Shown here: piece by piece, positions 1 to 64,000 of the stretch | Layout: the number at the start of each line of letters is the position of its first letter | Numbering within the stretch: position 1 is the stretch's first letter | Source of the DNA: Vicinamibacteria bacterium | GTDB lineage: Bacteria > Acidobacteriota > Vicinamibacteria > Marinacidobacterales > Marinacidobacteraceae | Assembly (NCBI GenBank): GCA_963668695.2 | Contig: CAXXLQ010000004.1 | Span: 1,280,001 to 1,344,000, forward strand | DNA length: 64,000 nt | Reading direction: 5' to 3' | Translations under genes and position numbers: made by a program | Notes under the pieces: generated by a model | The model's input: only the letters and a program-made list of their open reading frames with translations | Told to the model about the DNA's origin: nothing | Database searches by the model: none

Positions 1-91
1 GGGCGAGCAGCGCCACGACGATGGGCGCGAATGCCAATACGAAGTGCCAGCGCTTCGGGTTCGGTCCGCCCGTGTGCGCCGGCCCGTTCAT
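1..91 (-). CDS. Possible N-terminus of a membrane/secreted protein running off the window
   Basis: ATG at 91 gives MNGPAHTGGPNPKRWHFVLAFAPIVVALLA..., a basic then hydrophobic signal-like stretch, open to the window edge. Confidence 0.3.
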   Translation of the reverse strand, partial: MNGPAHTGGPNPKRWHFVLAFAPIVVALLA

Positions 92-183
92 CGGGCAACT
101 CTAACTGTCCGGATGCCGGTATCTCCGGCATCCCCAACCCGGTGTTCTTGACCGACATGGTGGGTCGAAAAGGCCGGTCGCCG

Positions 184-1527
184 GTGTCCGAACCGCTGCG
201 CCGGGATCTTTTCGTCATTTACCAGGCCGCGCTGCGAGCCGCCGATCCGGAACGGATCCTGGAACGGGATCTCCAGGGAGATTTGGCTTCCGGCTGGTCC
301 TTCCGGGGAGAGCGTCTGCTGCCGCCGCCTCGCGTGGAGGGAGAACCGGTCTTCCTGTTTGGGGCCGGCAAGGCGGCGGCGGCTCTCGCCAGGGGGGTCC
401 AGCGCCGGCTCGTCGGGGAGACCGTAGGGGGAAGAGTCATCGTCAAGCACGGCCACCGGATCGAGGTTCCGGGCGTGCTCGTCGAGGAGGCGGGGCATCC
501 GGTTCCGGACACCAACTCGGTCGCGGCGACGGAGCGGTTGCTCGAGGATCTCGGAAGGATCGGCAAGGACAGCCGGGTCCTCGTGCTGCTGACCGGCGGA
601 GCCTCCGCGCTTCTCGTCGTTCCGGCCGCCGGCATCACCCTTGAAGACAAATCGCGGGTGAGTTCCCTGTTGCTCGCCTGCGGTGCCGATATCCACGAAA
701 TGAACACGGTCAGGAAGCACCTCTCGGCGGTCAAGGGCGGAGGATTGATGCCCCTGCTGCCACCCGGGCGAGCCGCGGCGCTCGTCATTTCGGATGTCAT
801 CGGCGACCAGTTGACTTCCATCGGTTCGGGGCCGGCGACGGCCGATCCCACGACCTTCCGGGATGCCGTGGAGGTGCTCGCGAAGTTTGATTTGACGGGC
901 CGCGTCCCAGGATCGGTCATCCACCGCCTTCGGGAGGGAGTTGCCGGAGCGATTCCCGAAACCCCGGACTCCCCCGACGACGCGGTTCCCCACCACATTG
1001 TCGCCAGCAACTTCCACTCCCTTCGTGCCGCCGTAGAGGAGGCGTCCCGCCTCGGCTACCTCGCGGAAATCTTCGGCCGCGATCTCTCCGGGGAAGTCCA
1101 CGCCACCGCTCACCGGTTCGCGCGCCGCCTGGCGGTCCTCGGCTCGGAACCCGTCCCGTGGGCGCTTCTCGCGGGAGGCGAGTTGACCCTGCGGGTAACG
1201 GGAGACGGCCGGGGGGGGCGGAGCCAGGAGTTCGCGCTGGTCGCCGCCGGAGATCTCGAAGGCGTTCCCGGAGTGGCGCTGCTCGCGGCGGGCACGGACG
1301 GCACCGACGGCCCCACGAATGCGGCCGGGGCTTTCGCTGACGGGAACTCCTGGAGCCGGGCTCGGGAGAGGGGGGTGGATCCGGTCGTCACGCTTCAAAC
1401 GAACGATTCCTGGTCACTGTTCCGGGAAACCGGCGACCTGTTGATCACGGGCCCGACCGGTACGAACGTCATGGACCTGATGGTGGGACTCAGTGCCGGA
1501 AGTACGGCTGATTCCCGGTTCCGCTGA
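184..1527 (+). CDS. Glycerate kinase type 2 (MOFRL/DUF4147, TtuD/GckA-like)
   Basis: Motifs GAGKAA, GHPVPD, TGGASAL, RKHLSAVKGG, SDVIGD, GGRSQE, GTDGTDG, TGPTGTNVMD; start uncertain (157 ATG or 184 GTG). Confidence 0.9.
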   Translation: MSEPLRRDLFVIYQAALRAADPERILERDLQGDLASGWSFRGERLLPPPRVEGEPVFLFGAGKAAAALARGVQRRLVGETVGGRVIVKHGHRIEVPGVLVEEAGHPVPDTNSVAATERLLEDLGRIGKDSRVLVLLTGGASALLVVPAAGITLEDKSRVSSLLLACGADIHEMNTVRKHLSAVKGGGLMPLLPPGRAAALVISDVIGDQLTSIGSGPATADPTTFRDAVEVLAKFDLTGRVPGSVIHRLREGVAGAIPETPDSPDDAVPHHIVASNFHSLRAAVEEASRLGYLAEIFGRDLSGEVHATAHRFARRLAVLGSEPVPWALLAGGELTLRVTGDGRGGRSQEFALVAAGDLEGVPGVALLAAGTDGTDGPTNAAGAFADGNSWSRARERGVDPVVTLQTNDSWSLFRETGDLLITGPTGTNVMDLMVGLSAGSTADSRFR

Positions 1528-1568
1528 GCGCCGCCGCTGTTTTGCCGATTCTGCCGGGGAATTGGGCT

Positions 1569-2273
1569 TCAGATGGACTTTTTCGCTGTCCGTTTTTTGC
1601 GGGTCGACCGGCCCGCCGGTCGGATAGCCGCCCGTTGCCAGTGGGGTGCCAGGGACGTCTTCAGCTCTCGGCGCATCAGGGCGATTCGCCGGGCGACGGA
1701 GGAGACGCTGAGCGGCACCTCCCGCAGCCGCGCGATCTGGGGGATGCTGTACCGGCTACGGAAATACAGCTCGAAGAGAAACCGGTTCAGGGCGCGTTGG
1801 CGATCGTCAACGGAAATCTGCCGGAGCATTCGTTCGACGCTTTCCGTGAACTCACGACTTTCCACCGCCGCTTCGGGATCGTCTCCGGCATACTCGAACG
1901 TGCTGTCCGCAAGGGCTGCTTCAAGCCGCCACAGCTCTTCGGGGGCGAAGGTTTCTTCCACCTTCCGGCGGAACGCGTCACGACGGAATTGGTCACGGAG
2001 GAGATTCTCCGCGATCCGGCGGATGTAGCCCGCAAAAGCCTCTTCGCGCTTCCCCTCGAACCGGCTGAGGACCCTGCGCCCGTCTGAGACGAGCCTTTCC
2101 ATTACGTCCTGGGAAAGGTCATCCAGGAGGGTGGTGTCCACTCGCCGGCGGCCCCCGAACTGCGATCGCAACGACGCCCGAATCAGGATTTGGCACCGGC
2201 GAAACAGAACCCCCCACAGGGGGTCATCCCGACGCGCTACCACCAGGCGGCGAAGCAGCTCCCAGGAATTCAT
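1569..2273 (-). CDS. ECF-type sigma-70 factor
   Basis: Region 2-like DDLSQDVMERL...FAGYIRRIAENLLRDQFRR; region 4-like LFELYFRSRYSIPQIARL...VSSVARRI; TACAAT upstream on the minus strand at 2298-2293. Confidence 0.7.
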   Translation of the reverse strand: MNSWELLRRLVVARRDDPLWGVLFRRCQILIRASLRSQFGGRRRVDTTLLDDLSQDVMERLVSDGRRVLSRFEGKREEAFAGYIRRIAENLLRDQFRRDAFRRKVEETFAPEELWRLEAALADSTFEYAGDDPEAAVESREFTESVERMLRQISVDDRQRALNRFLFELYFRSRYSIPQIARLREVPLSVSSVARRIALMRRELKTSLAPHWQRAAIRPAGRSTRKKRTAKKSI

Positions 2274-2381
2274 CGACGGCGCGGACGAGACATTGTATTC
2301 CCTTCGGCTCCCTGCAAGAGACCCGTTTTCGGGATCCTACGGAGAACTTAGGCGTCGGGTCGGGTCTGGGAGGCGGCTTCT

Positions 2382-2768
2382 TCACGCGCCTTGGCTCCGA
2401 GGAGCAGAGCCAAGGAGTGCGACAGTCGTGATGGCGGCGAGGGCGCCGTCCGAAGCGGCGAACACCAGGAATACGGGAGGAGAACCTCGGAGCACGAAGT
2501 CCAGCACGAAGAGCAGCGCCCCACCTCCCTTGAGCAGGGGACCCATGATCCAGATGTACCAGCGATTCGCTTCCAGATTCTTCAGGATCGCGAAATACCC
2601 AAGACCGATCCCCAGGGCGAAGAGGCCGTTCAGATTTGCGTGGATCGGGAAAAGCGGCGGCTCGGTGCCGAACAGTCGCCGGACTTCTTCGAGAGCGAAG
2701 AGCAGCGCGCCGCCCAGCAGAACATCGTAGATGCCGCTGACCACAACTACGGCGAAAAGCAGCCTCAT
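2382..2768 (-). CDS. Small four-helix membrane protein of unknown function
   Basis: Four hydrophobic segments after ATG 2768 (MRLLFAVVVV...). Confidence 0.65.
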   Translation of the reverse strand: MRLLFAVVVVSGIYDVLLGGALLFALEEVRRLFGTEPPLFPIHANLNGLFALGIGLGYFAILKNLEANRWYIWIMGPLLKGGGALLFVLDFVLRGSPPVFLVFAASDGALAAITTVALLGSAPRSQGA

Positions 2769-2926
2769 TCGCCCAGAGTAACCGCCGATCCGCCCCTCAC
2801 GGGGCCACTCGGGCGTTGTCATTCTCGAATTACAAGCCCTCGGGGCCCCGGCTATACTGCCCGACTACCCCGTGTGGAAAACCGCATGCGGTTACCCGCA
2901 ATCAGCGGGTTGCGCTCGGCTTCGCG

Positions 2927-3499
2927 ATGGTCCAGGCGCGCGGGGGTTCCGCATCAGTTCCCGTGCCGTCCCCTTTCCACTCCACGACCGTGCTGGCCGT
3001 CCGGCGCAGCGGACGGACGACCCTGGCCGCCGACGGGCAGGTCACTCTCGGGGACATCGTGGTCAAGCATGGAGCGCGCAAGCTGCGCCGTATGAGCGAA
3101 GGGTCGGTCCTGGCCGGTTTCGCTGGCGCCACCGCGGACGCTCAGGCGCTCTTCGCGAAGTTCGAGATGAAGCTGGAGGCGCATCGGGGCAATCTGGAGC
3201 GGGCCTCGGTGGAACTTGCTCAGGATTGGCGGACGGACCGGGTGCTCCGGCATTTGGATGCCCTGTTGCTCGTCGTCGACAAGGACCACATGTTCCTCCT
3301 TTCCGGCGACGGGGACCTCATGCAACCGGACGACGGCATCATGGCGATTGGGGCGGGTGCTCCCTTCGCTATGGCTGCGGCGCGGGCGCTGGCCTCGCGC
3401 ACCAGGCTCTCGGCGAGAGAAATCGCCGAGGAGGCGATGCGCGTCACCGACGGCATCTGCATCTACACGAACGGGCAAGTGATGTTCGAAGAGGTGTGA
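2927..3499 (+). CDS. hslV: ATP-dependent protease peptidase subunit HslV
   Basis: HSTTVLAV, ADGQVTLG, LAGFAGATADA, LAQDWRTDRVLRHL, ICIYTN; adjacent to hslU; start 2927 or 2963. Confidence 0.95.
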   Translation: MVQARGGSASVPVPSPFHSTTVLAVRRSGRTTLAADGQVTLGDIVVKHGARKLRRMSEGSVLAGFAGATADAQALFAKFEMKLEAHRGNLERASVELAQDWRTDRVLRHLDALLLVVDKDHMFLLSGDGDLMQPDDGIMAIGAGAPFAMAAARALASRTRLSAREIAEEAMRVTDGICIYTNGQVMFEEV

Positions 3500-3523
3500 C
3501 GTCTGGTCAACTATCTCCCTCCA

Positions 3524-4941
<1,418 letters not shown>

Positions 4942-4942
<1 letters not shown>

Positions 4943-5152
4943 CAGCCGGTGGTGGAACCCGCGTGAGCGCCGAGTCCGGCCAGTTCTCCCGGTGGGGGCG
5001 AGGCCCAGTTCTCCCGGGGTCCGGCTGACAAGGGTGTATTTCGACCGAAACGCAACGATGAGCGGCGCGCAGCGACGCGGTTCAGCCGGGATGCATCGCC
5101 GGGCGAACCCCCACCGGGAGAACTGGGCCGCGTGGGTTTCGCCGCAGGCTGC
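4942..5152. mobile_element. MITE-like repeat copy with three internal 18-bp motifs
   Basis: cTA|GCAGCCGGTGG...CCGCAGGCTGC|TAg; begins in the hslU stop codon. Confidence 0.85.
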
Positions 5153-5234
5153 TAGACCACCCAGCCGACCGATTGCCGGCCCTCAACGGTTGATGCGCGA
5201 GAACGGGCGGCCCGCGCCCGGGATCGGGCACGGG

Positions 5235-7082
5235 ATGTCCCCGATGAGTTGGATCGGGCCTGTCGGGTTCGCGGGTTGGGGCCGCGCCTCGATTGGCGCG
5301 CTCGCCCTCCTTCTGGGGCTCGGTACGGCGGGATGCGGTCGCCGGGGACCTCCGCTCCCGCCGCTACGGGTGGAGCCGGAGACGCCTCGGCTCCTTCCCC
5401 TGCGGGAGGAGGGAGGACAGATCCTGATTCGTTGGTACGCGCCGCGTCTCAGCTCCGGTGGGGACGTGGAGGAGCTACGGCTGCGCAGAGCGATCGTGTC
5501 CTACCGCGTTGTACACATCCATCGTTTGGCCGCCGAGGAACGCGCCACCCAACGTGCGGGCGAGGAAGACACCGAGGAAGAAGGAAGCGGGGAGGTGCCT
5601 CCCGAGGACGAGGCGGTCCCCGAGCCGCCTGAGTCGGAAAGTACCGAGACACAAACGGGCGAGGAAGCTACGTCCGATTCCGAGGTCCCGGAGACCGTCG
5701 AGCTGGCCCCCGAGGGGGAGCCACCCGCTCCCGCCGCGGAAACTGCGCTGACCACCGAACCGGAGGGGGAGGCGGGCGAGACGTTGCCGGACGAGGCGTT
5801 GCCGGCTGCCGAAGGGCAGGAGGAGCCTGCCGCCGGTGAGCTGCCTGCCGAAGAATCGGACCCGGGACCGGGGCCGGGGGAGGCGCCGGAAGAGCCGGGG
5901 GCCACGGAACCCGAAGCGGGAGAGCCTGACAGCGAAGGCCTTGCCCAACCTCCGGAGCCGGAGGACCACCCGGAACCCGAAGAGGGAGAGCCTGACAGCG
6001 AGGACCCTGCCGAACCCCCGGAGCCGGAGGACGACCCGGAGCCCGCGGGGGTGCTTCTCGACTATGACGATCTCGAGTTCGAGGTTCTGTCCGAAGTGGA
6101 CTCGGAAGTCCTCGGGGAAGAGCGGGTCCTGGAACTTCCGGTCGATCCGGAATGGATTGGCCGGCGGTTGGAGATCAGCGTCCGGTACGAGGCCCGCGGT
6201 GGTTCCAGCGAGGAGAGCGAACCGCAATCCCTCGACGTGACCGGACCGCTTCCGCCGGTACGCGAGGTCAGCGTTGAAGTCGGTCCCCAGGCGCTGACTG
6301 TCCGCTGGTTGGATCCACGGGCCGGCTTGGAGTCGGCTTCGACCCTGACCGACCCGATTTTCGAGGTCTTCCGGCGACGGGATGGCCCGGCCGAACGCCT
6401 CGGAAGGTCTTTCGGGCCGACTCTCGCTGATTCCGACGAAGTGATCTGGGGGCAAGCGGTCTGCTACAGCGCGCGGCTCGTCATGGCGGGGGGTGATGAC
6501 GAACGGATGCTCCCCGATCCCGGTCCGGATTCGGTGTCGGGCGATCTCGAGGCGAACGTCGGCACGGAGGCGCCCGGTTTCCAGGACCCCGAAGTCGAAG
6601 GCGTTGCCCCGACCGACCCGTCTCAGGAATCCGCGAGCCCGAACGAGGATCCGGTGTCTTCGGCCCCGGACGCGCTGGAGGCGGCAGGGGCGCCCTGGAG
6701 CCCGATCCCGATCCGGGTCTCCGGGACCGGATCATCGGCGCTCAGCGTCGGGCCCCTGTCAACCGAAGCCTGCGTCACTCCGGTCGATGTCTTTCCACCG
6801 CTGCCTCCGTCGGATCTGCGCCTGTTCTGGCGAGCCGAGCAAACCGAGCTCAGTTGGAGCGAGTCGGTCTCGCAGGACGTTGTCGGATACCACGTCTACC
6901 GCTCCGGCCCGGACGGCTCCGGTTTCGAGCGTTTGACGGAATCGCCCATCGACCAGACCACGTTCGGTGACGGAGCCCGGGATCCGCGGGGGGCCTTTCG
7001 CTACGCCGTGACGGCCATCGACGGCGCCGATCCGCCCAACGAGAGCCTGCCGTCCGAGAGCCGCAGAGCCAATCCGAGATAG
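5235..7082 (+). CDS. Lipoprotein with C-terminal fibronectin type III-like domain and long acidic Glu/Pro linker
   Basis: Lipobox GTAG-C followed by GRRGPPLPP; C-terminal LSWSES...GYHVYRS...YAVTAID...NESLPS; the ORF-track extension to 4833 runs through the repeat. Confidence 0.75.
   Translation: MSPMSWIGPVGFAGWGRASIGALALLLGLGTAGCGRRGPPLPPLRVEPETPRLLPLREEGGQILIRWYAPRLSSGGDVEELRLRRAIVSYRVVHIHRLAAEERATQRAGEEDTEEEGSGEVPPEDEAVPEPPESESTETQTGEEATSDSEVPETVELAPEGEPPAPAAETALTTEPEGEAGETLPDEALPAAEGQEEPAAGELPAEESDPGPGPGEAPEEPGATEPEAGEPDSEGLAQPPEPEDHPEPEEGEPDSEDPAEPPEPEDDPEPAGVLLDYDDLEFEVLSEVDSEVLGEERVLELPVDPEWIGRRLEISVRYEARGGSSEESEPQSLDVTGPLPPVREVSVEVGPQALTVRWLDPRAGLESASTLTDPIFEVFRRRDGPAERLGRSFGPTLADSDEVIWGQAVCYSARLVMAGGDDERMLPDPGPDSVSGDLEANVGTEAPGFQDPEVEGVAPTDPSQESASPNEDPVSSAPDALEAAGAPWSPIPIRVSGTGSSALSVGPLSTEACVTPVDVFPPLPPSDLRLFWRAEQTELSWSESVSQDVVGYHVYRSGPDGSGFERLTESPIDQTTFGDGARDPRGAFRYAVTAIDGADPPNESLPSESRRANPR
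5905..6044 (+). repeat. 66-bp in-frame tandem duplication (about 2 copies) in the acidic linker
   Basis: cggaacccgaag...gagcctgacagcga... at 5905 and 5971. Confidence 0.8.
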
Positions 7083-7185
7083 AGGATCGACGGGGGTTCT
7101 GATCGGTCCGGCAGACGGTAGAATCGCATCGGGCGTAGGGTTCAGATTCCGGGCCGGATTCCGGGCCGGTGGGTGCCGGGCGCGA

Positions 7186-7836
7186 ATGCAGATATTTCTC
7201 GACACTGCCAGCCTCGACGAGATCTCGCGCGCCGCCGAGATGGGGCTCGTGGACGGCGTCACCACGAACCCTTCGCTCATGGCGAAGGAAACGGGAAACC
7301 CGCGGGAAATCCTGGCTCGGATTGCCGAGTTGGTTCCGGGCGATGTTTCGGCGGAGGTGCTCTCGACGGGCACCGCCGGCATGGTGGCCGAGGGCCGGGA
7401 ACTCGCCACCATCGCCCCGAACATCATTGTCAAGTGTCCGCTGACACCCGATGGCCTGCGCGCGGTCCGGGAGTTGAAGGAGGAAGGGATTCGCGTCAAC
7501 GTAACCCTCTGCTTCAGCGTTCCACAGGCGCTTTTTGCCGCCAAGGCTGGCGCCTACATCGTGAGTCCTTTCGTGGGTCGGCTCGACGATATTGCCTCTC
7601 CCGGAATGCAGTTGATTGCGGACATTCGGGAGGTCTACGACAACTACGGCTTTTCCACCCAGATTCTGGTGGCCAGCATCCGGAATCCCCTGCACGTCGT
7701 GGAAGCGGCGCGGCTGGGAGCCGATATCGCCACGATGCCCGCGAAGGTGCTGGATCTGCTGATCAGACATCCGCTGACGGACATCGGTCTCGAGCGCTTC
7801 CTGAAGGACTGGGCCGCCGTAACAGTCCGTGAATAG
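7186..7836 (+). CDS. tal: Transaldolase / fructose-6-phosphate aldolase family (short type)
   Basis: FLDTA, GVTTNPSL, VKCP Schiff-base Lys, NVTLCFS, SPFVGRLDD, ASIR, HPLTDIGL. Confidence 0.92.
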   Translation: MQIFLDTASLDEISRAAEMGLVDGVTTNPSLMAKETGNPREILARIAELVPGDVSAEVLSTGTAGMVAEGRELATIAPNIIVKCPLTPDGLRAVRELKEEGIRVNVTLCFSVPQALFAAKAGAYIVSPFVGRLDDIASPGMQLIADIREVYDNYGFSTQILVASIRNPLHVVEAARLGADIATMPAKVLDLLIRHPLTDIGLERFLKDWAAVTVRE

Positions 7837-8003
7837 AGTGACGCGGCGTTCGACCGGCGATGCATCCCGGCTGAACCGCGTCGCTTCGCGTCGCTCATCG
7901 TTGCGCTTCGGTCGGAATACAACCAGGTATTCCTCCCTCGCGCGCCTTGTCAGCCGGGCGCCTCGCCGGTCTCGGCGCTCACGCCACTCCATCCACGGAC
8001 TGC
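7822..8003. mobile_element. MITE-like repeat copy (CAGTCCGTG-end subfamily) overlapping the tal 3' end
   Basis: acagtccgtgaatagagtg...cactccatccacggactgc inverted ends; body matches the other copies; supplies the last codons and TAG of tal. Confidence 0.8.
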
Positions 8004-8029
8004 GGGTCACCTGACGGGGGCTGGACCCT

Positions 8030-9595
8030 GTGTCGGCGAAATCCGGGAAGCGTCGGGAAGCCTTCGCCGAACTTGAAGCGCGGAACCGCGCTGCGGAAGC
8101 GGGGGGAGGCGAGGCGAGGCTCGAACGCCAGCGACGTTCGGGAAAACTGACGGCGCGAGAGCGGATCGCGACGCTTGCCGACGCCGGGTCCTTCGAGGAG
8201 ACCGGGAAACTGGTCGAACATCGTTCGCGCGACTTTGGCCTCGACCGCCGGCGCTATCCCGGGGACGGAGTGGTGACGGGATACGCGCGGATTGACGGAC
8301 GATTGGTCTACCTGTTCGCCCAGGATTTCACGGTTCTCGGCGGCTCGCTGAGTGAGGCGTACGCCGAAAAAATCTGCCGGACCATGGACTTGGCGGTCCG
8401 GCAGGGGGCTCCGATCATCGGACTGAACGATTCGGGCGGGGCCCGCATTCAGGAAGGGGTGGTTTCGCTCGCTGGGTATGCGGATATTTTCCTGAGAAAC
8501 ACGCTGGCTTCGGGGGTGGTCCCCCAGATTTCGGCCATCCTCGGGCCGTGTGCAGGCGGTGCCGTCTATTCCCCGGCAATCACCGATTTCACGATCATGT
8601 CCCGCGGCACCAGCTTCATGTTCGTGACCGGGCCCGACGTGATCCGCGCGGTCACCCACGAGGAAGTGACCATGGAGGACCTCGGCGGCGCGGAAACCCA
8701 CAACACCGTGTCAGGGAACGCCCACTTCCTCGGCGAAAACGACGAGGACTGCCTCGGTCTGATCCGAAAACTCCTGTCGTTTCTGCCTTCGAACAACCTC
8801 GAACAACCCCCGCGGAGTCCGTCGGCAGACCCGCCCGACCGGGAAATCCCGTCGCTCGACAGTCTGGTGCCCGAGCAGTCCGATCAGCCCTACGACGTCA
8901 AGGACCTCATCGGCGAGATAGTGGACGACGGTGATTTTCTGGAAGTCCAGGCGTTGCACGCCGGGAACCTGGTGATCGGTTTCGCCCGGCTCGCCGGAGC
9001 CCCGTTGGGCATCGTCGCGAACCAGCCGGCCGTGTTGGCCGGCGTCTTGGACATTCATGCCTCGGTGAAGGGCGCGCGGTTCGTGCGGTTCTGCGACGCC
9101 TTCAACATTCCGCTCGTCGTGCTCGAGGACGTTCCGGGTTTCTTGCCGGGAACCCAGCAGGAATGGGGAGGGATCATCCGCCACGGGGCGAAGCTGCTCT
9201 ACGCGTTCGCCGAAGCCACCGTGCCCAAGGTCACGGTGATCACCCGCAAGGCGTACGGGGGCGCGTACTGCGTGATGGCCAGCAAACACATCCGCACCGA
9301 CCTCAACTACGCGTGGCCGGCCGCGGAAATCGCGGTAATGGGGCCGGAAGGCGCCGTGAACGTCCTGTATCGCCGGGAACTCGAGCAGGCCGAGGATTCT
9401 GAACAGGAGCGCGCCGATCGCGTGGCCGCCTACCGGGAGCGCTTCGCGAATCCCTACGTGGCGGCGGAGCGAGGTTACGTGGACGAGGTGATCCTTCCGC
9501 GCAGCACGCGCCGGAAGCTGGCTTCCGCACTCTCTTCCCTTTCCACCAAGCGGGACCGGAATCCTCCGAAAAAGCACGGCAACATCCCGCTCTAG
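8030..9595 (+). CDS. pccB: Acyl-CoA (propionyl-CoA) carboxylase carboxyltransferase subunit
   Basis: [56 protein letters not shown]. Confidence 0.93.
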
Positions 9596-9673
9596 CGGCC
9601 TGTGGGTACAGTGGTGTGAGCGCCAAGTCTCCCGCGGGAGGACCGGGCCGCCAGGACACTGTCCACAGACTGC
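9595..9673. mobile_element. Internally deleted MITE copy
   Basis: TA|gcggcctgtgggtacagtg...cactgtccacagactgc inverted ends with a gtgagcgcc core, starting in the pccB stop codon. Confidence 0.55.
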
Positions 9674-9769
9674 CGGGGTGATGGCCGAAAACGTGTACGG
9701 GATGCGTTCCCTGCTGCCCCGGGAGACGTTGCGGCTCGGGGGAAATCCTGGCAGGTGGCCGACCACCTG

Positions 9770-11284
9770 ATGTTCCGCCGCGTCCTCATCGCCAACCGGG
9801 GCGAGATTGCGGTCCGGATCATCCGGGCCTGCCGCGACCTGGGCATTTCTCCCGTGACCGTCCACTCCGAGGCGGACCGGGACAGCCTGCATGTGCGCCT
9901 GGCTGACGAATCCTTCGAAGTGGGAGGAGCGGCCTCGCGCGACAGCTACCTGAACGGCGAGCGAGTGATCGAGGCCGCACATTCCATGGGGGCAGAGGCC
10001 CTGCATCCGGGGTATGGGTTCCTGGCGGAGAACGGGGAGTTCGCGGCTCGCTGCGCCGAGCGCGGCGTCGTTTTCGTGGGACCGCCTCCCGACGCGATGC
10101 GCCGGATGGGAGACAAGGCTGCCGCTCGCGAGGCGGCCATTCAGGCCGGGGTGCCGGTCGTGGCCGGCTCGGACATCGTCTCGGAGGCGGAAGCCGCGCG
10201 GGCTGCCGCCAGGATCGGATTCCCGCTCCTGATCAAGGCGGCCGCCGGTGGCGGCGGCATGGGGATGCGGCTCGTGCGAGAGCCGGCCAACCTCCACGAC
10301 GCTTTCGGGGAGGCGCGATCCGAGGCCGACGCCGCCTTCGGAGACTCGCGGGTGTTTCTCGAGCGCTTCGTGGAAAACGCCCGCCACGTGGAAATCCAGG
10401 TGTTCGGCGACAACTTCGGCTCCGTCGTCCATCTGGGGGAGCGGGATTGTTCGATCCAACGCCGCAACCAGAAACTCCTCGAGGAGAGTCCGTCGCCCGC
10501 GACTTCGCCGGAACTGCGCGCGGCGATGGGAGAGGCGGCCGTGCGTCTGGCGCGCGATGCCGGTTACCGGAACGCGGGGACGGTCGAGTTCCTTCTCGAT
10601 CCGGATGGGCGCTTCTACTTCCTCGAAATGAATGCGCGGCTCCAGGTCGAGCATCCGGTCACCGAACTCGTATCGGGTATGGATCTGGTGGTGCTCCAGT
10701 TGCGGGTAGCCGCCGGAGAACCGCTCGGTTTCGCGCAGGAGGACGTTGCGATTGCCGGGGCCGCCATCGAGCTCCGAATCACCGCGGAGGATCCATTCGC
10801 CGGGTTCGTGCCCGCCACCGGCCGTATCCGCGAGTTCCGCGCCCCGGCGGGTCCTGGGGTAAGGTGCGATGCCGGGATTGCCTCGGGAAGCGTCGTGTCA
10901 CCCCACTACGATCCCCTACTCGCCAAGATCATCGTTTTCGGACCCGATCGGGAGACGGCGCGGCGACGGGCGCTGCGGGCGGTGAGGGAAACGAGACTCG
11001 TTGGAGTAGCGTCGACCCTTCCGTTTTTCGAAAGGGTCCTCGCCGGCGACCCGTTCCGTAGCGGGAACTTCGATACCTCATTCGTCACCGCCCACTGGCC
11101 AGCTCCCGGCTTGGGTGGAGACGGAGACGATTCGAGAGCCCGGGCGGCACTCGCTCCCCTGGCTCTCGCAGCGGCAGCGGCGGAACTCTGGCGGCGCGAA
11201 AGCTCCGCCTCGCAGAACTCTTCCGCCTCGTCCTCCGAGTGGCGATTCGCAGGTGTCTCCGAGGCGCATCGGGACCGGATGTGA
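9770..11284 (+). CDS. accC: Biotin carboxylase subunit
   Basis: VLIANRGEIAVR, HPGYGFLAEN, GGGGMGMR, ERDCSIQRRNQK, EMNARLQVEHPVTE. Confidence 0.93.
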   Translation: MFRRVLIANRGEIAVRIIRACRDLGISPVTVHSEADRDSLHVRLADESFEVGGAASRDSYLNGERVIEAAHSMGAEALHPGYGFLAENGEFAARCAERGVVFVGPPPDAMRRMGDKAAAREAAIQAGVPVVAGSDIVSEAEAARAAARIGFPLLIKAAAGGGGMGMRLVREPANLHDAFGEARSEADAAFGDSRVFLERFVENARHVEIQVFGDNFGSVVHLGERDCSIQRRNQKLLEESPSPATSPELRAAMGEAAVRLARDAGYRNAGTVEFLLDPDGRFYFLEMNARLQVEHPVTELVSGMDLVVLQLRVAAGEPLGFAQEDVAIAGAAIELRITAEDPFAGFVPATGRIREFRAPAGPGVRCDAGIASGSVVSPHYDPLLAKIIVFGPDRETARRRALRAVRETRLVGVASTLPFFERVLAGDPFRSGNFDTSFVTAHWPAPGLGGDGDDSRARAALAPLALAAAAAELWRRESSASQNSSASSSEWRFAGVSEAHRDRM

Positions 11285-11811
11285 TGCGGCGGGTACTCAC
11301 TCTCGACGGACACGACCTTTGGGTCGAGGTACACGTGGAGCCCGGCGACCCCACCCTGAAACTAAGGATCGAGGGCGCCGACGAGGAGTTGGTCGCGCGC
11401 GCGGCCCCCGGCGGGTGGAACGTGACCCACGGACGCCAAACCGCCGAAGCCGGTGTCTCCAGCGGGCGATCCGGAGATCTGGTGGTTCAGATCGCGGGAC
11501 ACACGTATCGCTTCCGGACCGGCCAGGAGGCCACTGGCGCGTCCGGCAGGCGGCAGTCCGGCGCCCGGGGGGCGGCGGGCGGCCGATGCGAAGTGCGAAC
11601 CCCCATGCCAGGCAAGGTGGTACGCCATGTGCGGGAAGAAGGAGACCGGGTCGCCGCGGGCGATGGTGTGCTGGTTTTTGAAGCGATGAAGATGCAGAAC
11701 GAGATCCGGGCCCCGGAGGGCGGAGTCATCGCTAACATGAGGGCTATCGTGGGAACTCCAATGGAGAGCGGCGAACTCCTGTTCGTCGTGGAGCCCGCGA
11801 GATCCGCGTGA
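11284..11811 (+). CDS. Biotin carboxyl carrier (biotinyl-domain) protein
   Basis: PMPGKVV...EAMKMQNEI biotinylation motif; ATG overlaps the accC stop. Confidence 0.88.
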   Translation: MRRVLTLDGHDLWVEVHVEPGDPTLKLRIEGADEELVARAAPGGWNVTHGRQTAEAGVSSGRSGDLVVQIAGHTYRFRTGQEATGASGRRQSGARGAAGGRCEVRTPMPGKVVRHVREEGDRVAAGDGVLVFEAMKMQNEIRAPEGGVIANMRAIVGTPMESGELLFVVEPARSA

Positions 11812-14800
11812 CTTCTTCCGCTCCACCTCGCCGATTCCGCCGTTTCTGGCTTCTGCTGGCGGGTTCTTCCGCCGTTCTCCTCGCTTCGATTGCCGTAATC
11901 CTCTGGGTGTTGTCGAACCTGGATTCGCAGCGGCTGCTCGTTCACGTCACCGGCCGCCTCACCGCTGCGCTGGGCCGCCCCGTTGCGGCGAGCGGTTTCG
12001 AGGTATCGCTTGCCGAAGGTGAGTTCGTCCTTCGGGGTCTTCAGATCGGGAGGGAACCGATGGAGATCGGGCCGGCGCCGCCGGCATTTTCGATCGACCG
12101 CGTCCAGGGCAAGCTGAGTTGGCGTTCGCTCTTTCCGGCGCGCCTCCACATGGAGAGCCTCGCTGTAGAGGGAGTGGGTCTTTGGGGTCTGGATGACGGG
12201 GGAAACCCGCAGCCTGAATCCGCTCCTCTCGGGCCGACGATTCAGGCAGTGACCACGCGGCTGTCTTTCTCGTCGAACCGGATGTCGGTGTCGGGCACCA
12301 CCATCGGGTATCGGAATCGGCCCACCCCCTGGGAAGTGCGCGCGGATGACGTCGCGGTCAGCCTGCACACCGGCGAAGAGGGGGGGGTGGACGGTGAAAT
12401 TCGGTCCGGATGGGGGGTGATCCGTCTTTGGGAGCGGCCGGACCTTCCGATGGCGCTGTCGGCGGACTTCCGGGTCCGCCAGGACGATCTCCACTTCGAT
12501 TTCCTCGAGCTCCGCTCCGACTTGCTCGCGGTTGGCTTCGAGGGAACCATGGACCTGGCCAACGACCTGGCCGGACGGTTGAAGATGGTCGGGGGCGGGG
12601 ATGCTGGTGCTCTCGGTCGTTTCCTGTTCGAATTCGAAGGGATCGATACCCAGGGAGACCCCTGGGTCCAGTTCGACGGGACGGCGGGGTTCCAGGAAAA
12701 CGGTCTGGCGATCGACGGCAGATTCGTACTGCCGGTAAGCCGGTTCTACGGTGTTCCGCTCCGCGATTGGACGGGACTCGTGCACTGGGATCCCGAGCGC
12801 ATTGAGATCCTCTCCTCCGAGGGGTTCGCGTCCGATGGCCCGGCCACCCTCAAGTTGCTGCAGTTGCAACCACGAGAAGACAACCCGGCGGAGATCCTCA
12901 TGAGCGTCCGGGACGGAGCGTTGGCCCCCACCCTCGAAGGCCTGTTCGGCATGCCGACCTCGCTGCGTTCGCGGGTGACGTTGGACGCGGACCTGCTCAT
13001 GCCCCTCGCCGACCCGGGGTTGATGACCGGGACCATCCAGGCCGTAGGGCTGAAGCCGGATGAGACCGGGCCGGAGGAGTTGCCTCTCGGCTTTGAAACC
13101 GACCTGGTGATGGATGACACGGGAACCGAAATCCGCCGCGTCGTCCTCGAAGGAGAGGCCTTTCGCAGCACCCTCGAAGGCCGCTACCCCCGATCTGGTA
13201 ACGCCAGCATCGCGGGAACCGCGCTGGCCGGAGAATCAGCCGAAGCGGACGCTGTCCAGCAGGAGCTTCGCCGTGTCCTCTTCGGGGAAGATCCCGAAAC
13301 GACCTTCTGGGATGTAGCGGGCGCCGGCGGATTTGAAGGCATCGTGCGCGGCCGGTGGCCTGACCTTGTGCTCGAGGGAGAGGTCGAAGGTCAGATGATG
13401 CGCTTCTCCACGATCCACTCGGAGACGCTGATTGCGACCGGCAGGATCGAACGGGACACGATCTGGCTCGACAGCCTGAACGCGCGGCGCGGAGAGGGGC
13501 GGATCTCCGCCTCGGGGAGCTTCGACCGCGCCGCGGTTGAGTACCCGGACATGGAATTCGACGCCGAGTGGGAACAATGGGACGCCCGGGAGATCATTGA
13601 CTTTCTGGAGTGGGATCTCGAAGCGGACGGGATAGCAACCGGCCGGAGCCACACGGTACGGCGGGATGAACGCTATACGGGAGGGGGATCGGTCGTCGGT
13701 TCCGCCGGACACGTTCTGGAGCAGCCCTTCGACCAGGTGACCATCACCTGGAACATGGATGGCGACAAGGCTCGTCTGGCCCCCATGAGCGGAGTGTTTC
13801 GAGATGGAACCGCCGAGGGAGTCCTGGACATCGGGCTTGTCGACTGGGAGATGGAAGGTCTCGTTACCGGGACCGACTACCCGCTGACGCCCGGTCTCGC
13901 ACCCGAATGGATTTCCATCCGTTCCGACTTTCGCCTCGACGTCGGCGGCGATCTGCTGGTTCCCGAACTGCTACTTGAGGCACGCGTCCCCAACGTCGCC
14001 GTACTCGGCTTGTCCCTCGGCCCCGGCGACATCACGGGAACCGTCCACGGCGAAGACTTCGAGGGCAGCGGAGCCCTGGATTCGGGAGCCGCGTCCTTCC
14101 GCATGCAGGGGCGGGTCCCGCTCGGCACCGACGGCGCCGGCACCGTTACGGTTCAAGACGTTGATGTAGCTCCCATCCTCTTCGATGCCCCGGGCGAACG
14201 GGAGATCTCGATCCTCGTTGGCGGATCCGGTGAATTCCACATCGAGAACCCGCTCGACGAATGGATGACCGGCACGGCGACCCTCGAAACCCTGAAACTC
14301 TCGGCGCCGGATTTCGTCGCCGAGTCAGGAGGGCCGACCCACGTCCGCCTCGAGGATGCGCGCGTGCACATCGAAGGACTCCGCCTCCTCCACGATGACA
14401 GCCAACTCGGTCTGGCCGGTTCGATCGGACTCGATGACCAGCTCCTGGACTTTTCGCTCCTGGGGCAGACATCGCTGCGGGTCGCGGCGCCGTTTGTGCC
14501 CTGGCTTGCCGCAGATGGAGATTTCGGTCTGGAGGCCGCGGTCGTCGGTCCCTGGACGGAGCCGGAGGTACTGGGCACGGGGACGATCCGAAACGGCTCT
14601 TTCCGGGTCGAGGGGTTTCCACACGCCCTGAGCGACGTGGAAGGCTCCGTGGACTTCGATCGCCGGACGCTCCGGATTGCCGAAGTCATCGGTCGTATGG
14701 GTGGCGGCGACGCTGTTGTATCCGGCTCGATCTCGATCGAGGACGCGGAGTTCGCCGCTACCGATCTCCGCGTGCAGCTATCCGATTCCAGCTTGCGCTA

Positions 14801-15722
14801 TCCGAGCGATTTGAGCGCGACGGTGGATGCCGACCTGCGGCTTCTGGGCGACCAGACCGGACGCCTGCTCACCGGGGAGGTTCGCCTCGATGACGCGGTC
14901 TGGAGCCGCGAATATGAGTTGTTTGCCAGCATTCTCGCCGACATCAACAGCGTTGGGCGTTCCGGGGAAACGGAGGCGAGTGGTTTTCTGGACGAGCTCC
15001 GGATGGACATCCGGGTGGGGACCGACTCTCCCCTTGCGGTCCGCAACTCCATTTTTCAGCTCGATGCGGCTGCCGATTTCGGCCTCCGGGGGACGGCCGG
15101 GTCACCCGCGGTATTGGGTCGCGCCGACCTCGTCGGGGGTGAGGTGTACTTTGGTGCGCATCGCTTCCAGATCGTCAACGGACGCGCTGATTTCATCGAT
15201 CCCGAAGGGATCGAACCGGTGTTCGACATCGAGGCGGAAACCAGCGTCCGCGGCTATCGCGTGCGGCTGGCCGCGTCGGGAACGGCTGAGCAGATCGACG
15301 CGAACCTGAGTTCTGAACCTCCACTTCGGGAGGCGGACATTCTCCGGCTTCTCTCCGGCGCTCCCGAACAGGATCTCCTGACGGCGGCGAGCGACGACGA
15401 ACTCGCGGCAGCCTCGGCGGCGAGTCTGTTGAGCCAACAACTCAGCAACATGATCGGCCGGCGCGCCGGCAGGGTCTTCGGGATTGACCGAGTGAGCATC
15501 GACCCCTTCATGATCGGCCGGTTCAGCAACCCGACCGCCAGGGTCACCTTGGGCAAACAGGTGACGCGGGATCTCAACGTCCGCTATTCCTCGAGCCTCT
15601 CGGACGCTGACGAGTCCATCATCGTGGTCGAGTACACACCAAGCGGCCCGGTTTCCTGGATTTTTTCGCGGGATCAGGATGGCTCGCTGGGCGTGGATGT
15701 CCGTTTTCACCGGAGCTTCTAG
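11808..15722 (+). CDS. tamB: Translocation/assembly module TamB-domain (AsmA-like) protein
   Basis: N-terminal anchor, 1304 aa beta-rich repeats, DUF490-like C-terminus (LSSEPPLREADILRLL, TLGKQVTRDLNVRY); upstream of an Omp85 gene. Confidence 0.85.
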   Translation: MTSSAPPRRFRRFWLLLAGSSAVLLASIAVILWVLSNLDSQRLLVHVTGRLTAALGRPVAASGFEVSLAEGEFVLRGLQIGREPMEIGPAPPAFSIDRVQGKLSWRSLFPARLHMESLAVEGVGLWGLDDGGNPQPESAPLGPTIQAVTTRLSFSSNRMSVSGTTIGYRNRPTPWEVRADDVAVSLHTGEEGGVDGEIRSGWGVIRLWERPDLPMALSADFRVRQDDLHFDFLELRSDLLAVGFEGTMDLANDLAGRLKMVGGGDAGALGRFLFEFEGIDTQGDPWVQFDGTAGFQENGLAIDGRFVLPVSRFYGVPLRDWTGLVHWDPERIEILSSEGFASDGPATLKLLQLQPREDNPAEILMSVRDGALAPTLEGLFGMPTSLRSRVTLDADLLMPLADPGLMTGTIQAVGLKPDETGPEELPLGFETDLVMDDTGTEIRRVVLEGEAFRSTLEGRYPRSGNASIAGTALAGESAEADAVQQELRRVLFGEDPETTFWDVAGAGGFEGIVRGRWPDLVLEGEVEGQMMRFSTIHSETLIATGRIERDTIWLDSLNARRGEGRISASGSFDRAAVEYPDMEFDAEWEQWDAREIIDFLEWDLEADGIATGRSHTVRRDERYTGGGSVVGSAGHVLEQPFDQVTITWNMDGDKARLAPMSGVFRDGTAEGVLDIGLVDWEMEGLVTGTDYPLTPGLAPEWISIRSDFRLDVGGDLLVPELLLEARVPNVAVLGLSLGPGDITGTVHGEDFEGSGALDSGAASFRMQGRVPLGTDGAGTVTVQDVDVAPILFDAPGEREISILVGGSGEFHIENPLDEWMTGTATLETLKLSAPDFVAESGGPTHVRLEDARVHIEGLRLLHDDSQLGLAGSIGLDDQLLDFSLLGQTSLRVAAPFVPWLAADGDFGLEAAVVGPWTEPEVLGTGTIRNGSFRVEGFPHALSDVEGSVDFDRRTLRIAEVIGRMGGGDAVVSGSISIEDAEFAATDLRVQLSDSSLRYPSDLSATVDADLRLLGDQTGRLLTGEVRLDDAVWSREYELFASILADINSVGRSGETEASGFLDELRMDIRVGTDSPLAVRNSIFQLDAAADFGLRGTAGSPAVLGRADLVGGEVYFGAHRFQIVNGRADFIDPEGIEPVFDIEAETSVRGYRVRLAASGTAEQIDANLSSEPPLREADILRLLSGAPEQDLLTAASDDELAAASAASLLSQQLSNMIGRRAGRVFGIDRVSIDPFMIGRFSNPTARVTLGKQVTRDLNVRYSSSLSDADESIIVVEYTPSGPVSWIFSRDQDGSLGVDVRFHRSF

Positions 15723-15842
15723 GGTCACGTGGATCAATTCGTGTGAGTGACGAGGCTCCGACCGGAAGAACTGCGGGTCGCTGGGTGAGCCCCCGCGAGA
15801 GGATCCGGGCCCCGCGATTCTGCGAACGAGCCGCCCGGCTTA

Positions 15843-16023
15843 ACAGCCTGTGGTGGAACCCGGGGGAGCGCCGAGAGCGGGGAGGCGCCCGGCTGACTAG
15901 GCGCGCGAGGGAGGAATACCGGGTGTATTTCGACCGAAGCGCAACGACGAACGACGCGAAGCGGCGCGGTTCAGCCGGGATGCATCGCCGCTTGAATGCC
16001 GTGCGACTTTGTCCACAGGTTGT
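15843..16023. mobile_element. MITE-like repeat copy at or within the Omp85 5' end
   Basis: tTA|acagcctgtgg...ccacaggttgt|TG; minimal 181-bp unit. Confidence 0.8.
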
Positions 16024-18811
16024 TGAGGATTGCTGGCGCAGCCGAGTCCACCGGCTGCTAAGCAGTCCGGGAGCGATCCTCCTCGCCGCTGGCTTGTTGG
16101 CGATCCCGAGCGGGCGCCTTGCCGCTGGCCAGGCCGGCGCCGGTCAGGCGGAAGATCCGTTGTCACAGCGCGTGGAGTCGGTGGTGGTGCGCTGGGCGGA
16201 TGGGAGCAACGAACCGGTACCCGAAGAGGTGTCCCGGCTGATCTCGGTTCGTCCCGGAACCCGCTTCCGGCCACTGGTCGCCCGGCAATCTGTGAAGCAG
16301 GTGTTTGCTCTCGGACGCTTCCGCGACGTCCGGATTCGTTCCGAGGCGGCGTCGGGCGGGGGACTTCGGCTCGTCTTTGAACTCGACCCCATTCCAAGCA
16401 TCGCCCGGTTTAGTGTTGACGGCGCCCCTCCCGGAGAGGATTTGGGGCTGATCGCCACGCTCGGCCTCGAGGTCGGCGAATCCGTTCCGGACGACCTGCC
16501 CGTTCGCGGAGAGGCAGCCGAAGGGTGGTTGCGCTCGCGGGGTTACCTGAGCGCGGAAGTGGACATCCGGAGCGTTCCGGACGGCCGCGATGTACTGCTG
16601 GAGGTGCGGGTGACCTCGGGAGCGCGCGCCCGGGTCGCCTTCATCGAGGCCGTCGGGGTGGAAGACGAGCTCGGCCGGAACCTCATCCCCGCGCTCCGGG
16701 TTTCTCCAGAGGATCCCTGGCTCGAAGCCCAAGTCGCTGCGCGCCTTCCCGAAGTCGAGGAAAGACTTCGGGATCGAGGCTTCCTATTCGCCACTGCCAG
16801 TCTCGATTGGAGGCCCATCGACACGGGAGATGTTCGGGTGGTCCTGTCGGTGGAGCCCGGCCCTGAGGTTACCCTGGAAGTGGAAGGGTTCGGTGCTTCC
16901 GGGGGGGCCGCCGAGCGCGTCGTGAATTCCCTTTCGGAGCGCACGCTCACTTTGGATGCGATCGAAGCGACCAGGCAGCAACTCCTTGCCCAGCTCCGTC
17001 GGGAAGGACACCGGGACGGTACCGTGGTGGTGGAGAGCGTCGAGAGCCCGGATGGGCGGAGGCAGACCTTCCGGTTCTCCGCCGACCCGGGCCCGCGTTA
17101 CGTTGTCGGCGCCGTCTCATCGGAAGGCGCCCCTCCGGAGGAGGCGGATGGCGTCGCCGAAGCCCTTCTGCCGCTGCGGCCCGGCCGCCCCTACCGCGAA
17201 CAAGAGTGGAGGGCCCTGACCGACAGCCTGCGCCGAACACTGCGGCGGCGGGGTTATTTCCGGGCTGAGGTGGTGCCGCTGGAGCCGGGCCCGCCCGTCC
17301 CGGTCGACGAAGGCCTCTCGCTTGATCTCACGGTGCGGGTTGAGCCGGGTCCGGCGGCCTCGGTGCGGGCGGTGCGTTTCGAAGGGGGTTCCGCCTTCAC
17401 CGATACCGACCTGTCGGAGGTGGCCGCCATCGCGCCGGGTACACCCTACGTAGCCGAAGAAATCGTGGGCGCCCGCGAAGATCTCGAGACGTTTCATCGA
17501 AACCGGGGATATCTGGAAGCCGTGGTGGAGGTCGAGGCTCCGGTCGATCCGGTCAGCCACGATGCGGAGGTTGTCTTCCGGATCCGACCCGGCAACTACT
17601 TCACGGTCGGAGGGATCATCGTCGCGGGCCTCGATACCACGAGGGATTCAGTGATCCGGTCCCGGCTTCCTTTTGAAGAGGGCGATCCGCTGGGGAGCGG
17701 CGATCTCCTCGAGGTGCGCCGGCGTCTCGTTTCCATGGGGATCTTTCGCAGCGTCGACGTGAATCTCCTCGAGCCCGAGGAACCCATCAGCGAACGCAAC
17801 GTGCTGATCCAGGTTGTGGAGGGCCCGCGCACCAGCATCGGCTACGGCGCGGGGTACAGCGAACGCGAGCAGGTCCGGGGAGAAGGCGAATGGACCCGGA
17901 ACAATCTCTTCGGGATGGGCCATACCTTGAGTCTGTTCGGCCGTTTCTCGCTCAAGGGCACGCGGATGGTGGCGACCTACCGGGGGGCGGAGAGCGTGGA
18001 GGGCGAGGTCCCCATCTTCGTGAGCGCGTTCCGTGAGTCGCAGGACCGGGAGAGCCTGGATTTCATCCGCTCTGGAATCGGCGTGCAGGTGGCCCGGAGG
18101 GTCCTCGGGCGAAATCTTTTTCTCCGCTATGACCTGACCACGAGCGAGTTGTTCGATCTGAAGATCAATCCGAATCAGATTGACCGCAACTTCGCGGACA
18201 ATCTCTGGCTCTCGGCAGTGTCGGTTTCTGCGGTCACGGACACCCGCGATGACCCGGTGAATCCTCGTCGGGGCCGTTTCGGCATCCTGGATGTGGAGTG
18301 GTCGTCCGCACTTCTCCGCTCCCGAGCGCCATTCCTGAAGGGCCTCGCACAGCAATATCTGTTTTTTCCGGTCGGGGGACAGGTAGTCGTTGCGGTTGCG
18401 GGCCGACTCGGTCTTGCGTGGACTCTGGGCGCGGACGAGCCGGCTCTCGTACCGATCACGGAGCGATTCTTCGCCGGTGGAGCGACCTCCTTGCGTGGTT
18501 ACAAACTGGACCGCGCGGGACCGCTCGACCCGAGCGGTTACCCGCTCGGTGGCAACCTGCTGATCGTCGGCAATCTGGAGGTTCGATTCCCCATCCTGAG
18601 CAGTCTGCGCGGCGCGGTTTTCTCGGATCATGGCGGGGTCTACAGCGAAGTGAACTCCTTTCGGGTGGGAGACCTCGGCCACAACGTAGGCGCTGGCCTG
18701 CGATGGAACACTCCGCTCGGGCCGCTGCGTTTCGATTACGGAATCCGGCTCGGCGACATCGGTGATGCCCCGCGCAGGCAGTGGCATTTCACGATCGGCC
18801 ACGCCTTCTAG
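15980..18811 (+). CDS. Omp85 family outer-membrane assembly factor (BamA/TamA-like) with multiple POTRA domains
   Basis: POTRA repeats (LRSRGYLSAEV, RRRGYFRAEV, NRGYLEAVV), ERFFAGGATSLRGY, TPLGPLRFDYG, terminal Phe; start uncertain (15743, 15980 or 16001). Confidence 0.88.
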   Translation: MHRRLNAVRLCPQVVEDCWRSRVHRLLSSPGAILLAAGLLAIPSGRLAAGQAGAGQAEDPLSQRVESVVVRWADGSNEPVPEEVSRLISVRPGTRFRPLVARQSVKQVFALGRFRDVRIRSEAASGGGLRLVFELDPIPSIARFSVDGAPPGEDLGLIATLGLEVGESVPDDLPVRGEAAEGWLRSRGYLSAEVDIRSVPDGRDVLLEVRVTSGARARVAFIEAVGVEDELGRNLIPALRVSPEDPWLEAQVAARLPEVEERLRDRGFLFATASLDWRPIDTGDVRVVLSVEPGPEVTLEVEGFGASGGAAERVVNSLSERTLTLDAIEATRQQLLAQLRREGHRDGTVVVESVESPDGRRQTFRFSADPGPRYVVGAVSSEGAPPEEADGVAEALLPLRPGRPYREQEWRALTDSLRRTLRRRGYFRAEVVPLEPGPPVPVDEGLSLDLTVRVEPGPAASVRAVRFEGGSAFTDTDLSEVAAIAPGTPYVAEEIVGAREDLETFHRNRGYLEAVVEVEAPVDPVSHDAEVVFRIRPGNYFTVGGIIVAGLDTTRDSVIRSRLPFEEGDPLGSGDLLEVRRRLVSMGIFRSVDVNLLEPEEPISERNVLIQVVEGPRTSIGYGAGYSEREQVRGEGEWTRNNLFGMGHTLSLFGRFSLKGTRMVATYRGAESVEGEVPIFVSAFRESQDRESLDFIRSGIGVQVARRVLGRNLFLRYDLTTSELFDLKINPNQIDRNFADNLWLSAVSVSAVTDTRDDPVNPRRGRFGILDVEWSSALLRSRAPFLKGLAQQYLFFPVGGQVVVAVAGRLGLAWTLGADEPALVPITERFFAGGATSLRGYKLDRAGPLDPSGYPLGGNLLIVGNLEVRFPILSSLRGAVFSDHGGVYSEVNSFRVGDLGHNVGAGLRWNTPLGPLRFDYGIRLGDIGDAPRRQWHFTIGHAF

Positions 18812-18899
18812 CGGGCGACTCTTTCTCCGTAGGCGCGACGCCCGCCTCCGCGGTGCTGTCGAGGAGACCCTTGCGCTCCGGGACCAGCGGTCCGGATTA

Positions 18900-19319
18900 A
18901 CAGCCGGTGGTGGAACCCACGCGGCGTTCGGCCGGCGATCCATCCCGGCCAAACAGCCGGTGGTGGAACCCGCGCGGCGTTCGGCCAGCGATCCATCCCG
19001 GCTGAACCGCGTCGCTGCGCGCCGCTCATCGTTGCGTTTCGGTCGAAATACACTCGGTATTCCTCCCTCACGCGCCTTGTCAGCCGGACCCCCACCGGGA
19101 GAACTGGGCCTCGCCGGCCTCGGCGCTCACTCGGATTCCACCACCGGCTATTTCACCGCGTCGCTGCGCGCCGCTCATCGTTGCGTTTCGGTCGAAATAC
19201 ACCCGGGCCAGTTCTCCCGGTGGGGGCTCCTCCCTCACGCGCCTTGTCAGCCGGGCGCCTCGCCCCCACCGGGAGAACTGGCCAGCCTCGGCGCTCACCC
19301 GGGTTCCACCACAGGCTGT
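18900..19319. mobile_element. Composite MITE (2 left + 2 right half-modules)
   Basis: acagccggtggtggaacc twice (18900, about 18953), then two right halves ending ccaccggct / ccacaggctgt. Confidence 0.85.
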
Positions 19320-19397
19320 AAGACGCACGCTTTCGGCGGGGCTGTGCCAGACTGTCCAGGTGTGTCGGTTCGGACGCGGCCCGGAGGCCCGCAAAGC

Positions 19398-20114
19398 GTG
19401 AAGTACTTACCGTACGCTGGTCGGTGGGCCGCTCGTCTCGCAATGGTCGCCGCTGCCTTGGTGTTTTGCCCCGCCCCGGCGGCTTCCGGAAGCGGCGGCT
19501 CGGGGGCGCTGCGGCAAACCCAGCCAGCTTCGGAGCCCGCAGGGATCGATCGGGTGCTCGCGGTTGTCAACGGCGAACCGATTACGTTCTCTGAAGTCAT
19601 CGAGGCGGTCGCGCTCATGCCGAGAGTCAGACCGCCGCCCGCTCTTGAAGAGGCTCTGGGTCGCCTGATCGATGCACGGCTCATGGAACATGAGGCACGG
19701 CGGTATCCGCAAGAGCCGCCTTCGGAAGAGGAGAGCGAGGCGACGCTGCGGGCCCTCATGGACCGGTTTGCGACCCCGGAGGACTATCGGGCCACACTGC
19801 GGCGCCTCGGCATTGCCGAGGACTATCTACGGAAACGGATCCAGAGGGAGCTGATCGTGGACCGATATGTGGACCGCCGTTTCCGGCCTCTGGTCCAGGT
19901 CGCCCAGCGCGAAGTCGAGGAGTACTACCGGACCGTGCTGCTTCCGGATCTGGATCCCGGTTCACCGGCAACTTTGAGTGAAGTGGAGAGCCTGATTCGG
20001 AATATACTTGGACAGCGCGATCTGAACCGGCGGATTTCCGCTTGGGTGGACGAGTTGAAGTCCAGCGCCAGCATCGTGCGATTGCCGCTCTCCGAGCCGC
20101 CTCCGGCGGGCTGA
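19398..20114 (+). CDS. SurA N-terminal-domain chaperone-like protein
   Basis: Signal peptide, IDRVLAVVNGEPITFSEV, LIDARLMEHEA, WVDELKSSASI; GGAGG upstream of GTG 19398. Confidence 0.8.
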   Translation: MKYLPYAGRWAARLAMVAAALVFCPAPAASGSGGSGALRQTQPASEPAGIDRVLAVVNGEPITFSEVIEAVALMPRVRPPPALEEALGRLIDARLMEHEARRYPQEPPSEEESEATLRALMDRFATPEDYRATLRRLGIAEDYLRKRIQRELIVDRYVDRRFRPLVQVAQREVEEYYRTVLLPDLDPGSPATLSEVESLIRNILGQRDLNRRISAWVDELKSSASIVRLPLSEPPPAG

Positions 20115-20303
20115 ATCGTTCCGGCCCCGCCGGAGCGATTCGAAGGTTCCATCCAGCGGGAAGGGAACGCTTGGTTCGGATGCGGCGTTATTAAGGTCGT
20201 TCCGCTTGGAGACGGAACGGTTAGATTGGCGAGGATGGCACGCTGCGTGCTTACCTTGTCTAGACACAAAGTAGGCCAAATCAGGAGTTGCCAGGAGGGC
20301 GTC

Positions 20304-21338
20304 ATGGACCCTACGACTACAGATTACGAAACCATCGAGTTCGTCGACGAGGCTTTCGATCTCGAGGAAGAAGAGGAAGAGTCCACTGAGGATGAGTTGG
20401 ATGAGGCTCGAGAACTCGGTCTCGCTCCGGATACCCACCAGACCGGCGATCTGGACTCGATGGGGCTCTATCTGCGGGACACGCACCGGCACCGGCTGCT
20501 CACCAAGAATGACGAGCAGCGCTACAGCCGCGCCATGCAGCAAGCCCTTCGCGACATTGAGGGCACCGAGGATCCGGCGAATACGGACGTCAATGCCTTC
20601 TACAAGAACCGGGAAAAGATGATCGAGGGGAACCTGCGCCTCGTCATCTCCATTGCCAAGCAGTCCCGAGGCAAGGGGCTCCCGCTGGGCGATCTCATCC
20701 AGGAAGGCAACATCGGACTCATGCAGGCGGTTCGCAAGTTCGAGCCGGAGCGCAATCTGAAGTTCTCGACCTATGCGACGTGGTGGATTCGGCAGGCGAT
20801 CTGGCGTGCACTTTCCCAAAAGTCCCGCACGATCAAGGTTCCTATCAACAAGCTGGATCTTCACCGCAAGGCTTCCAAGGTTCGGGCGGAACTCGAGCAG
20901 CGGTACCGGAACGATCCTGCGCGACGCGGGAAGCGGCAGTTCCCGACGACCGACGACGTCGCTCGCGAGATAGGAGTGCCCGCGGAGAGGCTTAAGGATG
21001 CGCTCCGTTCGGTGCCGCAGATTGACTCCCTCGATGCGCCGCTGGTTCCTGATGGGACGCCGCGGATCGCGCTGACTCCCGATCCGGATCAGTTGAATCC
21101 GATCGAAGGTGTCACCGATGCCGAACAGCGCCGCCACGTCCGGGATGCCATTTCGGACCTCCCCGATCGGTTGCAGCACGTGCTCAAGCGCCGCTTCGGG
21201 ATTCTGGGTGGCGGTGAGGCGAACCTCGAGGAGATCGGGCGTGAGCTTCACCTGACCCGGGAACGGGTGCGGCAGCTCGAGACCGAAGCGCTTCTCCGGC
21301 TCCGCCAGGATCCGCGCCTCCGCGTTTCCGCGGGCTAA
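20304..21338 (+). CDS. Sigma-70 family RNA polymerase sigma factor (RpoD/RpoS-like, lacks region 1.1)
   Basis: [53 protein letters not shown]; GGAGG RBS. Confidence 0.92.
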
Positions 21339-21537
21339 CAGCCTGTGGTGGAATCCGGGTGAGCGCCGAGGCCGGCCAGTTCTCCCGGTGGGGGCGAGGC
21401 GCCCGGCTGACAAGGCGCGTGAGGGAGGAATACCGAGTGTATTTCGACCGAAACGCAACGCAGAACGGAGCGCAGCGGAGTGGCTCAGCCGGGATGGATC
21501 GCCGGCCGAACGCCGCGTAGGTTTCATCACAGGCTGT
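21338..21537. mobile_element. MITE-like repeat copy in the sigma factor stop codon
   Basis: gggcTA|acagcctgtgg...tcacaggctgt|TAgccc; the empty site would be gggcTAgccc. Confidence 0.85.
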
Positions 21538-21556
21538 TAGCCCTCCCGCTCGCCAT

Positions 21557-21584
21557 CCGGCCCCCCCTCCGGAGGGGGGCCGGC
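21557..21584. terminator. Strong GC hairpin downstream of the sigma gene (possible terminator, no U-tract)
   Basis: ccggccccccctccggaggggggccgg near-perfect palindrome. Confidence 0.35.
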
Positions 21585-21888
21585 AACGCGAGCCGGCGCA
21601 TCGCCTACCTCCCTAGAGGCCAATGGTGTATCGCTACGCACCGCAGGCAACTCATGGCAGCGAACTCTGTTCGCTGTCTGCCTGCTCGGGGGAAAGTGTG
21701 GGAGCCCTCCCCCTTTCACGATCAGTAACGACCAATCGGAACTCGCCGCACTTCGGAAGCCCGGCGCGAAGCGCCGGGCGGTTCTCGGACGGGGCCCGAA
21801 CACCACCGAAGACGACAGGCGCTAACTCGACGCCACCGGTGGCCCCGTCCGGGGAGCGCTCGACGGAATACGCGGGTACGATGGCGCG

Positions 21889-23499
21889 ATGCGCCTTTTT
21901 CTGCCAACCCCTTCCGTCTTTCGGGGCGGGGTGCTTGTCGCCCTCGTCCTGCTGTCTGTCACCCGCTCCGACGCCTGGCAAGCGCGGGAAATAGACCTCA
22001 CTTCGGCCACGATCGCCGAGATCAACGAGGCAGTGGATGCCGGCGCACTGACCGCCGAGCGGCTCGTTGAGTTGTGCCTTGCCCGGATCGCCGCCTACGA
22101 CGATCAGGGGCCACGCATCAACGCCGTCATTTCGCTGAATCCCAACGCCCGGGAGCGAGCCCGGGAGTTGGACGCCGAGCGGGAGCGGTCGGGGCGCCGT
22201 TCGCCCCTCCACGGAATCCCGGTCGTGCTCAAGGACAATTTCGACACCGCGGATATCCCGACCACCGCGGGATCTTTCCTGCTTCAGGATTCGCTTCCCC
22301 CGGACGATGCCTTCGTGGTGCGGAAACTGAGGGAGGCCGGCGCCATTGTGCTGGCCAAGGTGAATCTCAGCGAATTCGCTTCCGGCGGCGCCATGAGTTC
22401 GCTCGGCGGGATCACCCGGAACCCGCACGATCCGGCCCGCACCCCCTCCGGATCGTCGGGTGGGACCGGTGCGGCCGTTGCTGCCGGCTACGGCTTCGTC
22501 GGACTGGGCTCGGACACCGGGGGATCCATCCGCGGGCCTTCCACCGCGAACGGACTTGCCGGGCTCAAACCGACGCTTGGGCTCCTCAGTCGTGACGGCA
22601 TCGTGCCGCTTGCCCTTTCCTTCGACACCGGCGGCCCGATGGCGCGTAGCGTCTACGACGTCGCGGTATCGCTGGGAACCATGGTCGGGGTGGATGAGGC
22701 TGACGCGGCGACGTCGAGAAGCGCCGGGAAGTTCCATGACGACTACACCCAGTTCCTGGATTCCGACGCCCTCGCGGGGGCTCGCCTCGGCGTAGCCCGC
22801 GACTTCATGGGGGTTGATCGCGAGGTGGACTGGACCATCGAAGCGGGCCTCGACGCGATGCGCGACGCTGGCGCCGAAGTCGTCGATGTTCGATTCCCGG
22901 AATGGCTCCTGGAGGTCGAGAGCGACTTCTACACGACCGTCCGCTGGGCGGAGTTTCGCAAGCAGATCGCGGAGTACCTGGAAGATCTCGGCGAGGGCTA
23001 CCCCAAGACGCTGGACGAACTCGTGGACCGTTCGATGGCTTTGCCTTCCCATCGGGACGGCCTTCGTCCGAATCCGGGACGCTGGAGCCTTTTCCTGCGC
23101 GAAAACGCAAGCGGGGACGTCACGGACTACGCGCACATCGCCGTACGAGAACACGCCCTGCCGCTGGTCCGTTCGCTTGTCGAGGGCCTGATGGACCAGG
23201 AGGAACTGGACGCCATCGTGTATCCGACTTCGCCGACACGACCGGCGCTGATTGATCGCCCCGCGGATCTCTATGGACCGTCTCCCATGCGCCTTGCGAA
23301 CATGAGCGGGTTCCCGGACTTGATCGTTCCTGCCGGGTTCACCGGCGGCGGCTTGCCAGTAGGCATTTCTTTCCTCGGCCGGGCGTTCAGCGAGCCGCGA
23401 CTCCTCGCGATCGGTTACGCGTTCGAGCAGCGAGTGAAGGCGCACCGGGTGCCCGAGCACACTCCGCCGCTGCCCGGTGAACGGATCAGCTATCGCTGA
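21889..23499 (+). CDS. Secreted amidase-signature family protein
   Basis: LHGIPVVLKDN, GSSGGTGAAVA, GSDTGGSIRGPS (Ser-cisSer-Lys triad); signal peptide. Confidence 0.92.
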   Translation: MRLFLPTPSVFRGGVLVALVLLSVTRSDAWQAREIDLTSATIAEINEAVDAGALTAERLVELCLARIAAYDDQGPRINAVISLNPNARERARELDAERERSGRRSPLHGIPVVLKDNFDTADIPTTAGSFLLQDSLPPDDAFVVRKLREAGAIVLAKVNLSEFASGGAMSSLGGITRNPHDPARTPSGSSGGTGAAVAAGYGFVGLGSDTGGSIRGPSTANGLAGLKPTLGLLSRDGIVPLALSFDTGGPMARSVYDVAVSLGTMVGVDEADAATSRSAGKFHDDYTQFLDSDALAGARLGVARDFMGVDREVDWTIEAGLDAMRDAGAEVVDVRFPEWLLEVESDFYTTVRWAEFRKQIAEYLEDLGEGYPKTLDELVDRSMALPSHRDGLRPNPGRWSLFLRENASGDVTDYAHIAVREHALPLVRSLVEGLMDQEELDAIVYPTSPTRPALIDRPADLYGPSPMRLANMSGFPDLIVPAGFTGGGLPVGISFLGRAFSEPRLLAIGYAFEQRVKAHRVPEHTPPLPGERISYR

Positions 23500-23510
23500 T
23501 CCGTAGGCCG

Positions 23511-24461
23511 CTAGTCCGGAATCCGCAGTACCCCTTCGGCGACCTCGACCGCCTGGCCGCCGACGCGCACGATGGAGGGTTGGCCGTTCTCGCGCTCGAC
23601 CTCCACATGGATCGAACTGGGGCGTCCGATCTCGTAGCCCTGTTCGATCACCAGACGGACCGGATCCCGACCGCCGTCCTTCGCCAATCCATGCCGGACG
23701 AGCCAAGCGCCCAGCGCCCCCGCGGCACTCCCGGTCGCCGGGTCCTCGGCCACTCCGAGTCCCGGAGCGAACATCCGGGCGTGAGCGGCGTTCTCCTCGT
23801 CGACGCACTGGGTGGAGAAGACCATCATGCAGTCTGAGCCGATTTCCTCCCTGTTGAGCAAGGCCTGCGCCGCCATCGCATCGAACTCCAGCTTTTCGAT
23901 GCTGCGAAGCGACCGTACCGGCACCATCAACTGTGGGAGCGCCGTCGAAACGACCTGTGCCGGCCTGTCGTCGGGCAGGACTTCGTCGGCGCCGATTCCG
24001 AGGCAGGCGGCGAGGGAGTTTCGGTCCGCGAACTCTGCGAAGAAACGCGGAGGCGCCTGCGTCATTACGACCTGTTGCACGGCACCGCCCGAGACTCGGA
24101 TATCCACTGGGAGCACCCCGGCGCCGCATTCCTGATGGATTCGATGGACACCGGTTCCGAGGTTCCTGAGCTTCTCACCAAGCCCCAGTTCCCCGCGCCC
24201 GGCGAGCACAAAGAACGTTCCCACGACGGGGTGCCCCGCCAGTGGAAGTTCGGTGTTGGGGGTGAAGATCCGAAGGCGGCAGAGCGCCTGCACATCGGTC
24301 GGCGGGAGTACGAACGCGGTTTCCGACAGGTTCATTTCTGCCGCGATCCGCTGCATGTCTTCGCCGGAGAGCCCCTCGGCGTCGGTGACGATGGCCAGCG
24401 GATTCCCCGCGAACGCGTGGTCGGTGAAAACGTCCGCCTGAAGGAACCGGTATTCGCGCAC
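23511..24461 (-). CDS. PhzF family isomerase/epimerase
   Basis: DVFTDHAFAGNPLA, MNLSETAF, IFTPNTELPLAGHP, EDPATGSA, EQGYEIGRPS; probable GTG start 24461. Confidence 0.92.
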   Translation of the reverse strand: MREYRFLQADVFTDHAFAGNPLAIVTDAEGLSGEDMQRIAAEMNLSETAFVLPPTDVQALCRLRIFTPNTELPLAGHPVVGTFFVLAGRGELGLGEKLRNLGTGVHRIHQECGAGVLPVDIRVSGGAVQQVVMTQAPPRFFAEFADRNSLAACLGIGADEVLPDDRPAQVVSTALPQLMVPVRSLRSIEKLEFDAMAAQALLNREEIGSDCMMVFSTQCVDEENAAHARMFAPGLGVAEDPATGSAAGALGAWLVRHGLAKDGGRDPVRLVIEQGYEIGRPSSIHVEVERENGQPSIVRVGGQAVEVAEGVLRIPD

Positions 24462-24474
24462 GAACGCCCCGAGT

Positions 24475-24960
24475 CTATCCGTTAGGAGGGAAGAGGCGAC
24501 CGCTTCGGTTGCGGTTGGGCGTTTGCTGTCCCTGCCGGATGGCTTCTTCCGAAGCGAGTTCATGGGCCCGTTCATTCCCCGGGTGCCCGGAATGACCCCG
24601 AACCCACTCGAACCGAACTGCGGGCCGCTTCGCGCGCGCGTCTGCCATCCGTCGCCACAGGTCAGCGTTCTTCACGGGGCGCCGGCCAGCCGTCTGCCAG
24701 CCGCGACGTATCCACGACGGAAGCCATTCGGTAGCGCCCTTGACCACGTACTGGCTGTCACAGATCACGGTCGCGGATATTCCGTCCGGAACGGCTTCCA
24801 CGGCCCGGATCGCGGCGGTGAGTTCCATCCGGTTGTTCGTGGTCTGCGGTTCGCCGCCGGAGAGAACGCGTTCCTCCCCAGCGCCCGAAAGGATCACGGC
24901 CGCCCAGCCCCCCGGCCCGGGGTTCCCGAGGCAGGAGCCGTCGCACGCGATACGCAGCAT
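24475..24960 (-). CDS. rnhA: Ribonuclease HI
   Basis: DGSCLGNPGPGGW, TTNNRMEL, DSQYV, VKNADLW, WVRGHSGHPGNE. Confidence 0.95.
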   Translation of the reverse strand: MLRIACDGSCLGNPGPGGWAAVILSGAGEERVLSGGEPQTTNNRMELTAAIRAVEAVPDGISATVICDSQYVVKGATEWLPSWIRRGWQTAGRRPVKNADLWRRMADARAKRPAVRFEWVRGHSGHPGNERAHELASEEAIRQGQQTPNRNRSGRLFPPNG

Positions 24961-24989
24961 CGACCGGTATCCTACGTTCCAAGTCGCCA

Positions 24990-25547
24990 GTGCCCTGGAT
25001 CCGCATGATTTCCCCCGACGCCCCCGAGGGCCGTACGGGGCGGCTCGGAACTCTCTACCGGCGACACCGGCGTCCTGATGGCCTCGTTGACAACATCCTT
25101 GGGGTATCCAGCTTGAACCCCGAGGCGCTGGAGCACCATCTGTCCCTGTACGAGCACCTGATGCGTGGCGAATCGGGGCTCGAGCTGGCGGAGCGGGAAC
25201 TGATTGCGGTCGCCGTTTCCGTGGTCAACGAGTGCCACTATTGAATCGAGCATCACCGGAGGGGTCTTCTCCGGCTGACGAGAGATCCGGAACTGGTGGA
25301 CGCCTTGCGCCGCGATCCCGCAGGATGTTCCCTTCCGCCGCGCCGCCGTGCTCTCGTTGACTACGCGATCAAGCTGGCGCGGACTCCGGCGAGTCTTGCC
25401 GAGGAAGACCTCGCGCCGCTCCGGAACGCCGGGCTTTCCGACCGCGACATCCACGACGCGTGTGCGGTGGCCTCCTACTACTGCTTCGTGAACCGCATGG
25501 CCACCGGCCTCGGTGTGGAGTTGGAAGAGGCGGGATCCGGGCCTTAG
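24990..25547 (+). CDS. AhpD-like / peroxidase-related selenoprotein (in-frame UGA at 25242-25244 read as Sec)
   Basis: The two ORF-track pieces share one frame: ERELIAVAVSVVNEC-H-Y-TGA-IEHH... matches the NxCxYCxxxH motif; C-terminus YYCFVNRMATGLGV; SECIS-like hairpin follows. Confidence 0.85.
25253..25278 (+). promoter_or_regulatory. Putative bacterial SECIS element
   Basis: tca-ccggagg-GGTCT-tctccgg-c-tga stem-loop; apical loop about 18 nt after the UGA. Confidence 0.7.
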
Positions 25548-25764
25548 CAGCCTGTGGTGGAACCCGGGTGAGCGCCGAGAGCGGGGAGGCGCCCGGCTGA
25601 CAAGGCGCGTGAGGGAGGAGCCCCCACCGGGAGAACTGGCCCGAGTGTATTTCGACCGAAACGCAACGCAGAGCGCCGCAAAGCGCCAGTTCTCCCGGTG
25701 GGGGGGCGGTTCAGGCGGGATGCATCGCCGCTCGAACGCCGCCTGGGTATTCACCACAGGCTGT
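25547..25764. mobile_element. MITE-like repeat copy in the selenoprotein stop codon
   Basis: tTA|gcagcctgtgg...ccacaggctgt|TAg. Confidence 0.85.
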
Positions 25765-25816
25765 TAGCTTCCGGGCCGGTTGGCAGGCTGTTAGCTTCCG
25801 GGCCGGTTGGCAGGCT
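25757..25816. repeat. 27-bp tandem duplication spanning the MITE right end and its flank
   Basis: caggctgttagcttccgggccggttgg twice, then caggct. Confidence 0.85.
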
Positions 25817-25817
25817 C

Positions 25818-27782
25818 TCAGCGAACCCCCTGGCTGCCTACGGCGTGGTCGAGTCTTTCGAGTTCTTCGTAAAGAGACGGCAATCGGCTCTTGAGATCCT
25901 CGTAGGTAGCGGTGACCTCCCGGGATCCTTCGCGATCGCCGAAGAAGCCGGGAGCGGCCATGCGCGCTTCCAGGCTCTCGACGGCCGCTTCGGTGTCCGC
26001 GATCGTTTCGAACACTTCCCGCCATTCACGCCGTAATTGCCGCAGGCGGTTCTTGCCCGGTGGCCGGCGCTCGCCAACCGCGGTCGTCTGCTTCGCGTCC
26101 CGCTTCGGCCGCTTGGCCACGCTTGCCGCCCGGGCGTCAGGGGCCGGGGGCCCCTTCTCGGCGGGCGCCGGGGGCCGCTTCTCGGCGGGCGTCGTCGGGC
26201 TGGTTCTCGCGAGGTAGTCCGAATAGTTGCCCCAGTAAAGAGCCGCCCCGCCGCCGCCGATCGCTGCTACCCGGGTGGCCAGGGCGTCCATGAAGTGCCG
26301 GTCGTGGGCGACGAACACGATGGTTCCCTGATAGGTCGAGAGGGCGTTCAGCAGCGCTGCTTTGGCATCCAGATCGAGATGGTTGGTGGGCTCGTCGAGC
26401 AACAGGAGGTTTGCGGGACGAAGGAACAGCCGAGCCAGTGCCAGTCGACTTCGTTCTCCTCCTGACAGGACCTCTGTCTTTTTTTCCACCGTGTCTCCGG
26501 AGAAAAGGAACGCGCCGAGGATGTTGCGGATCTCGGGAAGCATCGAGAGCGGCGCCGCGTCGGCCATGGTCTCCCGCACGCTGCGCGCGGGATCCAGGTC
26601 GTGCCGGTCGGGTCCGTAGTAGGCGATGCGGGCGTTATGGCCGAGTTCACGCGTTCCCGAATTCGGAGGGTCCTCGCCGGCGATGAGACGGATGAGGGTG
26701 GATTTCCCGGCGCCGTTCGGACCGACGAGCGCCAGGCGCTGACCGCGTTCCACGACCAGATCCACGCCGCGGAAGACTTCGTTATCCCCGAACGCTCTTG
26801 CGATGCCGGTAAGCGTCACGAGAATCCTGCCCGAGCGCGGCGGATGCGGCAGTCGCAGTGCTACCCGTCGGGGCTCCGGAGGTACTTCGATCCGCTCGAT
26901 CTTTTCGAGCATGCGGACCCGGCTCTGAACCTGCCGCGCCCGACTGGCCTGGTAGCGGAAACGGCTGATGAAGCGCTCGGTACGTTCGATTTCGGCCGCC
27001 TGCTCAGCAGCCCGCTTCCGCAGGTCGGCGATTTCGGCCGCCCGTTGGGACTCGTACCGGCTGTAGTTTCCGGGGTAGTTGCCAAGGCGACCGAGCCCGA
27101 TCTCGGTGATCCGCGTAACCACGGAATCGAGAAAAAACCGGTCGTGGGCGACCAGCACCAGTCCTCCGCGGTGCCGTGCGACGAATCCGAGCAACCAGGT
27201 TCGGGCCTCGATGTCCAGGTAGTTTGTTGGTTCATCGAGGAGAACGAGATCGTTCGCTTCGACCAGCAACCGGGCGAGGGCGATTCGCATCTGCCAACCC
27301 TGGCTGAAGGTTTCCACGGGGTGGTCCTGATCCGCGGTGGCGAATCCCAGACCGGAAAGCACTTCGCTGATGCGGACATCCATTTCGTATCCGCCGCGGC
27401 GCTGCCACTCCTCTTCCAGTTCTCCGTAGCGTGCGAGGAGTTCCGGCTCATCGCGCGTCTGGGACAGTCGCTCGGCTACCTCCTCCTGCTCCCGGCGCAG
27501 CCGCAGCAGGTCGGCGAAGGCAGTGCGCACTTCTTCAAAGACGCTGCGGCCCGTCAGCTGGAGACCGTCCTGGGGCAGGTATCCGACCCGCTTGCCCTTG
27601 GCCAGCACAACCTTTCCGCCGTCCAGCGGGACTTTTCCCGCCAGAATCTTCAGCAGGGTGGATTTCCCGGATCCGTTGGGTCCGACCAGACCGATGCGAT
27701 CGCCGTTGCCGACCTGCCAGGACACTTCACGGAGCAGGACCTGTTCCCCGTAGGCCTTCGAGACCCCGACGAGCTGGATCAT
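25818..27782 (-). CDS. ABC-F family ATP-binding protein
   Basis: Two ABC domains (GPNGSGKST, GPNGAGKST, LLDEPTN twice, AHDR), interdomain linker and C-terminal coiled coil; no TM segments. Confidence 0.95.
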   Translation of the reverse strand: MIQLVGVSKAYGEQVLLREVSWQVGNGDRIGLVGPNGSGKSTLLKILAGKVPLDGGKVVLAKGKRVGYLPQDGLQLTGRSVFEEVRTAFADLLRLRREQEEVAERLSQTRDEPELLARYGELEEEWQRRGGYEMDVRISEVLSGLGFATADQDHPVETFSQGWQMRIALARLLVEANDLVLLDEPTNYLDIEARTWLLGFVARHRGGLVLVAHDRFFLDSVVTRITEIGLGRLGNYPGNYSRYESQRAAEIADLRKRAAEQAAEIERTERFISRFRYQASRARQVQSRVRMLEKIERIEVPPEPRRVALRLPHPPRSGRILVTLTGIARAFGDNEVFRGVDLVVERGQRLALVGPNGAGKSTLIRLIAGEDPPNSGTRELGHNARIAYYGPDRHDLDPARSVRETMADAAPLSMLPEIRNILGAFLFSGDTVEKKTEVLSGGERSRLALARLFLRPANLLLLDEPTNHLDLDAKAALLNALSTYQGTIVFVAHDRHFMDALATRVAAIGGGGAALYWGNYSDYLARTSPTTPAEKRPPAPAEKGPPAPDARAASVAKRPKRDAKQTTAVGERRPPGKNRLRQLRREWREVFETIADTEAAVESLEARMAAPGFFGDREGSREVTATYEDLKSRLPSLYEELERLDHAVGSQGVR

Positions 27783-27897
27783 GGTTTCCGCGGAGAACCG
27801 TATCGTGGGGAACGGCCTTCCGGCCGGGTTTCAGGATGACCGTGGAAACTGCCTCCGCCCGCTGGAACCCATCAGGGTTGGTCATAATGTGGAGTCC

Positions 27898-30800
27898 ATG
27901 AATCGGAGGATCCAGCCCCACCGTCGCCGGCTTCTGCTCCTGGCGGCGGCCGTTGTCCTTTGCTCTGTCGGCGCCCAGACACCCGGGCAGGAAGCGGCCG
28001 CCAGAATGAGTCGTGGGGTAGCGCTGCTCGAGCAGTTTCGGTTCTCGGATGCGGCCGCCGAGTTCGAGAGGGTGGTGGAGCTTCGACCGGAGTCGGTAGC
28101 CGCCCACGTGAATCTCGGAATTGCGTGGTTCAACGAGCGTGACTTCGCAGCGGCTCGTGATTCCTTCGCTCGGGCCCGTGATCTCAATCCCGGTGGGCTT
28201 CACGCGCAGTACAACCTGGGTCTCATCGAGAAGCTCGAGGGCAATACCGAGGCGGCGCTGACCGCCTTCCGGCGTGTCGCCGAGGCCGATCCCGACGATG
28301 CAATGACGCAGTACTACCTGGGCGCCGCCTATGCCGCTGCCGGTCGTCTCGAGGAGGCCGAGACCGCGCTGCGCACCGCCATCCGGCTTCAACCGGAGCA
28401 CGAATCAGCCCACTTCAGCTTGGGGAACGTGCTCGTTCGGGCGGGCCGTCGGGACGAGGGCCGCGCCCAGTTGATGCGGTTCCAGGAACTGAAGAACAGC
28501 TTTTCGGGAGGCGGCGTCTCGGCGGGGCTCCAGTACACCGAGCTGGGGCCCTACGCAGAAGCCGTCGAAGAGCGCCCGGTTCCGCTGCATGGCGGGCAGA
28601 ACGAGCCCGTTACCCAGGGCGCGGCCGGTTTCTCGGAATCCACCGCCGAGTGGAACCTCGCGCTGCCTCCTCTGGACCGGACTCCCGAACCGCCTCGGAC
28701 CCTCCGGATGGAGGACTATTCGACCGATTGGGTGGCGCGGCATCTGCTGCCCCAGCTCGGCTCCGGGGTTGCGATACGGGATCTCGATGGAGACGGGAGG
28801 CCAGAAATCCTCTTCGTGCGGAACGGGACGGTTGTGCTGTTTCGCAACACGGGAGATGGCTTCGAAGTCTGGGAGAACGCCGGACTCGAGGTTTCCGGGG
28901 CGGTCAGCGTGACCGTGGGTGATGTGGACCTCGATGGGGATCCGGACCTCTATTTCGCGGGGGTCGGGCCCAACACGCTGCTCCTCAACCGGTTTGGCGA
29001 GACCGGACCGCTCTTCGCGGCGGCGGGGGTTTCGGGAGCTGAGGGAGACGACGTTTCGGTGGGCGCCACTTTCGCCGACTTCGACCATGACGGCGATCTC
29101 GATCTCCAGGTGTCCAACTACGCCCCTTCTTCGCTGGACGGGTTCGATGGGGTTCCGGAGGTGCTTCGCGTTCCGGATGATCTACCAGGTGCTCCGAACC
29201 GCCTCTATCGGAATGACGGCAGCGGGAATTTCACGGATGTAGCCGAGGAAACCCGGACAGCCGGCGGAGCCCGGCGCAGCCTCTTCGCGCTGTTCTCGGA
29301 CTGGGACGACGACCGGGATGTGGACTTCCTGGTGGTGAATGACGGTAGCCCCGTCCAGGTCTTTTCGAACGATCGGGTCGGGACCTTTACCGAGAGCTCC
29401 GAGGAATGGGGCGTCGAAACGGCCTCCCGGATGCGGGGCGCCGCGGCAGCCGACTACGATCGGGATGGCTTTTTTGACCTTCTGCTCTCGGCCGAGGGGA
29501 ACGCTCTCAACATGCTGCTGCGGGGATCCGGACCTGGCGGTTTTTCTCCGGACGTCGGGTCTCCGTTCCTGCTCCGCGCCGGCGTTCCGGGGGCTCGCTA
29601 CGGCGTCTCCTTCCTCGACGCCGACCATGACATGGATCTGGACCTCCTGATGGTCACCGCCGGCGCCGGAGCGCCTCTGACCTATTACGAGAACACCGCT
29701 GCCGGATTCTCACGCGCCGGAACGTTCGGCGACGGGCTTGAATCCGGAGAAGAAGCGAGGGCGCTGGCGACCGGTGATCTGGACGGTGACGGGGACCTCG
29801 ACGCGGTGATCGGTACGACGCGGGGCCGCGTCCTTGCCTTCCGGAACGATCAGACGGGCGCCGGAAACTGGATGGCGGTGAGCCCGCGGGGCCTGCGCAG
29901 CAATCTCGATGGCGTCGGCACCAAGATAGAGGTCCGGGCTTCCGGGGTCAGCCAGCGCCGTCAGGTGCAGACGACTTCGGGTTACCTGTCGCAGAACGAT
30001 CTTCCCGTGCATTTCGGGCTGGGGGATGCGCTGGCTGCCGACTATGTCCGGTTCCTCTGGCCGGGAGGCGTGAAACAGGTAGAGCTCGACGTTCCGGCGC
30101 AGGCGGTCGCGTCGGTGGAGGAGCTGAACCGCAAGGGCACCTCGTGTCCCGTCCTCTACGCGTGGGATGGGGAACGGATCCGCTTCGTCACCGACTTTCT
30201 TGGCGGCAGCGCTCTCGGAAACCTCCTCGCTCCCGGAACCCACAACTTCCCGGATACTGCCGAAGTCGTGAAGATGGAAGCGTTCCCGCTGGTTCCGCGG
30301 AACGGGGCGTTCGAGATGCGCTGGGTAAACCAGCTTGAGGAGGTCATCTTCTACGATCGCGCGGCACTGTGGGTGGCGGACCATCCGGAGGAGGTGGATG
30401 TCTTCCCGGAGGAACGCCTCATGCCGGGCCCGCCATACCCGGAGCCGGGGCTGATCGCAGTAAGCAACCGGCGCGCTCCCACCGCCGCGTCCTCGTCCGG
30501 CAAGACAGGAGGCGGACGGGACGTGACGGCGGCGCTCTCGCGCGTGGATCGGGACTATGTGGACGATTTCGCCTTGCTCCCGTTCAAGGGATACGCGGAA
30601 CCCCACGCACTGACGCTGACCTTCGACGAGGTGCGCCCCGGCGTTCAGCACGTCCTCCTCCTCTACGGATGGGTGGACTATGCGGATTCCAGTTCCAATC
30701 TCGCGGCCTCCCAGGCGGGCGTCCGGAGCCAGCCTCCGGTCCTCGAGGTTGCCGAAGGCGGTGGGTTCCGGATGGCCGTGGACCGAATGGGATTCCCGGC

Positions 30801-31494
30801 GGGTCTGCCCAAGACGATGGTGGTGCGGCTGGAGGATGCCGCGGTCGAGAGCGGGCGCCCGCTCCGGATCCGGACCAACATGCGGATCTACTGGGATCGC
30901 ATCGAACTTGCCGAGGTCGCCGAGACCTCGATTCAGGAGTGGCGACTGGACGCCGCGAGCGCTGAGTTCGGCTTCGCGGGATATCCCGAACCCCACCGCC
31001 CACGCGGAATCCCTCCCACCGAATACCGATACGGGACTCGCGCCGCCCGGGACATCTGGGGCGCCCACGAGGGGGACTACACCCGCTATGGGGACGTGCT
31101 GCCGCTCCTCGCTGAGATAGACGACCGCTACGTGATCGCCCGGCACGGAGACGAACTACGGCTAGGCTTCGACGCGCAGCAACTCCCGCCGACGGCCCCC
31201 GGAACCCGACGCACGTTCTTTGCATTCGCTGATGGATTCGGGAAGGACATGGACCTGAACTCCGCCCGGCCGCACACCGTCGGGCCCCTTCCCTTCCACG
31301 GGATGCCCAGCTACCCGTATCCCGAAGAGGTCTATCCGGATTCCGAAGAGTTGGCGCGCTGGCGGGCCGAATACAACACGCGGCGTATCGGCCCCGAGGG
31401 GCGGCACGGATTCCTGGACGACGGTGAGCCGCCGGGCGTGACGACCGGCGCTCCCGTCCCGCCCGCTGACGGCAGCCGGGAGCGACGTCGCTGA
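27898..31494 (+). CDS. Secreted TPR + FG-GAP/VCBS repeat + ASPIC/UnbV (CRTAC1-like) protein
   Basis: Signal peptide, TPRs, repeated DxDGDxD loops, SGYLSQNDLPVHFGLG, SCPVLYAWDG C-terminal extension. Confidence 0.88.
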   Translation: MNRRIQPHRRRLLLLAAAVVLCSVGAQTPGQEAAARMSRGVALLEQFRFSDAAAEFERVVELRPESVAAHVNLGIAWFNERDFAAARDSFARARDLNPGGLHAQYNLGLIEKLEGNTEAALTAFRRVAEADPDDAMTQYYLGAAYAAAGRLEEAETALRTAIRLQPEHESAHFSLGNVLVRAGRRDEGRAQLMRFQELKNSFSGGGVSAGLQYTELGPYAEAVEERPVPLHGGQNEPVTQGAAGFSESTAEWNLALPPLDRTPEPPRTLRMEDYSTDWVARHLLPQLGSGVAIRDLDGDGRPEILFVRNGTVVLFRNTGDGFEVWENAGLEVSGAVSVTVGDVDLDGDPDLYFAGVGPNTLLLNRFGETGPLFAAAGVSGAEGDDVSVGATFADFDHDGDLDLQVSNYAPSSLDGFDGVPEVLRVPDDLPGAPNRLYRNDGSGNFTDVAEETRTAGGARRSLFALFSDWDDDRDVDFLVVNDGSPVQVFSNDRVGTFTESSEEWGVETASRMRGAAAADYDRDGFFDLLLSAEGNALNMLLRGSGPGGFSPDVGSPFLLRAGVPGARYGVSFLDADHDMDLDLLMVTAGAGAPLTYYENTAAGFSRAGTFGDGLESGEEARALATGDLDGDGDLDAVIGTTRGRVLAFRNDQTGAGNWMAVSPRGLRSNLDGVGTKIEVRASGVSQRRQVQTTSGYLSQNDLPVHFGLGDALAADYVRFLWPGGVKQVELDVPAQAVASVEELNRKGTSCPVLYAWDGERIRFVTDFLGGSALGNLLAPGTHNFPDTAEVVKMEAFPLVPRNGAFEMRWVNQLEEVIFYDRAALWVADHPEEVDVFPEERLMPGPPYPEPGLIAVSNRRAPTAASSSGKTGGGRDVTAALSRVDRDYVDDFALLPFKGYAEPHALTLTFDEVRPGVQHVLLLYGWVDYADSSSNLAASQAGVRSQPPVLEVAEGGGFRMAVDRMGFPAGLPKTMVVRLEDAAVESGRPLRIRTNMRIYWDRIELAEVAETSIQEWRLDAASAEFGFAGYPEPHRPRGIPPTEYRYGTRAARDIWGAHEGDYTRYGDVLPLLAEIDDRYVIARHGDELRLGFDAQQLPPTAPGTRRTFFAFADGFGKDMDLNSARPHTVGPLPFHGMPSYPYPEEVYPDSEELARWRAEYNTRRIGPEGRHGFLDDGEPPGVTTGAPVPPADGSRERRR

Positions 31495-31509
31495 ACAATC
31501 GATTGGGTC

Positions 31510-31980
31510 ATGCCGAGAGACGCCCTCCGCACCGAGCTCTACCGGTTGCTCTTCGACGATGAGCAGGGGGCGGCGGCCTTTCTCGCACCCCGAATGCTTG
31601 CGGACCCGCAGTCACTAACCCCGGAGGTGCGGTGGTGCCTGGTCTATCTCCTCCGCGGGATACGCTCGGTGGCAGCCAGCAGCCGTCTCCTGGAACCGGA
31701 CTCGGTGCTCTACCTGGTGGCGCACACGGTTGAGACGGCGCGGACGGCGACCGCCGCCGTGGATGGTCTCTGGTACGAGATCGCGAGGGAGCTGCCGGGC
31801 CACTGGCTGCGACGCTACGAGCAGGGCGAGATTCGGTACTCGCTGGAAGAACTGCGCTACCTGAACCTTCTTCTCGCCCGGATCTGGCTCGTGGAGCGCC
31901 AACGGATCGCGTTCATGGATCCGCCGCTGCTGCCGCGCTACCTGCGCGAGCCGGTGGGGGCGGGGTCAGCGCGGATCTGA
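31510..31980 (+). CDS. Hypothetical helical protein
   Basis: ATG 16 nt after the upstream stop; ordinary globular composition. Confidence 0.6.
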   Translation: MPRDALRTELYRLLFDDEQGAAAFLAPRMLADPQSLTPEVRWCLVYLLRGIRSVAASSRLLEPDSVLYLVAHTVETARTATAAVDGLWYEIARELPGHWLRRYEQGEIRYSLEELRYLNLLLARIWLVERQRIAFMDPPLLPRYLREPVGAGSARI

Positions 31981-31993
31981 CCCCGCGGGAGCT

Positions 31994-33091
31994 TCAGGCT
32001 CCGCCTTCGCAGACGCCGTCCTCGATATCGAGGATCATGTCGTCGACATCCGCACGTCTCGAGTCGTTACCCGCGAGCCGCAGGAAGGCGTTGAAGTAGC
32101 GCTGCGCGGTGTTGCACTGGCCGCCGTTGAAGGCGATCACGCCCAGCGAGTAATTGGCCTCCTTCGCCCGGGGATCGTTGGGAACGGCCTGGAGCGCGAC
32201 GCCGTAGTGGCGCATCACGCCCCTCTGGTCTTGGGCCAGCTGCGCGATGAAACCCAGCATCCAATGGGCTTCGGTGACGTATTCCCCTTCGGGTTCAGCC
32301 TCGAGGTAGCTGGTAAGGCGTGGCCCCGCCTTGTCGTAGTCCCGAGCGTTGAAGTTGATCGAGGCGGCTCGGTAGAGCACCTGGGGCAACTGGGGAATGT
32401 CCGGATTCTGCGCGATGACGACCGAGAAGGCTTCCTCGGCTCCCGCGGTGTCCTGCTCCTGGAGCAGCGCGAATCCAAGACGAAAGTGGATTTCCGCGTC
32501 GGTGGGATCGACGGCGGCTACCTGGCGAAGCAACGGGATCGCCGCTGCCCGGTCCCCCGACTCGCTGCGGCCAAGCGCGACATTGCGTCGGGCCACGGCG
32601 ATCTGATCGCCGAGTTGGGCCGCCATTTCCGGATTTGTATCGGTGCCGGCAAGAAACTTTTCGAACGAACTCATGGCTTCCGCCGCGCTTCCGTTCGCCT
32701 GATGGGCGAAGCCGAGGAAGAGATGGCCAGCGAAAAAGTCGGGCATGACCTCGAGGGTTGCCGAGCAGGCGGTGAGGGTGGTGTCCCACGCCGCAGACTG
32801 CGCCGACTCTACGCACTGGGTCTGGTTCTGGTAGTTGATCGTCGTGTGGGCGTAATCCACGTTCTCCTTGTAGAACTCCCACGAAAGATGACTCTCGTCG
32901 TGGACGGAGAGCAGCGATTCGCAGGCCGCGATGACATCTTCCCAAACCTGGCTCTCGATCGCCGCCTCGCACGCTTCGTCCGGATCGTCTTGCACCAAGG
33001 GGTGGGACGCGGTCGCAGAAAGCGCAAGACCGGGGAAGGCGAGCGTCGCAGCGAACAGAAGGGGGAGTCCGAGGTTGCTCTGAAGTGGCAT
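31994..33091 (-). CDS. Secreted TPR protein, paralog 3
   Basis: Signal peptide MPLQSNLGL..., TPR motifs (EIHFRLGFALL, EANYSLG), Cx15C modules; AAGGAG RBS. Confidence 0.85.
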   Translation of the reverse strand: MPLQSNLGLPLLFAATLAFPGLALSATASHPLVQDDPDEACEAAIESQVWEDVIAACESLLSVHDESHLSWEFYKENVDYAHTTINYQNQTQCVESAQSAAWDTTLTACSATLEVMPDFFAGHLFLGFAHQANGSAAEAMSSFEKFLAGTDTNPEMAAQLGDQIAVARRNVALGRSESGDRAAAIPLLRQVAAVDPTDAEIHFRLGFALLQEQDTAGAEEAFSVVIAQNPDIPQLPQVLYRAASINFNARDYDKAGPRLTSYLEAEPEGEYVTEAHWMLGFIAQLAQDQRGVMRHYGVALQAVPNDPRAKEANYSLGVIAFNGGQCNTAQRYFNAFLRLAGNDSRRADVDDMILDIEDGVCEGGA

Positions 33092-33307
33092 AACAGAATC
33101 TCCTTGAGGTCGGGAAGGGCGTTCCGGCCGGCCGTGACCGGCTATCACCCCCAATACCCCGCCCCGTGAATGGAACGAAGCAGCCTAGCACAGGACACCC
33201 GTACGCGTGGTAAAAGCAAGAAACAACGGTCGATCAGTCACCTGTCACCCCAATCTGGGTCAGGCGGGGCGCCTGTCGGGATGACCCGCGGCGGGGCCGT
33301 CGGAGGC

Positions 33308-34363
33308 TCAGTCTCCCTGGCAGCCGCCTTCAGCGATCGACGCCAGAATCTCGGTTACCTGGGCAGCGTTCGCGTGATCCGGAGCCAGTTCCATCAGCGC
33401 CTTGTAGTGCTGCTCGGCGTTCCCGCAGTCGTCGCGGTTGAAGTACATAGTGCCGAGAGCGTAGTTGGCGTCCGGAAGCCGTGGATCGCCTGCGGCGGCG
33501 CCGCCGAGGAAGCCCCGATAGTGGGTGATGGCGCGATCCTCATCGGAGCCTTGAAACGCCAGCGCCAGCATGTAGTGGGCTTCCGGGGCGCCCCTGCCGT
33601 TCGGCTCGGCGGCCAGGAAGGCACTCAGCCGTTCGTCGGCCCTGGCGTAGTCGCCGGCGTTGAAGTTGAGCTGGCCGGCCAGAAACACGATCCCCGGGAC
33701 GGGGTTGGGAGCTTCCGCGATATAGACCGAGAGTGCACGTTCGGCGCCCGCTTCTTCACCCGTCGACAAGAGCGCGCGCCCGAGGCGGAAATGCACTTCG
33801 ACATCCTTCGGGTTGGCCCTCGCCGCCGCCTGGAGGAGCGGAATGGCGTCCTGGGCGGCGTTCTCGCGGGCGAAGGCGATTCCGCCCGACCGCTGCGCGA
33901 TGGTGATCTGCTGGGCCAGTTGCGACGCTGCCTCGGAATTCCCCCGGACCCCGTTCAGGAACGCCTGGAAATTGACCGCGGTGTTCACCCAGTCCTGCTT
34001 TATCTGGTGGGCGATGCCGAGGAAATAGTTCATGATGAACGCCCCGGGGTTCGCCTCGACCGCCATCTGGCAGTACGCGATGACGCTGTCCCACTGCTGC
34101 GCATCGAACGCCGGTTGGCACTGGAGGCTGTACGCGTACTGCACGGTTTGCGACCAGTGGGCGTAGTACGGGTGATCCTCCGGGAGCGCGTCGACCACCT
34201 CGGGGCAGGCGGCGAGGACCTGCTCGTAGTTCGCGCTGTCCACCGCCTGCATGCAGGCGGTCGCCTTCTGCGGGTCCACATCCTGGGCCGCGGCTTCGCG
34301 GGCCCCTCCCGCGATGATGCCAACCATGAGGGCCAGGGACAGAGTCAGAAATCGGGTGTGCAT
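33308..34363 (-). CDS. Secreted TPR protein, paralog 2
   Basis: MHTRFLTL... signal, EVHFRLGRALL, DANYALG, Cx15C modules; AAGGAG RBS. Confidence 0.85.
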   Translation of the reverse strand: MHTRFLTLSLALMVGIIAGGAREAAAQDVDPQKATACMQAVDSANYEQVLAACPEVVDALPEDHPYYAHWSQTVQYAYSLQCQPAFDAQQWDSVIAYCQMAVEANPGAFIMNYFLGIAHQIKQDWVNTAVNFQAFLNGVRGNSEAASQLAQQITIAQRSGGIAFARENAAQDAIPLLQAAARANPKDVEVHFRLGRALLSTGEEAGAERALSVYIAEAPNPVPGIVFLAGQLNFNAGDYARADERLSAFLAAEPNGRGAPEAHYMLALAFQGSDEDRAITHYRGFLGGAAAGDPRLPDANYALGTMYFNRDDCGNAEQHYKALMELAPDHANAAQVTEILASIAEGGCQGD

Positions 34364-34497
34364 GGCGGAAGTCTCCTTGCCTGATCTGGCGACCGCTTCG
34401 TCATGTCTGCTTCTAGTGGACGAGCGTGGCCCGCGCGAAGTGTAGGAAACTAGCACAGGCGCAGGGAAGCCTTGGAACGTCTTGCTCGGGGCGCCGG

Positions 34498-35439
34498 CTA
34501 CGGGGGCGTGCCGCAGAGTGCGAAATCCTCCTCCAGATAGCGCTGCACCTCGGAGGCGCGCTCGTGCTCCGGCGCGATTCTGAGGAAGTCCTGATAGTGG
34601 CGGCGGGCTTGATCGCACTCTTCGCGATCGGCGGCAATCGTTCCGAGGAAGTAGTGGGCAACCACGGCCCGGGCGCTCTCCGGTTCGATTTCGAGCAGTG
34701 CGGCGAAGTGAAGTCGCGCTTCGTCCTCCGTGGCGCCGGGATCCGCCGCCGCGGACTCTGAACTCCGGAGCGCCATGGAGCCGGCCATCCAGTGGGCGTC
34801 GGCGCGGAAGGGCCCGTCAGCAGCGGCCGCTAGATACCCGGCGAGGTGGGTCCGCGCCGTTTCGTAGTCTCCGGCGTCGTAGCGGAGTTGTCCGAGAAAG
34901 AAGAGCGCCTGGCTAATCTGGGGCGCTTCCCGGGCTACCACCGAAAAGGCCGCCTCCGCGCCTGTGCGGTCGCCCTGTTCCAGGAGCCCGACGCCGAGAA
35001 AAAAGGCCACTTCGGCGTCCACCGGATCGGCTTCGGTGGCGCGCCGGAGCAGGGGAAGCGCCTGTTCGCGGTCGGCGGCGCGAAACCGCGCGATCGCGGC
35101 TCCACGGATGGCGGCGTTGATCTGTTCGGCCAGACGAGCTTCCCCTTCCGGCTCCGCCTCGGCCGCCGCAACGAAGGATTCGAATGCGGCCGCGGCCTCG
35201 TTCCATGCCAGTTTCGCCTGATAGGCAAGGCCGAGGAAGTAGTGGATGCCGTAGGTTTCCGGAAGCGCCCGAATCGCGGCCTCGCAATGGGTCACGGCGG
35301 CGTCCCAGGCGGACGCCTGCATCGCGGCTTCGCACTCGCGCGCGGCTGCCCGTCCCTCCTGCACCGGCGCGGCGGGCGCGGGAGCCGCGACCAGCAGCAA
35401 GGGAGCGATTGCCAACCAGGTGACGGCCCTGCCGGGCAC
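34498..35439 (-). CDS. Secreted TPR protein, paralog 1
   Basis: Signal peptide, EVAFFLGVGLL, AHYFLG, one Cx15C module. Confidence 0.82.
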   Translation of the reverse strand: MPGRAVTWLAIAPLLLVAAPAPAAPVQEGRAAARECEAAMQASAWDAAVTHCEAAIRALPETYGIHYFLGLAYQAKLAWNEAAAAFESFVAAAEAEPEGEARLAEQINAAIRGAAIARFRAADREQALPLLRRATEADPVDAEVAFFLGVGLLEQGDRTGAEAAFSVVAREAPQISQALFFLGQLRYDAGDYETARTHLAGYLAAAADGPFRADAHWMAGSMALRSSESAAADPGATEDEARLHFAALLEIEPESARAVVAHYFLGTIAADREECDQARRHYQDFLRIAPEHERASEVQRYLEEDFALCGTPP

Positions 35440-35452
35440 GGTGCCCAGGCTG

Positions 35453-35839
35453 CTACGACGGCGAGCCGGCCCGCGACTCGCTCCCGGAAGAGGAGGGCTT
35501 GGCGCCGCTTGCGCCGCCGGCCTTCTGGCCCGCCTTCTCCTTGCCGGCCCTGTTCCCCGAATCCGTCTTCCCCGAATCCGTCTTCCCCGAATCCGTCTTC
35601 CCCGAATCCTCGCCTTTCGCGGACGCGCCGTTGTTGCCGTTTGCGCCTTTCTCCCCTGCTTTCCGGGCGTAGTCGGTCACGTACCAGCCGCTACCTACGA
35701 AATGGATGGCGGGGCTGGAAATGATCTTCCTGGCCGATCCACCACAGTGCCGGCAGACATCCAGCGGTTCATCGCTGAGGCGCTGGAGGGCTTCGAAGAC
35801 TACGTCGCAGTCGTCGCAGCGATATTCGTATATAGGCAT
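35453..35839 (-). CDS. FmdB family zinc-ribbon protein
   Basis: MPIYEYRCDDC...CRHCGG...FVGSGWYVTDY; low-complexity tail with GKTDS repeats (15-bp units, 35553-35609). Confidence 0.92.
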   Translation of the reverse strand: MPIYEYRCDDCDVVFEALQRLSDEPLDVCRHCGGSARKIISSPAIHFVGSGWYVTDYARKAGEKGANGNNGASAKGEDSGKTDSGKTDSGKTDSGNRAGKEKAGQKAGGASGAKPSSSGSESRAGSPS

Positions 35840-35910
35840 GCCCTACTCGACGTTGGGGCTCGGAGTTTAGCGGGGTTCGGCGGTCCGCCGCTGTTCGGCT
35901 CTTGCGGAGG

Positions 35911-37488
35911 TTATCGACTCTGGAGGGGCGGTGTCGTCGTCGGTGGTCGTCGGCGCCGGGTCGCCTGCTCGTACGCGTAGGAGATCCGAAAGAGCGCGCC
36001 TTCGCCGAGCGCGTTCCCGAGGAACTGCAACCCGCCGGGAAGTCCGGAGGGGGTAAAGCCCATGGGAACGGTGACCGCGGGGAAGCCGGTGGGCGGAGAG
36101 AGCTGGGGCGAGTTGTTTCCGTCGGGAGTCGTCAGGTCGCCCAGCAGGCGCGGCGGGTTGCTCCAGGTTGGGAAGGCGAGGGCGTCGAGATCCTGGTCCG
36201 CGAGAAGGCCTTGGACTTCCGCCCGAAGTTCCGCAGCCCGTTCGTTGGCTTCCGCACAGACCTCATCCGGCTCGCCTTCCACCTCGAGCGCAGTTTCGAG
36301 CCGGGGCCTGATCGACGGATGGAAGTCGCCGCCGTCGACAAGCTCCTCAAGAGTCGTTACCGGCGCGTTCGGCCCAAGGCTCCCCAGATAGGCCTCCAGC
36401 TGGGCGCGGAAGGGATTGCACCACAGCGACTTCTCGGCTTCGAGCCCCTCGATCCGAACCGGATCAACGATCGTGGCTCCCAGTTCGGTGAGGTCGGCCA
36501 GGGCCGCTTCGAAGAGCGCCGAGATCTCGGGGTCGGCTGTTTCGGTATCGCTGAGCTGGCGCACCACCCCGATGCGGAAGTCGGCCAGAGTCCCGGCGTC
36601 GAGGTACTGGAGATAGTCGGCTTCGCGCTCGAACCCGGTGGTTGCCTCATCGGCTGGGTCCGGTCCTGCCAACACATCGAAGACCCGCACCCCGTCCTCG
36701 ACCGTGCGCGCCATGGGGCCGCCGACATCCCGGAACAGATTCAGGGGAACGATTCCGTCACGGCTGGTGAGGCCCATCGTGGACCGGATCCCGAAGAGCG
36801 CATTGTGGGAAGAAGGGCCCCGGATGGAGTTGCCGGTGTCGGTCCCCAATCCGACGGCGCCGAAACTGGCCGCTACCGCGGCCCCGGTACCGCCGGAAGA
36901 GCCGGCAGGGACGCGGTAGGGGTCGTATGGGTTGCGGGTGTGCCCGGGCACTACCGAGCCGAGGCTCTCGTAGGCACTGAACGCGAACTCGGCCATGTTG
37001 GACTTGGCCAGGACGATGGCTCCCGCCTCACGGATTTTCTGGACCTGGAAGGCGTCGTCGGGCGGCAACGAATCCTTGAGCGATGCTGATCCCGCCGTGG
37101 TGGGGAGATCGGCGGTGTCGTAGTTGTCCTTCACGATCATCGGAACGCATTCGAGCGGACGGTCCGGGCTGAGGTCGGAGGCGGCGAGGCGCGCGTCGGC
37201 TTCGCGGGCACGGGTCATGGCCTCCGGATTGATCGTGACGATGGCGTGCAGTGCCGGACCCTGCCGGTCGTACGCCTCGATACGGGCCAGATAGGCGGCT
37301 ACCAGATCGACGCAGGTGAAATCTCCGTTCTGAAGGCCTTGGTGGATTCCGGAAATGTCGAGTTCTACGACCTCCGGCCCAGTGGGAAGCTCCGGCTCCG
37401 GAGCGCCGCAACCAGCCATGACGAACGACGCGGAAACCGCCAGCACGATCCCGCTTCGCCTACTGAATGTCCCTACTGTCCCGATCAT
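35911..37488 (-). CDS. Amidase-signature family lipoprotein
   Basis: Lipobox MAG-C, KDNYDT, GSSGGTGAAVA, GTDTGNSIRGPSS; paralog of 21889-23499. Confidence 0.92.
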   Translation of the reverse strand: MIGTVGTFSRRSGIVLAVSASFVMAGCGAPEPELPTGPEVVELDISGIHQGLQNGDFTCVDLVAAYLARIEAYDRQGPALHAIVTINPEAMTRAREADARLAASDLSPDRPLECVPMIVKDNYDTADLPTTAGSASLKDSLPPDDAFQVQKIREAGAIVLAKSNMAEFAFSAYESLGSVVPGHTRNPYDPYRVPAGSSGGTGAAVAASFGAVGLGTDTGNSIRGPSSHNALFGIRSTMGLTSRDGIVPLNLFRDVGGPMARTVEDGVRVFDVLAGPDPADEATTGFEREADYLQYLDAGTLADFRIGVVRQLSDTETADPEISALFEAALADLTELGATIVDPVRIEGLEAEKSLWCNPFRAQLEAYLGSLGPNAPVTTLEELVDGGDFHPSIRPRLETALEVEGEPDEVCAEANERAAELRAEVQGLLADQDLDALAFPTWSNPPRLLGDLTTPDGNNSPQLSPPTGFPAVTVPMGFTPSGLPGGLQFLGNALGEGALFRISYAYEQATRRRRPPTTTPPLQSR

Positions 37489-37646
37489 CGTCCGATTCTA
37501 TTCGTCTTCCGCGGCCGGGGGCGGACTGCTTGCTGGACGCTTCCGCGCGAACAGCGAGCCGGAACAGAAAGGCCGTAGGTTCGCTTCCCTGATGCCTTCC
37601 GGGTCGCGGTATCGCTTGCCGGACGGCTTCGTTACAATGCTGACCC

Positions 37647-37751
37647 ATGACGCTCAGCGAGTCAGCCCGGCCGCGCCTTTCCCGGCAATTGCTGTGGCGA
37701 TGGCGATTTTGCTTTAGGCCGGGCTCGCCTCGCGTCCGTTTGATCCACTGA
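37647..37751 (+). CDS. trpL: Putative trp operon leader peptide (34 aa, W-R-W)
   Basis: MTLSESARPRLSRQLLWRWRFCFRPGSPRVRLIH*; TACAAT at 37633-37638; alternative stems downstream; upstream of trpD. Confidence 0.6.
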   Translation: MTLSESARPRLSRQLLWRWRFCFRPGSPRVRLIH

Positions 37752-37785
37752 TTGCGGCGGGAGGCGGCCCGACCCGGGACGCCTC
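37664..37785 (+). promoter_or_regulatory. Attenuator-like mutually exclusive stems (1:2, 2:3, 3:4)
   Basis: agcccggcc/ggccgggct; gggctcgcctc/gaggcggccc; gaggcg-g-cccg/cggg-a-cgcctc. Confidence 0.55.
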
Positions 37786-37890
37786 TGGACGACGGCGCGA
37801 AAGGGTGCTCAAGAGCGCCCGCTAAGGCTTCTGAGGTTCCCGGTTCGGGACGCTGTGACCGTCACTCACACCACCAAGGAGCCAACTCCA

Positions 37891-38922
37891 GTGATCGCCC
37901 CACTCCTCGAAACTCTCCTCTCCGGCGAATCTGCCGATTCCGGAGCGCTGGAGAGCGCTCTGCACCGAATCCTGTCCGGGGAAAGCGACGTGGCCCAGAC
38001 GGCGGGGCTGCTCGTGGCGCTCCGCGTCAGCGAGCCCGACTCCGCAACCCTTGCCGCGTGCGCTCGCGCACTCCGGAGTCACCGCAAGGCCGTCATGTCT
38101 CAGGTCCGACCTCTCGTGGACACCTGCGGCACTGGCGGTGACAAGAGCGGCACCTTCAACATTTCGACGGCGTCGGCGCTGGTCGTGGCGGCCGCCGGCG
38201 GGGCTGTCGCCAAACACGGCAACCGCAGCGTTTCTTCGATCACCGGCAGCGCCGACGTGCTGGAGGCTTGTGGAGCGCCCCTCCATCTTGAGCCGGGCCA
38301 GGCGTCCCGGATTCTGGATTCCACTGGTTTCGTGTTCCTCTTTGCCCCCGCTTTCCACCCCGCGATGGCCCATGTCGGACCCGCCCGCCGCGCTCTCGGA
38401 ATCCGGACGCTCTTCAACGTCCTCGGGCCGCTCGCGAATCCGGCGCTGGCGGAACGTCAGTTGATCGGTGTCTACGACCCTTCGTTGACCGAGACCATTG
38501 CCGGAGCCTTGGCCAGGTTGGGGTCCGCCTCAGCGCTGGTCGTGCATTGCGATGGCTTGGACGAAATTGGCCTTCACGCAACGACCCGGGGCCATGCGCT
38601 CAGCGGAGGAGAGGTGCGTCCAGTCGAGATCCGGGTTTCCGAACTCGGACTGCGGGAGGCGCCGATCGAGGAACTCCGAGGTGGTGGCACCGAGGAAAAC
38701 GCCGAGATTCTCAGGGCGGTGCTGTCCGGGAAGGATCAGGGACCGAAGCGGGACGTCGTCGCGGCGAACGCGGGCGCCGCGCTTACCGTTGCCGGGCTCG
38801 CCCCGGACCTCGAGACCGGAGTGCGTACCGCGCTGGCAACCCTGTCCTCCGGCCGCGCCCTGCGCACCCTGGAGCGCTACGTGGAAACGAGCATGCGGAT
38901 GACCGGACTGAATGTCGCATGA
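37891..38922 (+). CDS. trpD: Anthranilate phosphoribosyltransferase
   Basis: DTCGTGGD, FNIST, KHGNRSVSS, GSADVLE, RTLFNVLGPLANP, DGLDEI. Confidence 0.96.
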   Translation: MIAPLLETLLSGESADSGALESALHRILSGESDVAQTAGLLVALRVSEPDSATLAACARALRSHRKAVMSQVRPLVDTCGTGGDKSGTFNISTASALVVAAAGGAVAKHGNRSVSSITGSADVLEACGAPLHLEPGQASRILDSTGFVFLFAPAFHPAMAHVGPARRALGIRTLFNVLGPLANPALAERQLIGVYDPSLTETIAGALARLGSASALVVHCDGLDEIGLHATTRGHALSGGEVRPVEIRVSELGLREAPIEELRGGGTEENAEILRAVLSGKDQGPKRDVVAANAGAALTVAGLAPDLETGVRTALATLSSGRALRTLERYVETSMRMTGLNVA

Positions 38923-39694
38923 ACGGGGGGTACTCGACCGACTCGTCCGCTCGGCCGAAGCGAGAGCGGTGCGTCTCGCTACCGGACCACCGCCCGGGCG
39001 TCCTGAACGCGAGCCCCCTTCCTTCCGGAACGCGGTCGGCGGGCGCGACACGCTCTCGGTGATCGCCGAGTTCAAGCGGAAAAGTCCGAGCGCCGGGGCC
39101 ATCCGCGACGACGATCCGGGGGCACGGGCTCGCGCTTATCGGGACGCGGGCGCCTCCGCGATTTCGGTGCTGACCGATCCCGATGCCTTCGGTGGTTCCC
39201 TGGAGGATCTGCAAGCTGCTTCGGTTGCCTCTTCGCTTCCCATCCTGATGAAGGACTTCGTCGTACACCCCGCGCAGATCCGGGCGGGGTGGGCGGCGGG
39301 AGCGTCGGCGGTGCTCCTCATCGTTCGTTGTCTCCACGACTCCCGACTCCATCATCTCTATGAGGAAGCGCGATCCCTGGGGCTTGACGCCCTGGTTGAA
39401 GTGCACGACACGGCGGAGCTCGATCGCGCCCTGGTCCTTGACGATGCGATCGTCGGGATCAACAACCGGAATCTGGACACGTTGGAGACGGACCGCCGGC
39501 GCGCCGCGGCGCTGCTCCCCCGAGTCCCTCCGGGACGCATTGCCGTGGCGGAGAGCGGCTATCTCGAGCCGGCGCACCTTGCCGAACTGCGCGGAAAAGC
39601 AGACGCGGTGCTGATCGGGACCGCGCTGATGCGCGCCCCGGACCCTTCGGCGTTTCTCCGCGCCGCCACCGAACCGCTGCCCGTCGGCGCCTGA
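38912..39694 (+). CDS. trpC: Indole-3-glycerol phosphate synthase
   Basis: IAEFKRKSPS, ISVLTD, KDF, LVEVH, GINNRNL, AESG. Confidence 0.95.
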   Translation: MSHERGVLDRLVRSAEARAVRLATGPPPGRPEREPPSFRNAVGGRDTLSVIAEFKRKSPSAGAIRDDDPGARARAYRDAGASAISVLTDPDAFGGSLEDLQAASVASSLPILMKDFVVHPAQIRAGWAAGASAVLLIVRCLHDSRLHHLYEEARSLGLDALVEVHDTAELDRALVLDDAIVGINNRNLDTLETDRRRAAALLPRVPPGRIAVAESGYLEPAHLAELRGKADAVLIGTALMRAPDPSAFLRAATEPLPVGA

Positions 39695-39713
39695 GGAAGA
39701 CCGGGCGCGCGTC

Positions 39714-40337
39714 TTGGAAGTCAAGATCTGCGGCCTTCGGAGACCGGAGGATGCCCGGTTGGCCGTGCGGCTTGGGGCCCGCTGGATCGGGGTCGTGCGA
39801 GCTCCGGACTCCCCGCGTTCGGCAACGCTCGAGGAAGCCCACAGGGTGATCGCGGCTGCCCGGGAGGTCAATCCGGAGGTTCGTCCGGTGCTCGCGACCG
39901 GAAGGCGTACTCGGGACGAAGTCGCCGCCGATGCATTCGCGCTGGGGATAGAAAGGGTCCAGCCGCACGGGCTGTCGGACGCCGGAGTCCGGTCGCTTGG
40001 GGAGGCCGGCCTGATTGTCCATCGGGTCGTGACCGTTCCGGAGACCGCAGACCGTCTTCCCGATTTCGTCCCTCCCGGCGAGGGCGACGGCCCGCTCGTT
40101 TTCGACGTGGGTGGCGGCGGTAGCGGTCGCGCCTTCGACTGGCGCTTTCTCGGGGAGCAGGCTCCGGCACGGGCTTTCATCGCGGGAGGATTGAAACCCG
40201 AGAACATCGGGCGCCTGCTTCCCTTTCAGCCATGGGGTGTGGACATTTCAAGCGGCGTCGAGTCAGCTCCCGGCGTCAAGGACCCCGATCGGTTGCGGCT
40301 TTTCTTCAGCCGGTTGCAGTCGGAATTCGCCGCGTGA
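39714..40337 (+). CDS. trpF: Phosphoribosylanthranilate isomerase
   Basis: [44 protein letters not shown]. Confidence 0.93.
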
Positions 40338-41530
40338 AACGCGGACTTCGGCCCCGGCAGGGAGCGTTCGGTTCCTTCGGGGGACGGTTTGTTCCGGAAC
40401 TCCTCACGCCCGCGCTCGAGGAGCTGGAAACCGCCCGCAAGGAGATCGTGCCTACGGCGGCGTTCCGCAGCGAACTGGACCGGGAGGCGCGGGACTGGGT
40501 GGGGCGGCCGACTCCCCTTACCAGGGTCCCGCGGTTCTCGGAACGGGCCGGATTCGAAACGGTATTCAAGCGCGAGGACCTGCTCCATGGAGGGGCGCAC
40601 AAGGCGAACAACGTGCTCGGGCAGGCCCTCCTGGCCCGGCACATGGGCAAGACCCGGCTAATCGCCGAGACCGGCGCCGGTCAGCATGGGACTGCGACGG
40701 CGATGATCGCGGCGCGGTTCGGTATGCGGGCGGTGATCTACATGGGAGCAAAGGACATGGCGCGCCAGGCCCCCAATGTGAAGCGAATGGAACTGTGCGG
40801 CGCCGAAGTGGTTCCCGTCACGGCGGGGGCCCGCACTCTGAAGGACGCGATCAACGAAGCGCTGCGCGATTGGACCGGGAGCCTCGCCGATACGCACTAC
40901 CTGCTCGGGACGGCCGCGGGACCGCATCCCTTTCCACGCCTGGTCCGGGATTTCCAAGCAGTCATCGGGCGCGAGGCCAAACGGCAGTGGCGGCGTGAAC
41001 TCGGCGGGCTCCCCGATGTGGTCGTGGCGTGCGTGGGGGGCGGAAGCAACGCGATCGGGATCTTCCACGCCTTCGTGCCCGAAAAATCGGTTCGGCTTGT
41101 CGGCGTAGAGCCCGGAGGAGCGGGACTGGAAAGCGGCCGGCACGGCGCGACCCTCGTGCGCGGCACTCCGGGCCTGCTCCACGGCGCCCGCACCATGGTC
41201 CTCCAGGACGACGAAGGCCAGATCCGCGAACCCCACAGCATTTCGGCGGGGCTCGACTATCCCGGGGTGGGCCCGGAGCACGCGCACCTTCAGGAGATCG
41301 GTCGAGCCACCTACGTCGCCGCCACCGATGAAGAGGCGCTGGATGCCTTCGAGGTGCTGTCGGCCACCGAAGGGATCGTTCCCGCCTTCGAACCTTCCCA
41401 CGCGCTCGCTTTCGTCCTCCGCGCCAGGCAATCGCGGGAGATTGCCGCCGGGGCGCGGGTACTCGTGAACCTTTGCGGCCGCGGCGACAAGGATCTTGAG
41501 ACGTATTTCGCGCTCGGTCGATCGTCATGA
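40334..41530 (+). CDS. trpB: Tryptophan synthase beta chain
   Basis: [48 protein letters not shown]. Confidence 0.97.
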
Positions 41531-42324
41531 GCCTCGCCGCGCTCCGTACTACGCTGGGGGAGGGGCCGGCGGTTTCTCCGTTTCTGGTGCTCGGAGATCC
41601 GACTCCTGACCTTTGTGTGGAGTTGGCGCGGACGGCGGTCTCGGCGGGCGCCCGGATGCTTGAGATCGGATTCCCCTATAGCGATCCGGTCGCCGATGGT
41701 CCGGCGATCCAGGCGGCGGCGAGCCGCGCGCTTGCGGGAGGCACCTCAACGTTCCGCGGGTTCGAACTTCTGGGGCGGATCGCAAAGACCTGTCCGGGAG
41801 TCCCGCTCAACCTGCTGGTGTACGGGAATCTGGTGCATCGGATCGGATACGAACGGTTCACCGACACCGTGCGCGATGCCGGCGCCTCCTCGCTGCTCGT
41901 TCCGGATATACCGCTGGAGGAGGCCGCTCCGCTCCGCCGGGCGTGCCGGCGCGCCGGGCTCGGGCACGTTGAACTGGCGGGGCCCCTCACCCCGGCGCCG
42001 CGTCTCAAGCGCCTCGCCGGCGCCTCCTGTTTCGTTTACCTCGCGGGCTTCCAGGGCGTCACCGGCGTTCGTCGCGGCGGGTTCTCCGGGGTCCTTCGCC
42101 GGGTCGCCGAAGTCGCCGGAGTTGTGCAGGTTCCCTTGTGTCTCGGTTTCGGGCTGTCGGACCGCGCTCAGATCGTTCGCGGCTTCGAAGCCGGCGCGCG
42201 GATCGCGGTCGTCGGGAGCCACCTCGCGCGGGCAGTCGAACGCCTTTACCGAAGGGCGGGGGACGCGGATGACCTGATCGCCGGTTACCGTTCCGCGGTG
42301 CTTCAGCTCACCGCAAGCGGTTAA
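41527..42324 (+). CDS. trpA: Tryptophan synthase alpha chain
   Basis: [33 protein letters not shown]. Confidence 0.95.
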
Positions 42325-43015
42325 CAGCCTGTGGCAAAACCCACACGGCGTTCGACCGGCGATCCATCCCGGCCAAACAGCCTGTGATGAAACCCGCGCG
42401 GCCCAGTTCTCCCGGTGGGGGCTCGGCCGGCGATCCATCCCGGCCAAACAACCGGTGATGAAACCCACGCGGCCCAGTTCTCCCGGTGGGGGCTCGGCCG
42501 GCGATCCATCCCGGCTGAACCGCGTCGCTTTCGCGCCGCTCATCGTTGCGCTTCGGTCGGAATACACTCGGTATTCTTCCCTCACGCGCCTTGTCAGCCG
42601 GGCCCCCACCGGGAGGACTGGCCCCACCGGGAGAACTGGGCCTCACCGGCCTCGGCGCTCACATGGGTTCCACCACCGGCTGTTCACCGCGTCGCTGCGC
42701 GCCGCTCATCGTTGCGTTTCGGTCGAAATACACCCGGGCCAGTTCTCCCGGTGGGGGCTCCTCCCTCACGCGCCTTGTCAGCCGGGCCCCCACCGGGAGG
42801 ACTGGCCCCACCGGGAGAACTGGGCCTCGCCGGCCTCGGCGCTCACGCGGGTTCCACCACCGGCTGTTCACCGCGTCGCTGCGCGCCGCTCATCGTTGCG
42901 TTTCGGTCGAAATACACCCGGGCCAGTTCTCCCGGTGGGGGCTCCTCCCTCACGCGCCTTGTCAGCCGCGCGCCTCGCCGGTCTCGGCGCTCACGTGGGT
43001 TTCACCACAGGCTGT
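42324..43015. mobile_element. Composite MITE (3 left + 3 right half-modules) in the trpA stop codon
   Basis: tTA|acagcc...ggctgt|TAa; left modules at about 42324, 42377, 42448; right modules end at about 42683, 42868, 43015. Confidence 0.88.
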
Positions 43016-43036
43016 TAACGGCGAAAGGAAAGAACC

Positions 43037-44041
43037 ATGCTGGTCATCATGGGGGCGGCGCCCACCGAAGAGCAATGCCGGCGCGTGGAAACCGCGATCC
43101 GCGACATGGGATTCGCGCCGCTCCGGGTTCCGGGTGCCGACCGGACCGCCATCTGCGTCACCGGGAATCGTGGGCCCGTGGACCCATCGTTCCTGGTCCG
43201 GCTCCCGGGCGTTGCGCGCTGTATTCCGGTCACCAAGCCCTTCAAGCTGGTCAGCCGCGAAGTGCATCCGGCGGACAGCGTCGTGGAGGTTGCCGGCGTG
43301 ATGGTGGGCGGCCCCGACGCGGTGGTGATTGCGGGACCCTGCAGCGTCGAAACCGAGGCCCGCACCGTGGGGATCGCCCGCGCGGTCCGAGCGGCGGGAG
43401 CCGACCTGTTCCGCGCTCGCTTGTGGTCGGAACGGGTCGGCCCCTACCACTTCGGCGGTGTGGGCGACGAGGGCCTGCACACTCTCGATCGGGTCCGGGA
43501 AGAGACGGGACTTCCGGTCGTTTCGGAAATCGTGGATCCGCGTTCCGCGGAGCGGGTCGCCGAACATGTAGATCTGGTCCAGATCGCCGGCCGGCATATG
43601 GAGAACGAAGCCCTGTTGGAGATCGCCGCCAGCCTCCCGAAGCCGGTCATTTTGGAACGTGGTCCGTCGGCAACGGTCGAAGAGTGGCTGATGGCCGCGG
43701 AATCCCTCTTGGCCCGACAGAAGCGGGACGTGATCCTGTGCGAACGGGGAATCCGGACTGGGGGCCAGCGGCGCACGCTCCTCGACCTCCACGCGGTGCC
43801 GGTGGTGCGGCGCACTTCGCATCTGCCGGTTTTGGTGGACCCCTCGCATGCAGTCGCCGAGCGGGACCGGGTTCGACCGCTGGCCCGCGCTGCTCTCGCG
43901 GCCGGCGCATCCGGACTTGCGATCGCCGTGCATACGCATCCCGATACGGCCTATACCGATCCGCGCCAGACTGTGGACATTCCGACCTTGGAAGGGATCT
44001 TCCGGGATCTCCGTACGATTCGGGATCTCGAGCGCCTTTGA
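43037..44041 (+). CDS. DAHP synthase type I-beta homologue with N-terminal ACT/ferredoxin-like domain; catalytic motifs degenerate
   Basis: KPFKLVSRE, IAGPCSVE, ILCERGIRT, SHLPVLVDPSHA; KPRT replaced by SERV. Confidence 0.85.
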   Translation: MLVIMGAAPTEEQCRRVETAIRDMGFAPLRVPGADRTAICVTGNRGPVDPSFLVRLPGVARCIPVTKPFKLVSREVHPADSVVEVAGVMVGGPDAVVIAGPCSVETEARTVGIARAVRAAGADLFRARLWSERVGPYHFGGVGDEGLHTLDRVREETGLPVVSEIVDPRSAERVAEHVDLVQIAGRHMENEALLEIAASLPKPVILERGPSATVEEWLMAAESLLARQKRDVILCERGIRTGGQRRTLLDLHAVPVVRRTSHLPVLVDPSHAVAERDRVRPLARAALAAGASGLAIAVHTHPDTAYTDPRQTVDIPTLEGIFRDLRTIRDLERL

Positions 44042-44069
44042 AGCACTTCCACTTTCGACCTCCCGGCTG

Positions 44070-44468
44070 GCAGCCGGTGGTGAAATCCACGCGGCCCAGT
44101 TCTCCCGGTGGGGGCTCGGCCGGCGATCCATCCCGGCCAAACAGCCTGTGATGAAACCCGCGCGGCGTTCGGCCGGCGATCCATCCCGGCTGACCGCGTC
44201 GCTGCGCGCCGCTCATCGTTGCGTTTCGGTCGGAATACACCCGGTATTCCTCCCTCACGCGCCTTGTCAGCCAAGCGCCTCACCGGCCTCGGCGCTCACG
44301 CGGGTTCCACCACAGGCTGTTCACCACTCCGCTTCGCTCCGTTCTGCGTTGCGTTTCGGTCGCAATACACTCGGGCCAGTTCTCCCGGTGGGGGCTCCTC
44401 CCTCACGCACCTTGTCAGCCGGGCGCCTCACCGGCCTCGGCGCTCACGCGGGTTCCACTACAGGCTGC
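44070..44468. mobile_element. Composite MITE (2 left + 2 right half-modules)
   Basis: gcagccggtgg...ctacaggctgc|TAa; ends just before the next ATG (44474). Confidence 0.85.
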
Positions 44469-44473
44469 TAACG

Positions 44474-45361
44474 ATGACCGAAAACTCCTCCCCCGCTCCG
44501 GACCCCGGCGAAGTCTCTTTCGGCCGGACCCTGCTGCAGTTCTTCGTGATCCCCATGCTGGTCGTGGTACTCGGCGTCGGGATCTTCCTCGGGTTCGCGT
44601 GGCTGGTTTCCGACGACACGACCGCCCAGGAACACCTCCAGCGAATCCGTTCCGGGGGACACCGGGAGAGGAGGCAGGCGGCGTTCGAGCTCGCAAACCG
44701 GATTCAGCGTGGCGAGCCCGGGGAATTCGGCGCGCTCGGCCCCGACCTGGTGCGAGCTTTCGGAGAGGCGCAGGCACCGGCGGATCCCTGGGTGCGCCAA
44801 TACCTCGCGCTGGCGCTTGGAACGCTCTCGGAGCCCACCGCCGTTCCCGTCTTGACGGAGGCGCTTGCCGATCCGGATGAAACCGTGCGGGTCTATGCCG
44901 CCTGGGCGCTCGGTTCCATCGGTGGGGGAGCCGCGGTTTCGGCGCTTGGCGAGGCCAGCCGGGCCGACGATGCGGGGCTGCGGACCATGGCGGTCTATGG
45001 GCTCGGCGCGATCGGCGATCCGGCGGCCGCCGCCACTTTGAGTCGAGCCGTCCAGGATCCGGTCCTCGATGTCTCCGTGAACGCCGTCGTGGCGCTTGCC
45101 CGAATCGGAGACGAGGCGGCGGCGGAGCGGCTCCTGGGGATGATGGAACCGGAATACTGGGTGGGCGTCCCGGGAATGCTGGAAGGCGAAAGGATCCTGG
45201 CGCGGCTGAGTGCGGTTCAGGCGGCGGGCGTCCTCGAAACCCCGGTCGTCCGGGCGCGGCTCGAGGAGGTGGCGGCGGGCGATCCCGACCTGCGAGTCCG
45301 GGCGGCCGCGCTCTCGGCTCTCGCTGCCGAAGGTCGGCGACCCGGTGGGCCGCGTCCGTGA
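44474..45361 (+). CDS. Membrane-anchored HEAT/PBS-lyase repeat protein
   Basis: N-terminal TM; repeats VRQYLALALG, VRVYAAWALG, LRTMAVYGLG, VRAAALSAL. Confidence 0.85.
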   Translation: MTENSSPAPDPGEVSFGRTLLQFFVIPMLVVVLGVGIFLGFAWLVSDDTTAQEHLQRIRSGGHRERRQAAFELANRIQRGEPGEFGALGPDLVRAFGEAQAPADPWVRQYLALALGTLSEPTAVPVLTEALADPDETVRVYAAWALGSIGGGAAVSALGEASRADDAGLRTMAVYGLGAIGDPAAAATLSRAVQDPVLDVSVNAVVALARIGDEAAAERLLGMMEPEYWVGVPGMLEGERILARLSAVQAAGVLETPVVRARLEEVAAGDPDLRVRAAALSALAAEGRRPGGPRP

Positions 45362-45452
45362 CCAGGGCGGCACGCGCGGAAATCCGTGAACCGATTCTGA
45401 GAGCCTTCCGTTAGAATTCCGCGCCGATCCCCCACCCCTCTGAATCCAGCCC

Positions 45453-46016
45453 ATGCCTGAGCCTCCGGCGAGTCCAGCAATCCAGTCGGCCCGTGCGCCG
45501 GCCTCCAAACGAGCCTCCGCCGCCGCCAAAAAGGTCACCCGCCGGGAATTCCCTTTTCTGGCCATCGGCTGGGCTGTTTTCACGGCTGCCATGGCCGCCG
45601 GGCTCACCGCCGTGGGCCGGTTCATGTTCCCGAACGTCCTGACGGAGCCGCCTTCGGAGTTCAAGGCCGGCTTTCCGGCTGACTTCTCGATCGGGGTGGT
45701 GGATACCCGTTTCAAGGAGCGCTACCAGGTGTGGATCGTCCGGGACGAGGAAAAGATCTACGCCCTCTCCACCATCTGCACCCACCTGGGATGTACGCCG
45801 AACTGGCTCGAGGCCGAGAGCAAGTTCAAGTGTCCCTGTCACGGGAGCGGGTTCTACGTGACGGGGATCAACTTCGAGGGCCCGGCGCCCCGCCCGCTGG
45901 AACGCGTCGGCGTGAGCCTCGCGGAGGACGGCCAGCTGCTCATCGACAAGTCGCGCCTTTTCAAGTTCGAAGCGGGCCAGTGGACCGATTCCGCCTCGTT
46001 CCTTTCCCTGACGTAA
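45453..46016 (+). CDS. Rieske 2Fe-2S subunit of a Rieske/cytochrome b complex
   Basis: Tat signal TRREF, CTHLGC, CPCHGS, GPAPRPL. Confidence 0.95.
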   Translation: MPEPPASPAIQSARAPASKRASAAAKKVTRREFPFLAIGWAVFTAAMAAGLTAVGRFMFPNVLTEPPSEFKAGFPADFSIGVVDTRFKERYQVWIVRDEEKIYALSTICTHLGCTPNWLEAESKFKCPCHGSGFYVTGINFEGPAPRPLERVGVSLAEDGQLLIDKSRLFKFEAGQWTDSASFLSLT

Positions 46017-46188
46017 GCAGCCCGTGAACCAAGTAGCCCGGCATTCGAGCGGCGATCCATCCCGGCTGAACCGCTTCGCTCTGTGTTCCGCTTCGGTCGG
46101 AATACACTCGGTATTCCTCCCGAATCGCGCCTTGTCAGCCGGGCGCCTCACCGCTCTCGGTGCTCGGGCCTCCTGGTCCACGGACTGC
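46017..46188. mobile_element. MITE-like repeat copy (CAG[C/T]CCGTG-end subfamily)
   Basis: gcagcccgtgaacca...tggtccacggactgc|TA, directly after the Rieske TAA. Confidence 0.8.
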
Positions 46189-46210
46189 TAAGGCAAGCGA
46201 AGGGGGCGTC

Positions 46211-47011
46211 ATGTTGAACCGCATCGTCGCTCCCCTCCGCGCCGCCTGGAAGGAGGCGACCGACTCGCAGGTCTGGACTTCCATCTTCCGGCACGGCAAA
46301 CCGGTCAGCAACCGGAACCGGGCGCTCGTGATGATGAGCAACGTGTTCCTGCACCTGCACCCGGTCAAGTCCCGGAAGGCGGGCATCAAGCTCCGCTACA
46401 CCTGGTGCATGGGGGGGATCACCTTCTTCCTGTTCCTGACGCTGACCTTCACCGGTCTGCTCCTGATGTTCTACTACCGGCCCACCGTGGAGTACGCCTA
46501 TGCGGACATCGTGGACCTTCAGGAGCACGTGCCGCTCGGCATCATGCGGGAACTCCACCGCTGGGGCGCGCACGCGATGGTCATCACGGTGTGGCTGCAC
46601 ATGCTGCGCGTCTTCATGACCGGCTCCTACAAACCGCCCCGCGAGTTCAACTGGAGCATCGGGGTGGTCCTGCTGGTGCTCACCCTGCTCCTCTCCTTCA
46701 CCGGCTATCTCCTGCCCTGGGACCAGCTCGCGATCTGGGCGATCACGGTCGGCTCGAATATGGCGCGCGCCACCCCGCTGCTAGGAACGGAAGGTCCGTT
46801 ATCGGCGTCCCTCACCCTGGGGGACATCAATCTCATCAACTCGGGGAACGACGCGCGCTTCGCGCTGCTGGGAGCGCGATCGGTGGGAGCGCCCACCCTG
46901 CTCCGCTTCTACGTGCTCCACTGCGTCGGGCTGCCGCTGATCGTGGCCTTCCTGATGGCGGTCCACTTCTGGCGCGTCCGCAAGGACGGGGGCATTTCGG
47001 GGCCCATGTAG
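46211..47011 (+). CDS. Cytochrome b6-like N-terminal subunit (split cytochrome b)
   Basis: WCMGG (heme ci Cys position), LHRWGAH...[16 protein letters not shown]-x14-H second His pair, GISGPM end. Confidence 0.93.
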
Positions 47012-47106
47012 CGCCCGTGGAAAAAGCACCCCGCACTATGCCCAGGACGACACGCACGCCGAGTCTGTGGGTTCATTCTGCGTGCGGGGCACCTTTCCCA
47101 CGGGGT
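47011..47106. repeat. About 95-bp element with inverted ends, starting in the cytochrome b stop codon
   Basis: cccgtggaaaaagcaccccgcac...gtgcggggcacctttcccacggg; followed by a second hairpin ggggagggaaaacccctcccc. Confidence 0.55.
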
Positions 47107-47288
47107 GATGGCGCGAATCGCGTAGCGATTCGCGCCATCGTCTCTTGTGGGGAGGGAAAACCCCTCCCCACACCCTTCGCCCGCGGTGCTTCGCGCCGCG
47201 CACGGACGCAGGCCGACTCTCGCCGCTGCCCGGTAGGCGGGGACCCGTTCGCTCGGAACGGATTTCCTGAAAGAAACGAACTGAGACA

Positions 47289-48410
47289 GTGATCGGCCTC
47301 TTCAAGGACCTCGTGAACTGGGCCTCCGGGCCCACGGTCCTGTTCTCGATCACGACGATCGGCCTTCTGCTCGCCTTCCGCTTCACGAAGGTCTGGAGCC
47401 GGACCGCCGCCAAGGTCTTCTTCGCGGTGCTTGCGGTGTTCTACGTGGCGAGCATGTGGGATTCCAACTTCTTCCTGATCGTCGCGAAGGCCGACAACAT
47501 CCCGATCACCGGGGTCATCTTCATGGTCTTCTTCTTCACTTGGTACGCGATGTACCAGGGGATCGAGAACGACAAGCGGAGCGCGGGAAAAGAAGAGGTT
47601 CTCGAGAAGAAGGAGTCCGAAAAGGTCTGGGTGTGGCCGGATCTCGTTTACACCGAGATGCTGGCGATGGTGCTGCTCAGCATCGTGCTCCTCGTCTGGT
47701 CCATCCTGGCGGCGGCCCCGCTGGAGCAGCCCGCGAACCCGGCGGATTCTCCGAACCCCTCGAAAGCCCCCTGGTACTTCCTCGGGTTGCAGGAGATGCT
47801 CGTCTACTTCGATCCCTGGCTTGCCGGGGTGGTGTTCCCCACTCTCATCATCGTGGGACTCATGGCGATTCCCTACATCGACGTGAACCCGAAGGGGAAC
47901 GGGTATTTCACTTTCAAGGAGCGGAAGGCGGAGATCGTCATCTTCCTGTTCGGGTTCTTGATCCTCTGGTGTCTCCTGGTCATTTCGGGCACCTTCCTCA
48001 GGGGGCCCAACTGGAACTTCTTCGGTCCCTATGAGTACTGGGACGTGCACCGGGTGGAACCGCTCCTGAACGTCAACGTCTCCGATTTCTTCTGGGTAAA
48101 GCTGCTCGGACGGCCCCTGCCGACCGGAGGCTTTGTCGCCGCGCTCATGCGGGAATGGATCGGGCTCGTGATGGTGGGGGTCTACCTCTTCGTGCTCCCG
48201 GTGGTGTTGTCCTGGCCGAAGGAGCGGTTCCCCACCGGGCTAAAGTGGCTGAGCTTCCACAAGTACTACGAAAAGATGGGCGGGCCCCGTTACTACATCG
48301 GGGTCAGCCTCTTCCTGATGATGATGAGCCTGCCAATCAAGATGTATCTGCGGTGGGCTTTCAACTTGAAATACATCGTCGCATTTCCCGAAATTTTCTT
48401 CAACATCTAG
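47289..48410 (+). CDS. Cytochrome b subunit IV-like membrane protein with extra TM helices
   Basis: WVWPDLVYTE, PLEQPANPADSPNPSKAPWYFLGLQE (PEWY-equivalent), AIPYID. Confidence 0.85.
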   Translation: MIGLFKDLVNWASGPTVLFSITTIGLLLAFRFTKVWSRTAAKVFFAVLAVFYVASMWDSNFFLIVAKADNIPITGVIFMVFFFTWYAMYQGIENDKRSAGKEEVLEKKESEKVWVWPDLVYTEMLAMVLLSIVLLVWSILAAAPLEQPANPADSPNPSKAPWYFLGLQEMLVYFDPWLAGVVFPTLIIVGLMAIPYIDVNPKGNGYFTFKERKAEIVIFLFGFLILWCLLVISGTFLRGPNWNFFGPYEYWDVHRVEPLLNVNVSDFFWVKLLGRPLPTGGFVAALMREWIGLVMVGVYLFVLPVVLSWPKERFPTGLKWLSFHKYYEKMGGPRYYIGVSLFLMMMSLPIKMYLRWAFNLKYIVAFPEIFFNI

Positions 48411-48422
48411 GCAACTTTTCCC

Positions 48423-51230
48423 GTGTCCAAAGTCGCTCCCGGCCACGCTCACGACATTTCGAAGCTGAACGTCATCTTCGCCGTCTCGAGCGTTTTCCTG
48501 CTGTTCGCAACGGTGTGGATGATCTGGTTCGACTACTCGCGGGAATGGAAGGGCTACCAGCGTCAGTTCGTCCAGATGGAGCGCGATCTCACCGTGCGCC
48601 AGATGCAGGAGGCCCAGCAGGCCATCAGTCAGGCGGACTTCCAGCGCGTCCAGGCCGAGCTTCAGGAGGCGGAAGCCGCTTTCGCGACCCAGCAGGCCGA
48701 GTTCGGAGCCCTGGAGGCGGAGATCTCCGCCCTGGATGACCGCCGCACTCTGGCCGATATCCGCGAGCGCGAGATCAAGGCCGTCTACGACTCGGACAAG
48801 TTCTACTACGAGGAGACGCGGGAGCGAGGCACCCCTCTCGGCCGGGCCGTTGGCGACGACGAATTCCAGGCCCTCGAGACGGGCTTGTTCGAGGCCCGCG
48901 ATCTTCGGATTTCGCTCGATTTCGATCTGGCGGAAAAGAGGGGAGCACTACGCGAGCGCCGGGCCGTCGTGACGGAACTGAGCGGAGAGCGGGAACAGCT
49001 GACGCAGGCCGTAACACTCGCCCGCCGCAAACTGGATTCGATCGCCCCGAGCCTCCCGAACACCTTCCGGAACCTCCCCGTCGTCGACTTCATCGACCCC
49101 TCCATCCAGGTCCGGCAAGTGCTCGTCCGGAATGTCACCGAGGAGCTCAACTTCGCCCAGGTTCCGCGGATCGACCGCTGCCAGACCTGTCACCTCGGGA
49201 TCGACAACCCGGATTACGCGGACGCGCCCCAACCCTTCACGGCCCATCCGAATCTGGAGACCTTCGTAAGCCGGGAATCGGATCATCCGGTGGACGACTT
49301 CGGCTGCACCTCTTGCCACCTGGGTCGCGGCCGCAAGCTGTCTTTCAGCGGGGCCACCCACACCCCCGAGTCGGTGGAAGAGGAGCACGACTGGGTCGAG
49401 AAGTACAACTGGAAGGAAGACCACTACTGGGACAACCCGATGTACCAGGCGGGTCTCACGGAGGCCGGTTGCATCAAGTGCCACCGGGACCAGGTCTTCG
49501 TCCCGCGGGCCGAGGATCTCAACCAGAGCCGGATGACCTTCGAACTCGCCGGCTGCTGGGGTTGTCACAACACGACCGGCTACGAGGACTTGCGGAACCG
49601 CGGTCCCTCGCTGAAGCGGATCGCCGACAAGACCGATCGTGATTTCGTGGCGCGCTGGGTGCGCGACCCGAAGGCGTTCCGGCCTTCGACCTGGATGCCC
49701 CGCTTCTGGAACCTCGACAACAACCCCGACTCCGAACTCAAGAGCCGCAACGACACCGAAGTGGCCGCGATCGTGGAGTACGTCTTCGAGAATTCGAGCG
49801 ATGAAGCCGACTACAGCGCGCCCCCGCGGGGGAACACCGCCCGCGGTGAAGTGCTCGTGAGCGAAGTCGGCTGCCTCGGCTGCCACCTCATCGACGAGAA
49901 CGGGTACGACCAGATGAGCATCTACCGCCGTCGCGGTCCGGCCCTGACCGGCACGGCTACCAAACTGGACGCCGGCTTCGTCTACGAATGGGTGAAGAAC
50001 CCCCGGCACTACTGGGAAGAGACCTTCATGCCGGACCTCCGCCTCACCGATCAGGAGGCGGCCGACATCACTGCCTGGCTCATGGGGCGGGAAGCGACGG
50101 ATTTCGGCGCCGCGGAGGTGCCCGCGGCGAACGCCGGGCAGCTCGATGAGATCACTCGCGAGTTCCTGAAGACCGGGCTGCCCGACGCCATGGCCGCCGA
50201 GCGTCTCGCCGGGATGTCGGAGCAGGAGAAGCTCCTCTATTCGGGAGAACGGCTGATCCGCCGCTATGGCTGTTTCGGGTGCCACGAGATCGGCGGTTTC
50301 GAGGATGCTCAGAAGATTGGCGTGGACCTCTCCACCTGGGGATCCAAGATGGTCACCCGGCTCGACTTCGGCTACGTGGACATTCCGCACGCCCGTCAGT
50401 CGTGGCTGGAGCAGAAGCTCTCCGCCCCTCGCACCTACGACCGGGGGAAGGTGAAGAGTCCGGGCGAGAAGCTCCGCATGCCGCAGTTCGGCTTCACGGA
50501 CAGCGACCGGCAGCACGTCGTCCGGAACGTTCTCGGCCAGGTGCGGGATGAGTTCCCCCAGGAAGGGGTCAAGACCCTCACGGCGGCGGAAGCCATCGCC
50601 GAGGACGCCCGCCATCTCATCCACGACTACAACTGTCGCGGCTGCCATCTCATCGACGGAGTCGGGGGTGGGATCTACGAAACGATCGAGGACACCGGAT
50701 TGCGTCCTCCCAACCTGAATACCCAAGGAAAGAGAACGCAGGCGGACTGGCTCTACCACTTCCTTCAGGACCCCAGCGAGGTGCGGTTCTGGCTGAACGC
50801 CCGGATGCCCAGCTTCAACTTCACCAACGAGGAAGCGAACACCCTGATCTCCGGATTCCTGGCGATGGACGGCGCCCAGCCGTTCGACGACGAACAGGAT
50901 CGGATGTACGACCGGGAGGAACTTCGGGTCGGCGCGCAGCTCCTCGACCAGCTCCAGTGCGAGCGTTGTCACATCGCCGCGGCTGCCGGCATCATGGAGG
51001 CCTCGCAGCTTGCGCCGTCCTTCCGTCTTTCGGGAGAACGGCTCACCCACGACTGGATCGTGGACTGGCTGCTCGATCCGCAGTCCGTTACCCCGGGGAC
51101 CCAGATGCCGCAGTTCTGGCCGACGGATCAGGAAGGCAACCGGCTGACGGCTCTCCCGGACATTCTGGATGGAGACCCGATGGCGCAGATGCGCGCGGTC
51201 GCCTCCTATCTGATGAACTACGACCGTTAG
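48423..51230 (+). CDS. Membrane-anchored multiheme cytochrome c (8 CxxCH)
   Basis: CQTCH, CTSCH, CIKCH, CWGCH, CLGCH, CFGCH, CRGCH, CERCH; N-terminal TM and coiled coil. Confidence 0.92.
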   Translation: MSKVAPGHAHDISKLNVIFAVSSVFLLFATVWMIWFDYSREWKGYQRQFVQMERDLTVRQMQEAQQAISQADFQRVQAELQEAEAAFATQQAEFGALEAEISALDDRRTLADIREREIKAVYDSDKFYYEETRERGTPLGRAVGDDEFQALETGLFEARDLRISLDFDLAEKRGALRERRAVVTELSGEREQLTQAVTLARRKLDSIAPSLPNTFRNLPVVDFIDPSIQVRQVLVRNVTEELNFAQVPRIDRCQTCHLGIDNPDYADAPQPFTAHPNLETFVSRESDHPVDDFGCTSCHLGRGRKLSFSGATHTPESVEEEHDWVEKYNWKEDHYWDNPMYQAGLTEAGCIKCHRDQVFVPRAEDLNQSRMTFELAGCWGCHNTTGYEDLRNRGPSLKRIADKTDRDFVARWVRDPKAFRPSTWMPRFWNLDNNPDSELKSRNDTEVAAIVEYVFENSSDEADYSAPPRGNTARGEVLVSEVGCLGCHLIDENGYDQMSIYRRRGPALTGTATKLDAGFVYEWVKNPRHYWEETFMPDLRLTDQEAADITAWLMGREATDFGAAEVPAANAGQLDEITREFLKTGLPDAMAAERLAGMSEQEKLLYSGERLIRRYGCFGCHEIGGFEDAQKIGVDLSTWGSKMVTRLDFGYVDIPHARQSWLEQKLSAPRTYDRGKVKSPGEKLRMPQFGFTDSDRQHVVRNVLGQVRDEFPQEGVKTLTAAEAIAEDARHLIHDYNCRGCHLIDGVGGGIYETIEDTGLRPPNLNTQGKRTQADWLYHFLQDPSEVRFWLNARMPSFNFTNEEANTLISGFLAMDGAQPFDDEQDRMYDREELRVGAQLLDQLQCERCHIAAAAGIMEASQLAPSFRLSGERLTHDWIVDWLLDPQSVTPGTQMPQFWPTDQEGNRLTALPDILDGDPMAQMRAVASYLMNYDR

Positions 51231-51340
51231 TCCTGCTTCCATGAGCCGTAGTTGCCAGCGCGGTCAGGATCGCCAAGGGAGCCGTGCCGGAGCGCCTTCG
51301 CCAGCAGGCTTCCGCCAGCAAACCTCAGGAGAAACGTCCA

Positions 51341-52210
51341 ATGGCTGATGAACCGAAGGCGCGCACCGGTGGTCTCGAGGGGATCGCCATGGCGGTCGCC
51401 ATCTGGGCGATCGTCCTGGTCTCGTCGCTCTACTTCCTGCGTTACGACGTGCCCGAGCTGGCGTCCGACCGCGGCTACCTGGACAACCTCTACTACGTGA
51501 TCCTGGGGATCACCGGCGCCGCCTACGTTCTGTTTCAGGTCGCCCTCGGGTACTTCATCTACCGCTATCGCGGGGACCGGCCGGGCGCCGAATCGAGCTA
51601 CTGGCACGAGAGCCACAAGCTGGAACTCACCTGGACGATCGGCACCGCGGTCATCCTCATCCCGATCGTCTTCACCGGCCTGATCTATTGGGATCGGGTC
51701 AGGTCTCCGGCGCCGGAGGATGCGGTGACCGTCATGGCGGTCGGGGCGCAGTTCCAGTGGGATTTCCACTATCCGGGCGCCGACGGTCAGTTCGGCCGTT
51801 TCGATCCGACCCTCTACGCCATCGACAACCAGGTCGGCCTCGACGAGGCGGACTCCGCGGCCGCCGATGACTGGGTGCTGACCAACCAGCTCGTCCTCCC
51901 GGTGGACCGCCCGGCCCGGATCCTGCTGCGTTCGAAGGATGTCCAGCACGCATTCTTCCTCCCGAACTTCCGGGTCAAGCAGGATCTGCTCCCGGGAATG
52001 GCCACCGAGGTCTGGTTCACCCCGATCAAGGCCGGCAGTTACGAGGTGGCCTGCGCCGAACTCTGCGGGCTCGGCCACTACCGAATGCGGGCTTTCCTCG
52101 AAGTGATGGAAGAGCCCGACTACCAGCAGTGGCTGGCAGAGAACGCGCCGGCGACCGACGTGGCCGCGGCGGTTCCGGCGGCGAGCGATCCGGCGCCGGC
52201 GGCGCAGTAG
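51341..52210 (+). CDS. coxB: Cytochrome c oxidase subunit II
   Basis: KLELTWT, QFQWDFHY, DVQHAF, CAELCGLGHYRM CuA site; no fused cytochrome c. Confidence 0.95.
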   Translation: MADEPKARTGGLEGIAMAVAIWAIVLVSSLYFLRYDVPELASDRGYLDNLYYVILGITGAAYVLFQVALGYFIYRYRGDRPGAESSYWHESHKLELTWTIGTAVILIPIVFTGLIYWDRVRSPAPEDAVTVMAVGAQFQWDFHYPGADGQFGRFDPTLYAIDNQVGLDEADSAAADDWVLTNQLVLPVDRPARILLRSKDVQHAFFLPNFRVKQDLLPGMATEVWFTPIKAGSYEVACAELCGLGHYRMRAFLEVMEEPDYQQWLAENAPATDVAAAVPAASDPAPAAQ

Positions 52211-52267
52211 CGGCGCAAATCAGAGCAATCGAAGCAGCGGACCCCACCAACGGACTGGAGAAAAGCG

Positions 52268-53995
52268 ATGGAGCACGGCAAGCAAGGCTTGGTGAGCAAG
52301 TACATCTTCAGCTTCGATCACAAGACGATCGGCAAGCAGTACTTCACGCTCGCGATGACCATGGGGTTCATCGGCGGCATCCTGGCGGTGCTGATCCGGC
52401 TCCAGCTCGGTTTCCCCTCGAAGCCCTGGCCTTTCCTTGAGAACCTGTTCCCGGTCGGCATGGCCGGCGGGATCATGGCCCCCGAGTTCTACGTCTCGCT
52501 GTTCACCATGCACGGGACGATCATGGTGTTCTTCCTGCTTTCGCTGCTGCCGGTCAGCGGCTTCGGGAACTTCCTGATTCCCCTGCAGATCGGGGCGCGG
52601 GACATGGCGTTCCCGTTCCTGAACATGCTGTCCTTCTGGACCGTGGTTCCCGGGGCGATCATTATCATCATCTCGTTCTTCGTCGAGGGCGGCGCCGCGG
52701 CTTCGGGCTGGACGGCGTATCCACCGCTCTCGGCCATCCGAAGCGCCATACCCGGTTCCGATGCCGGTCAGACGCTATGGCTCGTCGGGATGATCTTCTT
52801 CGTGGCGTCCTTCACCATGGGCGGTCTGAACTTCGTGGTGACCATCCTGAACCTCAGGACGAAGGGGCTCCGGATGATGCGCATGCCGCTCACCACCTGG
52901 GCCCAGTTTGTGGTCGGCATCCTGGGACTGCTGTCCTTCCCGGCCCTCGCCGCCGGCGCCCTGCTGCTGACCTTCGACCGCTCCCTGGGAACCAGCTTCT
53001 TCCTGCCTGCGGGCATCTTCATCGGCGACACCCTGATGCCGCACGAAGGCGGCACGCCCCTGCTCTGGCAGCACCTGTTCTGGTTCCTCGGCCACCCCGA
53101 GGTCTACATCATCATGCTGCCGGCGATGGGGTTCACCTCGGACATCCTGGCCACGTTCTGCCGCCGGCCCATCTTCGGCTACCGCTCGATGGTGTACGCC
53201 ATCATGGCGATCGGCACGCTGAGCTTCCTGGTCTGGGGACACCACATGTTCGTGAGCGGGATGAGCCCGTTCCTCGGCAGCGTGTTCGTGGTGACGACCC
53301 TCGCGATCGCCATTCCTTCGGCGGTCAAGGCGTTCAACTGGCTGTTCACCATCGCGCGGGCCCGAATCCAGTTTACGAGTGCGTCCCTGTTTGCGTTAGG
53401 CGTGGTCTCGCTGTTCGTGACCGGCGGTCTGACCGGGATTTTCCTGGGGACGAACGCTGTAGACATCCAGTTGCACGACACCTACTTCGTCGTCGGGCAC
53501 TTCCACTTCATCATGGCGGGCGCCGGGCTCTTCGGCGCCTTCGGGGCGGTCTACTACTGGTACCCGAAGATGTTCGGCAAGATGCTGAGCGAGCGTCTCG
53601 GGAAGATCCATTTCTGGATCACTTTCATCGCCTACTACGCGGTCTTTTTCCCGATGCACTACCTGGGCATTTCGGGAATGATGCGCCGCATCTACGACCC
53701 GAACGTCTATGAGTACCTGCAACCGCTCCAGCCGGTCAACGTGTTCATCACGATCTCCGCGTTCGTGTTGTTCACCGGGCAGTTGATCTTCCTCTACAAC
53801 TATTTCACCAGCATGCGCTGGGGGGCGCCGGCGACCGAGAACCCGTGGAATGCCGCGGGTCTCGAATGGTCCACGCCGCCGCAACCGGGGCACGGCAATT
53901 GGGAGGGCGAGATTCCCGAAGCCCACCGCTGGCCCTACGACTACTCCGTGCCTGGCAAGAAACGCGACTTCACGCCGCAGTGGGAGGCTGAGTAG
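52268..53995 (+). CDS. coxA: Cytochrome c oxidase subunit I (A1 type)
   Basis: DHKTIG, TMHGTIM, GWTAYPPLS, WFLGHPEVY, WGHHM, HDTYFVVGHFH. Confidence 0.97.
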   Translation: MEHGKQGLVSKYIFSFDHKTIGKQYFTLAMTMGFIGGILAVLIRLQLGFPSKPWPFLENLFPVGMAGGIMAPEFYVSLFTMHGTIMVFFLLSLLPVSGFGNFLIPLQIGARDMAFPFLNMLSFWTVVPGAIIIIISFFVEGGAAASGWTAYPPLSAIRSAIPGSDAGQTLWLVGMIFFVASFTMGGLNFVVTILNLRTKGLRMMRMPLTTWAQFVVGILGLLSFPALAAGALLLTFDRSLGTSFFLPAGIFIGDTLMPHEGGTPLLWQHLFWFLGHPEVYIIMLPAMGFTSDILATFCRRPIFGYRSMVYAIMAIGTLSFLVWGHHMFVSGMSPFLGSVFVVTTLAIAIPSAVKAFNWLFTIARARIQFTSASLFALGVVSLFVTGGLTGIFLGTNAVDIQLHDTYFVVGHFHFIMAGAGLFGAFGAVYYWYPKMFGKMLSERLGKIHFWITFIAYYAVFFPMHYLGISGMMRRIYDPNVYEYLQPLQPVNVFITISAFVLFTGQLIFLYNYFTSMRWGAPATENPWNAAGLEWSTPPQPGHGNWEGEIPEAHRWPYDYSVPGKKRDFTPQWEAE

Positions 53996-54025
53996 CCTGC
54001 CCGGCATGACGAAGGTGATTTCCAG

Positions 54026-54634
54026 ATGAGCGGCCAGATGAGCGAATTGACGAGCGGAATAGCGGCGCCGATCGACGCGGCGCGGTCCTGGTCCGACCGC
54101 CGCCAGATCAATCGCCTTGGCCTGCTGGTGGGTCTCGGCGGGATCACGATGCTGTTCGCCGCCTTCACCTCGGCATACATCGTGCGGAGTGGTGGGGGGG
54201 ATTGGGCGACCCTCGAACTCCCGCCGGTGCTCTGGCTGAGCACGGCCCTGATCGCGGCCAGTTCCCTCACCCTCGAGCTGGCTCGCCGCGCCTTCCGCGA
54301 CGGCAACCTGGTGTCTTTCCGCTCGTGGAGCGCCGCTACCGCAGCACTCGGAACCGGCTTTCTCGCGAGCCAGTACGCCGCCTGGCTGACGCTCAACGAG
54401 GCCGGGATCTATCTCCAGAGCCACCCGAAGAGTTCGTTCTTCTTCGTGCTCACCGGAGTCCACGGCGTCCATCTGTTGGCTGGCGTTCTCGCGCTGCTCG
54501 CGGTGTTCGGGCTCGCCGCCGCCGGCCGGCTCGTTCCGGGGCGCTCGGATGCGCCTACCCTGACCGCCATCTACTGGCATTTCGTAGGCGGCCTGTGGAT
54601 TTATCTGCTGGCCGTACTGTCTCTTCTCGGCTGA
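54026..54634 (+). CDS. Cytochrome c oxidase subunit III family protein (copy 1)
   Basis: MLFAAFTSAY, FFVLTGVHGVH, YWHFV. Confidence 0.9.
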   Translation: MSGQMSELTSGIAAPIDAARSWSDRRQINRLGLLVGLGGITMLFAAFTSAYIVRSGGGDWATLELPPVLWLSTALIAASSLTLELARRAFRDGNLVSFRSWSAATAALGTGFLASQYAAWLTLNEAGIYLQSHPKSSFFFVLTGVHGVHLLAGVLALLAVFGLAAAGRLVPGRSDAPTLTAIYWHFVGGLWIYLLAVLSLLG

Positions 54635-54689
54635 TGTTTGCGCCACTGATTTCGACGCTGACAGGGAGCCGACCCGGAGAGGAGGAGGC

Positions 54690-55295
54690 ATGAGCCAGAC
54701 CGCGATTGCCCAGGCAGACTGGGGGGGCGCAGCGAGCCCCTTCGGCGTGACCTGGCAAAAGATGATGATGTGGTTCTTCATCGTCACCGACGCGCTGCTG
54801 TTCGCCGGCCTGCTGGTGAGCTACGGGGTGGTGCGGATCGCCACCGGCGACTGGCCGACGCAGAGCGAGGTCTTCAGCCTGCCCTACATCGCGGCCATGA
54901 CGTTCGTTCTCATCAGTTCGTCCGCAACCATGGCCTGCGCGGTGACCGCCGCGGAACTCGAACGACGGAAGACAGTCACCCTCTGCTTGTGGCTGACCAT
55001 CCTGGGCGGCTTCGGCTTCCTGGGGATGCAGGCTTACGAATGGACCCACTTCATCCATGACGGCGGCGGGATCACCGGGAACCCCTGGGGTCCGCCCACC
55101 TTCAGCCAGTTCTTCTTCATCATCACCGGATTCCACGGTTTCCACGTCCTCACCGGGGTGACCGTGCTGCTGATTGTCGCCATCCGCTCGGCGCTCGGGA
55201 AGCACTCGGCGGCCGGGGTGGAAAACGCCGGCCTCTACTGGCACTTCGTGGACCTCGTCTGGGTCTTCGTCTTTGCCCTCTTCTACCTGGTTTAG
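54690..55295 (+). CDS. Cytochrome c oxidase subunit III family protein (copy 2)
   Basis: KMMMWFFIVTDALLF, QAYEW, ITGFHGFHV, GLYWHFVDLVWVFVF. Confidence 0.92.
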   Translation: MSQTAIAQADWGGAASPFGVTWQKMMMWFFIVTDALLFAGLLVSYGVVRIATGDWPTQSEVFSLPYIAAMTFVLISSSATMACAVTAAELERRKTVTLCLWLTILGGFGFLGMQAYEWTHFIHDGGGITGNPWGPPTFSQFFFIITGFHGFHVLTGVTVLLIVAIRSALGKHSAAGVENAGLYWHFVDLVWVFVFALFYLV

Positions 55296-55316
55296 GAAAC
55301 TCTGGGAGGCCCGCTC

Positions 55317-55622
55317 ATGTCCGCCGACGCAGCTCACCCCTACCGGGGCTACTGGATTCTCTGGGCGGTATTGCTGACCGTCACCCTGCTCATGCTCTCG
55401 ATCGAGGGGGCCGGGCTGCCCGCCGCCCTGGCGGTCGTGGTGCTTCTGTTCGGGTCGGCGATCAAGGCGACACTCATCATCTTCTACTACATGCATCTGA
55501 AGTTCGAGCACCTGGGCCTGATCCTCACCGTGCTGGTCGGGCTGTTCGTTACCGCCATTCTGATGTTCGTGGTGCCCGCCTACGATGGAAGCCAAATCCT
55601 CGCGAGCCGCACCCTCGGCTGA
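55317..55622 (+). CDS. Cytochrome c oxidase subunit IV family protein
   Basis: Three TM helices, KATLIIFYYMHLKFE. Confidence 0.88.
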   Translation: MSADAAHPYRGYWILWAVLLTVTLLMLSIEGAGLPAALAVVVLLFGSAIKATLIIFYYMHLKFEHLGLILTVLVGLFVTAILMFVVPAYDGSQILASRTLG

Positions 55623-55626
55623 CCCC

Positions 55627-55935
55627 ATGTCCCGCTCCAGCCTGCTCACGCTGATTGCTGCCGCCATCGCGTTCATCACGCTCGTGCCAGCGGATGCGCT
55701 GGCGCAGTGCTCGATGTGCCGGACGGCGCTCGAGCAGAACCCGGAGGCCGCCGCGGGCTTCAACCGGGCGATCCTGTTCCTCTTGGCGATGCCCTACACG
55801 GTGTTCGGCTCCCTGGCCGGCTACGTGCTGGTTTCGCGCCGGAGACGCGTGCGCAAGGCGGCCGCAGCGATGGCCCCGGTGACCTACGCCGCCACCCCGG
55901 TTCGCGGCGAGGACGTCGTTAGCAGCCGGTGGTGA
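55627..55935 (+). CDS. Small AQCSMC membrane protein of the oxidase cluster; C-terminus altered by MITE
   Basis: Signal, AQCSMC, GFNRAILFLLAMPY TM. Confidence 0.75.
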   Translation: MSRSSLLTLIAAAIAFITLVPADALAQCSMCRTALEQNPEAAAGFNRAILFLLAMPYTVFGSLAGYVLVSRRRRVRKAAAAMAPVTYAATPVRGEDVVSSRW

Positions 55936-56139
55936 AACCCGGGTGAGCGCCGAGGTTGGCCAGTTCTCCCGGTGGGGGCGAGGCGCCCGGCTGACAAGGC
56001 GCGTGAGGGAGGAGCCCCCACCGGGAGAACTGGCCCGGGTGTATTTCGACCGAAACGCAACGATGAGCGGCGCGCAGCGACGCGGTTCAGCCGGGATGGA
56101 TCGCCGGCCGAACGCCGCGTGGGTTCCACCACCGGCTGC
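55922..56139. mobile_element. MITE-like repeat copy inside the 3' end of the small gene
   Basis: gtTA|gcagccggtgg...ccaccggctgc|TAac; empty site cgtTAacg. Confidence 0.87.
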
Positions 56140-56165
56140 TAACGCCGCCTCCTGACCGCGCGAAG

Positions 56166-57110
56166 CTACTCGCCGCTCGGGATGGCGTAGTACCCGTTCC
56201 GGGTCCGTGTCGTGAGGTCCCGCCGTCCGCGGACCTGAATCTCGATCTCACGCCACTCGCCGTCCCGCTCCGCCTTCCTCGGGACGTAAGCGAGGCGGTA
56301 CTGCGCGTGCAAGTCGGCCTCAATCCGCGAAAAACTTCCGATGAGATCTCCGGTCCGTTCGGGGAAGAGCGCCTGACCCCCAGTTTCCTCTGTCAGCCGG
56401 CGGAGGAATCGCTTGTTGACCCGGGCCCCGTTTCCTTCGAATCCGATGGCGTACACCGCGGCGTCGGTGAGCCGGGCCGCTTCGATGGCGTCGCCGGCGC
56501 TCGCCTCGCTTCCAAAGCCCATGCTCCGCGAGTCGTCACCGTCCGTGAAGATCAAGAGCGCCTTGCGATCTCCGTCGGCGAAGTAGAGCCGCTCGAGCGA
56601 CAGGATCGAGGCGTCGTAGAGCGCGGTCGGGCCCATTGGGTTGAGCGCCATGATGTTTCCGATGAGCCGGTACCGGTCGTCCGTGAACTCTCCCCCGAAA
56701 CGGACCCGGTCGTTGAACTCACCGATCATGGCGCGGTCGCCTTCCCAGAGCCGGTCCACGAAGGTGGCGGCTGCTTCCTTCACATAGTCGAGATTCGCCC
56801 GCATGCTGAGGGAGGCGTCGAGGAGAACCAGGATGGTGAGTGGCGCCGCCTCTGCTCCGAAGAAGGTGACCTGTTGAGGCACCCCGTCCTCGCGCACTAC
56901 GAAGTCATCGGCGGTCAGACCGGAGACGAAGCGGCCGCGCTCATCACTGACAGCCACCCCCAGGTTGACCGCCTCCACCTGGACCTGGATTCTGAAGGGA
57001 TCCTGCTGGCCCTGTTGGGCGGCCGCGGTCACCAGGGTTGCGGCCAGCGAGATCGCCGCGGCGAGCGCAAACGCGCAACGAACCAGTAGCCTCCGGATCC
57101 GGACGGACAT
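56166..57110 (-). CDS. VWA domain protein (VWFA-related acidobacterial type)
   Basis: GRFVSGLTADDFVVREDGVPQ, DASLSM MIDAS, TALYDA, FTDGDD, QYRLAYVP, TRNGYYA. Confidence 0.92.
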   Translation of the reverse strand: MSVRIRRLLVRCAFALAAAISLAATLVTAAAQQGQQDPFRIQVQVEAVNLGVAVSDERGRFVSGLTADDFVVREDGVPQQVTFFGAEAAPLTILVLLDASLSMRANLDYVKEAAATFVDRLWEGDRAMIGEFNDRVRFGGEFTDDRYRLIGNIMALNPMGPTALYDASILSLERLYFADGDRKALLIFTDGDDSRSMGFGSEASAGDAIEAARLTDAAVYAIGFEGNGARVNKRFLRRLTEETGGQALFPERTGDLIGSFSRIEADLHAQYRLAYVPRKAERDGEWREIEIQVRGRRDLTTRTRNGYYAIPSGE

Positions 57111-57225
57111 GGCAAACCTCCCGTGGGGTCCGTCTATTCTGGCGCGTGAGACGGACAAAGGGGCGCTCCACGAGGCAGAAGTGCCTCCGAGCCGCGTCTT
57201 CGATCCGAATCGGGATGCGGCGTTA

Positions 57226-57460
57226 ACAGCCTGTGGTGAAACCCAAGCGGCGTTCGAGCGGCGATCCATCCCGTCTGAACCACGCCGCTTTGCGGCGCTC
57301 TGCGTTGCGTTTCGGTCGAAATACACCCGGGCCAGTTCTCCCGGTGGGGGCTCCTCCCTCACGCGCCTTGTCAGCCGGGCCCCCACCGGGAGGACTGGCC
57401 CCACCGGGAGAACTGGGCCTCGCCGCTCTCGGCGCTCACCCGGGTTCCACCACAGGCTGT
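57226..57460. mobile_element. MITE-like repeat copy
   Basis: tTA|acagcctgtgg...ccacaggctgt|TA; shares its TA with the next copy. Confidence 0.85.
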
Positions 57461-57462
57461 TA

Positions 57463-58005
57463 ACAGCCTGTGGCAAAACCCACGCGGCATTCCCGAGCCA
57501 GAAGGGATGGGGGCCGGGTAGCCCCGCCCCCCGTCCCTCCCGCTCCGGGGTCTCCGCGGTGCTCGCGCCCCGCTCCGGAAGCGACCGGCGATGCATCCCG
57601 GCCAAACAGCCTGTGATGAAACCCACGCGGCGTTCGGCCGGCGATCCATCCCGGCCAAACAGCCTGTGATGAAACCCACGCGGCGTTCGGCCGGCGATCC
57701 ATCCCGGCTGAACCGCGTCGCTGCGCGCCGCTCATCGTTGCGTTTCGGTGGGAATACACCCGGGCCAGTTCTCCCGGTGGGGGCTCCTCCCTCGCGCGCC
57801 TTGTCAGCCGGGCGCCTCGCCCGTCTCGGTGCTCACGTGGGTTCCACCACCGGCTGTTCACCGCCCCGCTTCGCGGTGCTCTGCGTTGCGCTTCGGTCGA
57901 AATACACCCGGGCCAGTTCTCCCGGTGGGGGCTCCTCCCTCGCGCGCCTTGTCAGCCGGGCGCCTCGCCCGTCTCGGTGCTCACGTGGGTTTCCCCGCAG
58001 GCTGT
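57463..58005. mobile_element. Composite MITE (3 left + 2 right half-modules) with about 90-bp cargo
   Basis: Left modules at about 57463, 57607, 57660 (the last two identical); right modules end at about 57858 and 58005; foreign insert about 57493-57582. Confidence 0.83.
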
Positions 58006-58158
58006 AACGGGCTGCTACAATTCATCGCTCAATTCAGGGGCGACTTCGCCCCTCTGAGTCGGTTTCTCGACTGTCAGGTGCGGCCCGAGTCTGTCAGGCC
58101 CACCGGTTGCGGACCGTATTTCATCCCCCCTGCCCATGGAACGGAGGTTCCCCGTAAG

Positions 58159-58947
58159 ATGCTTCATAGAGCCCCTCGCACGCTCGTTCTGCTCGCGATT
58201 CCCCTCGCCCTCGCCCTCGCCCTGCTGGTCGGCTGCGGCGGTGGTGGCGGTGAATCTGACACCGCGATGGAGGCCATCCCGGTCGCCACCGTGGATCCGG
58301 CGACCGCCGGCATCATCAGCGGCAAGGTCATGCTCGACGGTGACGCCCCGCCGGCGGACACCATCCAGATGGCTGCCGACCCGAACTGCGCCCGCATGCA
58401 CGACGGCCCGGTGATGACCGAGTTCGTGATCACCGACATGGAGGGCGGACTGCAGAACGCCTTCGTGTACATCAAGGGCGGTATCGAGGGCATGAGTTTC
58501 CCGACGCCGACCGAGTCGGTCACCCTGAACCAGGAGGGGTGCCTCTATGTGCCCCACGTGCTCGGGCTCCAGGTGGGCCAGCCGCTGAACATCCTGAACA
58601 GCGACTCAACGCTCCACAACATCCACGCCAGTCCCTCCGCGAACCGGGAGTTCAACATCGGCCAGCCGGTGGCAAACATGAGCACCACCCGGACCTTCGA
58701 CAGCGTGGAGGTCATGGTTCCCTTCAGGTGCGACGTGCACCGCTGGATGAACAGCTACGCGGGCGTCCTCGACCACCCCTACTTCGCGGTCAGCAGCATG
58801 GACGGCTCCTTCACCATCGGCAACGTGCCGCCGGGCCCCTACACCGTCGGCGTCTGGCACGAGCGTCTCGGTGAGATGGAGATGATGGTCACCGTCGGCG
58901 AATCGGCCACCGCGGAAGCCAGCTTCACCTACAGCGCCGCCGAATAG
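58159..58947 (+). CDS. Lipoprotein with cupredoxin-like core and carboxypeptidase-regulatory-like domain
   Basis: Lipobox LVG-C, QEGCLYVPH, NSDSTLHNIH, CDVHRWM, HPYFAVS...GSFTI, VWHE. Confidence 0.8.
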   Translation: MLHRAPRTLVLLAIPLALALALLVGCGGGGGESDTAMEAIPVATVDPATAGIISGKVMLDGDAPPADTIQMAADPNCARMHDGPVMTEFVITDMEGGLQNAFVYIKGGIEGMSFPTPTESVTLNQEGCLYVPHVLGLQVGQPLNILNSDSTLHNIHASPSANREFNIGQPVANMSTTRTFDSVEVMVPFRCDVHRWMNSYAGVLDHPYFAVSSMDGSFTIGNVPPGPYTVGVWHERLGEMEMMVTVGESATAEASFTYSAAE

Positions 58948-59022
58948 GACCAACTCCCTGGCGGGCCCGACCCGTCCGGGCCAGGACGCGGGAATCGCCG
59001 CCTTCGGGGCGGCGATTCACCG

Positions 59023-60451
59023 CTAATGTGGCCGGGACCCCTCCGGGTGTGGCCGGGACCCCTCCGGGGCGTTCGCGGGCCAGAGCCTCTTGCGCAGGTC
59101 CTTTGCCCAGCCTTCGACCACTTTGTCCCCGCCGATTTGCCGTACCCGGTTGTAGTCGAAAAGCGCCCTCTGCCGCTGACCCATGCCGTCGCGGGCATTG
59201 CCGCGGCGGAAGTGCAGCATCACGCAGATGTCGGAAGGCGGAGAGGACTCGAGACCCCGTGAGAAGGCCGCCTCCGCTTCTTCCCACTTTTCTTCGAACA
59301 GCCAGGACTCGCCCAGCCTGAGTTCCGGGAGGCCGCCCGGGGTCAGATGGTAGTTCCCGAAACCGGCATCCCGCTGCTCGATGAAGGCAAGTACCTCGTC
59401 GCGTGCCTCGGCGGTCTCTCCGTGGTGCAGGTGGACCCCTAACAGCCTGTGGTGAAACCCACGTGAGCGCCGAGACCGGTGAGGCGCCCGGCTGACAAGG
59501 CGCGTGAGGGAGGAATACCCGGTGTATTTCGACCGAAACGCAACGCAGAACGGAGCGAAGCGGAGTGGTTCAGCCGGGATGCATCGCCGGTCGAACGCCG
59601 CGTGGGTTTTGCCACAGGCTGCTAACTCTTCAAGGGCGTAGTCGGGATTCTTCGGGAACTGCTCCCGGAGCGTTCGGATGGCAACGAGGGCTTCTTCGAG
59701 CCGGTCCTCCCGCTGCATGAAGAGCACCTGGGCCCAGAGTGCGCCCCAGCGCGAGCGCTCTCCTTCTTGTGCGGTCCGGGCGAGCCAATCCAGCCCCCGC
59801 TCCTTGTCGCCCCGAACGCCGGAGAGGAACGCGAGCATGCGGAGAGCGCGCGGCAGGGTTGCGATCCCGTAGTCGTAGACGCCCGGGACCTGGTAGGCGT
59901 CGGTGAAGTCGGGATCCCTCTTCCAGGATGCTGCGGTGGTGCCCAACCGCTCTGCTCATCGCGCGAGTTCCGGAGAAATAGGAGCGGGCCACCGTGACAT
60001 CCCAGGCGGATTTCAAGCCTTCGGTGGCGCCCAGGTAATAGCGGTTCGGCAGATCCGCAGGATGGTGCTCGCTTACCCGCTCGCAGCGCGTGCGTGCTTC
60101 CGCAAGTTGGCTCTCGAAGAGTCCTGTTTCTTCATCGCTTACTTCCGGGGTTCCGGTTTGTTCCCAATACCGGTCGCCCCGGTGGGAGGATCCCCGCATT
60201 CCCCCGCTGCGCTGGGCCGCCTTCTTCCAGATGATGCTGGCGCGGCCGTAGGGCCCGGCGGCGTAGTCGGGAAACTGATCTCCGAGGCGCCGAAACACCT
60301 GATCGGCTTCTTCGAATTCGTAGTTGAACAGATGCTGATACCCCTCTCTTTCGAGGGGTAGCGCTTCGTCTCCGATGTCCGTTGGCTGTCCCTGGACGAG
60401 GCCGGGCGCGAGCAGAATCACCCCGGCGAGGACCGCAAGTCGAGAGGTCAT
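59023..60451 (-). pseudogene. Secreted TPR-like protein gene with a one-base frameshift (59916-59918) and an in-frame MITE insertion
   Basis: N-part MTSRLAV...HHRSILEE joins DPDFTDAY... after removing one G; the 183-bp insertion reads as 61 aa; 21-bp tandem repeat (PEGSRPH x2) at the C-terminus. Confidence 0.75.
59442..59622. mobile_element. Minimal MITE copy inserted in-frame in coding sequence
   Basis: ccTA|acagcctgtgg...ccacaggctgc|TAac; 181 + 2 = 183 bp. Confidence 0.9.
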
Positions 60452-60517
60452 GGTTGGCGAAGACTCCAACATCTCGCCCATTTTCCCACGCTGGCCACCT
60501 TTACACTGCATGCCTTG

Positions 60518-61090
60518 ATGCCCGATCACTCCACCCCCGTTTCCGCCCGACTGATCGACCGCAGTGTCCCGTTTTCCGGGCGCCTGCTGCGCCTGGAGCT
60601 CGATCAGGCACAAGAACCCGTGGGGCCGCACGGATACGGTCCGGTGGTGCACCGTGAGGTCGTCCGCCATCCCGGAGCGGTAGCGATCGTTGCCGTGACC
60701 CCGCAACGCGAGCTCGTCATGGTCCGGCAGTACCGCTATGCGGCCGGCAGATTTCTCCTTGAGATCCCCGCCGGAACGCTCGAACCCGGGGAAAAACCGG
60801 AAGACACGGCCCGCCGCGAGCTTCGCGAAGAAACGGGCTACACCGCGGAGAATCTGCGCCCGCTCGGATCGTTCTTCAGCGCCCCCGGCTTCTGCGACGA
60901 GGTGATCTACCTTTTCCAGGCGGACGGCCTCACCCCGGGCGAGCAGGACACGGACTTCGGGGAAGAAATCGACCTGGTCGAGATCCCCGTCGATGAGGGA
61001 CGCCGTCGGCTCGCGGCTGGCGCCTTTGAGGACGCCAAGACGCTCGTCGGGCTGTCACTCTTTTTCCTGGAGGAACCCGGTCCTTCCTGA
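60518..61090 (+). CDS. Nudix hydrolase (ADP-ribose pyrophosphatase-like)
   Basis: REVVRHPGAV, RQYRY, EIPAGTLEPGE...ARRELREETGY Nudix box, DAKT. Confidence 0.93.
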   Translation: MPDHSTPVSARLIDRSVPFSGRLLRLELDQAQEPVGPHGYGPVVHREVVRHPGAVAIVAVTPQRELVMVRQYRYAAGRFLLEIPAGTLEPGEKPEDTARRELREETGYTAENLRPLGSFFSAPGFCDEVIYLFQADGLTPGEQDTDFGEEIDLVEIPVDEGRRRLAAGAFEDAKTLVGLSLFFLEEPGPS

Positions 61091-61106
61091 GCCGTTCCGA
61101 TCTGCG

Positions 61107-61646
61107 ATGGGTCTCCACGGTGATGCCGGCAATCGGTCGGCCAGGTGTCGCGGGGCGCTGGCGTTGCCACTTCTGGTGGCGGCGCTCATCGGCGCCGCCT
61201 GCGCCGAGAAGCCGGATCCCCCGACGCCGGATGCCGCGGCGCCGCCCTTCGAGCTGCTGGACCTCGAGGGGCGCCCCCACCGCCTCTCGGATTTCGCCGG
61301 CCAGGTCGTGGTGCTCAACTTCTGGGCCACCTGGTGCCCGCCCTGCGTGGAGGAAATGCCGTCCTTGCAGCGGCTTCAGGATCTGTTAGGCGATGACGGG
61401 CTGACCGTAATCGCGGTATCAGTGGACGAGCGCTATTCGGACATTCCGCCGTTCGTCACCGAGCACGAGCTGCGCTTTCTGGTGCTCCACGACCTCGGCA
61501 AGCGCGTTTCCCGCCGCTACGAAGTGTTCCAGTTTCCCGAGACCTGGATCATCCGGCGTGACGGAACGCTCGCCTCGCACATCGTCGGAGCCCGGGACTG
61601 GGCGGTGCCCGGCTCCCTCGAGATCTTCCGCGGGTTACTCGACTAG
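61107..61646 (+). CDS. TlpA/ResA family thiol-disulfide oxidoreductase (lipoprotein)
   Basis: VLNFWATWCPPCVEEMPSL, FPETWII, GARDW. Confidence 0.92.
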   Translation: MGLHGDAGNRSARCRGALALPLLVAALIGAACAEKPDPPTPDAAAPPFELLDLEGRPHRLSDFAGQVVVLNFWATWCPPCVEEMPSLQRLQDLLGDDGLTVIAVSVDERYSDIPPFVTEHELRFLVLHDLGKRVSRRYEVFQFPETWIIRRDGTLASHIVGARDWAVPGSLEIFRGLLD

Positions 61647-61715
61647 GCTGCGTTCCGAGTAACGCGGCGTTGTGGACGGTCAGCATGCTGCGTTTCGCCC
61701 GCCGGTGGCAGGCAA

Positions 61716-61743
61716 TGCCGGCCTGAAGGCCGGCGTCCCCAGG
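61716..61743. repeat. REP-like GC hairpin
   Basis: gccggcctgaaggccggc palindrome followed by gtcccca. Confidence 0.35.
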
Positions 61744-61808
61744 GACCGCGCTAGAATCCGCCGCTCGACCGGAGGGGATGCCGGTGTCTGTGAGCGGAGG
61801 CGATCCAC

Positions 61809-62216
61809 TTGAAGATTGAAGAAGCGAGTCCGTTCCTGCAGGCGAATGCCGTAGCGCAGCGGGTACGTCAACTGATCCTCGGGGCGGTGCCGAAGGTGAA
61901 GACTTCGTCGCGCCGGCCGACCGCGATTGCCCTCGCGGAATTGAAGGCCGGCAGGCTCGAGGTCTATGACCCGAGAGAGGCAGCGGAAATGCTGACGGAA
62001 GACAGCGAGGATCTCAGTGAGGAGGAGCGGGCGGCCGCCGAGGCGGCGCGCGCCAGCTTCGAGCAGATGTTCGCCGAGGCGGCTGGGGGTGTGGATCTCC
62101 ACGCCGCTGCCGAGCAGTTCGACGCGCCAGGGCGGGAACCGGAGGCCGGCCTTGGGGGGACGACGGCCGTAGCGGGGAGCGGGACCGAAGCGTCCACGGA
62201 AGCGCCGACCGAATAG
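61809..62216 (+). CDS. rpoZ: RNA polymerase omega subunit with acidic C-terminal extension
   Basis: PFLQANAVAQRVRQLILGAVPKV...PTAIALAELKAGRL matches the omega consensus; TTG start. Confidence 0.7.
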   Translation: MKIEEASPFLQANAVAQRVRQLILGAVPKVKTSSRRPTAIALAELKAGRLEVYDPREAAEMLTEDSEDLSEEERAAAEAARASFEQMFAEAAGGVDLHAAAEQFDAPGREPEAGLGGTTAVAGSGTEASTEAPTE

Positions 62217-62300
62217 CCCCGCCCGGCGTCCCGCGGCGAACCGGGACAACTCGCTGGCGCACGCGCGCCTCTCGCGTACCCTTCGCGTGGGAGGAATTGT

Positions 62301-63620
62301 ATGAACTCCGGTTTTCTCCGAGGGGCCGCCGCTGCGGTTCTCGTTTGCTCGCTCGTCCCGGCCGCGGCCGAGGCCAAGACTGAAGCCCGCATCCGCTGGG
62401 AGCGGATGTGTCAGATCCGAGCTGACAAGTTCGATCTCGTTCTGCCCGAGGCAATGCGCGGGAACGGAATCGACATGTGGATCACGGTGATGAAGGAGGG
62501 ACACCGGGATCCCCTCTGGGAGGATCTCGGCCGCGGCTACGTCGGCAGCACCGGCTACATCATCTTTAGCGACCGGGGCGGTGACCGCATCGAGCGGGTC
62601 GCCATCGGGATCACCGGCTACAAGATCGAGCGTTGCGGGGTCTACGACCAGGTGGTCGGCAGCGCCGATCTCGCGGAGTTCGTGCGGGAGCGCGACCCGC
62701 AGCGCATCGGCGTGAACATGTCCCGCAGCATCGGGGCGGCCGACGGCCTTTCCCACACGAGTTGGCTGCACCTGCGGGAGACGCTCGGCGAGGCGTACGC
62801 GGATCGCATGGTCTCGGCCGAGAAATTGATTTCGGACTTTCGTTCCCGGCGGGTGGCGAGCGAGATCGTCGCCTTCGGAGAGGCTGGTGAGTGGTCGCGG
62901 AAGATCGCCGAGCGCGCCTTCTCGAACGAGGTGATTACCCCCGGGATTACGGCGCTCGAGGACGTCGCCTGGTGGGTCGAGCAGCAACTGCTCGAGAACG
63001 GTCTCGACACCTCCTTCGGGATGCCCTCCATCTACATCACCGGTCCAACCGGCATCGAGGCCACCTCGAACGAACGGATCATCCAGCGGGGCGACCTGTT
63101 GATGATTGATTGGGGAGTCGGGTATCTGAACTTCTACACGGACATGAAGCGGATCGCCTACGTCCTCCGGGAAGGCGAAGTGGCTGTGCCTCCGGGCATC
63201 CAGAACGCCTTCGATCGCGGGCGCGCCGCCCGGGACGTGATTCGCCGTACCATCAAGCCGGGGCCCACGGCGGGGGCCATGCTGGAGCGGCTCGGCGAGG
63301 CGCTGACCGAGGCCGGTTTCCAGGTGATCGAATTCAACCAGCCGACCGGCCAGGACACGACGGACGTGGTGATCGGCTGTCATTCGGTGGGCAACCTCGG
63401 CCACGGGATCGGTCCCTCGATCGCCTGGTTCAACCCGACCCGTCTGGAATACGAAATCGTGCCCTCGAATATGTTTTCCATCGAGCTCTTCGCCTACACC
63501 AAGGCGGATGAGTTCGGCGGGGCCAAGATCCGCATCCCGCTCGAAGATGACGCCATCGTCACCGCGCGGGGCGTGGAGTGGTTTTATCCCGCGAACGACC
63601 GGATCCTGCTGATCCGCTAA
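62301..63620 (+). CDS. M24 family (Xaa-Pro) metallopeptidase, secreted
   Basis: GDLLMIDWGV...YTDMKR, HSVG..GH, SIE, LEDD metal ligands. Confidence 0.88.
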   Translation: MNSGFLRGAAAAVLVCSLVPAAAEAKTEARIRWERMCQIRADKFDLVLPEAMRGNGIDMWITVMKEGHRDPLWEDLGRGYVGSTGYIIFSDRGGDRIERVAIGITGYKIERCGVYDQVVGSADLAEFVRERDPQRIGVNMSRSIGAADGLSHTSWLHLRETLGEAYADRMVSAEKLISDFRSRRVASEIVAFGEAGEWSRKIAERAFSNEVITPGITALEDVAWWVEQQLLENGLDTSFGMPSIYITGPTGIEATSNERIIQRGDLLMIDWGVGYLNFYTDMKRIAYVLREGEVAVPPGIQNAFDRGRAARDVIRRTIKPGPTAGAMLERLGEALTEAGFQVIEFNQPTGQDTTDVVIGCHSVGNLGHGIGPSIAWFNPTRLEYEIVPSNMFSIELFAYTKADEFGGAKIRIPLEDDAIVTARGVEWFYPANDRILLIR

Positions 63621-63630
63621 GGAGGCCGAC

Positions 63631-64000
63631 ATGCGGCCAATTCTCGTCATTCCCACCGCAGCCCTCTTCCTCATCCTGCCCGCGTTGGCGAGCGCCCAGC
63701 TCCGCTCCCAGTCGGAGTTGAACGCCCGGGACGCCGATCCGGGCTTCCGACTGACCCTGGATCATCTCGGGGGAGGCGATCGCGTTTTCGGCCTGGCGCC
63801 GCGCGACCTGAGTTGGTCACCCGACGGCAAGGAGGTCTATTTCCGCTGGCGCGAGGATCCGAAGCCCGGACAGCTACCGGATGACGATCCCTGGTTTTCG
63901 GTCGATGGCGACGGCCGGGACCTCAGGCAACTGGACGACGCCGAGATCCGCCTCGTTCCGGGGACGAACATGGTGCGCACGGTCTCGGGGGACACGGCCG
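63631..64000 (+). CDS. N-terminus of a secreted beta-propeller protein, probably S9 peptidase (truncated by window end)
   Basis: GGAGG RBS, signal peptide MRPILVIPTAALFLILPALASAQ, LSWSPDGKEVYFRW. Confidence 0.6.
   Translation, partial: MRPILVIPTAALFLILPALASAQLRSQSELNARDADPGFRLTLDHLGGGDRVFGLAPRDLSWSPDGKEVYFRWREDPKPGQLPDDDPWFSVDGDGRDLRQLDDAEIRLVPGTNMVRTVSGDTA

Follow-up and report, generated by a model that had tools for sequence, protein, structure and literature searches.

Repeat islands in the window

The window, a 64-kb stretch from the chromosome of an uncultured marine acidobacterium, contains 13 islands of a non-coding inverted-repeat element (MITE), with copies located within operons. 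The islands sum to 4,182 bp (6.5%), close to the approximately 3.9 kb or 6% given in a preliminary description of this DNA, and all of the roughly 14 copies listed there by coordinate fall inside islands, with 57226 and 57463 belonging to the same one. Units measure 181–236 bp and composites reach approximately 1 kb. The minimal 181-bp unit (59442-59622) has the CAGCC[T/G]GTG...CAC[A/C]GGCTG ends previously ascribed to it. When compared by blastn with its own assembly, this unit produced 955 HSPs, far above chance, of which 198 were near full length. In 179 full-length copies, CAGCC[T/G/C]GTGG...CCAC[A/C/G]GGCTG forms the terminal inverted repeats of the two ends, and pairing between the arms spans about 60 bp. 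On the non-redundant chromosome, 528 islands of this ~180-bp family account for 4.1%. As stated in the preliminary description, no transposase domain occurs among the 51 window genes that were called with our own codon-usage caller and scanned. The Rfam search proposed there gave no window match at gathering score among 4,227 families.

Sequence comparisons were made with congeneric Acidobacteriota MAGs, including five syntenic relatives for presence and absence of individual copies. The first copy (4940..5152, plus strand, unit orientation) has one 19-nt module and is flanked by CTAG/CTAG, with the left TAG being the hslU stop codon (4940-4942). The transaldolase ORF (7186-7836) extends 14 nt into a reverse-oriented copy (7821..8003, minus strand) of the CAGTCC end type, in which the end variant CAGTCCGTG sits at 7823. 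A degenerate copy (9595..9760, no strand assigned), recognisable by its left end alone, separates the carboxyltransferase gene from that for biotin carboxylase; its left CTAG contains the carboxyltransferase stop (TAG 9593-9595), a codon that reads TGA in relatives without the copy. The next copy, in unit orientation (15840..16047, plus strand), is located between a tamB-like gene and the Omp85 gene, and G004 has a right-end remnant of it alone. A ~420-bp composite of a duplicated left-arm module and two core/right-arm modules (18888..19345, minus strand) is missing from G001 and left as a remnant in G004. Two further plus-strand copies follow, one in unit orientation whose left TAA is the stop of the sigma-70 gene (copy 21329..21541, stop 21336-21338) and one at whose edge an 83-aa ORF ends (copy 25543..25790, TAG 25545-25547); at the latter, the closest relative G001 has an empty TTAG as compared to the filled TTAG..TTAG.

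In the interval from trpA to the DAHP synthase gene, 71-nt left-arm repeats followed by three 184-bp units form a ~700-bp array (42309..43023, minus strand), whose left TAA is the trpA stop (42322-42324) and which G004, G009, and G010 lack. A composite separating the DAHP synthase gene from the HEAT-repeat gene (44070..44472, minus strand) is absent from G004, G008, G009, and G010. The minus-strand copy between the genes for the Rieske protein (TAA 46014-46016) and cytochrome b (46015..46188) corresponds to an empty ACG-TAA-GGC in G004, G008, and G010. Further along the window, a copy in unit orientation (55912..56141, plus strand) is entered over 13 nt by the 102-aa ORF upstream of it (55627-55935), and two abutting elements with one common TTAA and internal module repeats occupy 57224..58005 (minus strand; lacking in G004 and G008). 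The minimal unit (59439..59627, plus strand) faces an empty CTAA in G001 and G008, as compared to the filled CTAA..CTAA.

Target-site duplication and stop codons

Presence of the MITE is polymorphic across the five syntenic relatives. The empty orthologous sites, sought as proposed in the preliminary description, are clean at TTAG (copy 25547), CTAA (copy 59442), and TAA, and their filled counterparts show the duplication; copy 46017 is compatible with a 3-bp duplication. The family thus consists of high-density, mobile elements centred on TA. Its target duplication, however, is 4 bp (N-TA-N, mostly YTAR) and not TA as originally described. Fully matching 4-mers lie on both sides of 39 of the 96 islands (19.9 ± 3.3 when ends and flanks were shuffled), while 10 islands have flank 4-mers with no match (28.2 ± 3.9 shuffled); neither observed value was reached in any of 10,000 runs. 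The base next to CAGCC/GGCTG differs in 16 of 28 sibling pairs at an identity of at least 97.5% and in 5/5 pairs at an identity of at least 99.5%, with near-identical pairs flanked, e.g., by CTAG/CTAG versus TTAA/TTAC or by GTAC/GTAC versus TTAA/TTAA. Even copies that are 100% identical over CAGCC..GGCTG have unlike adjacent bases, each agreeing with its own flank. This base therefore derives from the target, and a start with A or G is not a property of the element ends. A duplicated pair other than TA, CTGG/CTGG, also exists.

The TA duplication and IS630/Tc1-type mobilisation had been proposed together, i.e., an element RCAGCC...GGCTGY with a TA-only duplication that would be moved by an IS630-family transposase, as is RUP in the pneumococcus. 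The central TA of nearly all intact flanks agrees with this reading, as do the bases beside TA, which are complementary in 85 of the 96 islands as though they were part of the inverted repeat; such pairing, alongside only 39 islands with identical flanking 4-mers, is not what a plain 4-bp duplication would lead one to expect. However, the supposed terminal base varies among 100%-identical copies, the classes CTAA/TTAG and TTAG/CTAA, which independent ends and targets would give, occur in 0 and 1 of the 96 islands, and the empty TTAG and CTAA fit full 4-bp duplications. An intact IS630 is present in one copy in the window's own genome and in 12 identical copies in G001, inserted at CTAG beside MITE ends, but its ends TGTGGTGTCCCGCAAAT, TGGACTGTAACA, and TAGAGCGATTCC (terminal repeat found in 10/14 loci) are unlike those of the MITE. 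The same applies to a second element of the own genome with the end TGTCGTGTCA, and the largest match of any IS630 end is a 7-mer. Moreover, this IS630 was found in 3/15 genomes of the genus, and most MITE-bearing ones are without it. We thus regard an IS630-type MITE as very improbable. RUP (an IS630-Spn1-linked MITE of Streptococcus pneumoniae), Correia, and ERIC have TA-only duplications and IS630-type ends. The acidobacterial family resembles these short intergenic hairpin repeats in its inverted ends, TA-containing target, and many copies, but differs from them in the 4-bp duplication and in that the resident IS630 ends are unrelated. Assignment to the IS630/RUP-like class was rejected, as GTAC/GTAC and CTGG/CTGG are not 2-bp TA duplications and none of the IS630 ends found, in ten of the 14 loci searched and in the second own-genome element, resembles CAGCC.

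Stop codons are overlapped by 105 of the 314 islands with intact TA (33%). The expectation for sites outside coding sequence, from an intergenic null that contains other unmasked repeats, is 20.1% for YTAR (p = 3e-8) and 10% for all TA, and the enrichment thus exceeds TA availability. Genes end exactly at the MITE edge in 111 cases, as compared to 1–7 at any of the remaining offsets between -40 and -1 and at most 12 inside the element (offset +10). In line with the earlier observation that copies begin within or directly after stop codons, exact edge ends occur in the window at hslU, carboxyltransferase, sigma-70, trpA, the 83-aa ORF, and Rieske. That TA is concentrated in stop codons was overstated, as only 930 of 41,701 TA dinucleotides away from elements (2%) fall in called stops. 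Survival of the stop upon insertion is borne out by the empty sites in relatives, which keep the same stop at trpA, Rieske, 25547, and 59442. Because the duplication is 4 bp, however, it is the duplication that keeps the stop, and not TA+R rebuilt from purine-first ends; with the adjoining base coming from the target, any YTAR-duplicating element preserves the stop. A passage in PMC3049150 reports that the BOX repeat of S. pneumoniae encodes the stop codon in 36 annotated genes. BOX is likewise modular and size-variable and comparable in its association with gene ends, but its stop lies within the repeat, whereas here it lies within the duplicated target; modules, host phylum, and presumed transposase also differ.

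A probable partner insertion sequence with the same ends

Elements of 1,488–1,516 bp in G001 (14 copies), G010, and G008 carry CAGCCTGTGG at start and end. Over their first 16 nt they match the MITE end exactly (terminal inverted repeat CAGCCTGTGGTGAAAC), and perfect 4-bp duplications flank 16 of 18 parsed copies (TTAA 11, TTAG 2, ATAG 1, CTAA 1, TTAC 1). The transposase frame extends to the last base of the insertion sequence (IS), and its stop codon is supplied by the TAR of the target duplication. The proteins from G001 and G010 contain DUF772 and DDE_Tnp_1, both above Pfam cut-offs, and their best NCBIfam model is IS1182 (NF033551) with 146–149 bits, below the curated cut-off of 270. Judged by these domain matches, the partner IS is a divergent IS1182 relative and not a curated member. 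IS5 is not known to have ends of the CAGCC... type seen in the MITE and the partner IS. The commonest Py-T-A-Pu duplications in our data are CTAG and TTAA, and a likeness to IS5 in this regard is provided by a passage in PMC5493358, which reports that IS5 duplicates Py-T-A-Pu and CTAG most often.

A transposase-bearing element with the same ends, as sought following the preliminary description, was thus found in three relatives and not in the window's own genome. With approximately 530 islands, some of them 100% identical, the latter lacks any gene closely homologous to the cognate transposase (best match E = 1e-5), and its sole IS1182-like element has different ends. Likewise, the closed congeneric genomes G009 and G014 have no match to IS1182/IS5 models, yet the MITE is present. 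Similarity between MITE and partner IS ends after 16 nt, and the MITE is therefore no simple deletion derivative of the IS.

We consider it probable that these MITEs are non-autonomous transposons that an IS1182/IS5-superfamily IS with the same 16-nt ends mobilises in trans through its DDE transposase, that the 4-bp YTAR duplication keeps stops, that orientation is selected in the mRNA, and that arrays arise by recombination. Briefly, the transposase would act on MITEs with the terminal repeat CAGCCTGTGGTGAAAC and cut at Py-TA-Pu with a 4-nt stagger, by which the whole tetranucleotide would be duplicated. TAA and TAG stops after C or T would serve as YTAR sites, and insertions into coding sequence would be purged by selection, so that copies would gather in and just 3' of stops, which the duplication would preserve. 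The inserted MITE would then be transcribed with the operon and could fold as a long hairpin, far stronger on one strand. As a result of selection, possibly via RNA effects, the mRNA would contain the weaker-folding strand for 70% of copies, and arrays would expand and contract through recombination of internal modules and not through repeated insertion.

Orientation, folding, and arrays

Relative to co-directional genes, 214 islands are antisense and 92 sense, and this 70:30 bias, newly described here, applies to leading-strand (134:61) and lagging-strand genes (80:31) alike. It follows transcription and not replication, for which orientation is unbiased (242:218), and peaks where the spacer besides the element is at most 40 bp (62:15). 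The bias points to fitness effects and does not support the earlier notion that the element spreads harmlessly. Also new is the strand asymmetry of the hairpin, with folding energies of -111.2 kcal/mol (z = -9.6) versus -94.5 kcal/mol (z = -7.8), both far better than shuffles; the better fold is that of the unit strand in 173 of 174 copies. Among 31 elements from relatives, 176 G-U cells were counted versus 8 A-C cells, and each of three subfamilies has 4–6 consensus G-U pairs and zero A-C pair.

Such a whole-element hairpin, with mismatches nearly all G-U/G-T on one strand, would suit an alternative hypothesis of a REP/REPIN-like element, in which a G-T-tolerant asymmetric hairpin is the substrate of ssDNA transposition by a Y1 (RAYT/IS200-type) transposase or of another hairpin-reading route. 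Arrays uniform in orientation and an own genome without cognate DDE transposase would likewise fit. However, PF01797 (Y1_Tnp) had no match in this genome (92% complete), target duplications exist, the lack of replication bias is at odds with lagging-strand ssDNA insertion, and a DDE-encoding IS has the same ends; we hold this hypothesis to be extremely unlikely. REP/BIME and RAYT-associated REPIN share with the MITE strand-asymmetric hairpin repeats 3' of genes and module arrays. They differ in that neither a Y1 nor a RAYT gene was found in the own genome, in the target duplications, and in the array units, which are direct here and not alternating.

Another explanation, compatible with mobilisation in trans, is that these are largely domesticated RNA modules whose hairpin serves the host in intercistronic processing, stability, or attenuation, with transposition as their origin only. 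In two RNA libraries, contigs that begin in Rieske and continue into cytochrome b tile across the intervening 46017 copy, with between-gene depth that is uneven, unlike in DNA runs; these are contigs and not reads, and DNA carry-over is possible. The strongest orientation bias in tight operons, the folding of both strands, and compensatory changes at eight base pairs would support a host function, although transposase binding also predicts compensatory changes in inverted repeats. Passages in PMC2229807 and PMC3049150 report operon co-transcription and orientation-dependent RNA effects for ERIC and Correia, and the latter source reports orientation-dependent effects on mRNA for BIME as well. 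On the other hand, close relatives often lack the element at the orthologous position, and in the more frequent orientation the mRNA receives the weaker of the two hairpins, a pattern that resembles harm avoidance and not gained function. No Rfam family matched, and the copies scanned contained no consensus promoter and one weak terminator-like site. Predominant domestication is therefore unlikely in our view.

For the arrays, recombination as proposed together with transposition in trans would be consistent with the uniformity of their units: of 12 abutting complete units, 11 agree in orientation, and multi-core islands are uniform in 106 cases and mixed in one. One 210-bp unit, flanked by the 19-nt module, accounts for the difference seen in a haplotig.

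Extent and structure of the repeat

The repeat is a MITE family. In the window it forms 13 islands, i.e., contiguous stretches of at least one element, which together occupy 4,182 bp (6.5%). The preliminary description had estimated about 14 copies and about 6% of the window, and each of its 14 coordinates lies inside a copy. The source assembly (4.1 Mb, 67.5% G+C) carries about 1,223 end motifs in total. Its contigs C1 and C3, together with the terminal 130 kb of contig C4 (C4:3.78-3.91 Mb), are haplotigs of other C4 regions (97.6-99.7% identical), consistent with a contamination estimate of 9%. Such duplicates inflate raw copy counts and counting was therefore limited to C4:1-3,780,000, which harbors 528 islands spanning 155,302 bp (4.1%). 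At least two additional repeat families have CAGCC[T/G/C]GTGG ends but different interiors.

Units measure 181, about 199, about 217, or about 236 bp, depending on the symmetrical placement of a 19-nt module into the arms, and composites carry multiple copies of a left-arm module (53 or 71 nt) and of a core/right-arm module (184 nt). Where haplotigs differ, they do so by entire modules that have the 19-nt repeat on either side. Orientation is uniform in 106 multi-core islands and mixed in one. Abutting complete units share their orientation in 11 of 12 pairs and are separated by a single spacer of 4 nt (TTAA in nine pairs, TTAG in two, CTAA in one). As independent insertions would mix orientations, recombination or slippage is the most likely route of array growth.

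The repeat was matched in each of the 15 genomes assigned to the genus and in 21 of the 24 assigned to the taxonomic family, with weak matches in 10 of 16 genomes of the same order from outside this family. An exact 24-mer was found at no fewer than 84 places among public genomes; all 80 of these matches with titles listed derive from MAGs labelled Acidobacteria, Acidobacteriota, Vicinamibacteria, or 'Candidatus Marinacidobacterium'. Searches of plasmid and phage collections with the unit (window 59442-59622) gave zero matches. The check for an already described RNA family, as proposed in the preliminary description, likewise yielded zero Rfam matches at gathering score within the window, and our literature search for the repeat and for 'Marinacidobacterium' returned no publication describing the family. 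At first look, candidates numbered 69-583 in closed or near-closed assemblies vs. 45-135 in fragmented ones, which are rough figures and not copy numbers; the repeat explains the assembly behavior of closed vs. fragmented genomes.

Empty sites and the target duplication

Along the window, five congeneric genomes show colinearity at 75-97% identity, and presence or absence of copies varies among them at most window sites. Copy 25547 is absent from the related genome G001, where the empty site reads TTAG and the filled site TTAG..TTAG. Copy 59442, flanked as CTAA..CTAA, faces an empty CTAA in G001 and G008. The empty site of copy 46017 (ACG-TAA-GGC in G004, G008, and G010) is filled with TAA duplicated, and that of copy 42324 is GTAA in G004, with TTAA..TTAA when filled. 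The reverse case, copies in relatives at sites that are empty in the window, also occurs. Such polymorphic insertions could serve as strain markers for an uncultured lineage of sponge metagenomes.

Some sites retain traces of change. Window 35440-35460 has only ...CCCAG|GCTGCTA... where G008 has a 200-bp copy, which looks like the remnant of an imprecise deletion; similar remnants are found in G004 at the 15843 and 18900 sites. Window 31964-31968 reads GTCA and has empty-site length, while G001, the closest relative of the source genome, carries a copy there together with G004 and G008. A precise loss followed by a substitution could account for this; alternatively, this is a hot site at which G001, G004, and G008 gained copies independently. 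Sites 48401-48410 and 23510-23518 are empty in the window and filled in G001, G004, G008, and G009. The same CTAG sites are taken by other repeat families, including an element of 200-250 bp that starts with TCGTGCCAGAAGCG, a 567-bp element in G001, and, in G008, a 1.4-kb insertion with IS630-like ORFs and an end that also contains GCCAGAAG.

The preliminary description proposed that only TA is duplicated. In 85 of the 96 islands that have TA at either side (89%), the base adjoining CAGCC/GGCTG is complementary between the two ends and thereby resembles a base of the inverted repeat, yet it is no fixed component of the element. Of 28 sibling pairs with ≥97.5% identity, 16 differ at this base, as do all five with ≥99.5%, and the differing base tracks the flank (CTAG/CTAG vs. 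TTAA/TTAC; GTAC/GTAC vs. TTAA/TTAA; CTAG/CTAG vs. GTAA/TTAA). When ends were shuffled against flanks, fully matching flank 4-mers (39 observed vs. 19.9 ± 3.3) and flanks without a match (10 observed vs. 28.2 ± 3.9) were each as extreme in 0 of 10,000 shuffles. Together with the empty sites TTAG and CTAA, this flank-following base in near-identical copies rules against a TA-only duplication and sets its length at 4 bp.

A simple 4-bp model is nevertheless incomplete, because the 4-mers on both sides are identical in only 39 of the 96 islands. The common mixed flank classes (CTAA/TTAA 12, TTAG/CTAG 11, CTAG/CTAA 10) have a complementary inner pair in all cases, and one locus reads GTAA/TTAA in G008 vs. 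TTAA/TTAA in G001 and G004. Both a pure 2-bp and a pure 4-bp flank model fail on the full set. Three routes to the inner complementarity were considered: duplication of 3 bp plus a templated base, retention of overhangs from the donor (known for piggyBac), and the known process of quasi-palindrome correction. Our best guess is templated correction inside the hairpin after insertion.

A candidate partner insertion sequence

A search with IS5-family models recovered multi-copy IS1182-like genes in the relatives, and three types have the ends of the MITE. These are a 1,515-bp element in G010 (ends CAGCCTGTGGTGAAAC..., flanks TTAA/TTAA), a 1,516-bp element with 14 copies in G001 (ends CAGCCTGTGGTG(G/A)AA..., flanks ATAG/ATAG at the first locus), and a 1,488-bp element in G008 (ends CAGCCTGTGGAAAAAG..., flanks TTAA/TTAA). 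The first 16 nt of these insertion sequences are identical to those of the MITE, and there is no similarity further in. Of 19 parsed loci, one (L150) was left out as mis-parsed; 16 of the 18 counted show perfect 4-bp duplications (TTAA 11, TTAG 2, ATAG 1, CTAA 1, TTAC 1) and two have mixed flanks (TTAA/CTAA, CTAA/TTAA). For IS5, duplication of Py-T-A-Pu, mostly CTAG, has been reported (PMC5493358). The G001 (487-aa) and G010 (478-aa) proteins contain DUF772 and DDE_Tnp_1 domains, and the top NCBIfam model is IS1182, with 149 bits vs. a cut-off of 270. Close transposase homologues (E ≤1e-30, fragments counted) are present in G001 (17 matches), G010 (4), G008 (2), G004 (1), G018 (7), and a few other genomes. 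The source genome has no close homologue, its best match being at E = 1e-5. The unpublished genome G033 carries no weight in any claim made here.

The IS630/Tc1-type mobilization favored in the preliminary description is very unlikely, as the IS630 ends that could be identified are unlike those of the MITE and the IS1182-like elements have both its 16-nt end and 4-bp duplications. This corrects the mechanism to an IS5/IS1182-type 4-bp YTAR duplication in a repeat family that makes up about 4% of such genomes, and it names a candidate transposase that is open to test. The transposase frame (L152:1189-2652, reverse strand, and the G001 copies) reaches the last base of the insertion sequence without a stop of its own. 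Where flanks are TTAA or CTAG, the TAR of the duplication closes it as a 487-aa frame; in a G001 copy flanked by ATAG it stays open for 1,406 aa.

Other partners were rejected. The IS630 elements of the source genome have other ends, as has every IS630 element of the relatives with an identifiable terminal repeat (10 of 14 loci), and the IS4, IS1634, and IS1182-like elements of the source genome lack CAGCCTGTGG ends. No Y1/RAYT transposase was found in a search of this genome, nor were PF13586 and PF13359, and a permissive search for paired ends spaced by 0.5-4 kb gave no autonomous element among 387 mostly spurious pairs. At C4:667053-668190, an intact IS630-family element with a 361-aa transposase and ends TGTGGTGTCCCGCAAAT occupies CTAG sites with a MITE on either side; the flanking CTAG completes its TAG stop codon, and 12 identical copies in G001 often adjoin MITE ends.

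Stop codons, orientation, and operon RNA

We called 2,930 genes in the source genome with our own codon-usage caller after masking repeats, and confirmed the identities used by Pfam. In all, 111 genes end exactly at an element edge, compared with 1-7 at each other offset from -40 to -1; 12 genes run into an element by 10 nt and five by 13 nt. At a defined end, 314 islands retain an intact TA; a called stop is overlapped in 105 of them (33%), while stops make up 10.4% of non-coding TA and 20.1% of non-coding YTAR sites. The enrichment beyond TA availability is real, at about 1.7-fold over YTAR (p = 3e-8) and about 2.5-fold for islands with both ends intact, 49 of 96 of which overlap a stop. Selection against insertion into 5' regions can explain an excess of this size. 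The stop survives insertion because it is contained in the duplicated tetranucleotide, and the stop is identical in relatives in which the trpA, Rieske, 25547, and 59442 sites are empty; the carboxyltransferase gene ends with TAG in the window vs. TGA in relatives with the empty site. Stop usage among the called genes is TGA 1,824, TAG 813, and TAA 293, and about one-tenth of the TAA and TAG stops adjoin the MITE family. Repeat-supplied stops were already described for BOX elements, which provide those of 36 genes (PMC3049150). Our findings account for the many genes that end at repeat edges and aid annotation of MAGs, where frames may read across or into copies.

Between co-directional genes, transcription follows the reverse strand of the unit in 214 islands and the unit strand in 92 (p = 2e-12). 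The ratio is alike on leading-strand (134:61) and lagging-strand genes (80:31), and orientation relative to replication is unbiased (242:218). The bias peaks where the residual spacer besides the element is ≤40 bp (62:15) and is lowest above 300 bp (38:22), with a Mann-Whitney p of 0.007 for the residual spacer. Folding energies are -111.2 kcal/mol (z = -9.6) for the unit strand and -94.5 (z = -7.8) for its complement, and the unit strand gives the stronger fold in 173 of 174 copies. This stronger fold, combined with the 214:92 orientation, means that the more stable hairpin is mostly absent from mRNA. We infer selection against polar effects. In 31 elements from relatives, the stem contains 176 G-U vs. 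8 A-C cells and eight stem pairs have compensatory changes; consensus G-U pairs number 4-6 in each of three subfamilies, with zero A-C pairs. These counts share ancestry, so that the independent evidence amounts to a handful of positions. Transcription-coupled deamination was rejected as the source of the G-U excess, as it would predict an asymmetry of the reverse sign when 70% of copies are antisense. The orientation bias and strand-asymmetric fold provide a natural experiment on the mRNA effects of long operon hairpins.

A GGGAGGA motif with GTG after it lies in the unit strand, the one with the more stable hairpin. At window 59500-59520 and equivalent positions of other copies this strand reads GAGGGAGGAA, with GTG 7 nt on and a frame open to the element end; a conserved peptide is unlikely because the 19-nt modules shift the frame.

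It is conceivable, albeit improbable, that stop codons and hairpins link this IS/MITE system to its host in three ways. The insertion sequence, which lacks a stop for its own transposase, may borrow the TAR of the duplicated YTAR target. The MITE hairpin may grow into the duplication by templated correction, which would leave complementary inner bases in 89% of MITEs and not be obligatory in the 1.5-kb insertion sequence. Finally, the strand-asymmetric hairpin might affect operon RNA enough for selection to sort copies by orientation. If so, the 500-odd copies would add intercistronic RNA structure throughout the genome of a sponge-associated symbiont. None of the three ties was found described in the MITE literature searched.

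Contigs from two metatranscriptome libraries extend from the Rieske gene 57 nt into copy 46017, across this copy, and from within it into the cytochrome b gene. This RNA evidence, which consists of contigs and is no proof, is compatible with co-transcription of both genes and the copy. RNA-contig depth between genes is uneven (0-19) vs. flat DNA runs of about 190-400 outside repeats, and parts of the trp region are left uncovered. In a consensus scan of window 1-20000, none of the copies contained a promoter-like site; a weak terminator-like site, the only one, lies in the 18900 composite.

Follow-up and report, generated by a model that had tools for sequence, protein, structure and literature searches.

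Bacterial MITEs of the IS630/Tc1-mariner type are represented by, for example, RUP of Streptococcus pneumoniae and the Correia elements of Neisseria, and in plants the nesting of MITEs is textbook knowledge. In the case of rice, more than 10% of 6,600 MITEs are multimers and some families contain many self-insertions (PMC5172404, summarising Jiang and Wessler 2001), and the nested multimers and self-insertions known in rice and maize are attributed there to independent insertion events. The BrickBuilt MITE of Porphyromonas gingivalis carries a variable number of tandem units between small inverted-repeat ends and is always intergenic (PMC4596501). The arrays analysed in this work resemble those of rice and maize in that MITEs are frequently found within other members of their family, but they differ in their stereotyped junctions without TA duplication, their single inner lineage and their bacterial host. 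BrickBuilt, furthermore, has a single array, made of 23-nt units, whereas the present elements have two that mirror each other (L, then R) and derive from the nesting of whole elements. A full-text search, to which subscription journals are largely closed, returned no account of bacterial MITE arrays with a symmetric L^n R^n order and no paper on this Acidobacteria MITE family.

The window (the whole stretch of 64,000 nucleotides that was analysed) carries four of these arrays and forms part of a 4.1-Mb genome, G000 in what follows. The repeated unit is a TA-duplicating MITE of the IS630/Tc1-mariner kind. It is about 200-260 nt long (single elements span about 180-320 nt), seems to be non-coding, and is laid out as TA, a left TIR of about 26 nt beginning (A/G)CAGCC, an L arm ending GGCGAT(C/G)CATCCCGGC, TGAA, a conserved apical domain with the motifs TTGCGTTTCGGTCGAAATACAC and CTCCCTC(A/G)CGCGCCTTGTCAGCC, a 3' arm, a right TIR ending GGCTG(T/C), and TA; MITE-type ends are written here as ACAGCCTGTGG...CCACAGGCTGT. 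The preferred target is YTAR, the flanking tetramers being CTAG, TTAA, TTAG or CTAA, and TA is found on both sides of 146/300 singles and 57/126 arrays. The terminal nucleotides of the singles are complementary (G..C in 155, A..T in 98), and their TIRs match the own partner at a mean of 18.5/24 positions versus 15.7 for random partners. Like RUP/Correia-type MITEs, the family duplicates TA at a YTAR/CTAG-like target, bears TIRs, has a non-coding body of about 200 nt that forms hairpins, lies between genes in hundreds of copies and includes head-to-tail pairs with a common TA. In contrast to RUP/Correia-type MITEs, one quarter to one third of the loci are here nested or expanded arrays, the internal motifs rather than the TIRs are the most conserved parts of the unit, a module of 18 nt (s) comes and goes at fixed slots, and no matching transposase was found in the genome. 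A compensatory gain of s on both arms was considered and rejected, since the two arms are no more than weakly associated (odds ratio about 2) and s occurs in free combinations of slots. No strand skew is seen among the solo s motifs of G000.

As to the transposase, none with ends matching those of the MITE was found in G000. This genome contains three DDE_3 loci, whose inverted repeats are unlike the MITE ends (two of them begin TA-GTGT), and where MITE-type ends lie 600-3500 nt from each other in G000, the DNA enclosed by them yielded no autonomous element but only host genes, namely those for a radical SAM enzyme, a protein with an N-methylation motif (pilin-type) and a Trm112-like protein. 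A Y1 (IS200-like) transposase was not detected either, G000 (91.7% complete) giving no match to PF01797, and this result, together with the TA duplication, speaks against a REP/BIME or REPIN moved by a RAYT.

The arrays of the window and the genes next to them are the following:

18900..19319, + strand: (2,2) array, that is, two L and two R units; L1 18900-18949, CAA, L2 18953-19002, TGAA, inner R to about 19151, outer R to 19319; 53-nt period, 96%
41527..42324, + strand: tryptophan synthase alpha chain ORF (trpA-like; PF00290, E 4.9e-58), upstream of array 1
42322..42323, + strand: left copy of the duplicated TA target of array 1; falls within the TAA stop (42322-42324) of the trpA-like ORF
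42324..42515, + strand: three L units of array 1; L1 42324-42373 (50 nt), CAA, L2 42377-42444 (68 nt, s module of 18 nt included), CAA, L3 42448-42515 (68 nt); from repeat families, 71-nt period, 95% matches
42516..43015, + strand: three R units of array 1 (apical domain, 3' arm and right TIR); R3 42516-42683 (innermost, begins TGAA), TCA, R2 42687-42867, TCA, R1 42871-43015; 184-nt copies, 98%
43016..43017, + strand: right copy of the duplicated TA target of array 1; projected flank overlap of -2 in the related genome G001
43037..44041, + strand: DAHP synthase ORF (PF00793, E 3.2e-56), between array 1 and the array at 44070-44468
44070..44468, + strand: (2,2) array; L1 44070-44137 (with s), CAA, L2 44141-44190, TGA, inner R to 44320, TCA, outer R 44324-44468
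44474..45361, + strand: HEAT-repeat protein ORF (PF13646, E 6.7e-26), downstream of the array at 44070-44468
57463..58005, + strand: (3,2) array; L1 57463-57602 (with an inserted module of about 90 nt), CAA, L2 57606-57655, CAA, L3 57659-57708, TGAA, inner R to 57857, TCA, outer R 57861-58005

The initial annotation had read L-L-L-R-R-R at 42324-43015, L-L-R-R at 18900-19319 and 44070-44468, and L-L-L-R-R at 57463-58005, and all four architectures stand, array 1 being L(50) CAA L(68) CAA L(68) TGAA R R R. The two L halves of the last array that it took for probable recent duplicates are L2 and L3, which match at 98% as a tandem of 53 nt. The fixed internal break between L and R that it had described was likewise recovered, the innermost junction being CCCGGC-TGA(A)-CCGCG in 4/4 window arrays, and so were the stereotyped junctions of the nests, ...CCCGGCCAA/ACAGCC... 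and ...GGCTGT/TCACC.... Regarding the flanks, the array at 18900-19319 has TA on the left (18898-18899) and AA on the right, and the array at 57463-58005 has a TA (57461-57462) in common with an upstream element that ends at 57460, the two being head-to-tail.

Repeat finders give array 1 outer arms of 28 nt with 89% complementarity, and the concentric long stems foreseen for these arrays appear in its predicted fold: as single-stranded DNA, 42322-43017 is computed to fold at -218.8 kcal/mol versus -152.9 +/- 6.5 for 20 shuffles (z -10), with the stems arranged concentrically. In G001, where array 1 is missing, the DAHP synthase ORF begins about 20 nt past the trpA stop. Scanning 42200-44600 gave 0 promoter-like sites and 3 terminator-like sites versus 1.6 expected, and the Rfam gathering scan of the window gave 0 matches.

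For the genome-wide census we used an L anchor (motif b, at most 1 mismatch) and an R anchor (motif d, at most 3 mismatches) with overlapped scanning, which gave 744 L and 639 R hits in G000, far more than chance would yield, against 0 in the reversed-genome control. These roughly 640-740 units represent about 3% of the genome, and the parsed blocks total 128,350 nt. A group of 139 loci that looked R-only with blastn-short anchors proved to be mostly full elements, the GATGC variant of the L motif being missed by those anchors. The hits fall into 520 loci: 427 follow the pattern b^m d^n, 59 have just one of the two motifs, and 34 are concatenations (e.g. bdbd) or of mixed strand. The 427 pure blocks comprise 301 of type (1,1) and 126 arrays, whose main classes are (2,2) with 32, (2,1) with 25, (3,3) with 11, (1,2) with 9, (3,1) and (3,2) with 8 each, and (2,3), (4,1) and (4,2) with 5 each, the extremes being (8,1) and (4,4). 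It had been proposed that n left halves are followed by n right halves; the order L^m R^n holds, but the symmetry is not general, since m>n in 63 arrays, m<n in 18 and m=n>=2 in 45. The correlation between L and R counts that had been put forward as a check was found in the form of an association, n>=2 occurring in 13/314 blocks with m=1 versus 72/113 with m>=2; these and the other counts and tests (e.g. the 36/44 given below) overstate independence, because the loci are copies of one another and about 15 of them lie on contigs C1/C3, which duplicate parts of C4.

Such counts could be read as the product of two adjacent minisatellites in one element, L and R having multiplied independently and no true nesting being present. 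Consistent with this, Spearman's rho between m and n is 0.07 over all 126 arrays, pure L expansions go up to (8,1), the junction types are uniform per array, and the recent variants described below are dominated by one-sided changes; orthologous arrays also differ by a single L unit. The low rho is, however, due to the L-only expansions, and within m,n>=2 the two counts are associated (odds ratio 7.6, p=3.7e-4, among related loci). In addition, outer and inner TIRs differ and pair concentrically, the concentric L-R pairing being the best one in 36/44 m=n arrays (4 worse, 4 ties). The inner R units of different arrays are 93.9% identical to one another versus 91.4% between inner and outer units of the same array, so the inner lineage is common to the arrays and its members are not copies of their own outer unit; a clean indel of the whole inner element at an orthologous site (see below) also speaks against independent multiplication, which we regard as very unlikely.

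The comparison of inner with outer pairs, also suggested at the outset, showed that the inner ones are more alike. Genome-wide identity among L units is 93.5% for inner, 87.9% for outer and 84.9% for singles, and among R units 94.0%, 89.9% and 87.3%, respectively. In the case of the 11 (3,3) arrays, L2-L3 identity is 95.2% versus 87.7% for L1-L2; levels 2 and 3 are about 95% alike, and R levels 1 and 2 are 92.6% alike. The inner L units come almost without exception from the 'CCC' TIR subfamily (186 in its three commonest variants), and the 'GTC' subfamily, which accounts for about one third of the singles, provides only 1 inner unit; with one subfamily at 93.5-94% identity, the inner copies are not a draw from the active pool of the family. 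The nesting is real, and the inner units are one homogeneous lineage inside more diverse outer units.

At no fewer than 156 of the 230 L-L junctions, CCCGGC is followed by CAA+ACA(G/A)CC; the others include TGA (about 16), CAG (14), GAA (12), CGA (4) and CTA (1). The R-R junction following GGCTGT is TCA+CC in about 100 of the 127 located (130 examined), with TAC in 10, TGA in 6 and TAA in 2, and the innermost junction between L and the apical domain is mostly TGAAC, TGAA being present in the large majority of 485. As the initial annotation had pointed out, the nest junctions are not TA: this dinucleotide occurs in 1/230 L-L junctions and is kept in about 12/127 R-R junctions, so that the nested copies do not show the target duplications of their own that would be expected from independent self-insertion. 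In G008, two L-L junctions read CCCGGCT-TA-GCAGCC (G008:C1:347273-347392), which may reflect a separate or an ancestral nesting, and TA at the junction of L with the apical domain was seen in no extant single element. The TGA, GAA and CAG variants are mostly found in arrays with an excess of L and tend to be uniform within an array, as expected where L units have duplicated locally in tandem.

These junctions bear on the possibility that self-insertion is ongoing and site-specific, a transposase or some other enzyme placing family members always at the point between L and the apical domain of resident copies, with a non-TA integration that itself creates CAA and TCA. The insertion site is indeed invariant, the edges of the cassette are precise, with outer markers intact at 6-9 nt, and the inner units are younger and more uniform than the outer ones; moreover, the end of the innermost L, CCCGGCTG, resembles the end of the right TIR and pairs with the start of L, and the innermost L unit is predicted to fold on itself (-15.5 kcal/mol, z -2.3). 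However, integration keeps or duplicates the letters of its target, CAA and TCA cannot be derived from a TGAA target unless the same substitutions recur each time, and since a transposase integrating into TGAA cannot yield CAA plus TCA on every occasion, the junction letters must be inherited. The host TGA does appear on the left (about 16/230), in L-excess arrays and without a matching R junction. A single inner lineage is found although one third of the potentially mobile singles are of the other subfamily, and 10 relatives in the genus carry the family without any nest. Repeated fresh self-insertion by a transposase is not supported by these data, and we consider this explanation unlikely. 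Stereotyped junctions without TA and a single inner lineage point instead to one event, followed by copying.

The orthologous sites were studied by comparing 1.9 Mb of G001 with G000, in which 108 sites were paired. Where G000 has a single element, G001 is empty at 49 sites, has a single at 18, and has (2,1) at 1, (2,2) at 3 and (3,2) at 1; where G000 has an array, G001 has no element at 17 sites. An exact 2-nt overlap of the flanks was found at 19/49 of the empty single sites and at 9/17 of the empty array sites, the latter including 42324-43015 and being what whole-array transposition predicts. Array 1 is absent from G001, G004 and G008, and the empty site of G001 reads GCGGT-TA-ACAGCG. Of the arrays shared by G000 and G001, only 2 agree in (m,n), both being (2,2)/(2,2), and the changed pairs are (2,1)/(1,1) twice, (2,1)/(2,2), (2,2)/(1,2), (2,2)/(3,1), (2,3)/(1,2) and (4,3)/(1,2). 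One of these is the array at 44070-44468, which is (2,2) in G000 and (1,2) in G001, with exactly one 53-nt L missing and four slots of the 18-nt s module differing between the two genomes. A Fisher test of coupled L and R changes at orthologous sites was dropped as evidence of coupling, because sites with a single element cannot change by unequal recombination.

The site C4:1948434 is the one at which a gain could be polarised. G000 and the more distant G004 have there the same single with TGAA, G008, G009 and G010 are empty, and G001 has the same element with an inner cassette bounded by CAA and TCA, the outer markers being retained up to 9 nt (left) and 6 nt (right) from the junction. By parsimony, applied to three genomes at this one locus, these states indicate an in-place gain that brought the stereotyped junctions along. 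At C4:512580, G001 is (2,2), G004 is (1,2) and both G008 and G000 are (1,1); relative to the G001 array, the L and the R of G000 are each chimeric, as expected if two unequal crossovers removed units. At C4:1463805 and C4:2003310 the outgroups are empty or have other insertions.

Changes of unit number were also observed within the assembly. When C1/C3 were compared with the matching parts of C4 (flanks 97-100% identical, mostly 99.5-100%), 8/9 singles were identical and 5/6 arrays differed, 3 in unit counts and 2 in length only (8 and 36 nt), differences that could partly be assembly noise in repeats. The changes in unit counts are all one-sided: (2,1)/(2,2), (3,3)/(1,3) and (5,2)/(3,2). As in a VNTR, the number of units varies between close relatives and the flanks are constant.

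Given the repetitive nature of these arrays, we considered whether they are mis-assembled. No Logan contig of four runs spans the interior of array 1, and G000 has near-duplicate contigs and 9.3% 'contamination'; on the other hand, Logan contigs from the runs of three studies enter both outer ends of array 1 (to 42345, and from 42991-43003) with 0-2 differences, the array orthologous to 44070-44468 is present in G001, the strict order b^m d^n holds in 427 loci, and four further assemblies, of which three consist of 1-20 contigs, show this architecture with these junctions. An assembly artefact is, according to this, hardly credible as the source of the arrays. Sponge metagenome runs contain the window stretch.

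The family is widespread in the genus and the nests are not. Motif d was detected in 15/15 other genomes of the genus (4-422 hits, versus 628 for G000 in the same scan), in 2/3 genomes sampled from other genera of the family, and in 0/12 genomes from two other families. The un-nested TGAA junction is found in 17/28 family genomes, including all 15 relatives within the genus, but nest junctions and L-L tandems in only 5/28, with counts of 154/96/184 in G000, 29/25/29 in G001, 34/24/31 in G004, 26/24/25 in G008 and 2/2/4 in G002. Nests are absent from 10 genus relatives in which the MITE family is present, and nearly closed genomes with 28-94 copies of motif d have none. The restriction of the nests to 5/28 genomes, against a TGAA junction that is genus-wide, indicates that the nest is the derived state of a sub-clade.

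All these data suggest one old nesting, which recombination has since multiplied, lengthened and shortened, in preference to repeated rebuilding by fresh insertions. The explanation that we favour, and which we hold to be probable with some reserve, is a single founder nesting whose TA duplications mutated, which was spread by whole-array transposition and homology-directed copying and reshaped by unequal recombination. Two routes had been offered in the initial annotation; the extension of one ancestral nesting by recombination fits this explanation, and the re-insertion of the element by a transposase at a fixed site in itself found no support. In the founder event, a copy would have inserted at the junction between L and the apical domain of another copy, in the ancestor of G000, G001, G004, G008 and G002, and its flanking TA copies would then have mutated to CAA and TCA, locking the inner element in place.

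From this founder, nests may have multiplied and changed by three routes. By the first, the outer TIRs would move whole arrays into new TA sites; as no transposase with matching ends was found, we infer this transposition from arrays with TA flanks whose sites are empty in G001, the sister species. By the second, the inner cassette and its junction letters would be copied into resident singles by homology-directed repair or gene conversion, the L arm presumably providing the homology on the left and the apical domain on the right, and a copy made out of register would add a level, leading to (3,3) or (4,4). Gene conversion would often co-convert near markers, yet the outer GATGC/GATCC was kept at 9 nt, and therefore a precise break at the junction must be assumed. 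By the third route, unequal recombination or slippage among tandem L units (53 or 71 nt) or R units (148-184 nt) would change one side; we propose that the longer R units are lost more readily, which would explain why L-rich arrays predominate.

The right-end-like CCCGGCTG of the innermost L is a lead only to the break that would start the copying. Group I introns and inteins home by copying a cassette into a fixed homologous empty site, the exact junctions travelling along, and co-conversion of flanking markers is a hallmark of the process. A possible but doubtful reading is that the inner cassette acts in a comparable way, as a second-order parasite: a MITE deprived of TA flanks of its own that homes into the site between L and the apical domain of its own family. 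A break at this site, made for example by a family transposase cutting CCCGGCTG or by hairpin processing, would be repaired from a nested donor, and each mis-registered repair would add a concentric level. The comparison concerns the way of working and not membership. The present cassette is non-coding, and co-conversion was not seen at the one polarised locus.

Hairpin arrays of 0.4-0.8 kb between co-directional biosynthetic genes are a warning for assembly and annotation. If the homing reading were true, long hairpins varying between strains would lie inside operons, e.g. between trpA and DAHP synthase, and these arrays could serve as contingency switches for read-through. As a natural system, the family also lends itself to measurements of ectopic gene conversion and of the instability of repeats in uncultured Acidobacteria that are marine or associated with sponges. 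Finally, a locked-in inner copy that has spread together with its junctions, and unit numbers that shift between near-identical copies, in a family that occupies about 3% of the genome, indicate that recombination between copies appears to shape MITE structure as much as transposition does.

Three parts of the MITE (L arm, apical domain and 3' arm) contain fixed slots for an 18-nt module, CCCCACCGGGAGAACTGG or its complement, and the occupancy of these slots combines freely. This s module is found at many places in the window and genome-wide, and the following are examples:

Window 42400-42420, 18-nt s module
Window 42604-42649, 18-nt s module
Window 42736-42758, 18-nt s module

Allowing up to two mismatches, we have found 1656 matches to the module in the source genome (G000) versus 2 in a reversed control, and 242 of the 1656 are located outside MITE loci. 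Furthermore, presence or absence of the module differs at orthologous positions between G000 and its relative G001, and a 36-nt length difference between near-identical contigs of G000 is probably attributable to it. In this genome, contigs C1 (144 kb) and C3 (31 kb) are near-identical alternative versions of stretches of contig C4, with a flank identity of 97-100% (mostly 99.5-100%).

C4:~300-420 kb and C4:~3.50-3.53 Mb, counterparts of C1 and C3

These two contigs are probably strain variants or haplotigs, and such near-duplicates probably account for the 9.3% 'contamination' figure of the assembly. As they duplicate stretches of C4, some MITE loci are counted twice in G000.

The exact 17-mer of the module was found in 22 of the 28 family genomes sampled, and one of them, G018, carries 226 copies versus only 27 MITE d motifs (the anchor of the R part). 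Among the s-motif matches listed for contig C1 of G018, those at ~0.67-2.33 Mb are all on the + strand, while the earlier ones fall on both strands; this single-strand run may reflect a replichore-linked orientation. A similar strand skew was looked for among the solo s motifs of G000, those away from MITE loci, and none was seen.

Short and enlarged variants of the MITE were also found. In the short ones, the L-arm s module is joined directly to that of the apical domain; the L motif is absent, as is the first half of the apical domain. These elements look like the outcome of a deletion that ran from one direct copy of the 18-nt module to another. A second recurrent module, of ~65-90 nt (…GGGGTCTCCGCGGTGCT…CCGCTCCGGAAGCGA), is an insert in the L arm that separates the TIR from the conserved L motif. 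Among single elements, the L measures 115 nt in 16 and 140 nt in 10.

G000:C1:94441, short element with fused s modules
G000:C4:126875, short element with fused s modules
G000:C4:593926, short element with fused s modules
Window 57487-57585, ~65-90 nt module
C4:52219, 59462, 66418 and 96096, further copies of this module

Regarding element arrangement, G010, a member of the genus without nests, contains whole elements in head-to-tail tandem with a spacing of 183 nt, and comparable loci with alternating L and R anchors (bdbd) occur in G000 (n=11). Both fit successive insertions, each into a flanking TA that had been regenerated.

G010:C1:1812981-1813365, head-to-tail MITE tandem
G010:C1:1754527-1754728, head-to-tail MITE tandem
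G008:C1:347273-347392, two L|L junctions that retain TA

At the G008 junctions the sequence is CCCGGCT-TA-GCAGCC, where CAA is found elsewhere. The nesting here may be independent or may have decayed less; alternatively, the L units may behave as mini-elements.

A candidate, unproven helper of the MITE is an IS630-like element (locus L028) that is flanked on either side by a MITE copy and has TA junctions in common with each of them. Its TIRs start with TA|GTGTGGTGTCC and have only TGTGGTG in common with the MITE TIR.

G000:C4:666796-668263, IS630-like element (DDE_3, 79 bits)
Window 43016-43036, right flank of array 1, up to the DAHP synthase start

Finally, array 1, the 692-nt nest, has its TA target within the stop codon (TAA, window 42322-42324) that ends the trpA-like gene. 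Through this array, the start of the DAHP synthase gene has moved from ~20 nt to ~710 nt downstream of the trpA-like stop.
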